Positions 1-64,000 of a DNA stretch of 64,000 nt are shown piece by piece; the first letter of the stretch is position 1, and the number at the start of each line of letters is the position of its first letter. Location of the stretch: positions 146,960-210,959 of the forward strand of contig JBFLWJ010000003.1 of NCBI GenBank assembly GCA_040757835.1, written 5' to 3'. Made by a program: the position numbers and the translations under genes. The notes beneath the pieces are model-generated. The model saw only the letters and a list, made by a program, of their open reading frames with translations, made no database searches and had not been told where the DNA came from. The DNA is from Actinomycetota bacterium (lineage in GTDB: Bacteria; Actinomycetota; Geothermincolia; Geothermincolales; RBG-13-55-18).

Positions 1-728
1 GATGCCCTTCTGGGAATCGCGCTCGACGTAGATGGCTGCGTCGATGTCCGCGAGGTCGCCCCCCTCCCTCATCTCGATACCCTCCACGACCACGGCGACG
101 CTGTGGGGGACCTCCTCCCGGGTGAGTTGCAGCACCTTCTCGCGGATGAGTTCGGCGACGATGAAGGTAGCGGGCTGGTCCGTGAGGGTATCCTCGGGGT
201 AATATCTCGGACCTTCCGGCAGGGTCTCCACGATGCGCTCGATGACCGCATGCACGTTTTCCCCCGTCTTGGCGGAGATGGGGATGATACCCGCGAAATC
301 ACCCAGCTTCTCCGCCACCGCCACCTGCGCTTCCACCTGGTCGGGGGTGAGGCGGTCCATCTTGTTCAGCACCACCACCACGGGGGTGTCCAGCTCAGCC
401 AGCTCCGAGGCGATGAAGATATCCCCACTGCCGATAGACTTGGTGCCGTCCAGGATGAAGACGATGGTATCCACTTCCGAGAAGGTCTCGCGCACCGCCC
501 GGTTGAGGCGCTCGCCCAGCGCACCCTTGGGCTTGTGAAACCCCGGGGTATCCACGAAGACCACCTGGGCGTCATCCCGCGTCAATATGCAGCGGATCTT
601 GTTCCTGGTGGTCTGGGGTTTTTCGGAGATGATGGCCAGCTTGCGGTGCATGAGGTTGTTCAGCAGTGTGGATTTTCCGACGTTCGGGCGGCCAACGATA
701 CCAACGAACCCGGACCTGTGCTTCGCTT
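1..728 (-). CDS. era: GTPase Era (3' part of gene continues beyond window start)
   Basis: Minus-strand translation reads ...KHRSGFVGIVGRPNVGKSTLLN (P-loop) ... DTPG ... NKxD ... VEGIEMREGGDLADIDAAIYVERDSQKGI. An in-frame TGA lies just upstream, so the start is the TTG near 726-728. Absent from ORF track because the ORF is open at the window edge. Confidence 0.8.
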
Positions 729-894
729 CGGGCTCCAAACTGTCCCCCTTACGCTGTCCTCAACACCCACTCCCGGTGCTCTCCCGGCCCCCGGCCGCCG
801 CGGCGGGAGCCGATAAAAACCCTGTTAAGATTCTAACATCAATGCGGTGCACGGTTCTCCACGGGATTAATTGCTATAATTAACCATTATATGA

Positions 895-2070
895 CTATAT
901 CTGGGAGAAGCGGCGCATGTGTATGTTGGTGAGCAGGCCGATGGCCGCCAGGCTGACGATGAGGCTGTTGCCCCCGAAGCTGATGAACGGCAAGGGGATG
1001 CCGGTTATGGGCATGATCCCCATGGTCATGCCCACGTTCACGACCACCTGGAAGCCGAACATGATCACGATCCCGTAGGCGATCATGGTGCCGTAAAAAT
1101 CCCGCGCGTTGTTGGCTATGCGCACGCCCCGCCACAGCAGCAGGCAGAAGGCCCCGATGAGGATGAGAGCGCCGATGAGGCCCAGTTCCTCGCCGATGAC
1201 CGCGAAGATGAAGTCGGTGTGGTGAGCGGGCAGGAAGTTCAGGTTGGTCTGGGTTCCCTGCATGAGGCCCTTGCCCACCAGCTGCCCGGAACCGATAGCG
1301 ATCTTCGACTGCAGCAGGTGGTATCCGGCCTCCTGGATGTTGGACCCCTGTTTGAGGAAGGCCGTGAAACGCTCGAGCTGGTAGGGCTTGAAGATATGGA
1401 AGACGAACCCCAGGGTGAAGGCGATGGCCCCCGCGGCCACGAAACCGATCCAGTAGCGCATACGGCAACCCACCAGGAATAGCATACCCAGGAGGATGGC
1501 GACGAGCACCAGGGTCGTGCCCAGGTCGGGCTGCAGGAAGATGAGGAGCATGAAGGGCAGAGCCCACAACAGTGGGATCATGAAACTGCGCAGCGAGTCC
1601 GGCTCGGCCTTGTTGTCGGAGAAGAAGTTCGCCAGCACCAGGACGAGCACCAGCTTGCAGTACTCCGACGGCTGGAAATCGATGGGTCCCAACGAGATCC
1701 AGCGCGCGGAGCCCATGACCCGCTCGAAGAAGAGGACGACGATGAGGAAGAAGAGAAAGGCCCCGTAGACGAAGGGCGTGGCCACTTTCAGCCGCCGGTA
1801 GTCGAAACTGAGCATCACCCCCATGAAGATGAGTCCTATTAGCAGGCTGATGGAGGTCCGGAGCACGTAATAAGTGGGGTTGCCGGGGGTATCGTCCCGG
1901 GTGGCGCTGTACTGCATGAGCATGCCGAAGGCGATGAGGAAGAAGGTGATGGCCAGCAGAGTCCAGTCGATGTGCCGCATGGGCAGCCCGCTGAGGCGCC
2001 GGGCGACCTCATCGGTCTGCCTCCTCTCCGTGACCTTGGGTGCCAGCACCCTGCCCAGACGTTCCGGCAT
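895..2070 (-). CDS. rodA: SEDS-family peptidoglycan glycosyltransferase RodA
   Basis: 391-aa polytopic membrane protein with FtsW/RodA-type motifs. Sits immediately downstream of PBP2 in an mreBCD-mrdA operon, hence RodA rather than FtsW. True start may be the internal Met (MRHIDW..., ~1980). Confidence 0.85.
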   Translation of the reverse strand: MPERLGRVLAPKVTERRQTDEVARRLSGLPMRHIDWTLLAITFFLIAFGMLMQYSATRDDTPGNPTYYVLRTSISLLIGLIFMGVMLSFDYRRLKVATPFVYGAFLFFLIVVLFFERVMGSARWISLGPIDFQPSEYCKLVLVLVLANFFSDNKAEPDSLRSFMIPLLWALPFMLLIFLQPDLGTTLVLVAILLGMLFLVGCRMRYWIGFVAAGAIAFTLGFVFHIFKPYQLERFTAFLKQGSNIQEAGYHLLQSKIAIGSGQLVGKGLMQGTQTNLNFLPAHHTDFIFAVIGEELGLIGALILIGAFCLLLWRGVRIANNARDFYGTMIAYGIVIMFGFQVVVNVGMTMGIMPITGIPLPFISFGGNSLIVSLAAIGLLTNIHMRRFSQI

Positions 2071-2079
2071 GTATGCTCC

Positions 2080-4032
2080 TTAGTCTCCGGCGATACCGCT
2101 CTGAACCTGGCCCGGCGGGATGCCGAAGACGTGCTCGAGGATGCGCCGGGCTACCGGAGCGGCCATGGCGCCCCCGAAACCGCCCTCCTCGATCATCACC
2201 ACCACCACGTACTGAGGGTTATTGGCGGGCGCGTAACAGGCGAACCACGCGCAGGGCTGCTTGCCCTGCACCTCCGCCGTCCCCGTCTTGCCCGCCACGG
2301 GGATCTGCGCCAGGGGAAACCCTGAAAAGGCCCCCGCCGCGGTACCGCCGCCCCAGGTGACCCCGGTAAGGGCGGAACGCACGACGTTCAGGTTGGCGGG
2401 GTCCACGGCGATGCCCAAGGGGTTGTCCCTGTTGGTGATGTCGCCGATCTGCTGCGGCTGGATGACCTCAAACGTCTCGCCCTGCCATGTCAGGACCTCC
2501 TTGCCCACGTGGGGGCGGAAGAAGGGGCCGCCGTTGGCGATGGCGGCGTAGGCGTTGGCGAGTTGCAGGGGGGTGACCAGGATGTCGCCCTGCCCCACCG
2601 CCATGTTGACCGTGTCCCCGGGATACCAGCGCTGGTAGTCGGGATTACCCTGGTTGAACTCCCACTTCCACTGCGGCGTCGGCACTCTGCCCTCGAACTC
2701 GTTCGGCAGGTCCACCCCGGTCTGCGACCCCAGACCGGCCAGCACCGAGTAATCCTGCAGGCGGGTCACCCAGCCGTCGCGCTCGCGGTTCTCGTAGAAA
2801 GAGTAGCCTAGATCGTAGAAGGTGACGTCGCACGACTCGATGATCGCGTTGGTAAAATCGATGCTTCCGTGGGTGCCCCAGCAGGTCTTGGGGAAGTCCT
2901 TGAACTCGCCGCGGTTGAAGACGTGGTTGCAGTAGAAGGGGGTGTAGGCGGTCACGCCCAGGTCTTGCAGGGCGGCCATGGCGGTGATCAACTTAAAAGT
3001 GGACCCCGGGGGGTACTGGCCCACGATGGCCCGGTTGTTCAGGGGGGCGTTGTTGGCGGGGTCGTTCAACTGTTCCCACTCCTGCTCGTCGATGCCCCCC
3101 ACGAAGCTCTCCAGATTGAAGGTGGGCTCGCTGGCCATGGCCAGGATCTCCCCGTTGCGCGGGTCGAGCACCACCGCCGCGCCGGCCGGCGCATTGTAGT
3201 TCTTGCCCCTCTCTTTGTCGTAGAAGGTGCGTGCGCGGGCCATCCCGTCCCGCAGCGCCTGCTCCGTCACCTTCTGCAGTTCCTTGTCCAGGGTAAGCAC
3301 CACCGACTTGCCGGGGTTACACTCCTCCTCCCCCAGCATCTGCAGGGGCATCCCCGCCGCGTCCACCTCCCATATCTTCTTGCCGTCCACGCCGCGCAGG
3401 ATGTCCTCGTAGAAGGCCTCCACGCCGGAGGTCCCCACGATGTCCCCCGCCTTGTAGCCCTTCTCCTGCAGGGTTTCCAGCTGTTCTTCCGTGATCTCTC
3501 CCAGGTAACCAAGGACGTGCGCCGCCAGGGTCTCCTCGCCCTCCTTATACTCGCGCACCGGCATCTCGTCCGCCTGCACCCAGGGGAAATGGACTTGCCT
3601 CTCCGAGATGTAGAAATAGACCTGAGGGTCGACGTCTTTCTTGATCAGCACCGGCTCGTGGGGCTGGACGTCCTCTCCCTGCACCTTGTCCATGATCTCC
3701 TGCGGTTCCATGCCCAGCATCTCCGCGAGGCGGGCCACCTCACCCTCCTTGTCCTCCAGTCTCTCGAACTCGGTGGGGAGCACGAAGACAGAGAGCGCCT
3801 GGCGGTTGATGACCATCTCCTGGTTGTTGCGGTCGAGGATGTTGCCGCGGCTCGCCTCGAGGGCCACCTCGCGGATGCGGTTGCCCTCGGCCATGGCGCT
3901 GTAGTTGTCGCCCTGTACCACCTGCAGGAACCACAACCGCACCACCAGCACGGCCACCAGCGCGCCCACGAACAGCACGAAGAGCGTGAAGCGGTGGACC
4001 ATGGCCCCTTTCTGCTGCGGGTTTATGGCCAT
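2080..4032 (-). CDS. mrdA: penicillin-binding protein 2 (class B transpeptidase)
   Basis: 650 aa with N-terminal TM, PBP dimerisation region and transpeptidase motifs (STFK, SxN, KTGT). Operon context mreBCD-pbp2-rodA. Confidence 0.9.
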   Translation of the reverse strand: MAINPQQKGAMVHRFTLFVLFVGALVAVLVVRLWFLQVVQGDNYSAMAEGNRIREVALEASRGNILDRNNQEMVINRQALSVFVLPTEFERLEDKEGEVARLAEMLGMEPQEIMDKVQGEDVQPHEPVLIKKDVDPQVYFYISERQVHFPWVQADEMPVREYKEGEETLAAHVLGYLGEITEEQLETLQEKGYKAGDIVGTSGVEAFYEDILRGVDGKKIWEVDAAGMPLQMLGEEECNPGKSVVLTLDKELQKVTEQALRDGMARARTFYDKERGKNYNAPAGAAVVLDPRNGEILAMASEPTFNLESFVGGIDEQEWEQLNDPANNAPLNNRAIVGQYPPGSTFKLITAMAALQDLGVTAYTPFYCNHVFNRGEFKDFPKTCWGTHGSIDFTNAIIESCDVTFYDLGYSFYENRERDGWVTRLQDYSVLAGLGSQTGVDLPNEFEGRVPTPQWKWEFNQGNPDYQRWYPGDTVNMAVGQGDILVTPLQLANAYAAIANGGPFFRPHVGKEVLTWQGETFEVIQPQQIGDITNRDNPLGIAVDPANLNVVRSALTGVTWGGGTAAGAFSGFPLAQIPVAGKTGTAEVQGKQPCAWFACYAPANNPQYVVVVMIEEGGFGGAMAAPVARRILEHVFGIPPGQVQSGIAGD

Positions 4033-4053
4033 GTCCTTATCACCTCACCGAGA

Positions 4054-4557
4054 TCATGGGAACATCAACGCCCTGTCCTCCTGGCCCGTGAAGTGCCTTA
4101 TCACCGGGTAGATGACCAGGGTGATCAGGGCGTTGTAAAGGGCCAGGCCGGCGATGACGCCGAAACTGAACGGGGGCCGCGGCTCCAGGCCCACCAGGGC
4201 CCAGGTGGCGAACTTCATTAACTCCTGCAGGATGGAGCCGAAGAAGACGATGATCATCGGCCAGATCACCGATTTGGAGATGACCCTCTGGCGCAGTTCC
4301 CCGCTGAAATAGCCGACGATGATCTTGGCGAAGGCCGAGACACCCACCACCGCGGTGGAGAAGATATCCTCCAGCAGGCCCGCACAGAAACCGAAGAGCG
4401 CCCCCTGTCCCGGGCCCTCGAAGAGCGCCCAGCAGATGGTGGCCACCAGCAGGATGTCCGGTTTCACCGCGCCTATGCCTATCTCCGGGGATACCGTGAG
4501 CTGGATGAGCAGGGCCACTACCAGCACCACGAAGAAGGTCAGCCTGCGGTGGACCAT
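4054..4557 (-). CDS. mreD: rod shape-determining protein MreD
   Basis: 167-aa small polytopic membrane protein directly after mreC. Confidence 0.8.
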   Translation of the reverse strand: MVHRRLTFFVVLVVALLIQLTVSPEIGIGAVKPDILLVATICWALFEGPGQGALFGFCAGLLEDIFSTAVVGVSAFAKIIVGYFSGELRQRVISKSVIWPMIIVFFGSILQELMKFATWALVGLEPRPPFSFGVIAGLALYNALITLVIYPVIRHFTGQEDRALMFP

Positions 4558-4558
4558 G

Positions 4559-5422
4559 CTATCCTCCCCCCTCGGCCGCCAGTGGCGTCGTGCTCGGTGG
4601 CGGCGAGACCACCACCATCACCCGGTCAAGGCGGGTCAGGCTCGCCCTGGGATCGATGACGATGCCCACGGAGAGGTCGGCGCGGCGTTCGCTGATCTCG
4701 GTGATGGTCCCGATGGGTATGCCGGAGGGGCAGGTCCCCCCGAGGCCTGATGTGACCACCACGTCCCCCGTCTTTACGTCCGCATCCTGGTTGAGGAGCT
4801 CGAGCCGCACGCCTCCCCTCCCCTCGCCTTTCACCACGCCCATCTCCGCGTTGGCCTGGAGCATGGCGCCCACCGAGCTCTTGTCGTCGGTGATCAGTTG
4901 CACCACCGACGCCTCGGAAGTACAGAGGATTATGCGCCCCACCAGGCTGCCGTCCTCGCTCAGGACCGCCATGTATTCCTGCAGGCCGTCGGAGTAACCG
5001 GCGCCTATCTGGATGGTCTGCTCCCATATGTCCGGGTTGGCCCCGATGACGTCCACCACCAGGAACCCCAGGTCGGACCGGCTCTCCTTCACGGCGATCA
5101 TACTCTTGAGAGTCTCGTTCTCCAGCTTCAGTTCCTCGCCCTCGTCCACTTCCTTCTGCAGCTTCTCGACCTCTTCGGCCAGGCGGTTCCGCTCGCTGTT
5201 TGCGTCTCCCAGGTCGGCCAGGTAGCCAAAGCCGTCTTTGACCGGACTCAGGACCTTGCTCATGCCCTTCTGCAGGGGGGAGACGATGTCCAGGGAGAAA
5301 CGCTGCAGGCGGTGGAAGAGCCCGTCCTTGCTCTCCCGCGAATACACGGTGACCAGGAGCACGCAGATGATTATCAGGGTGATTATCAATACGCGCTGTC
5401 TGCGGTTCTGTCTTTCGACCAT
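4559..5422 (-). CDS. mreC: rod shape-determining protein MreC
   Basis: 287 aa with N-terminal TM, coiled coil (EKLQKEVDEGEELKLENETLK) and C-terminal beta domain; immediately downstream of mreB. Confidence 0.85.
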   Translation of the reverse strand: MVERQNRRQRVLIITLIIICVLLVTVYSRESKDGLFHRLQRFSLDIVSPLQKGMSKVLSPVKDGFGYLADLGDANSERNRLAEEVEKLQKEVDEGEELKLENETLKSMIAVKESRSDLGFLVVDVIGANPDIWEQTIQIGAGYSDGLQEYMAVLSEDGSLVGRIILCTSEASVVQLITDDKSSVGAMLQANAEMGVVKGEGRGGVRLELLNQDADVKTGDVVVTSGLGGTCPSGIPIGTITEISERRADLSVGIVIDPRASLTRLDRVMVVVSPPPSTTPLAAEGGG

Positions 5423-5439
5423 GATATCTCAGCCCCGGT

Positions 5440-6480
5440 TTAATGCCGGGACGAGGAGATCAACACCTTCTTCATGATCTCGAACTCCTCGAGGCACTTC
5501 CCGGACCCGATGGCCACGTCCGAGAGCGGTGAACCGGTGACCTCCACCGGCATGGCCGTCTCATGGCGGAGCCTCTCGTCAAGCCCGGTCAGCAGGGCCC
5601 CTCCTCCCGTCAGCATTATCCCCCGGTCCATGATGTCCGATGCCAGCTCCGGGGGAGTCTTGTCCAGCGTGGTCTTGACCGCGTCGACGATGGCCGAGAT
5701 GGGTTCCTCTATGGCCTCCCGTATCTCCTCTGCCAGGACCACGATGGTCTTGGGGAGGCCGGTTACCAGGTCCCTCCCCCTTATCTCGGCGTTTATCTCG
5801 TCGCCCATGGGGAAGGCCGAACCGATCTGGATCTTGAGCTCCTCTGACGTCCTCTCCCCGATCATCAGGTTGTATTCCCTCTTGATGTAGTTGATGACCG
5901 ATTCGTCCAGTTCATCTCCGCCTATGCGGATGGACTCGCTAGTCACTATGCCTCCCAGAGAGATGACCGCCACTTCGGTGGTGCCTCCCCCGATGTCCAC
6001 GACCATGTTCCCGGTGGGCTCGTGGATGGGAAGGCCCGCTCCGATGGCCGCCGCCATGGGCTCCTCGATGATATAGGCGGCCCTTGCCCCGGCCTGGATG
6101 CAGGCCTCCTCCACCGCCCTCTGCTCCACTCCGGTGGTGCCGGAGGGCACGCAGACTACCACGCGCGGCCGGGCAAAAAGCCTCCTCTTGTGTACCTTCT
6201 GGATGAAATACCGCAACATCTTCTCGGTGACGTCGAAGTCCGCGATGACCCCGTCCCTCAGGGGACGTACGGCCACGATGTGTCCGGGCGTGCGGCCGAT
6301 CATCCTCTTGGCCTCCGCGCCCACCGCCAGGATGGCCCCATTGGAGGTGTTGATGGCCACCACTGAGGGCTCGTTGAGGACAATGCCCTTCCCGCGTACG
6401 TAAACCAGGGTATTGGCTGTCCCCAGGTCTATGGCCATGTCCCTTCCGAGCATCTCCCACGAAGAGAACACGTGGTTCAC
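5440..6480 (-). CDS. mreB: rod shape-determining actin homolog MreB
   Basis: Actin-fold motifs [40 protein letters not shown]. Start may be one of the downstream Mets (MLGRD.../MAIDLGT). Confidence 0.95.
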
Positions 6481-6673
6481 CTTTCCATCATATATTTGAC
6501 GGCCCGAAGGCCGCCTCTGTGCTTCAAATTATTCTATCATACACGGCTGATTACCCTCGTGACCTGCAATGATATTCGACGGCCCGCTCTACTTATCCTT
6601 GTTAGAGTGGCGAACCGCCCGGCCGGCCACAAGGGGATAGACGGGGCCCGCCAGATCGTTGTTCCCCCGGAGA

Positions 6674-7084
6674 TTACAGTTCCGGGAAGAACAGCGCCAC
6701 CTCCCGGGCGGCGCTCTCCGGCCCGTCGGACCCATGTACGATGTTCTCGGTTATCTCGAGCCCGTAGTCTCCTCTTATGGTCCCCGGTGGGGCATCGGCG
6801 GGATCGGTGGGGCCCATGAGTTTCCTGACCACGGCGATGGCCGTTTCGCCCTCCAGCACCATGGCCACCACCTCACCCGAGGTGATGAAGGAGACCAGTT
6901 CGGGATAGAATGGCTTGTCTATATGCTCGGCATAGTGGCGGGAGGCCAGCTCCTCGTCCACCTGCAGCAGCCGCATGGCTACGATCTTCAGGCCGAGGCG
7001 TTCGAAGCGCGAGATCACCTCCCCAGCCAGTCCCCTCCTCACGCCGTCCGGCTTTACCAGCACCAGGGTCCTCTCGCTCGGCAT
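6674..7084 (-). CDS. ndk: nucleoside diphosphate kinase
   Basis: 136 aa; [10 protein letters not shown]...[19 protein letters not shown]...NIVHGSD (active-site His region). Confidence 0.95.
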
Positions 7085-7127
7085 ATAAACCTCCGTTGTC
7101 TATAGCTTCCAGCAATAACTGTTCCGT

Positions 7128-7235
7128 GCGTACCCGTGCCAGGCCCGGCCGATCGGAATCGGCCGGGCGACTGGCACCGCCGCGTCGCCCTCCGGGCGCC
7201 GCTGTCGCCTACGCGCTTACGCGATGCAATCTATC
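7128..7235. repeat. copy D of an unrecognised structured intergenic element family ('S element'), inverted relative to copies A-C
   Basis: GTGCCAGGCC-CGGCCGATCGGAATCGGCCGGG-...GGCACCGCCGCG...CGCCCTCCGGGCG...CTTACGCGATGCAATC. Aligns at >80% (by eye) with the reverse complement of copy C (45592-45684). Lies in the folC-ndk spacer. Confidence 0.7.
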
Positions 7236-7262
7236 GTAACCTATTTTAGTAGTAGTTAGCGT

Positions 7263-8582
7263 TTATTCTGGGCGTAGCCCGAGGGCGCCGCGCGCCTCCC
7301 CCACCGTGTACAGCGAGCCGGTCACGCAGACCATGTCCGACACCGTCGCCATAGTGCGCGCGAACTTCACCGCCTCCGCCACGTCTTCCACCACCACGCA
7401 GTCATGCCCCATCTCCTTCACCAGGGCCGCCAGAGCGTGCGCCGGCATGGCGCGCTCGTCCGCGCTCTGAGTGACCACCGCCGTGGAGGCCAGGGGGAGG
7501 AGAAGCTCCAGCATGTTCCGCGCGTCCTTGTCCTCGAGTATTCCCACCACCAGGATGAGGTCGTCGTAGTCGAGGTCGTTGCTGATAACGTGCGCCAGCC
7601 TGCTCGCGCCGTCAGGGTTATGGGCCCCGTCGAGGAGTACCAGGGGATCGAGGGAGACCACCTCGAGGCGCCCCGGCGACTTCACCCTCTTCATCCCGGC
7701 CTCCACCTCCGTGGAGGACAGGGCCGAGAGCGAGCCCGCGTACGTCTCGCATGCCGCCACGGCACAGGCGGCGTTCATCGCCTGGTGCTCCCCCAGCAGG
7801 GGCACGAATAGTTCAGGATATTCCCGCAACAGGCCCTGGATGCCCACGGCCTGGCCTATTCTGCCCGTCTCCAGGCCGTAGGTCAGGTTATAGAGGAGCT
7901 GGAAGTCCCGGCCGAAGAGCCGGAGGGTGCTCCCCTTTTCATCGCAGGTTCGGGAGATCACCTCCAGGGCTGCCGGGTCGCTAACCGCGGAGATGACGTA
8001 ACTGTCCTCCTTGATGATGCCCGCCTTCTCGCAGGCGATCTTCTCCAGGGTCCCGCCCAGTTCGGCCACGTGGTCAAGGGCCACGCCAGTGATCACCTGC
8101 AGGTGCGAATCGACCAGGGTGGTGGCGTCCCACCTGCCCCCCAGCCCCACCTCGATCACGCCGACATCCACTTTGAGCGCCGCGAAGTGCACGAAGGCCA
8201 TGGCCGTGGTGACCTCGAAATAGCTCAGTGGGTCGCCGGTCTCCGCGTCCGTCTCCTCCACCTGCGGGATGATCCTCTCCAGCAGCGCCGCGAAATCGCG
8301 CTCCGGCACCGGCCTGCCGTTTATGCAGATGCGCTCGGTCACGGACTGCATGTGCGGCGACGTATAGCGAGCCACCTTCTTCCCGCTCACCTCGAGGATG
8401 GAGGAGATCATGCGCGCGGTGGAGGTCTTGCCGTTGGTGCCGGTTATATGGATGGAGGGGAACTCCAGCTGCGGCTCCCCCAGCTTGGAGCAGAGCAGCC
8501 GAATACGGTCCAGGCTGGGCTTGATGCCGTGCCGGGCCGCCTGCCCCAGATACCGCTCCGCCGCCTTGAAATCCACCATCAA
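7263..8582 (-). CDS. folC: bifunctional folylpolyglutamate synthase / dihydrofolate synthase
   Basis: 439 aa; Mur-ligase-family P-loop ITGTNGKTST, ...LLDGAHNPDG. Classic valS-folC adjacency. Confidence 0.9.
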   Translation of the reverse strand: MMVDFKAAERYLGQAARHGIKPSLDRIRLLCSKLGEPQLEFPSIHITGTNGKTSTARMISSILEVSGKKVARYTSPHMQSVTERICINGRPVPERDFAALLERIIPQVEETDAETGDPLSYFEVTTAMAFVHFAALKVDVGVIEVGLGGRWDATTLVDSHLQVITGVALDHVAELGGTLEKIACEKAGIIKEDSYVISAVSDPAALEVISRTCDEKGSTLRLFGRDFQLLYNLTYGLETGRIGQAVGIQGLLREYPELFVPLLGEHQAMNAACAVAACETYAGSLSALSSTEVEAGMKRVKSPGRLEVVSLDPLVLLDGAHNPDGASRLAHVISNDLDYDDLILVVGILEDKDARNMLELLLPLASTAVVTQSADERAMPAHALAALVKEMGHDCVVVEDVAEAVKFARTMATVSDMVCVTGSLYTVGEARGALGLRPE

Positions 8583-8601
8583 CCTCTCTTATGGCGTTTA
8601 T

Positions 8602-8726
8602 GGGGTCGGTTCTTGGATTTTGGATACTCCGGTATGTTTGCGATCAGCACAGAAAAACACCGCTTCCATACAGGCACTTTGCTTTAGATACCATATTATG
8701 GAATCCAAGATCCAAGACCTGACCCC
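8602..8726. repeat. MITE/ERIC-like element R1 with ~30-bp terminal inverted repeats (GGGGTCRGKTCTTGG...CCAAGACCTGACCCC)
   Basis: Left end GGGGTCGGTTCTTGGATTTTGGATACTCCGGTATG; right end ATGGAATCCAAGATCCAAGACCTGACCCC. Fills the valS-folC spacer. Two further copies at 35073-35197 and 39190-39313. Confidence 0.75.
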
Positions 8727-8727
8727 T

Positions 8728-11406
<2,679 letters not shown>

Positions 11407-11530
11407 TTCTCCTCTTCCACCTGCCGATTGGCACGAAACGCGTGTTCCCATGCATGGTATGAAGCAGCCGCCCCTTTGTCAAACCTCACTGCAGTAATTA
11501 TAGTCGGCTGCGAGAGATCGTGGGGGAGAT

Positions 11531-11559
11531 GGGGTCAGACGGGGTCAGCCCCTGACCCC
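11531..11559. repeat. tandem GGGGTCAG motifs forming a perfect hairpin (GGGGTCAG-CCC-CTGACCCC), related to the MITE termini
   Basis: GGGGTCAGAC GGGGTCAGCCCCTGACCCC in the divergent valS / methyltransferase spacer. Confidence 0.6.
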
Positions 11560-11656
11560 ACTCCCTTTGTCACATGTCGGGGGCCGACCCCGTCGTGGTA
11601 GAATAACCTCCAACAGCGAGCGTTATGGAACGAGGCGAGAAGAAGGGTGTGCTGAT

Positions 11657-12493
11657 ATGCCGGCGAATGCCAGGGAGCATTACAACCACGTGACCGACTC
11701 ATGGAAAGAGTTCATGGGGGACAACCTCCACTTCGGTTATTTCGAGACCGAGGACATGGAGCTGGCACGGGCGACGGACCTGCTCATTGAGAAGCTGCTG
11801 GAGTTGAGCGACATCAACGCGGACAGCCACGTCCTGGATGTGGGGTGTGGTATCGGCAACCCGGCCTTTTACATCTACGATAAGTTAGGCTGCAGCATCG
11901 ACGGCATATCCACCAGCGAGCGCGGCGTCCAGCTTGCCAGCACCACAGCCCGCGAGAGGGGCTACGACGGCGTGAATTTCAGGGTAGCCGACGGGGTGGC
12001 CAACGGGTTCCCGGACGGCAGCTTCGACGTGGTATGGATCATGGAGGCCTCGCACCTCTTCAGGGATAAACGGGCGCTCTTCCGGGAATGCCATCGCGTG
12101 CTAAAAGCCGGCGGCACCTTCGCCCTCTGCGACGTCACCCAGGCAAAGCTCCTGCCCATGCATAAGGGGGTCTGGCACTTCCTCAAGCACCTCCCGGAGT
12201 ATTACCAGCTGATGAAGGCCTTCGGGCCGGCGCAGGTGATTACCCTTGGGGACTATTGCAACCTGCTCATCGAGGCTGGTTTCAACGATGTCACCACCGT
12301 CGATATCTCGCGACAGGCCCTTCCCACCATGACCAGGTGGAAGGAGAACGCCATGCGTTACGCGCGCAGCGGCGGCGATGCTTTCGCGAAGAAGGACGTG
12401 GATATCTTCATCCGCGGCTGCGAGATCGACGAGGCCTTCATGCAGCAGGGCATCTACGGCTACGGCATGGTCCGAGCGGTGAAGAGGGGCTGA
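11657..12493 (+). CDS. class I SAM-dependent methyltransferase (Methyltransf_11-like)
   Basis: VLDVGCGIGNP (motif I), DGSFDVVW, ...LKAGGTFAL. Start assigned to Met (MPANAREHYNH), internal to the longer ORF from 11567. Confidence 0.8.
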   Translation: MPANAREHYNHVTDSWKEFMGDNLHFGYFETEDMELARATDLLIEKLLELSDINADSHVLDVGCGIGNPAFYIYDKLGCSIDGISTSERGVQLASTTARERGYDGVNFRVADGVANGFPDGSFDVVWIMEASHLFRDKRALFRECHRVLKAGGTFALCDVTQAKLLPMHKGVWHFLKHLPEYYQLMKAFGPAQVITLGDYCNLLIEAGFNDVTTVDISRQALPTMTRWKENAMRYARSGGDAFAKKDVDIFIRGCEIDEAFMQQGIYGYGMVRAVKRG

Positions 12494-12513
12494 GGGGGCG
12501 GACCTTGGGAACG

Positions 12514-12824
12514 GTGGCGCTTATCGTCTTCCTCGGCTCCCTGGCCATGGGGTTCATCTGCCTGGTGGTGCTGGTCTATTCGGCCCTGCGCATCTACCGC
12601 ACAGCCCGCTATGCCTACAAGGACACGCAGCCATGGGTGAAGCTCTTCCGGGAATACCTCGAGGAGTTGCAGGCCGCGGCCAGGATCATGGAGGGGCGGG
12701 TCCAGGGCATCAACGGGACCAGCCAGGAGATAAGGGAGAACGTGGAAGATATCCGGGATGCCCTTGAAGAATTGAACTCACACCCGCTGCTGCGCACGGC
12801 CCGCTTCGCCGGCCGCTTCCGCCG

Positions 12825-12828
<4 letters not shown>
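12514..12828 (+). CDS. small membrane protein with TM helix followed by coiled-coil (DUF948-like architecture)
   Basis: [25 protein letters not shown] then [37 protein letters not shown]. Start (GTG 12514 or ATG 12547) uncertain. 3' end overlaps clpX convergently. Confidence 0.45.
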
Positions 12829-14087
<1,259 letters not shown>

Positions 14088-14215
14088 TGAGGTCTACCTC
14101 CGTGTTTTGCCTGTCTCTAACAACGTCCCCGCCGGCACACTATTACTTATCGGCCGCCGCGTCCGCTTCATTACATCCTTTTCGCCACCGGTCCCGCCAT
14201 ACCCGTATGAGACGC

Positions 14216-14827
14216 CTACTTGAGCTTCGCCTCTTCCTCCACCTTCTTCTCGATCAGGGCATCGATGACCCCGTATTCCATGGCCTCTTGCGCGGTCATG
14301 ATGAAGTCGCGGTCGGTGTCCGCCCTGATGCGGTCCAGGGGCTGTCCGGTGTGGTCGGAGAGTATCTTGTCCAGGAGGTCGCGCAAGCGCAGTATCTCGC
14401 GGGCATGGATATCGATGTCCACCGCCTGGCCGCTGGTTCCCCCCGCCGGTTGGTGCAGCAGCACCCGCGAGTGGGGGAGCGCGAAACGCTTGCCCGCCGC
14501 CCCGGCGCAGAGCAGCAACGCCGCGCCCGACGCCGCCTGCCCGATGCAGATGGTCGAGACGTCCGAGTTCACGTACTGCATGGTGTCGTAGATGGCAAGG
14601 GTGGAGGTGACCACCCCTCCCGGACTGTTGATATAGATATGTATGTCCTTGCCCGGGTCCTCGGAATCGAGGTGGAGGAGTTGGGCCATGACCACGTTGG
14701 CCACGTGGTCGTCAATCTCCGTACCCAGGAAGATGATGCGGTCCTTGAGCAGGCGAGAATAGATGTCGAAAGACCGCTCGCCGCGGTTCGTCTGTTCGAT
14801 CACGATAGGTATGAGGCTGGTATCCAT
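14216..14827 (-). CDS. clpP: ATP-dependent Clp protease proteolytic subunit ClpP
   Basis: 203 aa; catalytic region [11 protein letters not shown] (Ser), HQP (His); order tig-clpP-clpX. Confidence 0.95.
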
Positions 14828-14907
14828 ATCTCATCACCCTTTTCTTCCGCGAAAACGTCTATTTAAGAAAGATTATACCCGCGCACCGACAACAGCCGCC
14901 TCGATAT

Positions 14908-16350
14908 CTATCCTTCCTGCTCCGGTGCCTGGTCATCCCGTGGCGGGACCGCTTCGGTGGGGTTCTCTTCGTCTGCTTCCGCCTTATTCCCAACGGTTTC
15001 TGACTTCGCCTCGGCGGTTTCGGTTCCGGAGGCCGCTTTGCCTCCTTCACCGGCAAAAACGGCATTGTCCCCTAAAAACTTGAGGGCTTTTCTGCGCCGC
15101 AGGTCCTCGCGCATCTCCTCCAGCGCGCCCCGCTCTTCCAGAACCTTGCGGAAGCTCTCTGCCGGCACCCCGAACATCTCCGCCCGCGCCGCTACCTCTT
15201 CCTCCAATTCCTCGTCACCGACCTCCAGGCTTTCCGCGCGGATCACCGCGTCCAGGATCAGCTCATTGCGGATGAGCTTCCTGGCCTCGGTCTCGAACTC
15301 CTCCTCCATGCGCTCCGGTGTGTAATCGACCGCCTCGAGGTAATTGTCCAGGGTCAAGCCGCTCGAAGAGAGGCGGGCCTCCAGCTCGTGCTGGCGGTGG
15401 TGGGCGTAGTCCTCCACCATCTTCTCGGGTATGTCCACCTCCAGGCCTTCCTCCAGCTTCTTGAGCACCTGCATGCGTACTGACTCCTCGGCCTGTGCCT
15501 TCTTGGCCTCGGCCAGCTTGCCGCGGATGTCCTCCTCCAACTCGGCTATGGTGTCGAATTTGCTGGCCTCCTTCGCGAAATCGTCGTTGGCTTCGGGTAG
15601 CTTCTTTACCTTGACCTCCTTCACTATCACCTTGAACGAGGCGACCTTCCCGGCCAGCTCCTCGTCGGGGAACTGCTCCGGCATCTTCACCTTGATGTCC
15701 AGGATATCCCCCTTGCGCTTTCCCCGCAGCTCCTCGTTGAACTCGGGCCAGATGTTCTCCGTGCCGATCTCCAGCATGAAGTCCTTGGCCGATCCGCCCT
15801 CGAAAGCCACGTCGTTAACCGTGCCGTCGAAGTCGATGAGGGCGAAGTCGCCGTCGGCGAGTACCTTGCCAGAGACCACGTCCAGCTGCGCGAACTTCTC
15901 GCGCATGCTGCCCAAGACCCTCTCCACCTCCTCAGCGGTGACCTCTTCGTCCGGGCGCTCCACCTCAACGCCCACGTAGCCAGCCAGTTCCACCCGGGGT
16001 TTTATCTCCACCGTGGCCTCGAAAGCCAGGGGCTTCCCCTCCGCGATCTCGATCTCGTCGACATCGATATCGGGCTCGTCGATGGGCTCGATGCCCAACT
16101 TGTCCAGGGCTTCCGCGTAGTAGTCCGGCAGGTTGGCTTGCTTGACCTCCTGGTAGATAGCGTCCATACCCAGTCTGGCCTGCAGCACGCGGCGCGGCAC
16201 CTTTCCCTTGCGGAAACCGGGGATGGTCACCTCCCGGGCGATATCGCGAAACGCGCGGTCCACCGCCTTGCCGATGTCCTCCGCGGGGACCTCGACCCTT
16301 ATACGCACCTTGTTCTTGTCTACTTCCTCCATCTCAGCTTTCACGGCCAC
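14908..16350 (-). CDS. tig: trigger factor
   Basis: 480 aa; N-terminal ribosome-binding region and FKBP-type PPIase region (GFRKGKVP), acidic C-terminal domain; upstream of clpP-clpX. Confidence 0.9.
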   Translation of the reverse strand: MAVKAEMEEVDKNKVRIRVEVPAEDIGKAVDRAFRDIAREVTIPGFRKGKVPRRVLQARLGMDAIYQEVKQANLPDYYAEALDKLGIEPIDEPDIDVDEIEIAEGKPLAFEATVEIKPRVELAGYVGVEVERPDEEVTAEEVERVLGSMREKFAQLDVVSGKVLADGDFALIDFDGTVNDVAFEGGSAKDFMLEIGTENIWPEFNEELRGKRKGDILDIKVKMPEQFPDEELAGKVASFKVIVKEVKVKKLPEANDDFAKEASKFDTIAELEEDIRGKLAEAKKAQAEESVRMQVLKKLEEGLEVDIPEKMVEDYAHHRQHELEARLSSSGLTLDNYLEAVDYTPERMEEEFETEARKLIRNELILDAVIRAESLEVGDEELEEEVAARAEMFGVPAESFRKVLEERGALEEMREDLRRRKALKFLGDNAVFAGEGGKAASGTETAEAKSETVGNKAEADEENPTEAVPPRDDQAPEQEG

Positions 16351-16395
16351 CTCACGTGCTCCTTCCAGTCATATCTTCACTCGCTCGGACCGGCG

Positions 16396-16428
16396 TAAAA
16401 AATCCCACCCCCGTGCGGGTGCGGGAGC
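16396..16428 (-). terminator. hairpin + U-tract downstream of tRNA-Leu (minus strand)
   Basis: Minus-strand reading: CCCGCACCCGCACGGGGGTGGG followed by ATTTTTTAC; lies between the tRNA-Leu 3' end and the tig start. Confidence 0.5.
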
Positions 16429-16431
16429 TCC

Positions 16432-16519
16432 TGGTGCGAGAGGGGGGACTCGAACCCCCACGGTCATAAAACCACTGGGTCCTAAGCCCAGCGCGTCTAC
16501 CATTCCGCCACTCTCGCCC
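16432..16519 (-). tRNA. tRNA-Leu (anticodon TAG), long variable arm, encoded CCA
   Basis: rc = GGGCGAGAGTGGCGGAATGGTAGACGCGCTGGGCTTAGGACCCAGTGGTTTTATGACCGTGGGGGTTCGAGTCCCCCCTCTCGCACCA; cloverleaf with anticodon loop CU-UAG-GA. Confidence 0.9.
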
Positions 16520-16613
16520 GATTATCCGGGGTTCAAGAACGATAAATATACTACTACTTGCATAAAGACGAGGCAAACAGCCGCATCAGCGCCGCATCGG
16601 GTCACGACGGCCA

Positions 16614-16790
16614 GCATCGCGTAAGTAAGGTTTTCGCCTAGCGAAAGCCTCATTGCGGGAAGTGGAGCGACGTGGCAACCTCGATTGGGTCTTGCGCTGA
16701 AAAAATGGGGGGCTGGAGCGCGACGGCGCCAGTCGCCTGGACGATTCCGATCGTCCAGGCCTGGCACATATGCTCCGGGATGCAACGACC
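16614..16790. repeat. copy A of unrecognised structured intergenic element family ('S element'), long form
   Basis: ATCGCGTAAG...GGAGCGACGTGGCAACCTCGAT...GGAGCGCGACGGCGCC...CGCCTGGACGATTCCGATCGTCCAGGCCTGGCACATATGCTCCGGG. Between divergent tRNA-Leu and tRNA-Arg. Homologous to 36344-36500, 45592-45684 and inverted 7128-7235. Confidence 0.7.
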
Positions 16791-16808
16791 CATGCAACTG
16801 TTTTCAAG

Positions 16809-16817
16809 TGCTATAAT
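16809..16817 (+). promoter_or_regulatory. extended -10 promoter (TGcTATAAT) for tRNA-Arg/tRNA-His
   Basis: GTGCTATAATCTCCTTGCGGAACGTG; hexamer ends 15 nt before the tRNA-Arg mature 5' end. The same TGCTATAAT motif occurs upstream of tRNA-Pro. Confidence 0.55.
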
Positions 16818-16832
16818 CTCCTTGCGGAACGT

Positions 16833-16908
16833 GCGCCTGTAGCTCAAAGGATAGAGCAGCGGACTTCTAATCCGCAGGTTGGAGGTTCGAGTCCTCCCAG
16901 GCGTGCCA
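16833..16908 (+). tRNA. tRNA-Arg (anticodon TCT), encoded CCA
   Basis: GCGCCTGTAGCTCAAAGGATAGAGCAGCGGACTTCTAATCCGCAGGTTGGAGGTTCGAGTCCTCCCAGGCGTGCCA; anticodon loop CU-TCT-AA. Confidence 0.9.
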
Positions 16909-16918
16909 GAAAGAACGT

Positions 16919-16994
16919 GGTGGGCGTAGCTCAGCCGGAAGAGCACTGGGTTGTGGCCCCAGAGGTCGCGGGTTCAAGTCCCGTCGCTCACCCC
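16919..16994 (+). tRNA. tRNA-His (anticodon GTG) with encoded G-1 and CCA
   Basis: G-GTGGGCGTAGCTCAGCCGGAAGAGCACTGGGTTGTGGCCCCAGAGGTCGCGGGTTCAAGTCCCGTCGCTCACCCCA; the extra 5' G pairs with discriminator C73 (His identity element). Confidence 0.9.
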
Positions 16995-17004
16995 AGCATA
17001 AGGA

Positions 17005-17034
17005 GCAAGGGCTAAAGCCCTTGCTTTCGCTTTC
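17005..17034 (+). terminator. rho-independent terminator after tRNA-His
   Basis: GCAAGGGC-TAAA-GCCCTTGC followed by TTTCGCTTTC. Confidence 0.7.
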
Positions 17035-17187
17035 AGCATACAGACCGGGCGCGTCCAGCCGGTTCCGCCGTCGCAGGCCCGCCGGAGATAATCCGCGTGT
17101 ATGGCGCCACCGGCCTCGCGGGCCGTGCAGGCAGCTTCCCGTCCTCGCGTCCGCCCCCCCGGATCATGGCGGTAGCTCGACCGGCAC

Positions 17188-17988
17188 TTGCATCCGCGGC
17201 GTTCCGGGGTGAGAATTGAGTATGCTCTATACGGCTTTATCCGAGAGGTTCTATTGAAGGCAAATCTGCCCAGGAAGATATGGCTCATGCTGGTGGTCCT
17301 CTACGCCACCTTGCGGATATCCATCCAGAACATCTACAAGGTCTACCTCGGGGGCGGGTATGACCGCGCTTTCGGCGACAGGATATTCCGCTGGTATGCC
17401 AACACCCTGTGCGACTCGGTAAGGATGCGCCGAACCGTCAACGATCCCTATGGCCTGGAGCTGGAGCCGGGCAGGCCATACATGGTGATGTGCAACCACC
17501 GCAGCCTTTACGACATCCCCCTGTCGGTGGCCAGCCTCCCCGGCAGCCTGCGTATGCTCACCAAGCAGGAACTCCGCCGCGTGCCCATCTGGGGAAAGGC
17601 GCTGGATTGTGGGGAGTTCGTCTTCATCGACCGCTCCGACCTGGAGAAGGCCAAGCTCTCGCTGGCCGAGGCCCGCAAGGTGATGCAGAGCGGCGTACTC
17701 TTGTGGGTGGCCGCCGAGGGCACCCGCTCCAGGGACGGTACGCTCGGGGCCTTCAAGAAGGGGGGGTTCATCACCGCCATCGAGGCGGGAGCCACCATCA
17801 TCCCGGTGGGGATACAGGGCACGGAGAAGGTGATGCCCCCGCGGAAATGGGATTTCTACCTCGACCAGGAGGTCACCTTCAGCATCGGCGCGCCCATCGA
17901 CGCTTCCGCCTACACCCTCGAGCAGAGGGACGAGCTCATCGCGGCGGTGAGGGCTTCCATCGCCGAGCTCATCGGCGAGAGCGCTTGA
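17188..17988 (+). CDS. 1-acyl-sn-glycerol-3-phosphate acyltransferase family protein (PlsC-like)
   Basis: NHRSLYDIP (HX4D-type motif) and AAEGTRS motif; start may be a downstream in-frame codon. Confidence 0.8.
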   Translation: MHPRRSGVRIEYALYGFIREVLLKANLPRKIWLMLVVLYATLRISIQNIYKVYLGGGYDRAFGDRIFRWYANTLCDSVRMRRTVNDPYGLELEPGRPYMVMCNHRSLYDIPLSVASLPGSLRMLTKQELRRVPIWGKALDCGEFVFIDRSDLEKAKLSLAEARKVMQSGVLLWVAAEGTRSRDGTLGAFKKGGFITAIEAGATIIPVGIQGTEKVMPPRKWDFYLDQEVTFSIGAPIDASAYTLEQRDELIAAVRASIAELIGESA

Positions 17989-18010
17989 TGGCCAGCAAGG
18001 CGAAGGGCAC

Positions 18011-18856
18011 TCACAGATGGCGGTCTATCAGCCGCAGCGAGGTCCTGAGGCCCGCCACTGCCAGGCGGCGGTTGACGCGCCAGAACAGGTCGAGGAGTTT
18101 GGTCTCGATCCCCGCGTTTACGATGCCCCGGTCGCGCTCCACCGCGCGGACCACCTGCTCGGCGACCCTGGCGGGTGTGCCTATCGATCCACGCAGGAAC
18201 CGGACCGTCCTTGAGCCCTCCATGGCTTTAGGATCCAGGGACATACGCCCGGCCGGCGAGATGAGCCGCATCGAATCGGCGATGTTGGTGTTCATCGCGC
18301 CCGGGCAGACCACGGAGACCCCGATGCCGTAGGCCGCGCCTTCACCGCGCAGGCTCTGAGAGAAAGCGAGGACCGCGGCCTTGAGCGTGCCGTACGCGGA
18401 CATCAGCGGCAGGGGGGCGTGCGCCGCCGCGGAGGATATGTTTACTATATGCCCGCGGCCCCTCTCCTTCATGCGCGGGTAGAAGAAGTGGCAACCGTAG
18501 ATGACGCCCCAGAAGTCAATGCCGGCTATCCACTCCCAGTCGTCTAGGGTCAGCGCCTCGAAGCGGCCGGCGCAGGTCACGCCGGCGTTGTTGACGAGCA
18601 CGTCTACCGCCCCCGAGCGCTCGAGCACGTGCTCGCTCCACGCTCCCACCTGCTCCGCCCGGGACACGTCCACCACCTCCATAGAGACCTCTGCGCCCGC
18701 GCGCTCGAGCTCCCGGCAGATGCCGCACAGCCTGTCCGAATCCACGTCGCACAGCTCGAGGCGCGCTCCCCTCCGCGCGAACGCACGTGCGATCTCGGCG
18801 CCGAGGCCGCTCGCCGCCCCCGTGACCGCCACCACCTTGCCGCGAAAATCATCCAT
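18011..18856 (-). CDS. short-chain dehydrogenase/reductase (SDR) family oxidoreductase
   Basis: TGAASGLGAEIA (Rossmann TGxxxGxG), NNAG, and active-site Tyr-x3-Lys region; start at Met10 (MDDFRGKVVAV). Confidence 0.85.
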   Translation of the reverse strand: MDDFRGKVVAVTGAASGLGAEIARAFARRGARLELCDVDSDRLCGICRELERAGAEVSMEVVDVSRAEQVGAWSEHVLERSGAVDVLVNNAGVTCAGRFEALTLDDWEWIAGIDFWGVIYGCHFFYPRMKERGRGHIVNISSAAAHAPLPLMSAYGTLKAAVLAFSQSLRGEGAAYGIGVSVVCPGAMNTNIADSMRLISPAGRMSLDPKAMEGSRTVRFLRGSIGTPARVAEQVVRAVERDRGIVNAGIETKLLDLFWRVNRRLAVAGLRTSLRLIDRHL

Positions 18857-18923
18857 CCCTCTCCCCTTCTTGTCGCTTCCCACCGCTTTCGCGTCTTTAT
18901 GCGCTCCCGTGCAGAAGGCTCTT

Positions 18924-19151
18924 TCAGGCGGGTGCGCCGCCCTTCTCTCTCTCCGCCATGCGTTCTCTGACCAGGTCCTTCAGGGGGATGCCCATCTCCT
19001 TGAACTTCCTGTATTCGTGTTTCTGGTGCCAGCCCCAGATGATAAGGAAGGAGATTATGGCGCCCCGCCGGAACCAGGCCTTTCTGTCCTTGCCCCAGGA
19101 CTCCGCGATGGAACCACAGCAATGGCCGATGATCAATGCGATGAACAGCAT
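18924..19151 (-). CDS. small hydrophobic protein (possible PLDc_N-like membrane protein)
   Basis: 75 aa; hydrophobic stretches MLFIALIIGHCC... and AIISFLIIWGW then a basic tail. No confident family assignment. Confidence 0.35.
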   Translation of the reverse strand: MLFIALIIGHCCGSIAESWGKDRKAWFRRGAIISFLIIWGWHQKHEYRKFKEMGIPLKDLVRERMAEREKGGAPA

Positions 19152-19253
19152 CGGGCGACCTCCAATCTCCTCCTTTTGTACCGATATTGGTATCGGAAGC
19201 CGCGCAGGTCTCGATAATACCTCGAGCGGGGGCCGGCAGGCTCGGGCGGGGCC

Positions 19254-19880
19254 CTACTCCACGATGTAGTGGAGATAGCTGATGGCCGGTTTGGATACGG
19301 GCCGGTAGTCCCCCAGGTCGTGCTGGTAGCGGCAGTCGGTCAGGGGGCCGCAGTCGGACCCGCCCCAGGTGCAGCGCCCACCGCTGATGAGGAAGACCTT
19401 CTCCATGCGGAAATGGCTCTTGCGCCCCAGCTCGGTGTAGCCGGCCATCTTGGTGTTGGGGTCGGTGCCCATGATGGGCGCGGCCAGCCGGGGGACAAGC
19501 CTGCAGTAGAGGGGATTGCGCGCGACCACGTCGGGGACGAGGCGCAGCATGGGGTTCATCAGCTTGAGCAGGAGGGTCGCCTTGTAGTCCACCTCGATGC
19601 GGAGCCGGCCTCTCTCCCCCGTGTCCAGTTCGATGGTCCAGCGGCCGTCCTGACGGCGCGAGGTGATGTCGGTCACCACCTGCTCGTCGGAGCGGTGGAT
19701 GGTCGAGAGGAGGTCCCTGCCCGCCTCGTTGGAGGCGTAGAGGGTGCGGAAGTCGTCGGGGGTGAAGTGCATGAGGGCGCTGTAGGGCCCCACCGGCGTC
19801 TCGTCCCAGTCCTCGAAGAAGAATACGTCGTCCGGGCCGAACTGCATGGTGATGATGAACCAACCCTTCTCAACGATCAT
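19254..19880 (-). CDS. hypothetical protein (208 aa)
   Basis: Long ORF with G+C like its flanks and a start near the tRNA-Pro terminator-like hairpin. No recognisable motifs. Confidence 0.5.
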   Translation of the reverse strand: MIVEKGWFIITMQFGPDDVFFFEDWDETPVGPYSALMHFTPDDFRTLYASNEAGRDLLSTIHRSDEQVVTDITSRRQDGRWTIELDTGERGRLRIEVDYKATLLLKLMNPMLRLVPDVVARNPLYCRLVPRLAAPIMGTDPNTKMAGYTELGRKSHFRMEKVFLISGGRCTWGGSDCGPLTDCRYQHDLGDYRPVSKPAISYLHYIVE

Positions 19881-19955
19881 CTCTTCCCTCCCGCTCCTCT
19901 CAGGCCGCCGGGCATTGATTTATTGAAGGCCGGGCCCATCCCGGCCTTTGTCCCT

Positions 19956-20032
19956 GGTCGGGGTGGGCGGATTTGAACCGCCGACCTCATGCTCCCAAAG
20001 CATGCGCGCTAACCAAGCTGCGCTACACCCCG
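19956..20032 (-). tRNA. tRNA-Pro (anticodon TGG), encoded CCA
   Basis: rc = CGGGGTGTAGCGCAGCTTGGTTAGCGCGCATGCTTTGGGAGCATGAGGTCGGCGGTTCAAATCCGCCCACCCCGACCA; anticodon loop UU-TGG-GA. Confidence 0.9.
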
Positions 20033-20040
20033 TCGCCATG

Positions 20041-20049
20041 ATTATAGCA
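20041..20049 (-). promoter_or_regulatory. extended -10 promoter (TGcTATAAT) for tRNA-Pro
   Basis: Minus strand reads GATGCTATAATCATGGCGACGG then the tRNA 5' end; hexamer ends 8 nt before the mature 5' end. Identical 9-mer to the tRNA-Arg promoter. Confidence 0.55.
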
Positions 20050-20094
20050 TCGCCTTTGCCGGTGGCGTTCTATGCTAATATATCCTCGTGGCGA

Positions 20095-20170
20095 GCGGGA
20101 GTAGCTCAGATGGAAGAGCGAGAGCCTTCCAAGCTCTAGGTCGCGGGTTCGAGGCCCGTCTCCCGCTCCA
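20095..20170 (+). tRNA. tRNA-Gly (anticodon TCC), encoded CCA; insertion target of a genomic islet
   Basis: GCGGGAGTAGCTCAGATGGAAGAGCGAGAGCCTTCCAAGCTCTAGGTCGCGGGTTCGAGGCCCGTCTCCCGCTCCA; anticodon loop CU-TCC-AA. Confidence 0.9.
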
Positions 20171-20176
20171 TTTTTA

Positions 20177-20590
20177 CTATTTTCTTGTGCTAAAGGAGAC
20201 GTGGGCCTCAGGGCTTCCGTCTATTCTTATTTCCCAACGGTACCTCTTTCCAGGCTCCAGCTTGAGATTGGTGAAATTGAGGGCCTGTTTTACGCTGATT
20301 GGGGAGCCAGGTGGTACATTTGGGGGACGCCCAGCATTGAAATTTCCCTCTACTATTACTGGTGATGAAGGCTCCCCGACCATAACTTTTTCACCATCTT
20401 CAGTTTGCAGCTCGAGTTCAAATCGATGGTCTTGATTCGTCTCTGTCCATCCTACCTTTATATCAACGGCAAGCCCCATATGGTTGATGAGTGCATTACA
20501 TATGTCCCATCCTCCACCAAGGATAAAGAATTTACCTTCCACAACTTCAGCGGCATCACAAAGCATCACCATTATCTCCAATTCAATCAC
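20177..20590 (-). CDS. hypothetical protein, third gene of the islet operon (translationally coupled to antitoxin via ATGA)
   Basis: 137 aa; start overlaps the upstream stop (ATGA at 20587-20590). Beta-rich sequence with no recognisable motif. Confidence 0.5.
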   Translation of the reverse strand: MIELEIMVMLCDAAEVVEGKFFILGGGWDICNALINHMGLAVDIKVGWTETNQDHRFELELQTEDGEKVMVGEPSSPVIVEGNFNAGRPPNVPPGSPISVKQALNFTNLKLEPGKRYRWEIRIDGSPEAHVSFSTRK

Positions 20591-21056
20591 CTCCCCTCCG
20601 TCATGTTGGAGTTGATGCTTATATCCCTAAGCTCTCCTTCGGTACTATCGAAGTTGACTATGGGATCATATTCTGCAGCATTTCCGGAAAAAGCTATGCT
20701 TCTGGTCACAAAGAATCTATACGGCTGGCCATATAGATTCTTGCTAACCAAGTTCTTAAGATCATAGATGCTGCTTTCCTGCTCTTCTATTCTCCTGCAT
20801 AGAATCTCGGCTAGCTTGAACGTTGGTACCTTTTCACTTTTCTTCAATAGCCCCTCTCTTATCATTTCTCTTGCCAAGGTTGACGTTGGCATGTTCATTT
20901 CTCTCGCTTGGTCCACAAGCATCCTCAGCAATTCGGCATCTATTTTCATACTAAACACGGTGGATTTCTCCCTGGCTGGTGCAACCTCCAGCTCGATTCC
21001 TCCAACTTCATCCCAACCTTCTTCAAACATTGTCTCTTCGTCGTCTGCAAACTTCA
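20587..21056 (-). CDS. BrnA-like ribbon-helix-helix antitoxin with ~80-aa C-terminal extension
   Basis: MKFADDEETMFEEGWDEV... then RHH region STVFSMKIDAELLRMLVDQAREMNMPTSTLAREMIREGL. Its ATG overlaps the toxin stop (ATGA 21053-21056). ORF-track start at 21084 is an upstream in-frame TTG. Confidence 0.65.
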
Positions 21057-21319
21057 TTTCTTTACCTCCATTGCGGTGATACAAAACCAGGTACCCTCTT
21101 CCCTGCTATCTGGATTAATGAATATCTTTAGCCTTCTCCCTCCACGAGTCTTCCCAATCACTTTGAAGCGATATCCGTGCTTGTGGCTGAATTCTGGAAT
21201 TATCGTTCTTTCTTCATCCTCAAAAATGACCTGCTCAATCTCTTCGTAATCAATATGGTGTTTCCTCTATAACTTGTCGATAGTGTCAAAAGTCCAGCTC
21301 AACCGTTCTATTCTATAGT
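21053..21319 (-). pseudogene. BrnT-like (DUF497) ribonuclease toxin interrupted by an in-frame amber codon
   Basis: Minus strand: ATG(21319) MVLHYRIERLSWTFDTIDKL-TAG(21257-21259)-RKHHIDYEEIEQVIFEDEERTIIPEFSHKHGYRFKVIGKTRGGRRLKIFINPDSREEGTWFCITAMEVKK-TGA. Matches the BrnT pattern WD..K...N..KHG..FEE...VF.D......R....G......L.V......IRIIS. No start codon downstream of the TAG. Confidence 0.6.
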
Positions 21320-21581
21320 GTAGAACCATCGATTCTCCTATAGTAATACCATAAGTATTACTATTATAGACATGTCTCGGCGCTTCTGCAACTGCTCCAA
21401 GAAAGGAGAAGGAAGTGGGTGAGGCGAGGAAGTCCAATGATGATAGTGAGGTGAACGGGGTGGCTTAGAGATGTGCTATAGACCAGAAGATGTGGTACTC
21501 TCCGGCAAGCTCATGATTATTTACACATCAAATATTAGTGCTACGAAGATGGCCTCCCGCTCCATTTTCTTCTCTCGCTGC

Positions 21582-22049
21582 TTAGTGCGATTCCAGGAGT
21601 TCCTTGAGCTGCCTTACAGCCTTGCGCGAATTCCGCGTGAGCGCCCTGTTGATGAACAGCTTGTCCAGATATTTGAACCAGCCCGGCAGGTAGAAGACCA
21701 TCTCCCGTTCCCAGTGCGTACCGCCGGCCTCCGGCCGCAGGTCGTAGGTGATCTTCACCTTCTGCCCGTGGCGCTCGCTTTTCGCGCGGATGACCCAGCG
21801 GTGCGGCGCCTCGCGCTCCTCCACCTTCCAGGCGAACCTGTCCCGCGCCATGCCGAACCTCACGACCTCGACGATGGTCTCTCCCTCGAGGGCGGGATGA
21901 TCCACGTCACCGGAGACCGAGACCGTCGCCGGGTGCCATTTCACCCAGTTCGCGGCCGTGGTGATGAAGTCGAAAACCTCCTCGATGGAGCGGCCGATGT
22001 GGGTGGATACGGTCGCCGTTGACTTGATCGTGCTCATGTCCTCTCCCAT
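21582..22049 (-). CDS. SRPBCC-family protein (polyketide cyclase/dehydrase-like, Bet v1 fold)
   Basis: 155 aa; typical SRPBCC length with ...WVKWHP... tryptophan motif; high GC (native), starts just outside the islet's right repeat. Confidence 0.6.
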   Translation of the reverse strand: MGEDMSTIKSTATVSTHIGRSIEEVFDFITTAANWVKWHPATVSVSGDVDHPALEGETIVEVVRFGMARDRFAWKVEEREAPHRWVIRAKSERHGQKVKITYDLRPEAGGTHWEREMVFYLPGWFKYLDKLFINRALTRNSRKAVRQLKELLESH

Positions 22050-22100
22050 CTGCTCATCATGGCACGTGGATGGTCGCGGCGGTTTTCATGTCCCTGGCCT

Positions 22101-22727
22101 TTATCCGACAAGGTCGAAGAACCAGGCGGGTTCGCCCCGCTCCAGCAGGGAGCGCAGGCGCCGCAGGGCCTTGCCGCGGTGGCTGACGGCGTTCTTCTCC
22201 TCCATGGACAACTCCGCCATGGTCCTCTCGAGGCCTTCCGCGATGAAAACGGGGTCATACCCGAACCCCCGCTCTCCCCGGGGAACGGTGGTGATATGCC
22301 CCTCGCAGGTGTCCCTGACCTCCACGACCTCGCCCCCGGGCGAGGCCAGGACGAGGACGCAGACGAAGCGCGCACCCCGCGACCCGGTCTGTATTCCCTC
22401 CATCTCCCGCAGCACGCGGGCGATGTTGGCGGCGTCGTCCCCCTGCCTGCCGGCGTAGCGGGCGCTCAACACCCCCGGCCGGCCTCCCAGGGCCTCCACC
22501 TCCAGGCCGGAATCGTCCGCCAGGGCGGGGATGGCCGCCCAGCGCGCCAGGGTCAGGGCCTTGGAGGCGGCGTTCTCCTCGAAGGTATCCCCTTTCTCCT
22601 CCAGGTCGGGCCAGCCCGCGAGGTCGCCCGAGGTCACGACCCCGATGTCCAGCCCGGAGAGGACGGCCCGTATCTCCCCGATCTTGCCGCGGTTGCCCGT
22701 AGCCAGGACCAGGCGCCTCGCGCTCAA
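22101..22727 (-). CDS. rdgB: non-canonical purine NTP pyrophosphatase (RdgB/HAM1 family)
   Basis: [13 protein letters not shown]... FGYDPVF ... SHRG motifs; overlaps rph by 4 nt (conserved rph-rdgB pair). Confidence 0.9.
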
Positions 22728-23476
22728 GCGTCCTCCCCGAGGGACGCGGTGCCGTCCGGGGCGAAAAGGGCCTTGTTCTGCAGCCAGGTCACCTGCTCGA
22801 TGCCGGCGCGGGCCAGCTCGAGCATGGCGTCCAGCTCGTCGCGGCTGAAGGCCCTCCTCTCGCCCGTCCCCTGCACTTCGATGATTTCGCCGCTGCCGGT
22901 CATGACCACGTTCATGTCGACCTCCGCCCCCGAGTCCTCATCGAAGTCCAGGTCCAGGAGGGGAGCGCCGGCCACGATACCCACGCTCATGGCCGCCACG
23001 GACCCGGTGAGCGGCACCTCCGGCAGCCTCTTCTCCTCCACCATGCGGCGGAAGGCGTCGTATAGGGCCACGTATGCGCCGTTGATGGCGGCGGTGCGGG
23101 TGCCCCCGTCGGCCTCAATGACATCGCAGTCCATCCACAGGGTGTATTCCTTGAGCGCCTCCAGGTCGGTCACCGCCCGCAGAGACCTGCCTATGAGCCG
23201 CTGTATCTCCAGTGTCCTGCCCCCCTGCCTGCCGGATACCGACTCGCGGTTCATCCTCTCCCGGGTGGAGCGCGGCAGCATGCCGTATTCGGCGGTCACC
23301 CATCCCCTGCCCGACCCCCGCAGGAACTGCGGCACTTTGAACTCCAGGGTGGCGGTGCAGATCACCCTGGTCCTGCCCATCTCCACGCAGGCCGAACCCT
23401 CGGCATGCAAGATATAATTGCGGGTTATCTTCATGCGGCGCAGCTCGTCCGCTTTCCTGCCGTCACGCCTGGACAT
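22724..23476 (-). CDS. rph: ribonuclease PH
   Basis: 250 aa; [10 protein letters not shown]..., [30 protein letters not shown] (RNase PH signature). Confidence 0.9.
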
Positions 23477-23496
23477 CCGTCACACCTCCCTGCTGT

Positions 23497-24360
23497 TTAC
23501 CCCGCCGCTACCCGCAGGGGCAGCCGCACCCTCTCGACCTTCTCCACCTCGGGCCCCAGGAATATACGGCCCAGGCCGATGGCCTGCTCGATATCGCCGG
23601 AGCACATGAAGCGGTAAGAGGGTGGCACGGGGGAACCGCGCAGGTACCCCCTGCGCACCAGGTTCTCCTCCACTTCCCTGGCCACCTCCTCGTCCGAGCT
23701 GATCAGGCTCACGCCGCCCCCGGCCTCCTCGCCGATCACCCCGCTGATGAGCGGGTAGTGGGTACACCCCAGGATGAGGGTATCCACGCCGCGCCTCAAG
23801 AGGGGGGCGAGGTAGCGGCGCACCTCCTCCCGCACCCCCGGGCCCTCGACCTCGCCCCTCTCCACGAAGTCCACCAGCGAGGGGCAGGCACGCGAGTGCA
23901 CCTTGGCCCCGGCGTCCAGGGCGTGGATTGCCTTGAGGTAGGCGCGGCTGGATATGGTGGCCTGGGTGCCGATGACCCCGATGCGGCGGTTGTGGGTGGC
24001 CTGCACCGCCCCCCGCGCCCCCGGCTCCAGCACCCCCAGCACCGGCACACGGCACCTGCGCTGCACCTCCAGCAGCCCGGCGGAGGTGGCGGAATTGCAG
24101 GCGATGACGATGAGCTTAACCCCCAGGTCCTCCAGGAAGACGGCTATCTCCAGGGCGAATTCGCGGATCTCCCTGAGGTCTCGGGGGCCGTAGGGCCCAC
24201 GAGCGTTGTCCCCGAAATAGCAGATGGACTCGTACGGAAGCCTCCGCATCACGGCCTTCATCACCGTTAGGCCGCCCACGCCGGAGTCGAATATACCGAT
24301 GGGAGCGTCGTTCAAGCCTTCCTTCCTCCTCTTCTCCGCCCGCTCCACGGGGGCGGACAT
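23497..24360 (-). CDS. murI: glutamate racemase
   Basis: IGIFDSGVGGLTV, VIACNSATS, LILGCTHYPL (two catalytic Cys motifs). Confidence 0.9.
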   Translation of the reverse strand: MSAPVERAEKRRKEGLNDAPIGIFDSGVGGLTVMKAVMRRLPYESICYFGDNARGPYGPRDLREIREFALEIAVFLEDLGVKLIVIACNSATSAGLLEVQRRCRVPVLGVLEPGARGAVQATHNRRIGVIGTQATISSRAYLKAIHALDAGAKVHSRACPSLVDFVERGEVEGPGVREEVRRYLAPLLRRGVDTLILGCTHYPLISGVIGEEAGGGVSLISSDEEVAREVEENLVRRGYLRGSPVPPSYRFMCSGDIEQAIGLGRIFLGPEVEKVERVRLPLRVAAG

Positions 24361-24531
24361 ATTGACTTACTCCTCACGACCGAAACATCATTAGATTCTA
24401 GCACACCCCCGCCGGTCTGCTGGCGCGCCCGGTCCGGGGAGAGTGCCGGCATTGACCTTCATACAATATGGGCATAAGATGTTCAATAGCGGTGGACCAC
24501 AAGGGACCGGGGAGAGAAAACGAGGGAGGAC

Positions 24532-24942
24532 GTGATGAGGGACTACCTTATGAACAGGCTGCGGCGCCTCGCGCCCATATTGATCGAGCCGGTGGACGGG
24601 CTTCCCCCCGCCGACCCGGACGACGTGATAGAGTTCAGCCGGGAGTTCCTGCAGGCGGGCACCCCCGCCTTCCGCGCCATCTTCTACACCTTGATGTTCG
24701 TACTGCAGGCCCTCTGTTTCGTAACGCGCCGCAAGTCGATCTACGCGCTACCTCCCGATGAGGCCGACGAGTTCATACAATCCCTCTACTCCCACCGTGT
24801 ATCCGCGCTCAGCGCCATACCCACCGTCCTCGGCACCCCCGTTTACATGGCCCACTACAACCGTGACGATATGCAGGCGCCGCTGGGATTCGACGTCCTT
24901 GCCTTGCGCGAGGAAGCAGCGAAGCGGGGGGTGCAGCGATGA
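24532..24942 (+). CDS. hypothetical protein, translationally coupled (ATGA) to downstream GMC oxidoreductase
   Basis: 136 aa; stop overlaps the start of the next gene at 24939-24942; possible small accessory subunit. Confidence 0.5.
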   Translation: MMRDYLMNRLRRLAPILIEPVDGLPPADPDDVIEFSREFLQAGTPAFRAIFYTLMFVLQALCFVTRRKSIYALPPDEADEFIQSLYSHRVSALSAIPTVLGTPVYMAHYNRDDMQAPLGFDVLALREEAAKRGVQR

Positions 24943-26567
24943 TCATCACACCGGAGGAGCTGACGGGCAACATCAGGCGCGGGGCCGACGTGGTCATCAT
25001 CGGCTCCGGTGCCGGCGGAGGCCCCATCGCCAAGGAGATGGCGGAGGCTGGATACAGCGTCGTGGTGCTGGAGGAAGGCGGCTACTTCACGCGTGAAGAC
25101 TTCGATTTCAGGCCCGGGCAGGCGTTCACGCGCCTTTACCGGGACGCCAGCCAGACCGTCACCCTGGGCCTTCCCGTCATCGTCGTGCCCCAGGGCAAGA
25201 CGGTGGGCGGCACCACCACCATCAACTCCGGGACCTGCCTGCGCGTGCCCCGCCACGTGCTCAAGCGCTGGCACCTCGAATGCGGGCTCAGGGACCTCAC
25301 CGAGGATGAGATGAACCTCCTGTATAGCGCGGTCGAGGAGTACCTCTTCGTCAAGCGCGCCGATCCCGAGGTGGCAGGGAAGAACAACCTCACCTTCCTG
25401 CGCGCCGCCGAGAAGCTCGGCTACTCCGGCGGCTTTCTCCCGCGCAACGCCAAGGACTGCGAGGGCTACGGCGTGTGCGCGTACGGCTGCCCCTCCGGAG
25501 CGAAGCAGAGCGTCAACGTCTCCTACATCCCCGATGCGGTGAAGGCCGGCGCCGACGTGTACACGCGCTGCCGTGCCGAACACATCGTGGTCAGGAACGG
25601 TAAAGCCACCGGGGTACGCGGCCACTTCCTCGACCCGCGCAGCGGCCGCAAGACCTACCGCATGGAAGTGGAGGCACCGGTGGTTGTGCTCGCGGGCGGG
25701 GCCATCCAGACGCCCTCGCTGCTCATGCACAACCGCATCTGCCTTTCGTCTGGCAGGGTCGGCAGGAACCTCTCGATCCACCCCTGCGGCGCCGCCATGG
25801 CCCTCATGGACGAACCGATGGAGAACCCCAAGGGCATACCCCAGAGCACCTACGTGGACGAGTTCGCGGCGGACGGGATCATGCTCGAGGGGGTCAACCT
25901 CCCGCCCGCGGTGACGGCCATCACCCTGCCCTGGGGAGGAAGGCGCCATGCGGAGACCATGAGCAGGTATCCTTACCTGGGCTATTTCGGCTCCATGATC
26001 AGCGAGCACGATTCCGCGGGAAAGGTCGTCGCGGGGCCCTCGGCGCGCCAGCCCTTGATCTTCTACAACATGGGACGCGGGGACATGGAGAGGGTGAAGC
26101 GCTCGGTGCTGCTCATGGCGGAGATCTGGTTCGCGGCGGGGGCCAGGCGCGTCTACACCCCAATCGACGGTTTCAAGGAGCTGTCCGGCCCGCGCGACGT
26201 GAGCAGGCTCGCCCGCACCCACCTCAAGCGGGCCAGCGTCTACGGCCTCACCGCCTATCACCCCATGGGCACCTGCAGCATGGGCGCGGACCCCTATCAC
26301 TCCGTGGTCAGGAGTTCCGGCGAGACCTGGGAGGTCGAGAACCTCTTCATATGCGACGCCAGTGTGCTGCCGACGTCCCTGGGGGTCAATCCGCAACTGA
26401 CCATCATGTCCCTGGCCCTGCGCACCGCCGGCTTCATCGACGACCGCCTGAACGAGGCGTCCGCCCCGAGGGAAAGCGCCGGCCGTCTCGACCGTCTGCG
26501 CAGCCGCCTGCGCCGGGAAAAAGAGACCCGGGCGCGCCACGCCGACCAAGAGGTTGGGTTATTATAA
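24939..26567 (+). CDS. GMC-family FAD-dependent oxidoreductase
   Basis: N-terminal ADVVIIGSGAGGGPIAKEMAEAGYSVVVLEEGG (FAD Rossmann) and C-terminal GMC region (...HPMGTCSMG...). Confidence 0.85.
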   Translation: MIITPEELTGNIRRGADVVIIGSGAGGGPIAKEMAEAGYSVVVLEEGGYFTREDFDFRPGQAFTRLYRDASQTVTLGLPVIVVPQGKTVGGTTTINSGTCLRVPRHVLKRWHLECGLRDLTEDEMNLLYSAVEEYLFVKRADPEVAGKNNLTFLRAAEKLGYSGGFLPRNAKDCEGYGVCAYGCPSGAKQSVNVSYIPDAVKAGADVYTRCRAEHIVVRNGKATGVRGHFLDPRSGRKTYRMEVEAPVVVLAGGAIQTPSLLMHNRICLSSGRVGRNLSIHPCGAAMALMDEPMENPKGIPQSTYVDEFAADGIMLEGVNLPPAVTAITLPWGGRRHAETMSRYPYLGYFGSMISEHDSAGKVVAGPSARQPLIFYNMGRGDMERVKRSVLLMAEIWFAAGARRVYTPIDGFKELSGPRDVSRLARTHLKRASVYGLTAYHPMGTCSMGADPYHSVVRSSGETWEVENLFICDASVLPTSLGVNPQLTIMSLALRTAGFIDDRLNEASAPRESAGRLDRLRSRLRREKETRARHADQEVGLL

Positions 26568-26600
26568 GTCCTACGCCGGTGGCCGGCGATGCGTAGCGCT

Positions 26601-26624
26601 GGGGCCAGCATTTATACTGGCCCC
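26601..26624. terminator. bidirectional hairpin between convergent genes
   Basis: GGGGCCAG-CATTTATA-CTGGCCCC between the GMC oxidoreductase (+) stop and the MBL hydrolase (-) stop. Confidence 0.5.
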
Positions 26625-26707
26625 AGTCGCCGTTACATGTGTATTGCGTTGGACCTATGGATCCCCAAACGGCATAGCAGATCCGAACTTCCAGGGCCGA
26701 GGTTGGA

Positions 26708-27433
26708 TCAAGAAGCGAGGGACGAGTTGAGCGGCCAGATCTTCCCTTCTTCGAGGAGCTTGCGGTAGCGGTCCCCTGCGCCCGATGGGATGACCCTGCC
26801 GTGGCCCGGCAGCAGCACCTCGAAGTCCAGCGAAGACAACCTCCGCAGTGAGCGGCAGGCCGCGGGCTCGTCGGGGGTGTAATGGGGAGGCGGGCCCTCG
26901 AGCACGCCCCGCTCGTTGCGCACCAGGTCGCCGCTGAACAGCAGGCCCTGAGCGGCGCCGTAAAGGCATACGCTGCCGGGGGAATGGCCCGGCGTATGCA
27001 GGACCTCAAGACCCCCCAGAAGATCTATGGTCTCCCCTTCCTCCAGGTAGCGGTCGGTCTGGAAGTGGCGGTAGCGGAAGAGGGGCCAGAGCGCGGTATA
27101 GAAGAGCAGCGTGGCGAAGGGCACCTCGGTGGTCTCCTGGGGTATCCGGCCGCCGGCGTAACCTCCGTCTTCGGGGTGCATGGCGGCTTTCGTCCCGTAC
27201 CTGCGGCGCATGCCCGCCACGGTGCCCGTGTGGTCGCCGTGATAGTGGGTGGCGATGACCAGGTCGATATCCTTCGGCGTTGCCTTCAGCGCCTTCAGGC
27301 CCAGGTGGATGACCGGCAGGTCCATGGGGAAACCGCCGTCCACAAGGACCATCCCGCCGTCGGTTATCACGTAAATATTGGAACCGAAGGACCCCCTGAT
27401 GCGGTAGAGGTCCCGCTTTATCTTCGCCAGCAT
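26708..27433 (-). CDS. MBL-fold metallo-hydrolase
   Basis: ATHYHGDHTG (HxHxDH motif); additional His/Asp ligands; 241 aa. Confidence 0.85.
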   Translation of the reverse strand: MLAKIKRDLYRIRGSFGSNIYVITDGGMVLVDGGFPMDLPVIHLGLKALKATPKDIDLVIATHYHGDHTGTVAGMRRRYGTKAAMHPEDGGYAGGRIPQETTEVPFATLLFYTALWPLFRYRHFQTDRYLEEGETIDLLGGLEVLHTPGHSPGSVCLYGAAQGLLFSGDLVRNERGVLEGPPPHYTPDEPAACRSLRRLSSLDFEVLLPGHGRVIPSGAGDRYRKLLEEGKIWPLNSSLAS

Positions 27434-27495
27434 ATGGATTCTCCCGTGTCGCGGATCCGCCTGTTCCTACGGCGTATAGCATAGCACTCCGGGCA

Positions 27496-27527
27496 AGAAA
27501 AAAGGGGGCGCGGCGATCCGCGCCCCC
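27496..27527 (-). terminator. rho-independent terminator of the HAMP-domain membrane protein gene
   Basis: Minus strand: GGGGGCGCGGATCGCCGCGCCCCC followed by TTTTTTCTTG. Confidence 0.7.
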
Positions 27528-27542
27528 GTGAGAAGAGCGGTG

Positions 27543-28397
27543 TTAGTCGTCGCCCTGGGCTTCCTCCATCTTCTCCATTAATACCTTGCCGCTCTGCAGC
27601 AGCCTCTGGATGTCCGCGTAGTCGCTCTCCTCCACCACTTCCACCTGGCCTCGGAATGTCCCTTCCATGATGGAATGGGCGTCGGTGGAGAGCTTCTCGA
27701 TGGGGGCGGTGATATAGCGGCGGGTGAGGAAATAGACCCCCAGGGTCGTAAGGAGCGCCGCGACCGCCACGGCCACTATCCCTATGATGATCTGGCGCGT
27801 TATAAGGTCGGACTTTTCGTCGGCGTAGAAGTCCCGCATGGCCTCGAACTGCTTTGTGCGGTCCACGGCGAGGCTGACGAACTCGTCCTCCGCGAGGGGG
27901 CTGAGATCGGTTGGCTGGAAGACCACGACGAAAGTCCCCTGCCTGCCGCCAAGTTCCTCGAGCACTTCGAATTCATCCGCGGGCATCTCGGTAGGGAATT
28001 CCGTGATCTCAACTCCTTCTTTCGTGCTGGAGGAGAGGACCATCCCACCAGATACATAAGCGAGATAGTCCGCGGCGAACTGGGCCCGCTGTACCTCGGT
28101 CAGGAACTGCAATAGCTTGAGTTGATCGCTTATATCCCTGCTGTAGAGAAGCTCCGGGTTGAGTATGCCCTCCATCAGCTCAGGATTGGAGCCCGTCGCC
28201 GCGGTTTCGCTGAGCGACTCTTTCATGTAGTCGACCAGCTGAAGTGTGACCCTTTCCTCCTCTTTCTCCATCTCCCTGTTTATGCGCGAGATGGAATCCA
28301 GGGAAGTGAATACGATCACTATGACGATGAGCAAGACCACCAGGGCCGAGATGGCTATGAGGAATTTCCGCATCTCGTGACCACGCTGCGCTGACAT
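27543..28397 (-). CDS. two-TM membrane protein with extracytoplasmic domain and C-terminal HAMP-like domain, no output domain
   Basis: TM1 KFLIAISALVVLLIVIVIVF; ~170-aa acidic loop; TM2 IIIGIVAVAVAALLTTLGVYFL followed by RRYITAPIEKLSTDAHSIMEGTFRGQVEVVEESDYADIQRLLQSGKVLMEKM (HAMP-like). Start may be Met9. Confidence 0.6.
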   Translation of the reverse strand: MSAQRGHEMRKFLIAISALVVLLIVIVIVFTSLDSISRINREMEKEEERVTLQLVDYMKESLSETAATGSNPELMEGILNPELLYSRDISDQLKLLQFLTEVQRAQFAADYLAYVSGGMVLSSSTKEGVEITEFPTEMPADEFEVLEELGGRQGTFVVVFQPTDLSPLAEDEFVSLAVDRTKQFEAMRDFYADEKSDLITRQIIIGIVAVAVAALLTTLGVYFLTRRYITAPIEKLSTDAHSIMEGTFRGQVEVVEESDYADIQRLLQSGKVLMEKMEEAQGDD

Positions 28398-28688
28398 CGC
28401 CCCACCTCCAGGCGTTTATCCGATCTCTGTTACTGGCTTCTGCCTGACATCAGCGGGCGGACCCAACCGTCGGTGCAGGTTGCGTCAGCTCGCTAACTTT
28501 ATTATCGGTGCATGTTTCAAAGTGCACCAGACAATCCGCGCGGTTTCTGTTTTTCCCGGTCCGCAGGCGCCATGGCATGGCACACAGCCTGCATGGACAC
28601 GTTTGGGGAGACGTCTCCCGGGGCTACCGGGCGCGTTTTATGCGCTGTTGCGGCTTGAGGTATGATAATGCTGCCGGAGGAGGAGATC

Positions 28689-29162
28689 ATGGGCAGAGTG
28701 AAGACCCTGGCTGAGAACCGCAAGGCCAGGCACGACTACCACATAGAAGAGAAGTTCGAGGCGGGCCTGGCCCTTCTGGGTTCCGAGGTCAAGTCCATCC
28801 GCGAGGGCAGGGCCAACCTTCGCGACAGCTTCGCCCGGCTGCGGGGAGGCGAGCTGTTCATCGAGAACATGCACATCGCCCCCTACAGCCACGGCGGCGC
28901 CTTCAACCACGAACCCCTGCGCGAGAAGAAGGTCCTCCTGCACAGACAGGAGATACAACGGCTTACCGGAAAGGTCGCCGAGAAGGGCTATACCCTGGTC
29001 CCGCTCAGCCTCTACCTGAACGAGAGGGGCAAGATAAAGGTCGAGCTGGGCCTGGCCCGCGGCAAGGCCCAGGCCGACCGGCGCCGCGACATCATGGAGA
29101 GGGAGGCCCGCCGCGACATGGAGAGGATGATGAAATCCAGCGGCAGAAGGCGCGAAGAGTGA
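28689..29162 (+). CDS. smpB: SsrA-binding protein SmpB
   Basis: MGRVKTLAENRKARHDYHIEEKFEAGLALLGSEVKSIR...; GGAGGAGG SD before this ATG (ORF-track start 28662 is upstream in-frame). Confidence 0.9.
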   Translation: MGRVKTLAENRKARHDYHIEEKFEAGLALLGSEVKSIREGRANLRDSFARLRGGELFIENMHIAPYSHGGAFNHEPLREKKVLLHRQEIQRLTGKVAEKGYTLVPLSLYLNERGKIKVELGLARGKAQADRRRDIMEREARRDMERMMKSSGRRREE

Positions 29163-29205
29163 TAGAATCTAGTTGGGACTTCATTCCCACGCACTTTGAA
29201 AATCT

Positions 29206-29550
29206 GGGGGCGAAACGGCTTCGACAGGGATCGGCGGACAGCGCGGGAGCGAGCCGGGGGCCCGAGCCTCGTCAGCAATCGGGAAAACAAAATAAACGCT
29301 GACAGCGAGTTAGCACTGGCTGCGTAAGCGGCCCGTCCCTCTCCGGGGGGCCCGCGACCGGGGAAGGGGCGTCATGCAGCGGGATCACCGAGGCCCCACT
29401 CCCGTTAAGGCCGAGGGACAGCTTTCCGGGATAGCCGACGGCAGGCCTTTCGCCGGGCGCGCCGGCGGTGAAAAATAAGCGGCGAATACGCTCGTAGAGC
29501 CCACCTGGCCGGGTTTCTGGACGGGGGTTCGACTCCCCCCGCCTCCACCA
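29206..29550 (+). ncRNA. ssrA: tmRNA (ssrA)
   Basis: 5' GGGGGCGAAACGGCTTCGACAGGG pairs with 3' ...GGACGGGGGTTCGACTCCCCCCGCCTCCACCA (tRNA-like domain, T-arm GGTTCGACTCC). Internal tag ORF ...GCT GAC AGC GAG TTA GCA CTG GCT GCG TAA (...ADSELALAA*). Confidence 0.9.
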
Positions 29551-29586
29551 TTTTGATAAGACCGACAGATCCGTTCACCGTAGGTT

Positions 29587-29610
29587 GGGGTCAGGATTTT
29601 TCCTGACCCC
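29587..29610 (+). terminator. hairpin downstream of tmRNA built from the GGGGTCAGG motif
   Basis: GGGGTCAGG-ATTTTT-CCTGACCCC; weak downstream U-tract. Confidence 0.5.
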
Positions 29611-29691
29611 ACTTGCCATTACCAAAGGCCAGCGTAAGCACGCAGCTGTCGTTTCGTTATCCGTTCAGCATTGATGACGTCAGGAGGCCCT

Positions 29692-29880
29692 ATGCTGAAG
29701 TTCATCGAGGTCGTCGGGAGTTCGCCACTGGGCTATTCGGAGGCGGTCAGGGAAGCCGTGGAAGCCCTCATCGCCAGGGGCGAGGTAGTGCATTTCTTTC
29801 AGGTCGTGGAGGAGAGGGGCTCGGTCAGAGACGGCGAGATCAAGGAGTTCCAGGTCGTCCTCAAAGTGGCCGTCGAGTAG
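29692..29880 (+). CDS. dodecin family flavin-binding protein
   Basis: ~62 aa from Met (MLKFIEVVGSSPLGYSEAVREAVE...HFFQVVEERGSV...EFQVVLKVAVE), typical dodecin length and pattern. Confidence 0.7.
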   Translation: MLKFIEVVGSSPLGYSEAVREAVEALIARGEVVHFFQVVEERGSVRDGEIKEFQVVLKVAVE

Positions 29881-30129
29881 CGAGCCGACCGCGCATCGCA
29901 ATGCCGAAACCTCACAGCCGCCCGTCCGGGTGCCGTCTATATAAAACCATCCGACCCTGGAGCTCGCGCGTTCAGGCAACTCCTTCAGTAAAATCCCTGG
30001 CCCGAGATCCGGGGGTCGGTCTGAAGCGATTTTCGCGAGCAGTATATACGGACGAGGGCTCAGATCAGGATATGTGGACTGCGAGTGTTTCGCGAAGACC
30101 GTTACCCCCGGGCTTAGGCCGGTAAAGAA

Positions 30130-31434
30130 CTAAAGGCCGGCCTGGGCGAGCTCCAGGGCCTTCTCCAACTGCAGGTCCTCATCGCCCATGACCGGGTTCT
30201 TCACCAGCTCGTCAGGGGTTATGCCCTCGTCGTCGATGCTGGCACCGCTGGGCGTGTAGTAGCGGGCGATGGTCAGCCTGAGGCCGCTGCCGTCGGGCTG
30301 CCGGAATATCTTCTGGATGGACCCCTTGCCGAAGGTGGTCTCCCCCACCAGGATGCAGCGCCCGTTCTCACGCAACGCCGCGGCGAATATCTCCGACGAG
30401 CTGGCGCTGCCGCGGTCCACCAGGATGATCACCGGCAGGTCCCACTCCACCTCGCCGTCGGCCGTGTACTCTTTGGTGGCGCCGGCGATGCGCCCCCGGG
30501 ACGATACGATTATCCCGTCGCGCAGGAACATGTCGGCGGCCTTGATGGCGGGCTCCATGTACCCTCCGGGATTGGACCTTAGGTCGATGATGAGGGAATC
30601 GGCGCCCTGGCTTTTCAGCTGCGCCAGGGCCTCGGATATCCGGACGTCCACGTCCTCCGTCCAGTCGGTCAGCTGAAGGTATCCCACTCCCCCCTCCTTC
30701 ATCTCCATCTCGACCACGGGTATCTCTATCTCCCGCCGCACGATGTCGTAGTAGATGAGGTCCGAGGAGGGCGGCCTGACCAGTCCCAGCCTCACCGTGG
30801 TGCCCTCCGGGCCCCTGATCATCGAGACCACCTCATCGAGCTGCATGCCGGTTATGTCCTGGCCGTCCACCTCTTTGACGATGTCCCCCTCCTGCAGCCC
30901 TACCTCCTGGGCCGGCGTGCCCTCCAGCACCCTCACCACCCGGACCTCGTTCTTCACCATATCCATCGCCACCCCGATGCCGGAAAGGCGGCCGGAGAGC
31001 TGGGTATCGAGTATGGTCAGCTCCTCCTCGCTCATGAAGGAGGAGTGGGGATCGTCCAGGAAGTCGATCATCGCAGTTATGCCCCGGTCCACCAGGACAT
31101 CATCGTCCTCCCCCTCGTCAGCCATGCGCTCGATGCCGCGTGCACCGGCGTACAGCAGGTCGTTTCCGTCCACCTCGTCGACGTAGTTCGTCTCCACGAT
31201 GTCCTGCGCATCGCTGAAGGAGGAGTTGTTCTCGAGGAACTCCTCGAGTTCCCGCGTTTCTCCGTCCGGCTGCGCGGAAGGCGCTGACCCGTTATCGTCC
31301 GAGGAGGAGGAATCGTTCGTAAGGAGGTAGGGGACGGCGAAACAGGCGCCTACCAGGAGCAGGGAGAGCACGACCGCAACGATGATGATGGTGCGGTCCC
31401 GCCGGGCCCTGGGGTCTTGCGTTGGGTATGCCAT
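30130..31434 (-). CDS. ctpA: S41-family C-terminal processing peptidase with PDZ domain
   Basis: 434 aa; N-terminal TM, PDZ (GLQEGDIVKEVDGQDI), S41 core (GGVGYLQL... / ...SASSSEIFAAAL). Downstream of ftsEX. Confidence 0.85.
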   Translation of the reverse strand: MAYPTQDPRARRDRTIIIVAVVLSLLLVGACFAVPYLLTNDSSSSDDNGSAPSAQPDGETRELEEFLENNSSFSDAQDIVETNYVDEVDGNDLLYAGARGIERMADEGEDDDVLVDRGITAMIDFLDDPHSSFMSEEELTILDTQLSGRLSGIGVAMDMVKNEVRVVRVLEGTPAQEVGLQEGDIVKEVDGQDITGMQLDEVVSMIRGPEGTTVRLGLVRPPSSDLIYYDIVRREIEIPVVEMEMKEGGVGYLQLTDWTEDVDVRISEALAQLKSQGADSLIIDLRSNPGGYMEPAIKAADMFLRDGIIVSSRGRIAGATKEYTADGEVEWDLPVIILVDRGSASSSEIFAAALRENGRCILVGETTFGKGSIQKIFRQPDGSGLRLTIARYYTPSGASIDDEGITPDELVKNPVMGDEDLQLEKALELAQAGL

Positions 31435-31467
31435 TTCCTGACCGCCCCGGCGCGCGCGCCCCGCGGG

Positions 31468-32367
31468 CTACACCTCCAGGAAGCGCCCGAGGGCATAGGC
31501 GCTGCCCAGGGCGCCGATGATCACGCCCATGACGATCATGACTGGGATGAGCACCCACAGCAGTCCGGGGGAAAGCGAGAGACGCAGGAACTCCAGGTTC
31601 TCGATGAGCTTGTCCAGTATCCAGACCTTGACGGACAGCACCACCAGGATGGCGACCAGCGCGCCCACCAGGCCCTCGAACACGCCCTCCATGATGAAAG
31701 GCCAGCGGATGAACCAGTTGGTGGCCCCCACCAGCTTCATGATTCCTATCTCCCTGCGCCGCGCGAAGATGGCGACCTGGATGGTCACCGAGACCAACAA
31801 CACGGCGATGATGGCCATGGCGATGACCCCGATGATGCCGATCTGGCGGAACTTGTCGAAGATGTTCTCCAGCTTCTCAATGGCCGAGCTGGCCGACTTG
31901 ATGTCCTCGATACGTTCGGGGTAAGGGGCGTTGTTCTGTATCTCCCCCACCACCTTGCCCACGTCCTTGGGGTCCTTGGTCATGACCTCAAACGAGTTTG
32001 GCAGCGGGTTCTCGGTGATGTATTCCCACAGCTCCGGCTGGTCCTTGAACCTCTCCTTGAACTCCTGCAGGGCCGTCTCCTTGTCCTTGAAGACCACCCT
32101 GTTCGGGTCCACCTCCGGGATGCTCACCAGGAACGCATATATGGCGTCGATCTCCTCCTGCAAGGCGAGGTCGGAGAGGTAGACGTCGACCTCCCCCACC
32201 TTGCGCTCGGCGTTCTTGATCATGTTGCTGAACATGTCCCAGCCCATGACCACCAGCCCCAGGATGCCCAGGGATACCGCCACCACGGCTATAGCCGCCA
32301 CGGCCAGGATGAGGTTCTTGCGCAGGGACCCCCAGGTCTCGGAGGCGAAGTAGGTTATCTTATTCAT
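31468..32367 (-). CDS. ftsX: cell division ABC transporter permease FtsX
   Basis: 299 aa; N-terminal TM, large extracytoplasmic loop, three C-terminal TMs; follows ftsE with 8-nt overlap. Confidence 0.85.
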   Translation of the reverse strand: MNKITYFASETWGSLRKNLILAVAAIAVVAVSLGILGLVVMGWDMFSNMIKNAERKVGEVDVYLSDLALQEEIDAIYAFLVSIPEVDPNRVVFKDKETALQEFKERFKDQPELWEYITENPLPNSFEVMTKDPKDVGKVVGEIQNNAPYPERIEDIKSASSAIEKLENIFDKFRQIGIIGVIAMAIIAVLLVSVTIQVAIFARRREIGIMKLVGATNWFIRWPFIMEGVFEGLVGALVAILVVLSVKVWILDKLIENLEFLRLSLSPGLLWVLIPVMIVMGVIIGALGSAYALGRFLEV

Positions 32368-33043
32368 ACCCGTACACGCCTCTGTCCTGGTCGCGGATGA
32401 TGCGCCCGTTCTCCATGGCGATGACCCGCTTACGGAAGGTGTCCACTATCCCTTTGTCGTGGGTGGCCATTATCACCGTGGTCCCGCTGTCGTTGATCTT
32501 TTCGAGCAGGCGCACGATGCCATCAGCCAGCGAGGGGTCCACGTTTCCCGTCGGCTCGTCGGCGAGGAGGATGGGGGGGCGGTTGATGAAGGCCCGCGCG
32601 ATGGCTACGCGCTGCTGCTCGCCGCCGGAGAGCTCGTCGGGGAAGGAGTCGAGCTTGTGGCCCAGGCCTACCAGCTTGAGCACTTCCGGCACCTGCTGCT
32701 CCGCCAAGCGGTGGGACTTGCCGGTAACCTCCATGGCGTAGGCGACGTTCTGGTATACGGTCTTATGGGGCAGGAGCTTGAAGTCCTGGAACACGCACCC
32801 GATCTTGCGGCGCAGGTAGGGCACCTTCCACTTGCGCAGCTGGTTGATGTTGGTGTCGGCGATGTAGATCTGCCCCCCGGTGGGCTCCTCTTCCTTGATC
32901 AACAGCTTGATGAAGGTGCTCTTCCCGGAGCCCGACGGCCCCACCAGGAAGGCGAACTCACCGCGCTCGATATCCACGGTGACGTCCTCGAGGGCGTAGA
33001 CGTTGCCCTTATATACCTTGGTGACCCTCCTCATCCGGATCAA
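32360..33043 (-). CDS. ftsE: cell division ATP-binding protein FtsE
   Basis: Walker A GPSGSGKST, ABC signature LSGGEQQRVAIARA, Walker B ILLADEPTGNVD. Confidence 0.9.
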   Translation of the reverse strand: MIRMRRVTKVYKGNVYALEDVTVDIERGEFAFLVGPSGSGKSTFIKLLIKEEEPTGGQIYIADTNINQLRKWKVPYLRRKIGCVFQDFKLLPHKTVYQNVAYAMEVTGKSHRLAEQQVPEVLKLVGLGHKLDSFPDELSGGEQQRVAIARAFINRPPILLADEPTGNVDPSLADGIVRLLEKINDSGTTVIMATHDKGIVDTFRKRVIAMENGRIIRDQDRGVYGYE

Positions 33044-33094
33044 ACCGTATCATCTCCTCCGCCGCGCTTCCCGGACGCCAACCGCATCATTTTA

Positions 33095-34036
33095 CTACCC
33101 GCAGAGGGCGCGTACCACTTCGGCGATGTGACGGGACCCTAGCTTGAAATGTTCCACAAGCTCGTCCGCCGTGCCCGAAGTACCGAAGGTGTCCCTGATG
33201 CCCACCCTGCGCATGGGCAGGGGCATCTCCTCTCCCAAGAGTTCGGCGACCGCGCCTCCCATCCCTCCCATGACCGAATGTTCCTCGCAGGTCACCACGC
33301 GCCCCGTGCGCGCGGCCGAAGCCAGGATACCCTCCGCGTCCAGGGGTTTTATGGTGTGCACGTCGATGACCTCGGCCTCTGTGCCCTCCGCCGCCAGCTC
33401 TTCCGCCGCCTCCAGCGCCTTGTGCACCATGAAACCACAGGCGAGTACGGTGACGTCCCGTCCCGGGCGCAGCACCAGGGCCTTGCCGAACTCGAAGCGG
33501 TAATCCTCGCCGAAGATCACCGGCACTTTGGGGCGGCCGATGCGCACGTAGACCGGTCCCTCGATGGCGGCCGCCGCCTTCACGGCCTCGCGGGTCTCGT
33601 AAAAGTCGGCGGGGACGATGACTTTCATGCGCGGCACCGCCCGCATCAACGCGATGTCCTCGAGCGCCTGGTGGGACGAGCCGTCCTCGCCTACGGTGAT
33701 GCCGCCGTGGCTGGCGCAGATCTTCACGTTCAGGTCGGAGTAGGCGATGGTATTGCGCACCTGGTCGTAGGCGCGCCCGGTGGCGAAGATGGCGAAGGTG
33801 GAGGCGAAGGCGATCTTGCCCACGGCGGCCAGGCCGGCCGCGGTGGCCATGAGGTTCTGCTCCGCAACGCCGCAGTCCACGAAACGGTCCGGGAAGCTCT
33901 TCTTGAACTTCTCCGTCTGGGTGGACTTGGCCAGGTCGGCGTCGAGCACCACGACGCGCTGGTCCCTCTCCCCCAGTTCCAGCAGGGCGGCGGCATAGCC
34001 GTCCCGCGTGTTCTTCATCTCCGTCGACGCCTTCAT
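33095..34036 (-). CDS. transketolase, C-terminal (pyrimidine-binding) subunit
   Basis: Starts at Met107 of the longer ORF ([22 protein letters not shown]...); ATGA overlap with the N-terminal subunit stop at 34033-34036. Confidence 0.85.
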
Positions 34037-34935
34037 GAGCCCTCGATCTCCCTCAGCGCCTCCTCCATCTCCTCGGGCGTGGGCGCCTTGCCGTGGAAGT
34101 CCACCTTGTTCTCCATGAAAGAGACCCCCTTGCCCTTGATGGTGTGGGCCACGATCATCGCCGGACGGTCCACGGCCGTGGCGCGGTCCAGTGCCCCGCA
34201 GACCTCCATGATGTCGTGGCCGTCCACCTCCTCCACCTCCCAGCCGAAGGAACGCCACCTGGCCGCGATATCCCCGAGGTCGATTATCTCGCAGCAGTCG
34301 CCATCTATCTGCAGGCCGTTGTTGTCCAGCACGGCGACGAGGTTGTCGAGGCACTGGTGATTCGCCAGCATGGCGGCCTCCCAGATGCTCCCCTCCTGGC
34401 TCTCACCGTCGCCCACCAGCGCGTAGACCCGCGCAGGGTTGCCGTCCATGCGCAGGCCCAGGGCCATGCCGCACGCCGCCGCCAGCCCCTGTCCCAGTGA
34501 ACCGGTGGAGATCTCCACCCCCGGGGTCTTGAGGCGGTCGGGGTGTCCCTGCAGGATGGAGCCCAGGCGGCGGAGGTGCCACAGCTCCTCGCGGTCGAAG
34601 TAGCCGCACCTCGCCAGCACCGCGTAGAGGGCGGGGGCGGCATGTCCCTTGGAGAGCACGAAGCGGTCGCGGTCGGCCCAGTCCGGGTTCAGCGGGTCGT
34701 GGTTCATGGCATGGAAATACAGGCAGACCAGTATGTCCGCGCAGGAGAGAGAACCCCCCGGGTGGCCGCTCTGGGCCAGCCCGATCATGCGCACGATGTC
34801 CCAGCGTACGTCCCTGGCAATACCTTCCAGACGTTCCCGGAGCTTGTCGTCCGCCTTCTGCAAAACGACCCCTTTCGATCCTTGCGCGGGGCGTCCACGC
34901 TCCCGTCCCGGCCTCTCCGGCGGCCTGTCCCTCAA
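34033..34935 (-). CDS. transketolase, N-terminal (TPP-binding) subunit
   Basis: ...SGHPGGSLS... GDGE..EGS..EA (TPP-binding motif [13 protein letters not shown]). Exact start uncertain (GTG ~34870 possible). Confidence 0.85.
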
Positions 34936-35072
34936 CCGTTGCCCAGACCTTTGTCCCGTGACGCGAGTAAACCCTCCAGGCTCTCGAGGGAGTAGTTTAT
35001 CACGCTCAGAGGAGCCACGTCAGTTCCCGTGATATTTCGACCGCGCGAAAAGATTCTCCTGCAAAATCCAAG

Positions 35073-35197
35073 GGGTCAGGTCTTGTCTCTTGGATACTCC
35101 GGTATGTATTCCATTAAATACCATATTTCACCTCGTTAACCAGCGCTTTTGTAAGCAGCATTCCGATGTGCGCATCATAAAAACAAGACCTTACCCC
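35073..35197. repeat. MITE/ERIC-like element R2
   Basis: GGGGTCAGGTCTTGTCTCTTGGATACTCCGGTATG...CATAAAAACAAGACCTTACCCC; fills the tkt-prfB spacer, abutting the prfB stop. Confidence 0.7.
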
Positions 35198-36299
35198 TTA
35201 ACGCGCGGCTTTCCAGCGCAGGTAGGCGTCTATGAGTTCGTCGAGGTCGCCGTCGAGCACCGCGTCCACGTTGCCTATCTCCAGGTCGGTGCGGTGGTCC
35301 TTGGCCATGCGGTAGGGGTGCAGCACGTAGGAGCGTATCTGGCTCCCGAAACCGATGCCCATCTTCTCCCCCCGCAGCTTCTCGATCTCCTTCTCGCGCT
35401 CGCGGCGGGCGAGGTCGGCGAGGCGGGCCTCGAGGATACGCATGGCCGTGGCGCGGTTGGATATCTGCGAGCGCTCGTTCTGGCACGACACCACCACTCC
35501 CGTGGGCAGGTGGGTGATGCGCACGGCGGAGTCGGTGACGTTGACGTGCTGCCCTCCAGCACCGCTCGAACGGTAGGTCTCGACCCGCAAGTCCTTGGGG
35601 TCGATCTCGATGCTCTCCTCCTTGTCCAGCATGGGGATCACGTCCAGGGACGCGAAGGAGGTGTGACGGCGGCTCGAGGCGTCGTAGGGGGATATGCGCA
35701 CCAGGCGGTGCACGCCTTTCTCGGAGAGGAAGAGCCCGTAAGCGAAGCGGCCGTGTACGGTGAAGGTGGCGCTCTTGATGCCGCCGCCCTCGCCCGGCTG
35801 CAGGTCGTTGAGATCGGCCTTGAAGCCGCGCGCGTCGGCCCAGCGCAAGTACATTCGCAGCAGCATCTCCGCCCAGTCCTGCGACTCCAGACCCCCGGCC
35901 CCGGGGTGGATGCTGACGATGGCGTCGTGGGAGTCGAACTCGCCCGAGAGCAGGCTCTCCTCCTCGAGGCGGTCCACCTCCCGCTGCAGCCTGGCTACAC
36001 CCTTCCCGATATCGGTGGTCAGGCTGGCATCGTTCTCGTCTTGCGCCAGTTGAGCGAGCTCCTCGAGTTCCCTCCGCTCCGACGCCAGCCTCTCCCAGGT
36101 CTCCACGGTGTCCTTTAAAGCCGAGAGCCGCCCCAGGACGCGGCGTGCGTTGTCCTGGTCGTCCCAGAGGTCCGGGCGGGCGGACTCTTTCTCCAACTCC
36201 TCCGCCTCCGCCCGCTTTCCCTCTATGTCAAAGATACTCCTTTATCTTGACCAGCCTTCCCGCGATCTCCTCCAGCTCGCTGCGGTAATCACTCAGCAC
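35198..36299 (-). CDS. prfB: peptide chain release factor 2, requires programmed +1 ribosomal frameshift
   Basis: Frame 0: GTG(36299) LSDYRSELEEIAGRLVKIKEYL then CTT-TGA-C. +1 frame continues DIEGKRAEAEELEKESARPDLWDD... through SPYD and GGQHVNVTDSAVRITHLPTGV (GGQ motif). ORF-track lists only the 332-aa downstream frame. Confidence 0.9.
36224..36245 (-). promoter_or_regulatory. RF2 autoregulatory +1 frameshift site: internal SD (AGGAG) + CUU UGA C
   Basis: Minus strand: AAAGGAGTATCTTTGACATAG; SD-like AGGAG 3 nt upstream of CUU, in-frame UGA followed by C. This is the canonical RF2 frameshift signature. Confidence 0.85.
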
Positions 36300-36343
36300 A
36301 TCTCTCTCCTTATCCCTATGTCTTTGCGCCTACTTGTCGCTTG

Positions 36344-36500
36344 TATCGCGTAAGCCAGCCCTTTCGCGAAGCGGAAGGCATATTGCGAGGAGGCGAAGCC
36401 GTCGTGGCAAGCTCGATAGACCGGCACGCCTCAACATGATGCCTCCTCGCGGCGGTGTCCAGCGCCAGTCCCGGCGCTTCCAGGCCTGACCTGGCACGTG
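36344..36500. repeat. copy B of 'S element' (long form), in the secA-prfB spacer
   Basis: TATCGCGTAAGCCAGCCCTTTCGCG...GCGAGGAGGC...GCCTCCTCGC...GGCGGTGTCCAGCGCCAGTCCCGGCGCTTCCAGGCCTGACCTGGCACGTGTACG. 3' end runs into the secA stop codon; 5' end is ~45 nt from the prfB GTG. Confidence 0.7.
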
Positions 36501-36507
36501 TACGTCC

Positions 36508-39123
36508 TCAGGATCCGCAACAATTCTTGTACTTCTTCCCGCTCCCGCAGGGGCAGGGGGCGTTTCGGCCCACCTTCTGGGAACGGGCGGCGGCCTTCTT
36601 CCCGCCGCCTTCCCTGCCCCCCTCCTCGACCACGCGCAGGGCTGGCCTCTCGTCGGCCCTCACCACCTTGACGTGGAACATGTAGCGCAGAAACTCCTCC
36701 TGGATGCCGGCGATGAGCTCCTGGAAGGTCGCGAAGGCCTCGTTCTGGTATTCCACCAGGGGATCGCGGCCCGCGAAGGAACGCAATCCCACGCTGTCGC
36801 GCAGGTGGTCCATGTCGTAAAGGTGGTCGCGCCATCGATTGTCGATGACCCGCAGCATGACCAGGCGTTCCAGCTCTCGCATATCGCGCCCCGACTCCGC
36901 GAACTCCGCCTCCCTCGCACCGTAGGCCTCGAGGGCATCCTCCACCAGGGCGGCCTCCAGTGCCCCGTAGGACACCGCCTCGAGGTCGATACTCCCGGGG
37001 TCGAAGCTCACCGGGTACAGAGCCTGCAGGCTGTGGAAGAGGCTCTCCATGTCCCAATCCGTAGGGTGATCACTGGGGTCGATGTGCCTCTCCAGGATGG
37101 CCGCGACGGCCTCGGGGATCATCTCCTCGGCGCGCGCATGCAGGTCCTCTCCCTGGAGCAGGCGCTCGCGCTCGGCATAGATAACCTCCCTCTGGGTGTT
37201 CATCACGTCGTCGTACTTGAGGAGGTTCTTGCGCACCTCGAAGTTGTTGGCCTCCACGTTCTTCTGGGCCGTCTCGATGGCCTTGGTGACCATCTTGTTG
37301 TCGATGGGCATGTCGTCCGGCAAACGCAGCCTGTCCATGAGCGAGGCTACCGTCGAGGAAGCGAAGATGCGCATGAGGTCGTCCTCCAGGGAGAGGTAGA
37401 AACGGGACAGTCCGGGGTCGCCCTGGCGCCCGGAGCGCCCGCGCAACTGGTTGTCAATGCGCCGCGCCTCGTGGCGTTCCGTCCCCAGCACATAGAGGCC
37501 TCCCGCCTCGACGACCTTCTTCTTCTCCTCCTCACACTCACGCCGCGTCTCCTCGAGGACCTCCGCGTATTCCTCCTCACTCACTTCCTCCCTCCCCGCC
37601 AGCTTCTGCCGGGCGAGCATTTCCGGGTTCCCACCCAGCATGATGTCGGTGCCGCGGCCGGCCATGTTGGTAGCTATGGTCACCGCCCCCAGGCGCCCCG
37701 CCTGGGCCACGATCTCCGCCTCGCGCGCGTGGTGCTTGGCGTTGAGGACCTGGTGGGGTATGCCCCTCTTCTTGAGCATTCCCGAGAGGCGCTCGGACTT
37801 CTCGATGGAGATGGTGCCCACCAGGACCGGCTGTCCTTTCTCATAGCAAGCGGCTATGTCCTCGACCACGGCTCTGAACTTGGCCTCCTCCCCCTTGTAG
37901 ATGAGGTCGTTCACGTCGTCGCGGACCATGGGCAGGTTGGTGGGTATCTCCACCACCTCCAGCCCGTATATCTCCTCGAACTCGCCGGCCTCGGTGGCCG
38001 CGGTCCCGGTCATGCCCGCCAGCTTGTCGTACATGCGGAAAAAGTTCTGAAGGGTGATGGTGGCCAGGGTCTGGTTCTCCTGCCGCACCTTGAGACCTTC
38101 CTTGGCCTCCACAGCCTGGTGCAGGCCGTCGCTCCAGCGGCGCCCGGGCATGAGGCGGCCGGTGAACTCGTCCACGATGACCACCTGCCCCTCCGTGACC
38201 ACGTAGTCCACGTCGCGGCGGTAATGTTCCTTTGCCTTGAGGGCGTTCTGCATGTGGTGGACCAGGGGGGTGTTGAGGTGGTCGTAGAGGTTCTCCAGCC
38301 CCAGTATCGTCTCCACCTTGTGGATGCCCTCCTCGGTGATGGAGACGGTGCGCGTCTTCTCCTCGATCTCGTAGTCCTCCCCCAGCTTCAGCCGCGGCGC
38401 CACCTGCGCGAACTGGCGGTAGAGGCGCGCCGACTCCTCGGCCGCCCCGGAGATGATCAGGGGGGTGCGCGCCTCGTCGATGAGGATGGAGTCGACCTCG
38501 TCCACTATGGCGTAATTGTGGCCCCGCTGCACCATGCGGTCCGGCCTTATCTCCAGGTTGTCCCGCAGGTAATCGAAGCCGAACTCGTTGTTGGTGCCAT
38601 AGGTGAGGTCCGCGCCGTAGGCCACCATGCGCTCTTCCTTGGGCATCTGGGCCTGGATGAGCCCCACGTCGAGGCCCAGGAACGAGTAGATGGCGCCCAT
38701 CCACTCGCTGTCGCGGCGGGCCAGGTAGTCGTTGACCGTAACCACGTGGACCCCCTTGCCCTCCAGGGCGTTGAGGTAGACGGCCAGGGTGGCCACCAGG
38801 GTCTTGCCCTCGCCCGTCTTCATCTCGGCGATCTTGCCCTGGTGGAGGACGATGCCCCCCATGATCTGCACGTCGAAATGGCGCTGTCCAAGGGTGCGCA
38901 CCGCCGCCTCCCTCACCGCGGCAAAGGCCTCCGGGAGCAGCTCGTCCAGGGTGGCCCCGTCCCGGATCCTCTCGCGGAACCGCTCCGTGCCGGCGCGCAG
39001 TTCGGCGTCGCTCATCCGCTGCACCTCGGGCTCCAGCGCGTTCACCGCCTGCACGACCTCGGCGAGCTGTTCCAGGCGCTTGCGCTCTCCCATGCGCAGT
39101 ACTTTTCCGAAGGCCTTGAGCAA
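36508..39123 (-). CDS. secA: preprotein translocase ATPase SecA
   Basis: 871 aa; DEAD-like motor motifs ([36 protein letters not shown]), C-terminal zinc-binding tail [15 protein letters not shown]. Confidence 0.95.
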
Positions 39124-39189
39124 GAGACGTCACTCCTCTTCAGCTATGAATGTAATTGTATTCATGTCTCCAAATATAGCGGACTCCCA

Positions 39190-39313
39190 GGGGTCAGGTC
39201 CTGTCTTTTACCTATTACGCCGTGAAGGCGTACACATAAGTGCTGGTCACAAGCGGGCATATGCCCAAAGCCCCTTGAGATACCCGAGTATCCAAGAAAC
39301 AAGACCTGACCCC
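39190..39313. repeat. MITE/ERIC-like element R3
   Basis: GGGGTCAGGTCCTGTCTTTTACC...GAGATACCCGAGTATCCAAGAAACAAGACCTGACCCC; in the spacer between the HD-protein gene and secA. Confidence 0.7.
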
Positions 39314-39324
39314 TTAGACGGGGG

Positions 39325-40710
39325 TTAGTCCTCGTCCCTGAATATCTCCTCGAAACTCTCCTTCAGCTCTTCCTCCTCCAGCACCCTGGCCCTCTGCGTG
39401 ATCTCCCTCTCCGGCCGCCGGCGTGCCTTCGTCTGGGACTCCACCACCTGCGAGAGGGTACGCAGCACGATGGAATCGTAGAGCTTGCCCCGCTCCATGC
39501 TCATCTCCTCCAGGGCCTCCTGGGGAGCGAGCGCCTTCTTCGGCTGGCTGGTCAGCACGTCGTAATCGCTGACCACACCGATTATCTTCGACCCCGTGGG
39601 GATGTGTGCGGTTCCCGCCTCCAGGTCGGAGGCCGGGTGGCAATGCCGGACGATGTGAGCGATGGGCCGCAGGCGCGCCACCTGCTCCAGCACCTCGGCC
39701 CCCTTCTCGGCATGGCCGGGGGCTTCCACGTCACCCTCGTACTCTATGCGCCCGATATCGTGCAGGGCGGCCGCATACCGGATGTTGCGCGTCTCCTCCG
39801 CCGACACGCCCATCTCCCGCGCCACCTCCGCCGCAAGGTTGCTCACGCGGCCGGAATGCCCCGGCAGGCCACGGGAGATGTCGAAGGCATCGCCGACCAC
39901 GCGCATGGTCTGGAAATACCTCTCGTCGAGCTCCTTGTCCCGGTTCGATTCCAGGCGCACCAGCAGCAGGGGGATGAAGAAGATGAGGAAGTTCAACCAG
40001 GGCACGCGCGGAAAGTACAGGGCCATGAGGGCCCCCGCGCCGGTGATGGCCAGGTAGATGGGAAGGGTCTGCCGCATGTGCTGGGGCAGCACGATACGCC
40101 AGTTGCCGCCCAGCTGCATAGAGGTCTCGATGGACGAGGTGAGCATCTCACCCAGGTAGAAGACGAGGGCCATGACCAGAAAGGCGATGGGGAACACCAG
40201 GGCCCTCTGCAGTACAACCGGATTGTAATAGGTGTGGAACTCCAGGACCCCGTTGGTCACCGTGGCGGGACCGGGGCCGTAGAGGGTGGCGGGGTAAGGA
40301 TTCCATATCGCCTCCCATCCGAGGTTGGCGATGAACTGATAGATGACCCCGGCCAGAGCCACTATGTAGGTGCGCTGCACGATGTGGAAAAAATCGCCTT
40401 CGCCCGAGCGTTGGATACGCGCGAAAGCCCGGCCCAGCAGGCTTCCCACCAGGAAGATGAAGACCACTTCCGGCACCGGCCGGATGGCGATGATGCACAG
40501 GACGGCGGCCATGCCCAGGCGCAGGGGCCTCCCCCAGGGGAACTGCACCCTCCATGCCTCGCAGAAGGCGAGTACCGCCACCAAGCCGAAGGTGCGCGCG
40601 GGGTCCATGTCCCCCAGCTTTGAGAAGAAGAAGGGGGCACACACCCCCAGGGTCACCAGGAAGATGGCGACGGAGACGTACTGCAGCGCCTTCATGCGCT
40701 TGTCGTTCAT
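39325..40710 (-). CDS. membrane-anchored HD-domain protein (7TM-receptor-with-HD-hydrolase architecture; HD-GYP signature degenerate)
   Basis: ~250-aa polytopic N-terminal domain, then HD domain (...ALHDIGRI...). The HHExxDGxGYP motif is not conserved (RHCHPASDLEAGTAH). Confidence 0.7.
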   Translation of the reverse strand: MNDKRMKALQYVSVAIFLVTLGVCAPFFFSKLGDMDPARTFGLVAVLAFCEAWRVQFPWGRPLRLGMAAVLCIIAIRPVPEVVFIFLVGSLLGRAFARIQRSGEGDFFHIVQRTYIVALAGVIYQFIANLGWEAIWNPYPATLYGPGPATVTNGVLEFHTYYNPVVLQRALVFPIAFLVMALVFYLGEMLTSSIETSMQLGGNWRIVLPQHMRQTLPIYLAITGAGALMALYFPRVPWLNFLIFFIPLLLVRLESNRDKELDERYFQTMRVVGDAFDISRGLPGHSGRVSNLAAEVAREMGVSAEETRNIRYAAALHDIGRIEYEGDVEAPGHAEKGAEVLEQVARLRPIAHIVRHCHPASDLEAGTAHIPTGSKIIGVVSDYDVLTSQPKKALAPQEALEEMSMERGKLYDSIVLRTLSQVVESQTKARRRPEREITQRARVLEEEELKESFEEIFRDED

Positions 40711-42323
40711 GGCGCCTCACCTCCTCCGCCCTCGTTCCCGGCCACGGGACCGGACTCTTCCGCCGGTCCGGCTGCCGGCGTTCCTCCGGGGAAGGGAAGC
40801 TCGGAACCTCCCGCTCCCTCCATCTCTCTCAGGGCCTCTCTCTCCAGCCGTTCCCGCGCCTCGCGCCGCTCTCGCAACAGCTCCTCTCGCCTGCCCTTCC
40901 TGCGGCCGGCTCTCCGCGCTTTCTCCCCACGCGGCTCCGGCGCAGCGGCCTCGGCCGTCTCCGCCACCGTGGCGGAGGCCGCCTCCGTCTGCCTGCCCGC
41001 CTCCAGAGCGGCGATGAAGCTCTCCACCACCTCGGGGTCGAACTGCCTGCCGCTGTTCTCCCGTAGTTCGGCCAGGGCGCGTTCGTGCCCCTTCGCATCC
41101 CTCCAGGGCCTGCGGTGGCACATGGAATCATAGGCGTCGGCCACGGCGATGATGCGGGCGGTCAGGGGGATGGTATCGCCGGAGAGATGGTCTATGTATC
41201 CCCCGCCGTCGTAGTATTCATGATGGTGGCGCACGGCCTCGGCCATGTCCGCGAGGTACTCGACCTCCTCCAGGCGCGAGGCGCCCTCCAGCGGGTGCAG
41301 TTTTATCTTCTCGAACTCTTCCTCGCTCAGGGCCGCTGGCTGCAGCAGCACATCACGGGGGATGGCGGGACTGCCCAGGTCGTGCAGGAGGGCGGCATGG
41401 CGCAGGCGGTTGGTCTCGTAGAGCGGGAACCGCATCTGCCTGGCGATGAGGGCGGCGTTCTGCGCCACCCGCACCGCGTGCCCGTCGAGGTAGGGCTCGC
41501 GCTTCTCCAGGAAGGTAACCAGGACCTCCAGGCTGCGGTCGTATGCCTCCAGCAGTTCGATGTTCTTGCCGCTGAAGTACCAGGCCACGCCGAGCACCGC
41601 GGTGAGCGAGAGCACGGCGAATATCCCGCGCAACGACTCCGCCACCGAGCCCACGACGATGGGGTTGCCGAGGGCGTCCACGGCCCCGTGGAACGCGTTC
41701 TGGGCATAGATCACGCCCATGAACAGGCCCACGAACGAGTAGATCACCTGGTTCGGAAGGAGCCTCAGGGCGTCGCCCTTGAAGAAGGCGGCGGGATCGA
41801 CACCCCGGGCCCAGCGCAGGGCCGCCGCCACCAGGCCGGCGTTCAAAGCCCAAAACACGGCCGCCGCCGCCAGCGTGGGCGCCAGCGAACCCGCGAAGTC
41901 CGAGGCGGTGAAGGCCCGCGTGGCTCCGCCCAGGACGTGATAGACGGCTGCCGCCGCCCAGGTGCACATGGCGTAGATGGCAGCGCTCACGGCCAGCTCC
42001 CAGGGGTTGTCACGGCGCCTTGCCAGCCTCAGGTGGAAGGCGGCGGCCAGGGCCACGATCATGGCCGAAGGGGTGTTGAGGGCGGTAATGGCCGCGAAGA
42101 GGATGATGATGCCGTAGGTGGACCTGCCTCCGGATGCCATCTTCTCGCCCAGGGTCTCGCAGATGACCGCCATGGCCCCCAGCAGCAGCACCGAGAACCA
42201 GAAGACCGGCTGATCGCCGGCCAGGGTCAGAAAGAGTATGACCCCCAACGATCCAACCAGTCCCGCACAGGCCAGGGCCTTGACCTTTATATCCATGACC
42301 ATCCTTCCTCGCGGGCGCCCCAT
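40707..42323 (-). CDS. membrane-anchored HD-GYP domain protein (c-di-GMP phosphodiesterase-like) with Arg/Glu-rich C-terminal tail
   Basis: Polytopic N-terminal domain; HD domain LLHDLG... and HHHEYYDGGGYIDHL (HHExxDGxGY-type). 4-nt overlap with the downstream paralog. Confidence 0.75.
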   Translation of the reverse strand: MGRPRGRMVMDIKVKALACAGLVGSLGVILFLTLAGDQPVFWFSVLLLGAMAVICETLGEKMASGGRSTYGIIILFAAITALNTPSAMIVALAAAFHLRLARRRDNPWELAVSAAIYAMCTWAAAAVYHVLGGATRAFTASDFAGSLAPTLAAAAVFWALNAGLVAAALRWARGVDPAAFFKGDALRLLPNQVIYSFVGLFMGVIYAQNAFHGAVDALGNPIVVGSVAESLRGIFAVLSLTAVLGVAWYFSGKNIELLEAYDRSLEVLVTFLEKREPYLDGHAVRVAQNAALIARQMRFPLYETNRLRHAALLHDLGSPAIPRDVLLQPAALSEEEFEKIKLHPLEGASRLEEVEYLADMAEAVRHHHEYYDGGGYIDHLSGDTIPLTARIIAVADAYDSMCHRRPWRDAKGHERALAELRENSGRQFDPEVVESFIAALEAGRQTEAASATVAETAEAAAPEPRGEKARRAGRRKGRREELLRERREARERLEREALREMEGAGGSELPFPGGTPAAGPAEESGPVAGNEGGGGEAP

Positions 42324-42398
42324 CAGAGGCGCATGGAAGCCCCCCGCCTCACGACGTAATCCAGGACCTGGCGTATCATATCCATGAACTTGCGCATC

Positions 42399-42941
42399 TC
42401 ATCCTCCCGGTTCTATCAAACCGAAGTTCCCATCTCTTCTTCTATATACCACGTTGGTCTCCTCCGTCTCGGCGTTTATAAACACGTAGAAATCGTGGCC
42501 GAGGAGTTCCATCTGCAGGCAGGCCTCCTCGGGGATCATGGGCTTCAGCGGGAAACTCTTGGTCTTGACGATGGCCGCCTCGGTTTCCTCCTCTGACGCC
42601 GCGGCCGCCGATTCCTTGAAGGGGTTTTTAGCGTGGTGCGAACGGTCGATCATCTTCTGTTTTACCTTGCGCGCCTGGCGCTCCAGCTTGTTCGACACCA
42701 GGTCGATGGCCTGGTACATATCCACCGCCGACTCCCTGGCCCGGATGATGGGGCCGCTGGAGAAGACGGTCACCTCGACCACCTGGTTGTCCTGTATCTT
42801 GGGGTTCCTTTCGACGCTCATCTCGATCTCCGTCTTCAGGATGCGGTCGAGGTACTTCTCGACCCTGCTCACTTTCTCCAGGGCATATCCTCGCAACGCC
42901 TCGGTCACCTCTATGTTCTTGCCCTTGACGATGATCTGCAT
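42399..42941 (-). CDS. hpf: ribosome hibernation promoting factor (long HPF)
   Basis: Starts at Met13 of the ORF (MQIIVKGKNIEVTEALRGYALEKV...), S30AE/YfiA domain plus C-terminal dimerisation domain (...ACLQMELLGHDFYVFIN...). Confidence 0.9.
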   Translation of the reverse strand: MQIIVKGKNIEVTEALRGYALEKVSRVEKYLDRILKTEIEMSVERNPKIQDNQVVEVTVFSSGPIIRARESAVDMYQAIDLVSNKLERQARKVKQKMIDRSHHAKNPFKESAAAASEEETEAAIVKTKSFPLKPMIPEEACLQMELLGHDFYVFINAETEETNVVYRRRDGNFGLIEPGG

Positions 42942-43428
42942 CCCCCGCACTCCCTTCTCCTCCGATAAAAAACCCATACCAGGTTCAAGGGCGGTATGGG
43001 CCTTCTTCAGGACCTATTCGAAAAGCAAATCCCGGCCCCGGGCCTTAACCCGGCGCTTACGTATTCGACTCGCATAAGCCTAGCATACGTCCAACCCTCT
43101 GCCAACAAATGGCCCGAAAAGTGAAGGCCTCGAAACCCGGCTGACCTGGTCTTTGACCCCACACTCGCCTGCCGAGCGTCTCGCAGCGGAAGGGATCCCG
43201 CGCGGGCTTTGCCCGACCGCCACTAATGCGCTTCTCCGGTTTGTTCCGGGCAGGTCTTACCCCTAAGCCGCACCATGCTCACCAACCAAGAGTTGGCTTA
43301 CGTGGGTCGTTTCGCCTGCGGCTGGCATCGACTTTCAACCACAGACCCGGGCCGAAGCCTTCCCATACATTATAAGGTGAGCGCCTGTGATATGCACATG
43401 AACCGGCCTGTGCGTCCGAGTCACGGAG

Positions 43429-45510
43429 CTATGGCATGGAGGCCGGCAGCGGCGGGTACGAGGGGTTCTCGGCCTGCCACCGCTTGTATGCGGACCAGGA
43501 GGCGTGGGGAGTGCCGTCGTAGCTGAAGAGGCCGAAATAACTCTTGTCCCAAGACCTGCCCGGTTTCTCGTCCATGTCCTTGTAGACCCAGATCTTGCGG
43601 CATCCCGCCCGCCTCAGGAGGCCGATGCCCCAGTCCCCGATGGCGTCGGCCTGCCCCTGCCCGCTGAACATATCCGGCTGGTCGTCCTTGTGGTGGAGCC
43701 AGCCTATCTCCGTGGCGGCGACCTCCTTCTCCACCCCGATGGAGCGCATCGCCTGGACCAGGTTGGCATAGAAGGGCCCCCAGTTGCCGGGGCTGCGGTA
43801 GGGGTGGACCCCTACCATATCGCAGTGCTCGTTGAAGCCCAGCATGTCCCCGGCCGCCACCTCGACCCCGGCGAGTGCTTGCAGGAGCACTTCCTTGTGC
43901 AGCGCCTCTCCCCTGCCCATGGCGAAATCGAGGCCGGCCCGCACCGGCCGCTCTCCCCCGTTCCACAGGCTGATGACGTCGCGCATGGAGAACTGGTTGT
44001 AGCCAGCCGGGAAATCCCACCGGGTGCGGGGCTCGCCCGCGCCCCGCGAAGTATACTCACCGCTGCATGAATCGCCGCAGTAGAAACGGGGCGATAACTC
44101 CGCCACCAGGGGTGCGCTGCCGCGGACTTCGATGGACGCTCCGCCCGCGCAGGATGCCCCGGTGACTCCCGGAGCCACGGACACCCTCCCGCACGACTGC
44201 GCCGCCACCTCCACGTGCCTGTTCTCGCTTGAGCCGTCCGGGAAGCGGTATACGATCTCCGCCTCGACCGCCTGCGACCCGGTGTTCAGAAGGCTCAGGA
44301 ACTCCTTTACGGTGTAGTCCCCGGAGCCGTCCTCGCAGGCCCACTCCCGGCGCGGCGAATAGGCGTCTGGCTCGCCGTTCCGCTCCTTCACGGTGCCCCC
44401 CTGGCGGTAGTAGAGCGAGCGCTCCGCTATGATGGGCCGGTCCGACGAGACCGCGATGGACACCTCGCCCAGCTTGGAGTCGTGCCTACCCACACCCAGC
44501 CCCTCGTCGAAGACGGGAAAGACCAGGCTCGACCTCGCCGGCACCCTGATATTCCGGCTCTCACTGGTGCCGTTACCGCGGAAGTATGTGATGGCCACCG
44601 CGGCTTCCTGCCGCTCCCGGTTATCAAGGGAGAGCCACATGTCGCAGCCGGACCTGGTGCAGCCCTCCGCGAAGAACCACCGGGTCCTCCCCGGGTCGAT
44701 GCCCATGAGGCCGTCCGCAAGCAGTCCGTCCCGGGAACAGACGAGGCGGAGCGTGCGTGCGGCCACGATGTCGCCGTCCGCCCTCACCGTGAGCGCGGCC
44801 TCCTGGCGGGGGCGCGAGGCATCGTCGAAGAGGCGGGTGTAGAGGCCGGTGCCCGTGTCCGGGTCGTCCGCCAGCGTGTCGAGCAGGGAGCCGCAGATGA
44901 CGATTCCCGAGGGGTCCTTTTCCTTGATGGCGGTATACGCCAGTTGCAGGAGGGGCAGGTAGTCCGTCTCCACCTGGCCCCCGAAATGATAGGTCCCGAG
45001 CAGACGGTAGGCTTCTCCATCGCTGTCCCAGCCCGGCTCGTTCCATACCTCGTAGAAGTCCACTACCGGACCGTAGCGTTCGGCGGCCGCCGCGCAGAAG
45101 TCGCGCCAGCGCCCCAGGTCCGCGGGCGGGGCCTTGTCTGCGAACTCTCCATAAGCCGCGTCCCTGGCCCATGCGGGGATGGGCCCGCCCAGGACCAGCA
45201 TTATGGACTGGCTTCCGTCCGCGAGGACCGCGCCTATCAGCTCGTCGTAGCGGCTCCAGTCAAAGGGCCCCGCCTGGGGCTGCACGTTCCTCCACCTCAC
45301 CTCGATCTTGTGGTGGCGGATCCAGCGCCTCTCCTCGAGGGGTACCTTGGCAAGGGTCCTGCTGTTGTACCCCGGCACGTCCAGGCCGAGGATGGTCCAG
45401 TCGGCTACGTCTTTCCTGCCGCCCGCACCATCGCCACCGTAGATGGGTGTTCCAGGAACGAGCAGGGCGGCGAAAAAGATGAGCACGAGCACGATGAACC
45501 GGACTCTCAT
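43429..45510 (-). CDS. secreted glycoside hydrolase, clan GH-A (GH5/GH39-like) catalytic residues with three internal ~100-aa repeats
   Basis: Signal peptide MRVRFIVLVLIFFAALLVPG; acid/base motif FYEVWNEPGW; nucleophile motif VAATEIGW ~440 residues later. The intervening region has three similar modules (RWFFAEG...LSLDN..., EWACEDG...LSLLN..., RWDFPAG...ISLWN...). Start at Met56 of ORF with GGGAGGAG SD. Confidence 0.7.
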   Translation of the reverse strand: MRVRFIVLVLIFFAALLVPGTPIYGGDGAGGRKDVADWTILGLDVPGYNSRTLAKVPLEERRWIRHHKIEVRWRNVQPQAGPFDWSRYDELIGAVLADGSQSIMLVLGGPIPAWARDAAYGEFADKAPPADLGRWRDFCAAAAERYGPVVDFYEVWNEPGWDSDGEAYRLLGTYHFGGQVETDYLPLLQLAYTAIKEKDPSGIVICGSLLDTLADDPDTGTGLYTRLFDDASRPRQEAALTVRADGDIVAARTLRLVCSRDGLLADGLMGIDPGRTRWFFAEGCTRSGCDMWLSLDNRERQEAAVAITYFRGNGTSESRNIRVPARSSLVFPVFDEGLGVGRHDSKLGEVSIAVSSDRPIIAERSLYYRQGGTVKERNGEPDAYSPRREWACEDGSGDYTVKEFLSLLNTGSQAVEAEIVYRFPDGSSENRHVEVAAQSCGRVSVAPGVTGASCAGGASIEVRGSAPLVAELSPRFYCGDSCSGEYTSRGAGEPRTRWDFPAGYNQFSMRDVISLWNGGERPVRAGLDFAMGRGEALHKEVLLQALAGVEVAAGDMLGFNEHCDMVGVHPYRSPGNWGPFYANLVQAMRSIGVEKEVAATEIGWLHHKDDQPDMFSGQGQADAIGDWGIGLLRRAGCRKIWVYKDMDEKPGRSWDKSYFGLFSYDGTPHASWSAYKRWQAENPSYPPLPASMP

Positions 45511-45591
45511 CGCAAACGCCCCACGCCCTTTTCTCCTCCCGGTTTTTGTCCTGCCGTGATTATAAGGTATATCGTCTGCCTCCGCTGATTG

Positions 45592-45684
45592 CATCGCGTA
45601 AGCGACAGCGACGCCCTGAGGGCGGCGCGGCGGTGTCCCAGCGCCTGGACATTTCCGAATGTCCAGGCCTGGCACGTGTACGTA
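45592..45684. repeat. copy C of 'S element' (short form), in the long 5' leader of the GH gene
   Basis: CATCGCGTAAGCGACAGCGACGCCCTGAGGGCGGCGCGGCGGTGTCCCAGCGCCTGGACATTTCCGAATGTCCAGGCCTGGCACGTGTACG. Confidence 0.7.
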
Positions 45685-45970
45685 CGGTGATAGTGGCCCG
45701 GGAAACTACCAGGTCGGCCGAAACTGTGCATAGAGATGGTTCATGGATAGCGATCCCGCCCGGGTGTCGCCCATACAAACCCCCCGGCAAGCACGGCTGC
45801 TTGCGGGAAAGGTCGGCAAGCCCGGTTCGTCAAGGCGTTCGGGCGACCTCGTCTGTGCTGCCCCTTGCCCGGCGAGCAAGGTGCTCGGAGGAGCCTGCGA
45901 CGACGACCAGCCTTGTCGCCGGGCCGCTAAAACGGTATTGGAGTGAGCCCGAACGCCTCTCCGTCCCGGA

Positions 45971-46507
45971 TTACCCCGTCCCGTCGAGGTAGCCGTGCGC
46001 ACCCAACCAATCCATGAGCTTGCCCACGCTCTCGGAGGTCTCCTCGGCGCACGTGTCCAGGACCAGTTCCGGGTCTTCGGGGTCCTCGTAGGGGTCATCG
46101 ACTCCCGTGAAGTCCTTGATCTCGCCGGCCAGTGCCTTGGCCCAGAGTCCCTTGGGGTCGCGCTTCGCGCACTCTTCGGCCGGGCAGCGCACGAAGACCT
46201 CGATGAAGTCCTCGATGTCCTCCCTGATCGCCTGGCGGAAGGAGCGGTAGGGAGATATCAGTGCCACGATCACCGCCACGCCGTTGCGCGAGAGCAACTT
46301 GCTCACGTAGGCGACGCGCATGGCGTGGATCTCGCGGTCCTCCTTGCTGAAACCGAGGTCACGGCTGAGGCCTTTCCTGACCTCGTCGCCGTCCATCACC
46401 TCGACCCGCTTCCCCATGTCGCGGAGCTTTCGCTCCAGGTCGACGGCCACGGTGGTCTTGCCCGAGCCAGGAAGACCGGTCAGCCATACCACAAATCCCT
46501 TGTCCAT
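45971..46507 (-). CDS. cysC: adenylyl-sulfate kinase
   Basis: VVWLTGLPGSGKTT (P-loop), ...VIVALISPYR... typical APS kinase; 178 aa. Confidence 0.9.
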   Translation of the reverse strand: MDKGFVVWLTGLPGSGKTTVAVDLERKLRDMGKRVEVMDGDEVRKGLSRDLGFSKEDREIHAMRVAYVSKLLSRNGVAVIVALISPYRSFRQAIREDIEDFIEVFVRCPAEECAKRDPKGLWAKALAGEIKDFTGVDDPYEDPEDPELVLDTCAEETSESVGKLMDWLGAHGYLDGTG

Positions 46508-46525
46508 ACTTTTGAACCTCCCGTA

Positions 46526-47881
46526 TCAATCGCCTATCCCCAGCAGCTCCACGAAGATACCGTAGAGGTCCTGTATGGGGATGAAATCCCTGTCTATTCT
46601 CTTTCCCATATCCACCTCGGGGTGGTAGATGATGCCCACTCCCCTCCAGTCGTGCACCGCGTCGTCCGGGCCGGTGTCGTTCTCCTCCAGGTACATGGAG
46701 GGATGCCCCATGGTCCCCGCGGCCCGCCAGGAGAGGTCGTCGAAGAAGACCATGAGGTCGGGCACGTCGCCCTCGGTATGCGAGTAGACCTCGCGGGGGG
46801 TCACCGCGCGCGTGTCCCAGACCTCGCCCTGAGGCCCCCTGATCTTCCTGATCTCCTCGGCCAGCGCCTCCACCTCCGCCTCGAAGCGCTCGGGGCGGAT
46901 CACCCCCTCGGGCTCCCTGCCCTCGACGTTGAGGAAGACGCGCGCGTAATAGCCGCCCCAGCCCCAGGCCTTCGTGCGCGGCCAGTCCACCGGGGCGTCC
47001 TCGAGGCGGGTGCCCGGCTTCACCTCGCCCTGCAGGGCGAGGTAGCCCTTCTCCGCCAGCCACTGGTTGACGCAGAAGGCCCCCTTCATCCCCTTGGCCC
47101 CGTGGTCGGAGACCACCGCAACGGCGGTATCGGGCCCGGCGGCCTCAAGCAGCTCCCCGATGCCCTGGTCGAGCAGGCGGTAGTAGTCCCTGAGGGCGTC
47201 GTCGAAGGGCGTACCGGACTCGTAGAGGTGATGGGCCGGGTCCTGGTACCTCCAGAAGGCGTGCTGCACCCGGTCCAGCCCGATCTCCACCATGACGAAG
47301 AGGTCCCAGGGGTGCTCCTCAGCCAGGTAGCACGCGATCTCGAAATGCCCGGCGGTCATCTCCCGCAGGCTGGCCAGGATCTCCGCCTTGTTCTCCTTGC
47401 GGAAGGCGACGTCGGGCACGTAGGCCAGCTCCTGCTCCTCCAGCTCCACCGCCAGACCGCGGGGGTAAGTGTAGGGGCGGTCGGTGCCGGGGGTGAGGAA
47501 ACAGGAGATCATGTCGCCGTTGACCTCGTAGGGCGGGTAGGATGGCGGCACGCCGATGAGACAGCTGCGCAGGCCGGCGCCGGCTGCCCGCGCCCACAGC
47601 GGGGGCACTTGCAGGGAAGTCGAGTCGGCCACCCTGGTGTCGTTGTAGGTGCCCGGTATGCGGTTGCGGAAACCGTACATGCCCAGCTCGCCCGGTTCCT
47701 TCCCGGTGAACATGACCATCCATGCGGGGACGGTTATGGGGGGCACGCACGATTCGACCTCCCCCCACCAGCCCCCGGCGCGCAACCTCTCCAGGTTGGG
47801 GAGGAGCCCTGAATACTCGTGGAAGAGCAGGCGCGGCGAAGCGCAGTCCAGCCCGATGACCAGCAGCCGGTTCCTGGCCAT
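46526..47881 (-). CDS. alkaline-phosphatase-superfamily enzyme, NPP-type phosphodiesterase/nucleotide pyrophosphatase family (paralog 1), embedded between sat and cysC
   Basis: LLVIGLDCASPRLL (metal-site Asp), PPITVPAWMVMFTGKEPGELG (Thr-nucleophile T-x-x-P...TG motif of NPP/PF01663-like enzymes), VVSDHG (DHG metal ligand). Paralogs at 56772-58271 and 62196-63809. Confidence 0.7.
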   Translation of the reverse strand: MARNRLLVIGLDCASPRLLFHEYSGLLPNLERLRAGGWWGEVESCVPPITVPAWMVMFTGKEPGELGMYGFRNRIPGTYNDTRVADSTSLQVPPLWARAAGAGLRSCLIGVPPSYPPYEVNGDMISCFLTPGTDRPYTYPRGLAVELEEQELAYVPDVAFRKENKAEILASLREMTAGHFEIACYLAEEHPWDLFVMVEIGLDRVQHAFWRYQDPAHHLYESGTPFDDALRDYYRLLDQGIGELLEAAGPDTAVAVVSDHGAKGMKGAFCVNQWLAEKGYLALQGEVKPGTRLEDAPVDWPRTKAWGWGGYYARVFLNVEGREPEGVIRPERFEAEVEALAEEIRKIRGPQGEVWDTRAVTPREVYSHTEGDVPDLMVFFDDLSWRAAGTMGHPSMYLEENDTGPDDAVHDWRGVGIIYHPEVDMGKRIDRDFIPIQDLYGIFVELLGIGD

Positions 47882-47885
47882 GCCC

Positions 47886-49028
47886 TCACTCCACGAAGGG
47901 GTCGCCGATTTCCAGGAGCACCTCGGCCACCTCGGGGCGGAGCATCTCCGGCGGGGGCACTTTGCCCTCCACGATGAGTTCGCGCATGCGGGTACCCGAG
48001 AAGCCCACCTGGTCCTCCTTGCCGTGGGGGCAGGTCTTCTCGTTCACCACCCCGCCGCAGCGCAGGCAGTAGGAGAAGGTGTTGAAGAACACCGGCACGA
48101 TGCCCAGGTCCGGGAAGTCCTGGAAGATCTCCTGGGCGGCGAAGGGGTCGTAGAAATCGCCGACCCCGGCATGGTCCCTGCCCACGATGAAATGGGTGCA
48201 GCCGAAGTTCTTGCGCATGATCGCATGGTGGATCGCCTCGCGCGGCCCCGCGTAACGCATCTCGTACTGCAGGATGGCCATGACCGAGCGCTCCTTGAGA
48301 TAGTAGTTGTCGATTAGGGTCTGGTAGGTGGCCAGGATGGCCTCGTCGGTGAAGTCTCCTTTCTTCTTCTTGCCGATGACCGGGTTGATGAAGAGCCCGT
48401 CGGCAAAGGTGAGGGCCGTCTTCTGCACGTACTCGTGGCCGAGATGGGGAACGTTGCGCGTCTGGAACCCCACCACCTGCCTCCAGCCGAGTTCGCTGAA
48501 GAGTACCCGGGTCTCGCGCGGGCTGAGGCGGTAGCGCTCGAAAGGGCTGGACGAGAGACGGAGCAGGGTCACCGGCCCCCCAGCCAGGAGATCGCCCATG
48601 CCGCCCGTCTTGGCCACACCGGGGTGGGAAGCGTCCCGCGTGCCGTAGATGAGCTGGTCGTGGCGGTCGCGGTCCAGGGGATAGATCTCCTCCACCTCCA
48701 TCACCGCGAGCGGCCCTTCGTCCGTCTCCCACAGGGCTACCCGGTCTCCTTCCTCTATCCCGCTGTCGGGGGGAAGGTCCAGGACTATGGGCAGCGCCCA
48801 TGGGGTGTCCCCGGGCAGGCGGGCATGCTCCAGCACGCTCGCGTATTCCTCCGCGCGCAGGAAACCCTCGATGGGGCTGTATATCCCCTGGGCTATGTTC
48901 TCAACCTCGCGGGCCTGCTCCGTGTCCAGCCGCAGGCTCTTGAGGCCTCGCGCCTCCGCGCCGGCTTCACCGGCGGCATCGTCGGGAATCGTGCGGTCGA
49001 TCAAGCGACCGCCGTGGGGCAACGGCAT
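47886..49028 (-). CDS. sat: sulfate adenylyltransferase (ATP sulfurylase)
   Basis: 380 aa; FQTRNVPHLGHEY (QTRN / HxGH motifs), ...GRDHAGVG... ; PUA-like N-terminal domain. Confidence 0.9.
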   Translation of the reverse strand: MPLPHGGRLIDRTIPDDAAGEAGAEARGLKSLRLDTEQAREVENIAQGIYSPIEGFLRAEEYASVLEHARLPGDTPWALPIVLDLPPDSGIEEGDRVALWETDEGPLAVMEVEEIYPLDRDRHDQLIYGTRDASHPGVAKTGGMGDLLAGGPVTLLRLSSSPFERYRLSPRETRVLFSELGWRQVVGFQTRNVPHLGHEYVQKTALTFADGLFINPVIGKKKKGDFTDEAILATYQTLIDNYYLKERSVMAILQYEMRYAGPREAIHHAIMRKNFGCTHFIVGRDHAGVGDFYDPFAAQEIFQDFPDLGIVPVFFNTFSYCLRCGGVVNEKTCPHGKEDQVGFSGTRMRELIVEGKVPPPEMLRPEVAEVLLEIGDPFVE

Positions 49029-49038
49029 GGTCTCCTCC

Positions 49039-49272
49039 TCAATCCAGGTAGCCCAGGGAACGCAGGCGTTCCTTCACCCTCTCCTCGTCCTCGCGGGAAA
49101 AGGCCTCTTTCTCGTCTACCGCGTCCTCCGCCAGCACTTCCCTCAGCACGTACACGACGTAGCTGGATACGGAGGTGAACCCTGTCCCCTCTATGCGCTT
49201 CTTGATCTTCTCGAAGAGCGGGGTGGGGATGGAGACCGAGGTGAACTTGCTCTCCTGTTCCTTTTTCTTCAT
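49039..49272 (-). CDS. ribbon-helix-helix (CopG-like) DNA-binding protein, first gene of the sat operon
   Basis: 77 aa; KFTSVSIPTPLFEKIKKRIEGTGFTSVSSYVVYVLREVL (beta-strand/helix-helix pattern). Preceded by an AT-rich divergent promoter region. Confidence 0.6.
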   Translation of the reverse strand: MKKKEQESKFTSVSIPTPLFEKIKKRIEGTGFTSVSSYVVYVLREVLAEDAVDEKEAFSREDEERVKERLRSLGYLD

Positions 49273-49473
49273 CTTTCTCTTACACCCGACCTTTCCTTTC
49301 GCGATGTTTAACTATATATTATTATATCTAATTATTTTCAATAGCCTGTTCAGCCTGCAGCTCCTTACAAGATACGGGGGCTGCCTTTCGATTTCAACAA
49401 TTATAAGGCAAGGCCGGAGAGGAAGCTTACAGCCTCCTCGCGGCGCCGGCGAGCTGGGAGGAGTTGGGGACGG

Positions 49474-50430
49474 GTGCAGACGGCTCTCTTGATAATCCTG
49501 GTCTCCTTCTTCGCCATGAACATGGGGGCCAGCGGGTTTGCCCCCTCCATGGCCGCGGCCTATGGCGCCGGCTTCCTGGACCGCCTGTGGACGGTGCTCT
49601 TCTTCTCCCTCTTCGTGCTGCTGGGAGCGGTGGTCGCCGGGGGCAGGGTGGCGGAGACCATCTCCCACGACATCGTCCCCTCGGGTTACATGGACACCAC
49701 GGTAGCCCTCATCGTCATCACCGCGGCGACCATCTCCCTCTTCCTGGCCAACCTGCTCAAGGTGCCCCAGTCCACCAGCCAGGTGACGGTGGGGTCCCTG
49801 GTGGGCGTGGGCATCCACCTCGGGCACCTCAACGGCGCGCCCTTCAAACTCATGATCCCCCTCTGGTTCATCCTGCCCTTCGCCGCATACTCCATAACCC
49901 TTATCCTCGGCAAGTGGGCCTATCCGCGCCTGCGCAAATACGTGCTGGCTCAGAACCTCATGCGCCGCTACCGGCTGCTTCAGGCCTTCGTCATCGCCTC
50001 CTCATGTTACGCGGCCTTTTCCATCGGCTCCAACAACGTGGCCAACGCCGCCGGTCCCCTGGTTGGCGCCAATATCATAAGCGCCATGGCGGCCACGCTC
50101 TTCGTGGCCCCGTTCTTCGGCATGGGGGGTGCCGCCCTCGGGTTCGGCAACCTGGAGACGGCGGGGAAAGAGCTGACCCCCCTGGGCGTCCTCAGCGCGA
50201 CCCTGGTGAGTTTCGTGGGAGCCTCCCTGCTGCTGGTGGCCAGCGGGCTGGGCATGCCCGCCTCGGAAGTCCAGATAAAACTGGGGGCCATCTTCGCCAT
50301 TGGCGTGGTCAAGAACGGGCACGTCTTCATGTTCCGCAATCCGGCCGCACGCAGATCGGCCGTGGTCTGGGTGGTCGCGCCGGTCCTGTCGGTCGCCATC
50401 GCCTGGGGCCTGGCGCGCGTGTTCATCTGA
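49474..50430 (+). CDS. cysP: PiT-family (PHO4) anion permease, probable sulfate permease CysP
   Basis: 318-aa polytopic protein with duplicated PiT signature (NMGASGFAPSMA... and GSNNVANAAGP). Divergent from the RHH-sat operon, as in Bacillus cysP-sat-cysC. Confidence 0.7.
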   Translation: MQTALLIILVSFFAMNMGASGFAPSMAAAYGAGFLDRLWTVLFFSLFVLLGAVVAGGRVAETISHDIVPSGYMDTTVALIVITAATISLFLANLLKVPQSTSQVTVGSLVGVGIHLGHLNGAPFKLMIPLWFILPFAAYSITLILGKWAYPRLRKYVLAQNLMRRYRLLQAFVIASSCYAAFSIGSNNVANAAGPLVGANIISAMAATLFVAPFFGMGGAALGFGNLETAGKELTPLGVLSATLVSFVGASLLLVASGLGMPASEVQIKLGAIFAIGVVKNGHVFMFRNPAARRSAVVWVVAPVLSVAIAWGLARVFI

Positions 50431-50469
50431 CCAGGACGGCGGGCGGCCGGTTTAACCGGCCTGGAAGAG

Positions 50470-51360
50470 GTGATAAGATTCTCGCATCTGGCCGGGTATG
50501 CGACGCGTGAGGTGGGCTTGAACGGAACGGGAGATGATCTGCACGGCATCGCCTTGAGCATGGACGTCGAGCCGTGGTGGGCCGGTGACCTCGTGCGCGA
50601 GGGCCGCGGCGGCGGTCAGGACATCGTGGCGCCGGCCGTCGACGCCCTCCTCGGCCTCCTGGAGGGAAAGGGGGTGCGCGCCACCTTCTTCGTCCTCGGT
50701 ACGGTGGCGGAGGAAGACCCCGGCCTGGTGGAGAGGATCGCCGCCGGGGGACACGAGATAGGCTCCCACGCTTACGAACACATCAACCTCACGGAGACCA
50801 CGCGCTCCGCGTTCCTGGCGAGCGAGAAGAGGACCGTGGATATCCTGACCTCGATCTGCGGGGAGAGGCCCCTCGGGTTCCGGGCCCCCAGTTGTTCGGT
50901 GGGTCCCGGCACGCCCTGGTTCCACGAGACCCTGGAGAAAGACCTCGGCTACCGCTACAGCTCCAGCGTCTTCCCCATGCGCACTCCGCTCTACGGATAT
51001 CCCGGCACCCCCCTCGGCCCATATATCCCCGCCGGAGAGCCCGGCGGTGGACACCTGCTGGAGTTCCCCCCCACCGTCTACCGCGGGCCTCTGCTGCGCA
51101 TGCCCGTATGTGGGGGCGTGTACCTAAGGTTCCAGCCACTGTGGCTGGTCGTCCGCCTGCTGAGAAAAGTACTGCAGGAGAGACCGGCGGTGCTCTACAT
51201 CCATCCCCGCGATATCTACCCGCTGCGGGAGAAACCGCCCGGTATCGGCCTGCTCTCGCGCCTCGCGCTCTTCCACGGGGCCGGCAAGACCCTGGAAAAG
51301 ATCGCGGGGCTCCTGGACACCTTCGATTTCAAGCCCGTGAGGGAAGTGCTGTCCCTGTAG
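50470..51360 (+). CDS. polysaccharide deacetylase family protein (CE4 NodB-homology, DUF3473-type C-terminus)
   Basis: ...ATFFVLGTVAEEDPGLVERIAAGGHEIGSHAYEH (NodB His motif)...LYIHPRD...; 296 aa. Confidence 0.75.
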   Translation: MIRFSHLAGYATREVGLNGTGDDLHGIALSMDVEPWWAGDLVREGRGGGQDIVAPAVDALLGLLEGKGVRATFFVLGTVAEEDPGLVERIAAGGHEIGSHAYEHINLTETTRSAFLASEKRTVDILTSICGERPLGFRAPSCSVGPGTPWFHETLEKDLGYRYSSSVFPMRTPLYGYPGTPLGPYIPAGEPGGGHLLEFPPTVYRGPLLRMPVCGGVYLRFQPLWLVVRLLRKVLQERPAVLYIHPRDIYPLREKPPGIGLLSRLALFHGAGKTLEKIAGLLDTFDFKPVREVLSL

Positions 51361-51398
51361 CGGGGAGCACTGCCGATTTGCGCAAGGATGGTCGCCGG

Positions 51399-52370
51399 AT
51401 GAGGACGGAAGTGGCAGGACCCGCGGACATACCCGCCATCGTCGACCTCTTTAACCTGGTCTTCGGCCAGGGACGCGACGTCGACGACTGGAGGAGACTT
51501 TACTCCGGCACCCCGGCCGGCCCTCCCGTCTCCTGCGTGATCCGGGAAAGCGGGGACATCGTGGGCCACCTGGGGGCGATACCCGCATGGTATGGCAGGG
51601 GTGCTGACCGTCTGAGGGGGGCGCTCCTCGTGGACATCATGGTCCACCCGGACCGGACCCGCCGCGGCCTGGCGACACGTCTCTCCCTGGCCATGCACGA
51701 GGTCCTGGGCGAGAGCTTCGACCTGTCCTTCGGTTTCGCCAACCGGCAGGCTGTCCCCACCCATTTGAAGACGGGCATGAGCAACCTGGGAAGGGCGCCG
51801 GTATACGTCAGGTATCCGAGGCTCTCGGCGCGGCGGGAGCCGCGCGGCGGCGGGGACCTGCGCCTCAGGCCGGTCTCGCTGCACGGCCCGGAACTGGAGC
51901 TGCGGCTGGGGGAAGAGGCCTTGCCCCTGTGGCACCGCTCCCGTGACCTCGCCACCCTGAGGTGGAGATATTCCGACAGGCCGCAGGGGCGGTACGACTT
52001 TTACCTCTATGATGGTGCCGTTGCCGGCTCCGGATACATGGTCCTCGCCCGCAGAAAGATCAGGGGCCTCGATGCCGGCCTCATCATGGATATCTGGGCC
52101 GGGGAGAACGACTGGGAGGCCTGCCGCTTCATGCTCTCGCGGGCCGTGGACCTGTTGAGCGGGCAGGGCGTGCGGGTCATCGCCGCTCTTGACGTTGGCA
52201 ACCGGGCGGTGCTGTCCGCCCTGCGCAGGCTGGGCTTCTTGCGCCTGCCCCAGAGCGTCTTTCCCTCCCAGTTGAACTTCGTCTTCAAGGCCTATGGCGG
52301 CGCCGGTGTGGACATGCCCCTGCGGCGCAAGGACTGGTACCTGACCTGGGGCGATACCGACCTGGTGTAG
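51399..52370 (+). CDS. GNAT-family acetyltransferase-like protein
   Basis: Start at internal Met (MRTEVAGPADIPAIVDLFNLVFGQ...) of the longer ORF; ...HPDRTRRGLATRL... acyl-CoA-binding-like segment; ~323 aa. Confidence 0.55.
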   Translation: MRTEVAGPADIPAIVDLFNLVFGQGRDVDDWRRLYSGTPAGPPVSCVIRESGDIVGHLGAIPAWYGRGADRLRGALLVDIMVHPDRTRRGLATRLSLAMHEVLGESFDLSFGFANRQAVPTHLKTGMSNLGRAPVYVRYPRLSARREPRGGGDLRLRPVSLHGPELELRLGEEALPLWHRSRDLATLRWRYSDRPQGRYDFYLYDGAVAGSGYMVLARRKIRGLDAGLIMDIWAGENDWEACRFMLSRAVDLLSGQGVRVIAALDVGNRAVLSALRRLGFLRLPQSVFPSQLNFVFKAYGGAGVDMPLRRKDWYLTWGDTDLV

Positions 52371-52378
52371 CTACGGCC

Positions 52379-54502
52379 TCACGGCTTCTCGGATATGTCC
52401 AGCCTGCCCACCTCCACCTGCCCGGCGGACCTGTAACAGGGCAGTACGCCTATCTTCACGTACCTCGTATGCTCGCTGAGGACGATGTCGGTCTTCTCCT
52501 CGCCCCCGTGCCAGACGATGAAGTTCCTGCGTGTCCACTCGCCCGTATCCCGGTGTATCTTCATCTCCACCCTGGAGATGAGCGCCTGCGGAGAGGGCGC
52601 CGCGTACTGGTAGAAGACCAGGTATACCTGGGGCTCGCCTTCGGCGACGCGGGTGTTCATGGCTATGCGGTACCGCCGGGCAGGGTCGACCTCGATGTAG
52701 CCGCGGTTGATGAAGACCAGCGCCCCCGCGTCGTCCCGCGCCGTCACCCTCAACCTGGTGCTCGTGATATCGTCCCCATCATCCACGTGCACCGACTCGA
52801 CCTCCATGGGTTCACGGCCCTCCCACTGGAACCAGGCCCAGCCGCCGAACCGGGTGAAGCCGTTCACCACCTCGCTGTCCTCGAGCTTGGGGTCGGGGGT
52901 GGATGCGAGTACCGCGGTGTCCAGTCCTTCCGGGTCCACCGCGTAAAGGTCGAAGGCCGCGTTCCTCTCCTCCAGCACCCCGTTCAGCAACAGCGCGGCG
53001 TCGAGCGAGGACTTGTCGCGGGCCACCAGGGTGTCGGTTATGCGGAACTCCCCGAGTAGTTCCCCCCACCCGTCGGGCGCGGGGGAGGCGTAGGCCTGCT
53101 CCAGCCGTTCGTTTCTGGCGGTGATGATCTCGGGAGACGCATGCCCCTGCGTGATCGAGTAGATGTTGTAGCCGGAGATGCCCATGAGCATGTATCCCTG
53201 CACGGGATGGGCGAGCAGGTTGCGGCCCTCGCCTCCCGTCTCCATGAAGGCCTCGACCGGCGCGTAGCCGTCCTTGCCCATGATGTCCTGATAGCGCCGT
53301 GCCGTGACCACCAGCGAGGCGACGAAGAACACCCCGACCACGGCCAGGATCACCGGAATGGCCACCGCCCTCCACCTCTGCAGCCTCCATATGTCCACCC
53401 CCAGCCCCAGGGCCAGTCCGATGACCAGGGGGATACGCATCACGTACGCGAACCTCCAGTAGAACGCGATGCTCACCGGGAGCAGGAAGGAGAGGGCGAT
53501 GACCGTGAAGGCCAGGGCCCACGCCAGCAGGAAGACCCTCTCGCGTTCCTTCCGGAGCAGGAAGGGCAGGCCGATGAAGAAGAACACGGTTGCCTGGAAG
53601 AAATACCCGAATGATGAGTACCTCTCCACGGGCTCCCCGAGGGCCGAGTTCGCTCCCTGGATCGAGCCCCCGAATATGTCCCACCAGTGATAGAGCGGCC
53701 ACAGGGAGAGCAGGGCCAGGGCGGCGGGGATGAGCGAGAGCAGCAGCAGGTGCCGGCGCGTGAGCCGCTTCTCCCATGCGGCGTACACCACCACCAGGAG
53801 GACCAGGACGAGCAGGTATCCTATGCCCGTGAGCAGGTGGATGTTGAGCACCAGTACCGCCAGCAGCAACTGCAGCAGGTAGCTCTTCCAGTCCCCCTCC
53901 TTCAGGTACCTGATGTTGCGGGCCAGAGCCAGCATCATCAGGCCCATGGCCACGACCGACGCGTAGTGGGCGCAGGCGAGCAGCTCTACGAAGGAGAAGG
54001 AGTTTCCCCTGACCACCACCTCGGCGCTGCAGAGGACCAGCGAGAACATCGCCGCCAGGAAAGCGGCGCGGGAAGACCCGGAGAGGGCGCGGGTGAGGAA
54101 ATAGATGCCCGACAGAAAAAGGGATATCCCGAGGAGCCCGAATACGTAGAGGGCGGTGAAGTCGGAAGCACCGGGAACGGAGGCGATGAGCGCCATGGCC
54201 ACGTAGTTGATGCCGCTGCGTTCGTTGCCGCTGTACAGCCCCGGGAACAGGTCGGCGTCGAGGTCGTCGCCCAGACCTATACGGTCCTCGACGGTGCGCA
54301 GCATGCCCAGGTGGCCGTAGGTATCGGCCCCCGATTCACGGAAGGGCAGCCTCTCCTGGTAGAAGTAGAAGGTGTACAGGGCGGCCATGGCCAGGATGAG
54401 CGCCAGCAGCGCCAGGATATAGGGGTCGCGGCCCGCGCCGCGTCCGGCCACCACGCTCTCGTCCGCCGGCGGACCTTCCCCGTTCTCAGCCGTCCCGCGC
54501 AT
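52379..54502 (-). CDS. large polytopic membrane protein with C-terminal extracytoplasmic domain (GT-C-like glycosyltransferase / polymerase candidate)
   Basis: ~12 predicted TM segments over the first ~430 aa, then a ~280-aa soluble domain. Start uncertain (Met28 at 54502, or GTG ~54454 which avoids overlap with DUF2304 gene). Confidence 0.55.
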   Translation of the reverse strand: MRGTAENGEGPPADESVVAGRGAGRDPYILALLALILAMAALYTFYFYQERLPFRESGADTYGHLGMLRTVEDRIGLGDDLDADLFPGLYSGNERSGINYVAMALIASVPGASDFTALYVFGLLGISLFLSGIYFLTRALSGSSRAAFLAAMFSLVLCSAEVVVRGNSFSFVELLACAHYASVVAMGLMMLALARNIRYLKEGDWKSYLLQLLLAVLVLNIHLLTGIGYLLVLVLLVVVYAAWEKRLTRRHLLLLSLIPAALALLSLWPLYHWWDIFGGSIQGANSALGEPVERYSSFGYFFQATVFFFIGLPFLLRKERERVFLLAWALAFTVIALSFLLPVSIAFYWRFAYVMRIPLVIGLALGLGVDIWRLQRWRAVAIPVILAVVGVFFVASLVVTARRYQDIMGKDGYAPVEAFMETGGEGRNLLAHPVQGYMLMGISGYNIYSITQGHASPEIITARNERLEQAYASPAPDGWGELLGEFRITDTLVARDKSSLDAALLLNGVLEERNAAFDLYAVDPEGLDTAVLASTPDPKLEDSEVVNGFTRFGGWAWFQWEGREPMEVESVHVDDGDDITSTRLRVTARDDAGALVFINRGYIEVDPARRYRIAMNTRVAEGEPQVYLVFYQYAAPSPQALISRVEMKIHRDTGEWTRRNFIVWHGGEEKTDIVLSEHTRYVKIGVLPCYRSAGQVEVGRLDISEKP

Positions 54503-54890
54503 CCGCGTCGTCCCCCTCCCCGCCGTCTTCCCCCTCCGCTTCCTCCCCCACGAGGCGAAGCAGCTTCTCCTCCAGCACCGCAAGCCTCTGGACCATCCTG
54601 TTGTACCCCTTGCTCTGCCTGCTGAGCACCGCCGAGAAATGGATCATGATCCCGAAGATGAAGAGGAAGGCGAGGCCGAAGATGATGGAGGGCGGATAGT
54701 AGATCCTCAACACATCGGCCAGCTTCTGCAGGAGCGCCGGCCAGGCGCTGAGGACGATGATGGATATGCCGAGGAGGATCCAGAGTATCGCATAGCGCTC
54801 GCCCAGTGACCCCCTCCGCACCAGCTCGACGATGAGGGCGATCATCAGCAGACCGGCGACGATGCCCGTGACCGCGATATTCCAGTTCAA
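54486..54890 (-). CDS. DUF2304-family small membrane protein (GT2-associated)
   Basis: 134 aa; two-to-three TM helices, LVRRGSLGERYAILWILLGISIIVLSAWP... pattern and C-terminal coiled/acidic tail; immediately downstream of a GT2 gene. Confidence 0.7.
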   Translation of the reverse strand: MNWNIAVTGIVAGLLMIALIVELVRRGSLGERYAILWILLGISIIVLSAWPALLQKLADVLRIYYPPSIIFGLAFLFIFGIMIHFSAVLSRQSKGYNRMVQRLAVLEEKLLRLVGEEAEGEDGGEGDDADARDG

Positions 54891-54903
54891 GATGGTATAT
54901 CCT

Positions 54904-55614
54904 TCACCCGATCTTCCCCCTGCCTCTTCTCCCCCGCAACGCGCAGATCGCGACGGCGAGGGTCACCTTGCTCATATAATACACGGCGACGCCCGTGTTT
55001 ATCACCGATTTGCCGCTCTCCCTCCGCAGGGAGTCTATGGGGACCTCCTCCACCGTGAACCCCTCGAGGTTCGACATCATCAGCGCCTCTACCTCGGGGA
55101 AGTCGTCCGGATAGTCGCGGGCGAAGGCCTCCAAGGCCCGGCGGCCGTATCCCCGGAAGCCGCAGGTGGCGTCCGTGATGTGGTAGGAGGTAAGCCGGTT
55201 GACCAGCCAGGACAGGAACCTGTTGCCGACGAGCCTCGCGCTCCAACCCCCGCCATTGCGGCCGTTAAAGTAACGGCTCCCGATGACCAGGTCCGCCTGC
55301 TTCTCCCGCAGGGACTCGAGGAGCAGGGGGATGTCGGCGGGATCGTGCTGGCCGTCTCCATCCATCCTGATGACGAAGTCGTATCCCTCCTCGGCGGCCA
55401 CCTGGAGACCGGCCTGCTCCGCCACCCCTATGCCCGCGTTGAAGGCTAGGGACAGGCACCTCGCCCCGGCCCGCACCGCCCTTTCCCGCGTGCCGTCCTC
55501 GCTGCCGTCATCCACGACCAGCACTTCGGCGTCCAGCTCGCGCCGGACCTCGGAGACGACCCTCTCGATGCTGTCCTCCTCGTTATGGGCGAGGATCACG
55601 ACCAGCGTGTTCAA
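54904..55614 (-). CDS. GT2-family glycosyltransferase (polyprenyl-phosphate sugar synthase-like)
   Basis: LVVILAHNEEDSIE...VLVVDDGSEDGT...DGDGQHDP (DxD/DGD motifs). Start assigned to TTG after GGAGGCGGAAGGG SD. Confidence 0.8.
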   Translation of the reverse strand: MNTLVVILAHNEEDSIERVVSEVRRELDAEVLVVDDGSEDGTRERAVRAGARCLSLAFNAGIGVAEQAGLQVAAEEGYDFVIRMDGDGQHDPADIPLLLESLREKQADLVIGSRYFNGRNGGGWSARLVGNRFLSWLVNRLTSYHITDATCGFRGYGRRALEAFARDYPDDFPEVEALMMSNLEGFTVEEVPIDSLRRESGKSVINTGVAVYYMSKVTLAVAICALRGRRGRGKIG

Positions 55615-56609
55615 CCCTTCCGCCTCTCCTTCATACCCTGACCCGGTGCGCCCCGCCTTGCGAGCAGGCTTATGAAGGATGCCCGGGCTACCCTCGCGGC
55701 GTAGGCGCACCTGGCGCCGGTGGCGTCGTCCCCGCGCCTCGAGATGAACAGGGCCCCCAGCACCGCGGCAGCCGCCGCCGAGCCGGCGCAGATGAGGGCG
55801 CGGATGATATACGAATGCACCGGGCTGAAGTACTTCCTCTGAAAGTAGTCGATCCCGTCCACGTAAATCCTGGCCCGGGTATAGCCTTTCTGCTCGCCGA
55901 AGACCTGGATGCCGGACCGGTTCCCGTAGTGCGTTATCTCCACCCCGGGCAGATACACCGTCTTCCAGCCCGCCCTCTTGACGCGGTAGCACAGGTCCAT
56001 ATCCTCCCCGTACAGGAAGAGGCCTTCGTCAAGGAGGCCCACCTCCTCCAGCGCTCTGGCGCGCACCAGGGCGCAGGCGGTATAGACCCAGTCCACCTCG
56101 ATGGGACAACGGCCGTCGCCGGCCGGGTCGGTGGACATCCCGAACATGCTGGATCCCAGGCCGCCCAGGAGGACCAGCAGGTAGAGCAGGGCGTGCCTTG
56201 CGTCCAGCAGGGTGAAATGGAAGCAGCTCTGCTGATAATCCCCGTCCTCGCCCACCATCCTGGGACCGACGATGGCGGCATCTGCATGTGACTCCATGTA
56301 CTCGTACATGCCGCGCAGGGCCCCGGCCCCGACCACCGTATCCGGGTTGAGCAGCAATATGTAAGGGGCGGAGGACATCCTGATCCCGCGGTTGGTGCCG
56401 CGGGAATACCCCACGTTCTCCTCGTTTACGGCCAGCGCCACCTGCGGGAACTTCTCCCTGACCATCTCCGCCGATCCGTCCCCGGAGGCGTTGTCCACCA
56501 CGATGACCTCCAGGTCAAGGCCGTCCGCATGGGCGAGCAGGGAGCGCAGGCAGTCATGCAGCAGATCCCTGGTCTTGTAGTTGAGCGCCACTACGCTGAT
56601 GTCGGGCAT
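55611..56609 (-). CDS. GT2-family glycosyltransferase with C-terminal TM segment
   Basis: Start at Met39 (MPDISVVALNYKTRDLL...), VIVVDNASGDGS, ...LYGEDMDLCYR... (GT2 motifs). Confidence 0.8.
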   Translation of the reverse strand: MPDISVVALNYKTRDLLHDCLRSLLAHADGLDLEVIVVDNASGDGSAEMVREKFPQVALAVNEENVGYSRGTNRGIRMSSAPYILLLNPDTVVGAGALRGMYEYMESHADAAIVGPRMVGEDGDYQQSCFHFTLLDARHALLYLLVLLGGLGSSMFGMSTDPAGDGRCPIEVDWVYTACALVRARALEEVGLLDEGLFLYGEDMDLCYRVKRAGWKTVYLPGVEITHYGNRSGIQVFGEQKGYTRARIYVDGIDYFQRKYFSPVHSYIIRALICAGSAAAAAVLGALFISRRGDDATGARCAYAARVARASFISLLARRGAPGQGMKERRKG

Positions 56610-56771
56610 CGTCCCCCTGCTCTCTCCGCCATAGGGTCCGTCCGGCTGCTGCGGATGGTTATACGCGGTTCGACGGTCCTCTGAGCACATACCAATTCTA
56701 CGCACGCGCGGTGCATCGGGCAATCGCGCCGCCGCCGGCCGCGGCTCGCGCCCGCACGGTCAACCGGGCCA

Positions 56772-58271
56772 TCAGAGAAGGGACTTCCCGTCCATCGCCG
56801 GTGGTCCCTCAACCCCCATGAAATCGAGGACGGTGGGAGCGATGTCCTCGATGCTGCCGTCCCCCGCGCCCGCATCGATGCCGGGGCCCCGCAATACGAT
56901 CATCCCCTCCCGGCGGTGGTCTGCACGGGTGAGCGGGAGCACGAGCCGTCCCTCGTCACCTATCACCCCCTGGGTGGTCCACCCCTCCACCATCTCCACC
57001 ATGAGGTCGGGGGCCCAGTCCACTTTGGGTCCCGAGTAGATCTCCTCCCTGCTCCGGACCGCGCTCACCGGCCTCTCTCCCGACGCAACGTCCACATAGC
57101 CCTCGAGACCCCGTCGCAGTTCCTTGATGAGGGATTCCCTCTCCCCGCCCACGCCCACGCTCCCCCGGGGGCGGTCGGAGGTGTTCAGGTAGATGCCATG
57201 GTTGGGCAGGGCGATGGCCCGGGTCGCGGCCCAATCGACCCGGTCCGCCTGGATGTAATCGACCACCGAGGCGTGTGAGCCCGAGCCCCTGCCCTCCGGC
57301 ACCATCCTCCTCAGGGAGCGGGGGGCGTAACGGGAGGCGGCCGCGAGCAGCCCGACCCGATCCAGGGCGGCGGCTATCCTCTTCTGGTTGATACCCATGC
57401 CGGAGAGCCCGCCCAGGGATCTTACCTTGAGGTAACCCTCCCCGATGAGCCAGTTATTGAGGAGGAAGCCCGACTTGCACGGCGCGAAACCGTGGTCCGA
57501 GAGGACCATGAGCAGGTCGCTCGCTCCCACGTACCGCTCCACCAGCGCACCGATATGGCCGTCCAGCTTCTCGAAGAAGGCGGCGGTCAAGGCGTGCAGG
57601 CCGCCCCTCTCCGGTTCCAGGGGCAGGCCGGTGTGGTTGAGGAGGTTGTGGCTCACGCGGTCCGCGAGGTGGAAGACGCCGAGGAAGAAATCACAGGGGT
57701 GCCCGGAGAGCAGGGCCTCGAAGACGCGGTGGCGCTTGTCCATCGCCGCCTCGCATTCCCTGATGGTCTTCTCGGGCCCCATGACCGAAAACCCCTTCGG
57801 CTCGATGACGTAGCCCCCGGCGGCGGCGTCTATGGCGGCGCGCATGGATGCGGGCCAGGTGTGGAGGTCGCGCTCGTCGGCGAGGAAACCCGGGATCATG
57901 TAGCCGTTGATCCGCCTGGGCTCGCGCACCACGGGGATGTTGAAAGCCCCGCAGGAGAGCCCGCGCTCGCCGAGGATGTCCCATATCTCCGGCAAGGCGG
58001 GGTCGCGGTGATAGTCGTAGTAGCTCAGGGCGTACGAGGCCGGCGCGAGGTTGAGGAAGCCGAAGGCCCCGATCCAGCCCGGGTTCCTCCCACTGGCCAG
58101 GGTGTTCCAGGCGGGACAGGTGATATAAGGGATAGTGCTCGCCAGGACGCCGTGGCGCCCCTCGGAGGCCAATGCCCTCAAGGCCGGCATACGCCCGGCC
58201 TCCATGAGCGGGGACATCACTTTCCAGGTCCCGCCGTCGATCCCGATGATGAATACCCTTCCCTTGGCCAT
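56772..58271 (-). CDS. alkaline-phosphatase-superfamily NPP-type enzyme (paralog 2)
   Basis: VFIIGIDGGTW, IPYITCPAWNTLASGRNPG (Thr-nucleophile motif), VLSDHGF. Confidence 0.7.
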   Translation of the reverse strand: MAKGRVFIIGIDGGTWKVMSPLMEAGRMPALRALASEGRHGVLASTIPYITCPAWNTLASGRNPGWIGAFGFLNLAPASYALSYYDYHRDPALPEIWDILGERGLSCGAFNIPVVREPRRINGYMIPGFLADERDLHTWPASMRAAIDAAAGGYVIEPKGFSVMGPEKTIRECEAAMDKRHRVFEALLSGHPCDFFLGVFHLADRVSHNLLNHTGLPLEPERGGLHALTAAFFEKLDGHIGALVERYVGASDLLMVLSDHGFAPCKSGFLLNNWLIGEGYLKVRSLGGLSGMGINQKRIAAALDRVGLLAAASRYAPRSLRRMVPEGRGSGSHASVVDYIQADRVDWAATRAIALPNHGIYLNTSDRPRGSVGVGGERESLIKELRRGLEGYVDVASGERPVSAVRSREEIYSGPKVDWAPDLMVEMVEGWTTQGVIGDEGRLVLPLTRADHRREGMIVLRGPGIDAGAGDGSIEDIAPTVLDFMGVEGPPAMDGKSLL

Positions 58272-58428
58272 GTGTTTTCTCATCTCCCGCGCTCCCGCGC
58301 CGCCGGCGGAGGTTGTTAGTGATTATACGCCACTCCCCGGCCGTGGACCTCCAGGCCGGATGATACCATGGATACGCGGGACCCGTTATAACGCCGTGTC
58401 TTTTGGGTTATAGTATCGACACGGGTCC

Positions 58429-59496
58429 ATGACCGCGCGGCCGGCCACCCGTAGCCGGCCGGCAGGAAAGAGACGCTCGATAGGACGGTACCTGTTGGAG
58501 AACCGCTGCCCCCTTTGCGCATCGACGCGGACCGCACCGTTCTCGCCCCTCGGGGAAGGGGACGGCCGCTCCGGCGAGGGCTACCGTGTATACGGGTGCG
58601 GCGACTGCGGCGTCGCCTTCACCTGGCCCAGGCTCGACACGGCCGAGACCTCGGACCTCTACGGGGACGACTATTACTCCTTCCGCTCCACCAGCCTGGA
58701 GAGCCTGCCGTTGTGGGGATCCGCGGCCACGGCGCTGGACCGGGCCCTGCGCCTCCTGCGCGGGAGGAGATCGCGTCTCGCGGACCTCCTGGAGAGGCTG
58801 CTGTTCTGGCCGGCGAGGAACGTCCCCCAGGCGGTCCCGCTCTTCTATCCCGGGAGGGATGTGCTGGACCTGGGCTGCGGCGCCGGGGACCAGATGGCCT
58901 TGTGGCGGCGGGTCGGGCGCAACGTGCGGGGGGTCGATATATCGCCCCGCGCCGCGGCGGAGGGGGGCAAGCGGGGCCTGGATATATTCACGGGGGAGAT
59001 ATGGGAGGCGGGCTTCGCGGCCGGTTCCTTCGATATCGTCTACGCGAACCAGGTCATAGAGCACACCGGCGACACCCACGCCACCCTGCGGGAGATATGG
59101 CGGGTGTTGCGGCCGGGGGGGGTGCTCATCGTGGGGGTCCCCAATACCGCCAACCGCTTCCTGGCCGTCTTCAAGTCCGGCTGGGCCTTTCTCCAGATAC
59201 CCTTTCACTTCCTTCACTTCGATCCCGCCAGTCTCTGCGCGGCCCTCGCCCGGGACGGTTTCTTTATCCGTAAGGTCTACACCATCACCCCCGCGGCCGG
59301 GCTCCTCGAGAGCCTGGCCAGGATGTTCCCGGGCTTCGGGCGCGTCTATGCCGACTGCCACCTGAAGGCCCCGTGTATCGCCGCGTATGTCCTGCTGTCA
59401 CTGCTCCTGTTGCCCTGCAACCTGGGGCTCCGGGGCGACCTGCTGTACGTCATCGCCGTGAAGGGAGGCCAGTCGCCATGTCCGGGCCCGCGGTAG
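58429..59496 (+). CDS. class I SAM-dependent methyltransferase with N-terminal Cys4 zinc-ribbon
   Basis: CPLC...CGDCG zinc ribbon; VLDLGCGAGDQ (motif I), FDIVYANQVIEH, LRPGGVLIV. Confidence 0.75.
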   Translation: MTARPATRSRPAGKRRSIGRYLLENRCPLCASTRTAPFSPLGEGDGRSGEGYRVYGCGDCGVAFTWPRLDTAETSDLYGDDYYSFRSTSLESLPLWGSAATALDRALRLLRGRRSRLADLLERLLFWPARNVPQAVPLFYPGRDVLDLGCGAGDQMALWRRVGRNVRGVDISPRAAAEGGKRGLDIFTGEIWEAGFAAGSFDIVYANQVIEHTGDTHATLREIWRVLRPGGVLIVGVPNTANRFLAVFKSGWAFLQIPFHFLHFDPASLCAALARDGFFIRKVYTITPAAGLLESLARMFPGFGRVYADCHLKAPCIAAYVLLSLLLLPCNLGLRGDLLYVIAVKGGQSPCPGPR

Positions 59497-60587
59497 CTTT
59501 CATCGACTGCCTGCACGGCAGCGGCAAGGAGGGCGGCGCGGACATCGCCGCCCGGGACCTGGCGGAACGCCTGCGCGGGGCCGGCGCCAGGACCCGCATC
59601 CTGTCCTTCCGTGATGGCATACCCCTGGCGCTTCCGGACCTCCTGAAGACCAAGCCGCTGCTACGGGAACTCACGGCCTTTCCCCTGGGCGGCCGCAAGG
59701 GGATGCGGGAGGCTGAGGGTGGGTACGACGTCATCCACCTCAACTCCCTGGCCCTGGCCCCCCTCTACAGGCCCCGCCTCCCCGTCGTCATCACCCTGCA
59801 CAACATCCAGTGCCAGAAGTTCACCAGGTACATGGGGGCCGGACGCCTTCCCCTGCTCTTCAACCGCCTCACCCGCTTCCCTTTCCGGCTGTCCGAGAGG
59901 CGGGCGGCCGGGAACATCGACCGCTTCATCTGCGTGCACCGGGGCATCGCCGACTTCCTGCGGGACGGGATGGGGATAGCGGAGGACCGTATCGCGGTGA
60001 TCCCCAACGGCGTGGACACCGAGCTGTTCAGGCCCGGAGGAGACAAGGTCAGGCGCGTCGTCTTCGTGGGGAGGGCCACCACCACCAAGGGGTTCGACGT
60101 GCTGGCGGAGGCGGCGCCCATGATCGACGCCCCGATCATGGCCGTGACCAACAAGATGCGGCCGGCCATGGCGGCGAGGGCCGCGGCGGCGGGCATGGAG
60201 GTCAGGTGGGACCTGAGCCACCGGGAACTGGCCCCTCTGATATCATCGTCGAGCCTCCTGGTCCTGCCCTCCTGGGACGAGGAGCAGCCGCTGGTGGTCA
60301 TCGAGGCCATGTCCTGCGGCCTGCCCGTGGTGACCACCCCCGCGGGGGCGTCCGACCTCATCCGCGACGGCCAGGGCGGCCTGGTGGTCCCGCCCCACGA
60401 CCCGCGGGCCCTGGCACGGGCCGTCAACCACATCCTGGGCGACGAGCGCATGATAGAGTCCATGGGCGCGGCCAACCGGCATATCGCCGAGGCCAGCCAT
60501 GCCTGGCCCGTGGTGGTCGCGCGGGTGATGGATGTCTACGGCGATGTCCTCGACAGCGCCCGCCGGGGCGGGGGGCCGCCCTATTGA
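59478..60587 (+). CDS. GT4-family glycosyltransferase
   Basis: Start at Met (MSGPAVAFID...); C-terminal EEQPLVVIEAMSCGLPVVTT (GT4 E-x7-E region). Confidence 0.8.
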   Translation: MSGPAVAFIDCLHGSGKEGGADIAARDLAERLRGAGARTRILSFRDGIPLALPDLLKTKPLLRELTAFPLGGRKGMREAEGGYDVIHLNSLALAPLYRPRLPVVITLHNIQCQKFTRYMGAGRLPLLFNRLTRFPFRLSERRAAGNIDRFICVHRGIADFLRDGMGIAEDRIAVIPNGVDTELFRPGGDKVRRVVFVGRATTTKGFDVLAEAAPMIDAPIMAVTNKMRPAMAARAAAAGMEVRWDLSHRELAPLISSSSLLVLPSWDEEQPLVVIEAMSCGLPVVTTPAGASDLIRDGQGGLVVPPHDPRALARAVNHILGDERMIESMGAANRHIAEASHAWPVVVARVMDVYGDVLDSARRGGGPPY

Positions 60588-62143
60588 GCTCCGGCCACGA
60601 AACGGTTGAGGAAGTCCCTCACGCGGTCGGGCCTGATCTTCATGCGCATGAGCACGAAGCAGATGATGGTAACGTCCTCCGCCTCCAGGCACCTCGAGAG
60701 CAGGAGCATCAGCATGCCCATGGCCAGGTAGGCGAAGTAGAGGGGCACCAGGCACCAGTCGCGCCCGGCGAGCGCCCAGGAGAAGAGGGGGTAGGTGACC
60801 ACGGCCCCCAGCACCGACAGCAGCAGTGGCTTGAGGTACTGGGGGGTAAAGGGGTGGATCCGCTCCAGGTAGTATATCTGCGCCGACTTGAGCACGTTGA
60901 TGACCACGTATGATGATAGGGTGGCGATAGCCGCTCCGGTCATCCCGTAACGAGGTATGAGGATCCAGCAGAGGGCGACGTTGGTGATCACGCCCGCCGT
61001 GCCGTCCGCGAGGACCAGGCGGGGCTTCCCCAGGGCCACCAGGGTCATCCCATTGGGCCCCGCGAATACGTTGAAGGACATCCCGAGGGACAGGATGACG
61101 AGGGCCGTGGACGCTTCGGCGTACCGGGCGCCCGCGAAGAAAGTGATCACCTGTTCGGAGAAGAGGACGTAGATGAAGAGCAGGGGCATGGTCAGGGTCA
61201 TGGCCCACTTGGTGGAGCTGCGGTAGATGCCGTTGATCTGCTCCTTCTTGCCTTCGGAGAGCAGCTTCGTCGTCACTGGGAGGAAGATATAGATGAGGGA
61301 GAGCATGAACATGAACAGCAGGTTCACGAAGGGGACCGCGGTGTTGTAGGCCCCGACCGTCTCCGTGGTCTTGAAGATGCCCAGCATGAAGGTGTCCGCC
61401 CAGGTCATCACCATGTTGAGCACCCCCTCCACGGCGAGGGGTATGGAGAAAAGGATAAGCGCCTTGCCCATCTTCACCGGCTTCACCGGCGCGAGCAGGC
61501 GCGGCAGATTGCGCACGGCATACACCACCGTCAGGGAACAGGTGATCACGGCGGCGGAGGCGAGGGCCGCGGCCGCCCAGGTGAGCCCGGAGTCCGTCAC
61601 CAGCGCCACGAACATCAGGGCCGCGATGAGCCCCCACATCATGGTGTCCTCGAACACCGCCTTCACGCCCACGCGGTCGAACCCCCTGAAGATGCTGCTG
61701 AGGAGGATGATGAAGACCATGAAGGGCAGGCCGATGGCGAAGATGCGGGTGATGGAGGTCAGCTGCGGTGCGTCGAATATCCCGGCCAGCGGGCCGGAGG
61801 CCGCGAAGAAAGCGACGGCAAAGGCACAGGAGGATATCAATCCTATCTTCAGGGTCGCGTAGACCGCTCCCTTGATCCTCTCCTCGTCTTTTTTGCCACG
61901 GTAATAGGAGATGAAGCGGGGCGAGCCGGAGCGCATGCCGAGTTCCGCCATGATCACCGTGAACTCCAGGATGGCGGCGCCCAGCATGATCACGCCGTAA
62001 TCGCTCTTGGAGAGGCCGCGGAAGAGGACCATCCGCTCCAGGAAGTGGAAGACGGAGGAGGCGACGAACCCCAGGAAGACGACGAACATCCCTCCCGCTA
62101 TCTTGCCCAGCGATTCCTGGAACTCCTGCTGAAGATCGGACAT
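60581..62143 (-). CDS. wzx: MOP-superfamily polysaccharide flippase (Wzx-like)
   Basis: 520 aa, ~14 TM helices, typical Wzx/polysaccharide-biosynthesis-protein hydropathy. Confidence 0.7.
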   Translation of the reverse strand: MSDLQQEFQESLGKIAGGMFVVFLGFVASSVFHFLERMVLFRGLSKSDYGVIMLGAAILEFTVIMAELGMRSGSPRFISYYRGKKDEERIKGAVYATLKIGLISSCAFAVAFFAASGPLAGIFDAPQLTSITRIFAIGLPFMVFIILLSSIFRGFDRVGVKAVFEDTMMWGLIAALMFVALVTDSGLTWAAAALASAAVITCSLTVVYAVRNLPRLLAPVKPVKMGKALILFSIPLAVEGVLNMVMTWADTFMLGIFKTTETVGAYNTAVPFVNLLFMFMLSLIYIFLPVTTKLLSEGKKEQINGIYRSSTKWAMTLTMPLLFIYVLFSEQVITFFAGARYAEASTALVILSLGMSFNVFAGPNGMTLVALGKPRLVLADGTAGVITNVALCWILIPRYGMTGAAIATLSSYVVINVLKSAQIYYLERIHPFTPQYLKPLLLSVLGAVVTYPLFSWALAGRDWCLVPLYFAYLAMGMLMLLLSRCLEAEDVTIICFVLMRMKIRPDRVRDFLNRFVAGAQ

Positions 62144-62195
62144 GCTTCCTCGATCCGTGAGATAGAGAACCGTGGCTATGGTGCCGTCAGGGGTC

Positions 62196-63809
62196 TCAGA
62201 CGGTGTCGCTTTGCCGCAGCGCCGCGATCCTGCGCCTTATCCTCTCCTTCTCCGCCCCCGTGGCATCCGGCCCGGCGGGAACGCCTCCCTCCCGCGGGGG
62301 GGTATCGGGACCGAAGATGTCCGGCCTTACACGGCCGTCCATCTCCACCGGGACCGGCAGGCCGTAGAGGCGGAGGATGAGCGGCGCCAGGTCCTCGATG
62401 CCCAGGGGATCGGCGATCTCTCCGGCCTTCGCCCATGGGTGGTGCAGCAGGAAGATGCCCTCCATGGAATGGCCCGCGCGCTCGTTGCGGGTGAAGACCT
62501 CTCCGCTTCTGGTCAGGCTGGACCTCAGTTGCCAGCCCCCGCTCTCCCTCATCATCTGGTCGGGCGGATCGACGGGCACCTCGGTCCCGTATGCCGTGCC
62601 GGTATCGAGCAGCTCGATCCCTCCGCGCTCCCCTCCGGGGTCGGTCAGCGCCCTAAGGCCCTCCTCTATCTGCCGCTTGACCTCCTCCGCATCGCGGCCG
62701 GAGAGGATGCCCCGCGGGCGGTCCTGCGTGTTCAGGTAACAGCTGTACCCCATGGCCAGGGCCCGGGTGCCGCTCCAGTCCACCCTTCCCCGCTCCAGCA
62801 GGTTGTGGATGAAATACTCGCCCTGGTTGGTCTCGCCGGCGGGCACCATCTCCCTCAGTCTGCCGGGAGCCATGCGGTAGGCCAGGTCCATAAGGCCCAC
62901 CTTCTTCAGGAGCCTGCCGATGCCGCGCTGGGTCAGCCCTATCTTCTCCAGGCCGCCGACCACCTTGACCTTGAGCAGGCCCTCGTCCACCAGCCACTGG
63001 TTGACATGGACGTTCCAGGGCCTGGCCTCGAAGCCGTGGTCGGACATGACGATAATGCAATCGTCCCCGGAAGCCATCTCCACGATCCTGCCTACCCCCT
63101 CGTCCACCAGGCTGAAGACCCGCTCCAGGGCCTCCCAGCCCCTCTCACTCTCCTCGCCGCTGCGCAGGAAAGCCTGGTTCATGAAGCAGTGGCAGATGCG
63201 GTCGGTGGCGGTGAAGACCCCCAGGAAAAAGTCGCTGGGGTGTTCGCGCAGCAGGTAGGTAATGGCCTTGATGCGTTTGTCCAGGACCCTCATACAGTCC
63301 CTGAGCAGGGTCTCGTCGTCGACGATGGTCATGGCCTGCTGGTCCACCTCGTATCCCCCGGCCACGCGGTCGAGCTCGGCCATGAGCCCCGCCGGGAAGC
63401 TGCCGAACTCCTCCTGGGGGGTGATGAATCCCGGGACGATGTATCCACGGTGCGGCTTGCGGGGATAGACCAGGGGGTCGTTGATGATGCCGCAGGTGTA
63501 CCCCTCCTCCATGAGCAGGTCCCAGAACTCGGGCTGCCTTATCTCCTTGTAGGTATGCATGCGGATGCGGTCCGATCCCCGGCTTATGCCCCGGAAATCG
63601 TAGATCCCCAGCCGCGAAGGCCGCTGGCCGGTGGAGAAGGTGAACCAGGCCGGACAGGTCACCGGGGGAAGGGTGCTCATGAGTCTGCCCCACGCCCCCT
63701 CCTCCCGCAGCCTTCCCAGGTTGGGCATCTTGCCCCTCGCGATGAGGGGGTCGATGACGTTCCAGGACCCACCGTCCAGGCCGATCACGAAAACGCGGCT
63801 CTTAGCCAT
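62196..63809 (-). CDS. alkaline-phosphatase-superfamily NPP-type enzyme (paralog 3)
   Basis: VFVIGLDGGSW, PPVTCPAWFTFSTGQRPSRLG (Thr-nucleophile motif), VMSDHGF. Confidence 0.7.
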   Translation of the reverse strand: MAKSRVFVIGLDGGSWNVIDPLIARGKMPNLGRLREEGAWGRLMSTLPPVTCPAWFTFSTGQRPSRLGIYDFRGISRGSDRIRMHTYKEIRQPEFWDLLMEEGYTCGIINDPLVYPRKPHRGYIVPGFITPQEEFGSFPAGLMAELDRVAGGYEVDQQAMTIVDDETLLRDCMRVLDKRIKAITYLLREHPSDFFLGVFTATDRICHCFMNQAFLRSGEESERGWEALERVFSLVDEGVGRIVEMASGDDCIIVMSDHGFEARPWNVHVNQWLVDEGLLKVKVVGGLEKIGLTQRGIGRLLKKVGLMDLAYRMAPGRLREMVPAGETNQGEYFIHNLLERGRVDWSGTRALAMGYSCYLNTQDRPRGILSGRDAEEVKRQIEEGLRALTDPGGERGGIELLDTGTAYGTEVPVDPPDQMMRESGGWQLRSSLTRSGEVFTRNERAGHSMEGIFLLHHPWAKAGEIADPLGIEDLAPLILRLYGLPVPVEMDGRVRPDIFGPDTPPREGGVPAGPDATGAEKERIRRRIAALRQSDTV

Positions 63810-64000
63810 ATGCCGGTGCCTCCGTCCATAGCGCGGTTCAATTCGGGATGAATGATATCACAAGGGGTTCTCAGCCTGGAAGTGCGGGGAGATGACACGG
63901 CGGGGCGTATATGGGAACATAGTCTGTGATCCGACCAGGCCCGGGGTCCGAGGGGGATACGTTGAACAGACTGGCCCGAGAAGCCACCTATCTCTACGCC

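What the first reader, a model, noticed from the sequence alone, without database searches (positions are those of the whole stretch)
49474..63809. Envelope glycan cluster with three paralogous NPP-like enzymes, sulfate activation genes and no recognisable sulfotransferase: candidate novel glycan sulfation/phospho-modification system
Genes present: cysP (PiT), CE4 deacetylase, GNAT, polytopic GT-C-like protein, DUF2304, 2x GT2, AlkP-2, zinc-ribbon methyltransferase, GT4, Wzx flippase, AlkP-3. The three AlkP paralogs share DGG(S/T)W, T-C/V-P-A-W...(T/S)G and SDHG motifs (Thr nucleophile with two-metal ligands) but diverge elsewhere, and none shows an obvious signal peptide. Co-clustering with sat/cysC/cysP suggests a Wzx-dependent heteropolysaccharide or S-layer/teichoic-like glycan decorated with sulfate or phosphodiester groups. 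The AlkP-family proteins may substitute for a canonical sulfotransferase or act as phospho-substituent transferases like LtaS/EptA-type AlkP enzymes.
Basis: inference. Interest (0 to 1): 0.75.

Follow-up and report, generated by a model that had tools for sequence, protein, structure and literature searches.

The report
Sulfate-linked glycan cluster, orphan AlkP enzymes
A cell-envelope sugar-polymer gene cluster sits beside genes that import and activate sulfate but has no ordinary sulfate-transferring enzyme; instead it carries three uncharacterised alkaline-phosphatase-type enzymes, whose widespread family is built into sulfate-activation operons across bacteria and archaea, so it is a testable candidate for a new sulfation enzyme or sulfation helper.

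Summary
All listed genes are present, and three cytoplasmic NPP-like AlkP paralogs carry a complete Thr/two-metal catalytic set. Pfam and a PAPS-motif scan find no sulfotransferase in the 64 kb or just past AlkP-3 in a close relative.

New findings:
- AlkP-1 (46526-47881) belongs to a very large, uncharacterised family (COG3379-type).
- Across bacteria and archaea this family sits in a conserved cassette: RHH, sat, AlkP1, cysC.
- It occurs fused to APS kinase, to Sat, and once to a GT2 glycosyltransferase.
- It coexists in about 15 loci with a genuine DHH pAp phosphatase.
- AlkP-2/3-type paralogs recur beside glycosyltransferases and beside both non-homologous kinds of ATP sulfurylase.
- Many AlkP-2/3-type homologs share a C-terminal tail motif with the cassette's RHH protein.

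The link between this AlkP family and sulfate activation is therefore solid. The reaction is not established. Sulfuryl transfer to a sugar intermediate is my best reading (about 0.4). A hydrolytic helper role is a serious rival (about 0.3), because AlkP1 alternates with the pAp phosphatase in the same operon slot and minimal AlkP cores sit between cysD and cysN. I found no published AlkP-fold sulfotransferase. Verdict: partly supported, interesting and directly testable.

The parts
43429..45675 (-). 748-aa protein with one N-terminal TM helix and a GH-A/GH39-like region. Possibly a glycan hydrolase belonging to the locus; membership is uncertain.
   Evidence: No Pfam or NCBIfam hit. One TM-like segment. 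Weak match to GH39 beta-xylosidase 4ekj, E = 5.6e-6. Contains a 'VWNEPGW' motif. Weak homologs lie near the cassette in L008 and L036.
45971..46507 (-). cysC, APS kinase. Its C-terminus '...DWLGAHGYLDGTG' resembles a degenerate form of the tail motif.
   Evidence: PF01583, 208 bits. TIGR00455, 223 bits, above cut-off. Tail comparison.
46526..47881 (-). AlkP-1: a cytoplasmic NPP-like two-metal enzyme with a Thr50 nucleophile, and the core member of the cassette-embedded COG3379-type family.
47886..49028 (-). sat, ATP sulfurylase.
   Evidence: PF01747 300 bits plus PUA_2. NF003166, 481 bits, above cut-off.
49039..49272 (-). 77-aa ribbon-helix-helix-like protein, the first gene of the cassette. 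It ends in the tail 'EDEERVKERLRSLGYLD'. Probably the operon's regulator.
   Evidence: Weak NikR N-terminal hit, E = 3e-4; E about 0.4-0.8 against PDB NikR. Present upstream of AlkP1 in 52 of 59 loci with enough flank. 97% identical in a relative. Tail motif statistics.
49273..49473 (.). Divergent intergenic region between the RHH-sat-AlkP1-cysC operon and the cysP operon. It is AT-rich and contains palindromes; a candidate operator/promoter.
   Evidence: Sequence and inverted repeats at 49309-49343. One sigma-70-like match on the minus strand at 49397-49369. Function is inferred only.
49474..50430 (+). cysP, a PiT-family sulfate permease. It is co-oriented with the CE4 gene and lies 40-110 nt upstream of it.
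   Evidence: PF01384, 122 bits. NF053884 'sulfate permease', 260 bits, below the 400-bit cut-off. CE4-CysP adjacency is kept in relatives L001 and L085.
50470..51360 (+). CE4 polysaccharide deacetylase with DUF3473 (XrtA-type or NodB-like). The start is probably near 50539.
   Evidence: PF01522 + PF11959. TIGR03006, 184 bits, below cut-off. Start refined.
51360..52370 (+). GNAT-type acyltransferase (~336 aa); exact start codon not determined.
   Evidence: Acetyltransf_9 and Acetyltransf_1; borderline NodA hit at 21.9 bits against a 22-bit cut-off. No NCBIfam hit.
52379..54517 (-). Polytopic membrane protein with about 10 TM helices and a ~300-aa C-terminal domain. Candidate GT-C-like transferase or polymerase.
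   Evidence: No Pfam, NCBIfam or PDB match. TM count. The relative's ortholog has a faint DUF6057 hit and a 50%-identical paralog lying beyond AlkP-3.
54486..54890 (-). DUF2304 small 4-TM protein, a possible GtrA/ArnEF-like partner of the GT2.
   Evidence: PF10066, 80 bits. Four TM-like segments.
54904..55641 (-). GT2a, a polyprenyl-phosphate sugar synthase-like glycosyltransferase.
   Evidence: PF00535. Best NCBIfam matches are PpgS, AglJ, Dol-P-hexose transferase and ArnC, all below cut-off. Start trimmed against L085.
55611..56612 (-). GT2b glycosyltransferase.
   Evidence: PF00535, PF13641 and PF13632. NCBIfam matches are only weak. Start refined.
56772..58271 (-). AlkP-2, a cytoplasmic NPP-like paralog and the first gene of the minus-strand run AlkP-2, GT2b, GT2a, DUF2304, polytopic protein.
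   Evidence: PF01663, 89 bits. Catalytic set conserved. No TM segment. 76% identical ortholog in the same position in L085.
58495..59496 (+). Class I SAM methyltransferase with an N-terminal CPLC...CGDC zinc ribbon.
   Evidence: Methyltransf_11/23/25. Cysteine motifs and start refinement.
59436..60587 (+). GT4 glycosyltransferase.
   Evidence: Glyco_trans_1_4, Glycos_transf_1 and Glyco_transf_4. Start refined.
60581..62089 (-). Wzx/MATE-like flippase with 12 TM helices, immediately downstream of AlkP-3.
   Evidence: PF01554, PF13440 and PF01943. TM count.
62196..63809 (-). AlkP-3, a cytoplasmic NPP-like paralog with an extra helical insert and a C-terminal helix carrying a degenerate tail.
   Evidence: PF01663, 99 bits. 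AF2 model pLDDT 88. Foldseek top hits are NPP1, Xac NPP and PhnA at 12-16% identity. 100% identical to P0121 from an Actinomycetota MAG. The tail motif is present in 52 of 120 homologs.

Best explanation
This is a composite locus for making a sulfate-decorated envelope glycan in an uncultured Actinomycetota bacterium.

Shown:
1. A sulfate module. The cassette RHH, sat, AlkP-1, cysC lies divergent from an operon of cysP, CE4 and GNAT. Together these import sulfate and convert it to APS and PAPS.
2. A run of AlkP-2, GT2b, GT2a (polyprenyl-P-sugar-synthase-like), DUF2304 and a 10-TM protein. This resembles the Arn/PpgS type of pathway, in which a sugar is loaded on a lipid carrier, modified on the cytoplasmic face, flipped, and transferred outside.
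3. AlkP-3 with Wzx, plus GT4 and a methyltransferase.
4. The three AlkP proteins are soluble cytoplasmic NPP-like enzymes with an intact Thr nucleophile and two-metal site. Their family is embedded in sulfate-activation operons throughout Bacteria and Archaea.

Inferred:
The AlkP enzymes are the missing consumers of activated sulfate. They would take the sulfuryl group from PAPS (or APS) onto the metal-activated Thr, giving a sulfo-enzyme intermediate analogous to the phospho-Thr of NPP, PafA or EptA. They would then pass it to a hydroxyl or a de-N-acetylated amine of a nucleotide- or polyprenyl-linked sugar. AlkP-1 would act on a conserved acceptor close to the PAPS source, and AlkP-2/3 on cluster-specific intermediates before flipping.
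For: Cassette conservation:
- Of 59 AlkP-1 loci with enough upstream sequence, 56 have sat and/or the RHH gene directly upstream.
- Of 72 loci with enough downstream sequence, 57 have cysC directly downstream.
- These loci span Actinomycetota, Aminicenantes, Omnitrophota, Firmicutes, Bathyarchaeia, Asgard archaea, Thermofilaceae and Archaeoglobi.
- The sat-AlkP1 gap is 3-5 nt in the loci examined.

Fusions:
- AlkP::APS kinase in P0088, P0107, P0110 and P0118 and in P0395.
- Sat::AlkP in P0392.
- AlkP::pyruvate-kinase barrel::Sat in P0445.
- P0363, a domain with the full AlkP-1 signature fused to a GT2, in an operon sat, cysC, AlkP::GT2.

Not the pAp phosphatase:
- 13 species-level loci and 2 metagenome loci keep AlkP-1 together with a DHH protein.
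- That DHH protein matches PDB 8a8k, the biochemically validated PAP phosphatase of M. thermolithotrophicus, at E = 1e-79 (PMC10322725).

AlkP-2/3-type paralogs are linked to sulfate activation independently:
- The window itself, plus L024, L043, L044, L083, L084 and L148.
- L091/L092, where three paralogs and a GT4 lie next to CysD and a CysN-like GTPase.
- L146 and L152, where a paralog lies directly after the RHH gene.
- The RHH C-terminal tail motif is found on 52 of 120 AlkP-3-type homologs, against only 163 of 8,913 ORFs overall.

Other support:
- Catalytic residues are conserved in both groups.
- The proteins are cytoplasmic.
- No canonical sulfotransferase occurs in the window or in the relative's extension, and only 1 of the 80 AlkP-1-anchored loci has one.
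- Neighbours of the cassette are enriched in nucleotide-sugar enzymes: a TviC-like SDR in 33 loci, a TviB-like dehydrogenase in 19, and GT2 in 11.
- In Haloferax volcanii, sulfation of a lipid-linked hexose on the cytoplasmic side is genetically established, which makes the proposed acceptor type plausible (PMC3892788).
Against: - No AlkP-fold sulfotransferase is known. A 2024 review lists only PAPS-binding-fold enzymes and aryl-sulfotransferases.
- NPP chemistry normally attacks phosphorus, which would simply hydrolyse APS or PAPS.
- When loci are anchored on the RHH gene, the commonest cassette is RHH, sat, DHH, cysC with no AlkP-1 (19 of 39 loci with at least 3 kb downstream). AlkP-1 occupies the same slot in only 4 and both occur in 2. 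That pattern fits non-orthologous displacement of a hydrolase.
- 230-aa minimal AlkP cores, with all catalytic residues but no cap domains, sit between cysD and a cysN-like gene. This suggests a small nucleotide-type substrate.
- The pyruvate-kinase fusion suggests that enzymes which pull the reaction forward can be fused into this system.
- AlkP-1 is about 50% identical across domains of life, which fits a universal small substrate better than a variable glycan.
- The wider family is heterogeneous. One fusion, P0465, lies in a PEP-mutase/LicD/cytidylyltransferase cluster.
- Canonical sulfotransferases do follow the RHH gene in L104. One could therefore be encoded elsewhere in this genome, of which only 64 kb was readable.
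Confidence: 0.4

Rival explanations
1. Accessory hydrolase. AlkP-1, and the mini-AlkP proteins of cysDN operons, are helper enzymes of sulfate activation. They could be an analogue of pAp phosphatase, a pyrophosphatase that pulls the unfavourable ATP-sulfurylase reaction, or an APS/PAPS hydrolase that controls pool size. The true sulfotransferase would be encoded elsewhere. AlkP-2/3 would be cytoplasmic phosphatases or other hydrolases acting on glycan intermediates.
For: - DHH pAp phosphatase and AlkP-1 alternate in the same slot between sat and cysC: 19 DHH-only, 4 AlkP1-only and 2 with both, among 39 RHH-anchored loci.
- Minimal 230-aa AlkP cores lie between cysD and a cysN-like gene.
- In L145 that slot holds a protein with a HIT histidine-triad motif.
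- The AlkP::PK::Sat fusion shows that accessory, reaction-driving enzymes are fused in this system.
- The fold is that of hydrolases: NPP, PhnA and PafA.
- AlkP-1 has invariant Arg and Lys residues suited to a polyanionic nucleotide.
- Heterokont APS kinase-ATP sulfurylase-pyrophosphatase fusions are a precedent (own knowledge, not checked here).
Against: - AlkP-1 is retained intact alongside a genuine pAp phosphatase in about 15 loci from several archaeal phyla.
- Fusions and the tightest linkage involve cysC at least as much as sat, which does not fit a pyrophosphatase: cysC appears in 67 of 80 raw loci against 61 for sat, and there are five CysC fusions.
- An AlkP-1-signature domain fused to a GT2, and the spread of paralogs into glycan clusters, are not explained by a nucleotide-scavenging role.
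- The RHH gene can also be followed by canonical sulfotransferases, so slot sharing is weak evidence for function.
Confidence: 0.3
2. Phospho- or phosphono-substituent enzymes. AlkP-2/3 would install or trim phosphodiester or phosphonate substituents on the glycan, for example from CDP-activated donors through a phospho-Thr intermediate. The adjacent sulfate genes would serve another purpose.
For: - The fold and catalytic set are those of phosphoryl-transfer enzymes, and the nearest structures include phosphonoacetate hydrolase.
- A family member fused to a nucleotidyltransferase lies in a cluster with PEP mutase, LicD and a cytidylyltransferase.
- AlkP-superfamily transferases such as EptA and LtaS do use a Thr nucleophile (own knowledge).
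Against: - The window has no genes for CDP-glycerol, CDP-ribitol, CDP-choline, phosphoethanolamine or phosphonate synthesis.
- AlkP-2/3 lack the membrane anchor and the PF00884 domain of LtaS/EptA.
- AlkP-2/3-type genes co-localise repeatedly with sulfate activation of two non-homologous types and share the RHH tail.
- P0465 lacks much of the AlkP-1 signature and forms a different subgroup.
Confidence: 0.12
3. Coincidental adjacency. The sat-cysC-cysP genes serve ordinary assimilatory sulfate reduction, and the glycan cluster next door is not sulfated. The AlkP genes would be generic NPP-like housekeeping enzymes.
For: - Sat, CysC and CysP are also used for assimilation through PAPS reductase. 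In M. thermolithotrophicus the same kind of locus feeds assimilation (PMC10322725).
- Only 64 kb of the genome could be inspected.
- Synteny with the glycan genes is documented only in close relatives at 75-85% identity.
Against: - cysP is co-oriented with CE4 and GNAT and immediately upstream of them.
- No PAPS reductase or sulfite reductase occurs in the window.
- AlkP paralogs sit next to glycosyltransferases and sulfate-activation genes in unrelated phyla.
- Gene fusions and the shared tail motif are not expected from chance adjacency.
Confidence: 0.08

Closest known systems
Nucleotide pyrophosphatase/phosphodiesterases (Xanthomonas NPP, ENPP1-7) and phosphonoacetate hydrolase PhnA, in the alkaline-phosphatase superfamily (PF01663)
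   Different: - Only 12-19% identical, and profile E-values to solved NPPs are only about 1e-5.
- Cytoplasmic, with no signal peptide.
- Large family-specific cap inserts.
- A Phe aligns where NPP has its phosphoryl-binding Asn, though that alignment is weak.
- Embedded in sulfate-activation operons, which is not reported for NPP or PhnA.
Glycan or glycolipid clusters that combine PAPS synthesis with canonical sulfotransferases (rhizobial NodPQ/NodH, mycobacterial Stf0, Vibrio sp. KMM 8419 sulfated capsule, cyanobacterial synechan)
   Same: PAPS-synthesis genes lie inside or beside a polysaccharide cluster. This arrangement has been described as a hallmark of sulfated polysaccharide synthesis (PMC11641403).
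   Different: Those systems carry PAPS-binding-fold sulfotransferases (PF00685, PF03567, PF13469). None is detectable here. AlkP-fold proteins occupy that logical place instead.
ATPS, APS kinase and DHH PAP phosphatase locus of Methanothermococcus thermolithotrophicus (PMC10322725)
   Same: Sat and CysC of the same type. The same DHH PAP phosphatase (E = 1e-79 to 8a8k) is found in many related cassettes headed by the same RHH gene.
   Different: The window's cassette has AlkP-1 rather than the DHH enzyme. No PAPS reductase or sulfite reductase is nearby. The neighbours are glycan genes, not assimilation genes.
Haloferax volcanii low-salt N-glycan pathway (Agl5-Agl15), in which Agl7 is required for sulfation of dolichol-phosphate-bound hexose
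   Same: A lipid-linked sugar is sulfated before being flipped by a Wzx-like flippase. This is the step proposed here for AlkP-2/3 (PMC3892788).
   Different: The protein family of Agl7 (HVO_2046) could not be established with the tools or papers available, so homology to the AlkP proteins is untested. The haloarchaeal AlkP clade that was found (P0232) is a different, very highly conserved group in an unrelated context.
Three-component lipid-linked sugar modification systems (ArnC/ArnD/ArnEF/ArnT; PpgS with Rv3632 and a GT-C; GtrA/GtrB/GtrV; CsbB/GtcA/YfhO)
   Same: A GT2 whose best matches are polyprenyl-P-sugar synthases, next to a small 4-TM protein, a large polytopic protein with a C-terminal domain, and a CE4 deacylase.
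   Different: All family matches fall below curated cut-offs. The polytopic protein matches no GT-C Pfam family. Known systems of this kind have no AlkP-family member and no link to sulfate.
LtaS, EptA/MCR-1 and OpgB phospho-substituent transferases (AlkP superfamily, PF00884)
   Same: AlkP superfamily, a metal-activated Thr nucleophile, and transfer of a group through a covalent enzyme intermediate. This is a mechanistic analogy for a ping-pong transferase.

Membership tests
PF01663 / NPP-type alkaline-phosphatase-superfamily enzymes | Sequence match to the PF01663 profile above the gathering threshold | tested here: met
   AlkP-1 160 bits, AlkP-2 89 bits and AlkP-3 99 bits, against a cut-off of 23.
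PF01663 / NPP-type alkaline-phosphatase-superfamily enzymes | Thr (or Ser) nucleophile plus six Asp/His ligands of a two-metal site | tested here: met
   D12, T50, D203, H207, D259, H260 and H410 (AlkP-1 numbering) are invariant in the AlkP-1 family. They are conserved in the AlkP-2/3 group, where the nucleophile is Thr in 25 and Ser in 7 sequences. The assignment of D203/H207 rests on conservation and predicted secondary structure; HMMER's weak alignment shifts it to D214/H218.
PF01663 / NPP-type alkaline-phosphatase-superfamily enzymes | NPP-like three-dimensional fold | tested here: met
PF01663 / NPP-type alkaline-phosphatase-superfamily enzymes | Secreted or ecto-enzyme localisation, as in characterised NPPs | tested here: not met
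   No TM-like segment or signal-like N-terminus. The catalytic Asp lies at residue 12-16.
PF01663 / NPP-type alkaline-phosphatase-superfamily enzymes | Nucleotide pyrophosphatase or phosphodiesterase activity | not testable with these tools
   Requires an enzyme assay.
Canonical PAPS-dependent sulfotransferases (PF00685, PF03567, PF13469, Stf0) | PAPS-binding fold with 5'-PSB and 3'-PB motifs | tested here: not met
   No Sulfotransfer_* hit for any window protein. No 5'-PSB motif in any window ORF of at least 120 aa. The same methods did detect canonical enzymes in L043 and L104.
Canonical PAPS-dependent sulfotransferases (PF00685, PF03567, PF13469, Stf0) | Sulfuryl transfer from PAPS to an acceptor | not testable with these tools
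   Functional claim only. It is supported indirectly by context and fusions.
LtaS/EptA/OpgB phospho-substituent transferases | N-terminal multi-TM anchor with an extracytoplasmic PF00884 catalytic domain | tested here: not met
Formylglycine (S1) sulfatases | C/S-x-P-x-R motif providing the formylglycine nucleophile | tested here: not met
pAp (3'-phosphoadenosine-5'-phosphate) phosphatases (CysQ/FIG, NrnA, or MtPAPP DHH type) | FIG or DHH fold | tested here: not met
   AlkP fold. The DHH-type enzyme is a separate gene in related cassettes.
pAp (3'-phosphoadenosine-5'-phosphate) phosphatases (CysQ/FIG, NrnA, or MtPAPP DHH type) | Functional equivalence, expected to show as mutual exclusion with a genuine pAp phosphatase in the same operon | tested here: inconclusive
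   The two alternate in the same slot: 19 DHH-only against 4 AlkP1-only loci. They also coexist in 13 species-level and 2 metagenome loci.
RHH-headed sulfate-activation cassette (RHH, sat, X, cysC), defined here | Small RHH-like gene with the RLxxLGY tail, then sat, an inserted enzyme, and cysC, on one strand with short gaps | tested here: met
   Window 49272 to 45971 on the minus strand. The same order occurs in 38 of 57 loci with both flanks.
Arn/PpgS/Gtr-type three-component lipid-linked sugar modification system | GT2 polyprenyl-phosphate sugar synthase | tested here: inconclusive
   The best NCBIfam hits of GT2a are PpgS, AglJ, Dol-P-hexose transferase and ArnC, but at 36-85 bits against cut-offs of 325-529.
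Arn/PpgS/Gtr-type three-component lipid-linked sugar modification system | Small multi-TM partner plus a large polytopic GT-C transferase | tested here: inconclusive
   DUF2304 has 4 TM helices. The 712-734-aa protein has about 10 TM helices plus a C-terminal domain but matches no GT-C family; its ortholog has only a faint DUF6057 hit.
Wzx/Wzy-dependent heteropolysaccharide pathway | Priming phosphoglycosyltransferase and Wzy polymerase alongside Wzx | tested here: not met
   Wzx is present. No Bac_transf, Glycos_transf_4 or Wzy_C domain was found in the window or in the relative's extension up to FlgM.

The most novel reading that the evidence does not exclude
The COG3379-type AlkP proteins would be a new, widespread class of sulfotransferase, present in more than 2,000 50%-identity clusters at E <= 1e-30 across Bacteria and Archaea. 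They would be built on the alkaline-phosphatase fold and use a metal-activated Thr and a covalent sulfo-enzyme intermediate to move sulfate from PAPS or APS onto nucleotide- or lipid-linked sugars. Together with the adjacent CE4 deacetylase this could include N-sulfation. The enzymes would be recruited to the sulfate-activating machinery through the C-terminal RLxxLGY tail that is shared by the cassette's RHH regulator, some APS kinases and many AlkP paralogs.
Probability: 0.3. Interest if true: 0.9.

Novelty: new variant of a known kind. Interest (0 to 1): 0.72.

Why it matters
Sulfated glycans and lipids are common in archaea and in many uncultured bacteria, but the enzymes that add the sulfate are mostly unidentified. 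Current searches rely on the PAPS-binding fold. This family is conserved, often fused, and built into sulfate-activation operons in Asgard archaea, Bathyarchaeia, Aminicenantes, Actinomycetota and others.

If these AlkP-fold proteins are the sulfuryl transferases, that would add a new enzyme class, explain sulfation loci that appear to lack a transferase, and provide new biocatalysts for making sulfated sugars. If they are instead hydrolytic helpers, they would be a new and widespread component of PAPS metabolism, alongside CysQ and the DHH PAP phosphatase.

Either way the question can be tested with one recombinant protein and labelled PAPS. The shared C-terminal tail points to an unrecognised protein-interaction network around sulfate activation.

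Tried and rejected
1. Agl7 lead. Haloferax Agl7 (HVO_2046) is needed for sulfation of DolP-hexose (PMC3892788). None of the papers held states its protein family, and the supplementary table is not held. A search seeded with a haloarchaeal AlkP homolog (P0232) returned no protein named Agl7. It returned a separate clade that is more than 80% identical across genera, has Ser at the nucleophile position, and sits in an unrelated neighbourhood of CetZ, PolX and pilus genes. No link was established.

2. Reading past the window. P0121 is 100% identical to AlkP-3 and lies on a 327-kb contig, but it is not in the contig index. I used an 80%-identical relative instead.

3. Foldseek against AFDB50 was unavailable.

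4. The NTP-transferase::AlkP fusion (P0465) first looked like support for sugar sulfation. I rejected it as evidence because its AlkP domain lacks much of the AlkP-1 signature and its context is a phosphonate or phospho-substituent cluster.

5. Positional equivalence was considered as a functional argument, both for DHH versus AlkP-1 and for canonical sulfotransferases versus AlkP after the RHH gene. I judged it weak in either direction, because the RHH gene precedes many different sulfation-related genes.

6. A Nod-factor-like reading (NodC-like GT2, NodB-like CE4, NodA-like GNAT, methyltransferase, PAPS genes) was considered. The NodC, NodB and NodA matches are all far below or only at the cut-offs, so I did not adopt it.

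7. Literature searches for COG3379, PF01663 with sulfotransferase, and alkaline-phosphatase-superfamily sulfotransferases found nothing relevant.

8. Promoter and terminator scans and the repeat search of the divergent intergenic region gave no statistically meaningful signal.

Full report
**Organism and approach.** The window is about 64% GC. I chose genes by third-position GC and annotated them with Pfam and NCBIfam. AlkP-3 is 100% identical to a protein from an NCBI "Actinomycetota bacterium" MAG on a 327-kb contig. The closest related loci are uncultured Actinomycetota MAGs. Positions 1-36 kb are housekeeping: RodA, PBP2, MreBCD, NDK, ValRS, ClpXP, trigger factor, SmpB/tmRNA, FtsEX, transketolase, RF2 and SecA.

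**Observation.** The layout is five transcription units:
- Minus strand, 49272 to 45971: a 77-aa RHH-like gene, sat, AlkP-1 and cysC. The sat-AlkP-1 gap is 4 nt. A 748-aa membrane-anchored GH39-like protein follows.
- Plus strand, 49474 to 52370: cysP, CE4+DUF3473 and GNAT.
- Minus strand, 58271 to 52379: AlkP-2, GT2b, GT2a, DUF2304 and a ~10-TM protein of 712-734 aa.
- Plus strand: a zinc-ribbon methyltransferase and GT4.
- Minus strand, 63809 to 60581: AlkP-3 and Wzx.

Comparison with relatives trims several maximal ORFs and removes the apparent overlaps. The exception is that AlkP-1 has DCASP rather than DGG(S/T)W. No Sulfotransfer_* domain or 5'-PSB motif occurs in the 64 kb. In a relative 80% identical in AlkP-3, the cluster continues with a methyltransferase and a paralog of the polytopic protein and then ends at FlgM, again with no sulfotransferase, priming glycosyltransferase or Wzy.

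**AlkP-1 is part of a conserved sulfate-activation cassette.** AlkP-1 homologs are very numerous: more than 7,800 word-index hits, and 12,723 clusters at 50% identity with E <= 1e-3, of which 2,193 have E <= 1e-30. They are about 50% identical across Bacteria and Archaea. I examined 80 species-representative loci:
- Of 59 loci with enough upstream sequence, 56 have sat and/or the RHH gene directly upstream on the same strand.
- Of 72 loci with enough downstream sequence, 57 have cysC directly downstream.
- Of 57 loci with both flanks, 38 have all four genes.

Fusions confirm the link. AlkP::APS kinase occurs in P0088, P0107 (Desulfotomaculum copahuensis), P0110, P0118 and P0395. Sat::AlkP occurs in P0392. 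AlkP::pyruvate-kinase barrel::Sat occurs in P0445. P0363 carries almost the entire AlkP-1 signature, is fused to a GT2 glycosyltransferase, and lies in an operon sat, cysC, AlkP::GT2. Recurrent neighbours of the cassette are a TviC-like sugar epimerase (33 loci), a TviB-like nucleotide-sugar dehydrogenase (19), GT2 (11), TauE permease (11), further AlkP paralogs (8) and sugar nucleotidyltransferases (6). Much of the epimerase and dehydrogenase signal probably comes from the many related Aminicenantes genomes.

**Is AlkP-1 the pAp phosphatase?** In 10-13 archaeal loci an extra gene lies between sat and AlkP-1. It is a DHH protein matching PDB 8a8k, "PAP phosphatase from M. thermolithotrophicus", at E = 1e-79 over its full length. 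That enzyme is biochemically PAP-specific and is encoded next to ATPS and APSK (PMC10322725). Stable coexistence argues against AlkP-1 being simply a pAp phosphatase.

The opposite pattern appears when loci are anchored on the RHH gene in metagenomes. Among 39 loci with at least 3 kb downstream:
- 19 are RHH, sat, DHH, cysC with no AlkP-1.
- 4 have AlkP-1 in that slot.
- 2 have both.
- 5 or 6 have RHH, CysD, a 230-aa protein and a CysN-like GTPase.
- 1 has RHH followed by an AlkP-2/3-type gene.
- 1 (L104) has RHH followed by two canonical sulfotransferases.

The 230-aa proteins are minimal AlkP cores. They retain every catalytic motif but have no cap domains. In L145 a protein with a HIT-triad motif occupies that slot (motif read from the sequence). 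The RHH gene therefore heads a general sulfation module with variable content. Slot sharing is consistent with a hydrolytic or nucleotide-processing helper role, but it is weak evidence either way.

**AlkP-2/3-type paralogs are also tied to sulfate.** Besides the window, such paralogs lie within about 10 kb of the cassette in L024, L043, L044, L081, L083 (three paralogs plus AlkP-1 and cysC), L084 and L148. In L091/L092, three paralogs and a GT4 sit beside CysD (343 bits against a 195-bit cut-off) and a CysN/EF-1alpha-like GTPase, which is the non-homologous type of ATP sulfurylase. They also recur next to large polytopic membrane proteins and glycosyltransferases (L085, L087, L090).

There is also an unexpected shared motif. 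The very C-terminus of the RHH protein, "...(S/T)xE(D/E)..(V/I)x(E/D)RL(R/K)xLGY(L/I)x", reappears at the C-terminus of:
- 52 of 120 AlkP-3-type homologs,
- 16 of 150 distant AlkP-1-type representatives,
- two APS kinases,
- one sulfatase-family protein,
- one PAPS_reduct-family protein.

Only 163 of 8,913 ORFs in all fetched DNA carry it, and 154 of those are the RHH proteins. In the window the RHH tail is canonical, CysC and AlkP-3 have degenerate versions, and AlkP-2 has none. I read this as a shared docking or assembly peptide; that is inference.

**The glycan side.** GT2a's best matches are polyprenyl-phosphate sugar synthases (PpgS, AglJ, Dol-P-hexose transferase, ArnC), all below cut-off. 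With the adjacent 4-TM DUF2304, the ~10-TM protein with a C-terminal domain, and the CE4 deacylase, this resembles Arn/PpgS/Gtr-type systems. In those systems a lipid-linked monosaccharide is modified on the cytoplasmic face, flipped, and transferred outside by a GT-C enzyme. This comparison is inferred from the architecture and from my own knowledge of those systems. AlkP-2 heads that operon, and AlkP-3 heads the Wzx operon. cysP is co-oriented with CE4 and GNAT, so sulfate uptake and glycan tailoring are physically coupled, and this arrangement is conserved in close relatives. In Haloferax volcanii, sulfation of DolP-hexose before flipping is genetically documented through Agl7 (PMC3892788). 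That makes a lipid-linked acceptor plausible, but I could not establish Agl7's family.

**Mechanism and weighing.**
- Shown: the gene content, the intact catalytic sites, the cytoplasmic location, and the tight, conserved and fused association of this AlkP family with sulfate activation and, less strongly, with glycosylation.
- Inferred as the best single reading (about 0.4): the AlkP enzymes consume PAPS or APS and transfer the sulfuryl group, through a Thr-linked intermediate at the two-metal centre, to sugar intermediates on the cytoplasmic face.
- Main rival (about 0.3): they are hydrolytic helpers acting on pAp, PPi, APS or PAPS, and the sulfotransferase is encoded elsewhere.
- Smaller rivals: phospho- or phosphono-substituent chemistry (about 0.12), supported by the family's heterogeneity (L174), and chance adjacency (about 0.08).

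The slot alternation, the mini-AlkP cores, the pyruvate-kinase fusion, the very high conservation of AlkP-1 and the lack of any precedent for sulfuryl transfer on this fold favour the second.

**Novelty.** My literature searches found no description of this family or of an AlkP-fold sulfotransferase. A 2024 review of polysaccharide sulfotransferases lists only PAPS-binding-fold enzymes and PAPS-independent aryl-sulfotransferases. The locus type, a glycan cluster combined with PAPS synthesis, is known (PMC11641403). The candidate modifying enzymes, the RHH-headed cassette as a unit, and the shared tail motif appear to be undescribed. I rate it a new variant of a known kind, with a categorically new enzyme class as the open possibility.

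Noticed in passing
window 49039-49272 (-); also L012:9367-9990, L077:9587-10177, L084:16149-17813, L146:8768-9580, L151:4234-5481: A C-terminal tail motif, '...E(D/E)..(V/I)x(E/D)RL(R/K)xLGY(L/I)x-COOH', is shared by the cassette's RHH protein, many AlkP-2/3-type enzymes, two APS kinases, a sulfatase-family protein and a PAPS_reduct-family protein. It may be a docking peptide of a sulfation protein network.
   Followed up: partly
L123:8552-9244, L102:1891-2583, L160:2761-3453, L161:8478-9176, L091:4434-5138: 230-aa 'mini-AlkP' proteins keep all AlkP catalytic motifs but have no cap domains. They lie between CysD and a CysN/EF-1alpha-like GTPase, downstream of the same RHH gene.
   Followed up: partly
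L145:9032-9478: In one CysD...CysN-like operon, the slot usually held by the mini-AlkP is occupied by a 148-aa protein with a HIT histidine-triad motif ('DHFHVHIIP'). HIT proteins are known to act on adenylyl-sulfate.
   Followed up: no
P0445 (1151 aa), from the representative library: A triple fusion of an AlkP domain, a pyruvate-kinase barrel and ATP sulfurylase, suggesting that ATP regeneration is coupled to sulfate activation.
   Followed up: no
P0392 (856 aa): A Sat::AlkP fusion whose AlkP domain aligns with Ala-Tyr in place of the catalytic Asp259-His260 pair. This may be an inactivated domain or an alignment artefact.
   Followed up: no
P0232 and 115 relatives; L088:8001-9350: A haloarchaeal AlkP clade of about 447 aa is more than 80% identical across genera (Haloferax, Haloarcula, Natronomonas and others). 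It has Ser at the nucleophile position and lies next to CetZ and PolX genes. Its function is unknown, and this degree of conservation is unusual.
   Followed up: partly
window 43132-43355 (-): A raiA RNA motif (Rfam RF03072, 167 bits) lies upstream of the hibernation-promoting-factor gene (42399-42977), between the housekeeping block and the sulfation locus.
   Followed up: no
window 29206-29550 (+): A tmRNA gene (RF00023, 160 bits) lies immediately downstream of smpB (28659-29162).
   Followed up: no
window ~20170-21580: A 1.4-kb low-GC islet (41-47% GC against about 64%) lies directly beside two tRNA genes (19958-20032 and 20095-20167). It has two small minus-strand ORFs (137 aa and 165 aa), and the larger has an RHH/CopG-like stretch. 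It is probably a small horizontally acquired element or toxin-antitoxin pair.
   Followed up: partly
window 39325-42323 (-): Two tandem HD-GYP-like (HD_5) proteins lie between SecA and HPF. The same arrangement flanks the cassette in close relatives (L001, L005, L006).
   Followed up: no
window 50470-52370 (+) and 55611-56612 (-): A NodB-like CE4, a GNAT with a borderline NodA hit (21.9 bits against a 22-bit cut-off), a GT2 with a weak NodC hit, a methyltransferase and PAPS genes together echo the logic of Nod-factor biosynthesis. All of these matches are weak.
   Followed up: partly
L174:1-18175: An NTP-transferase::AlkP fusion (P0465) lies in a cluster with PEP mutase, LicD, a cytidylyltransferase and a sulfatase-like protein. 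Part of the COG3379-type family may therefore work in phosphonate or phospho-substituent decoration rather than sulfation.
   Followed up: partly
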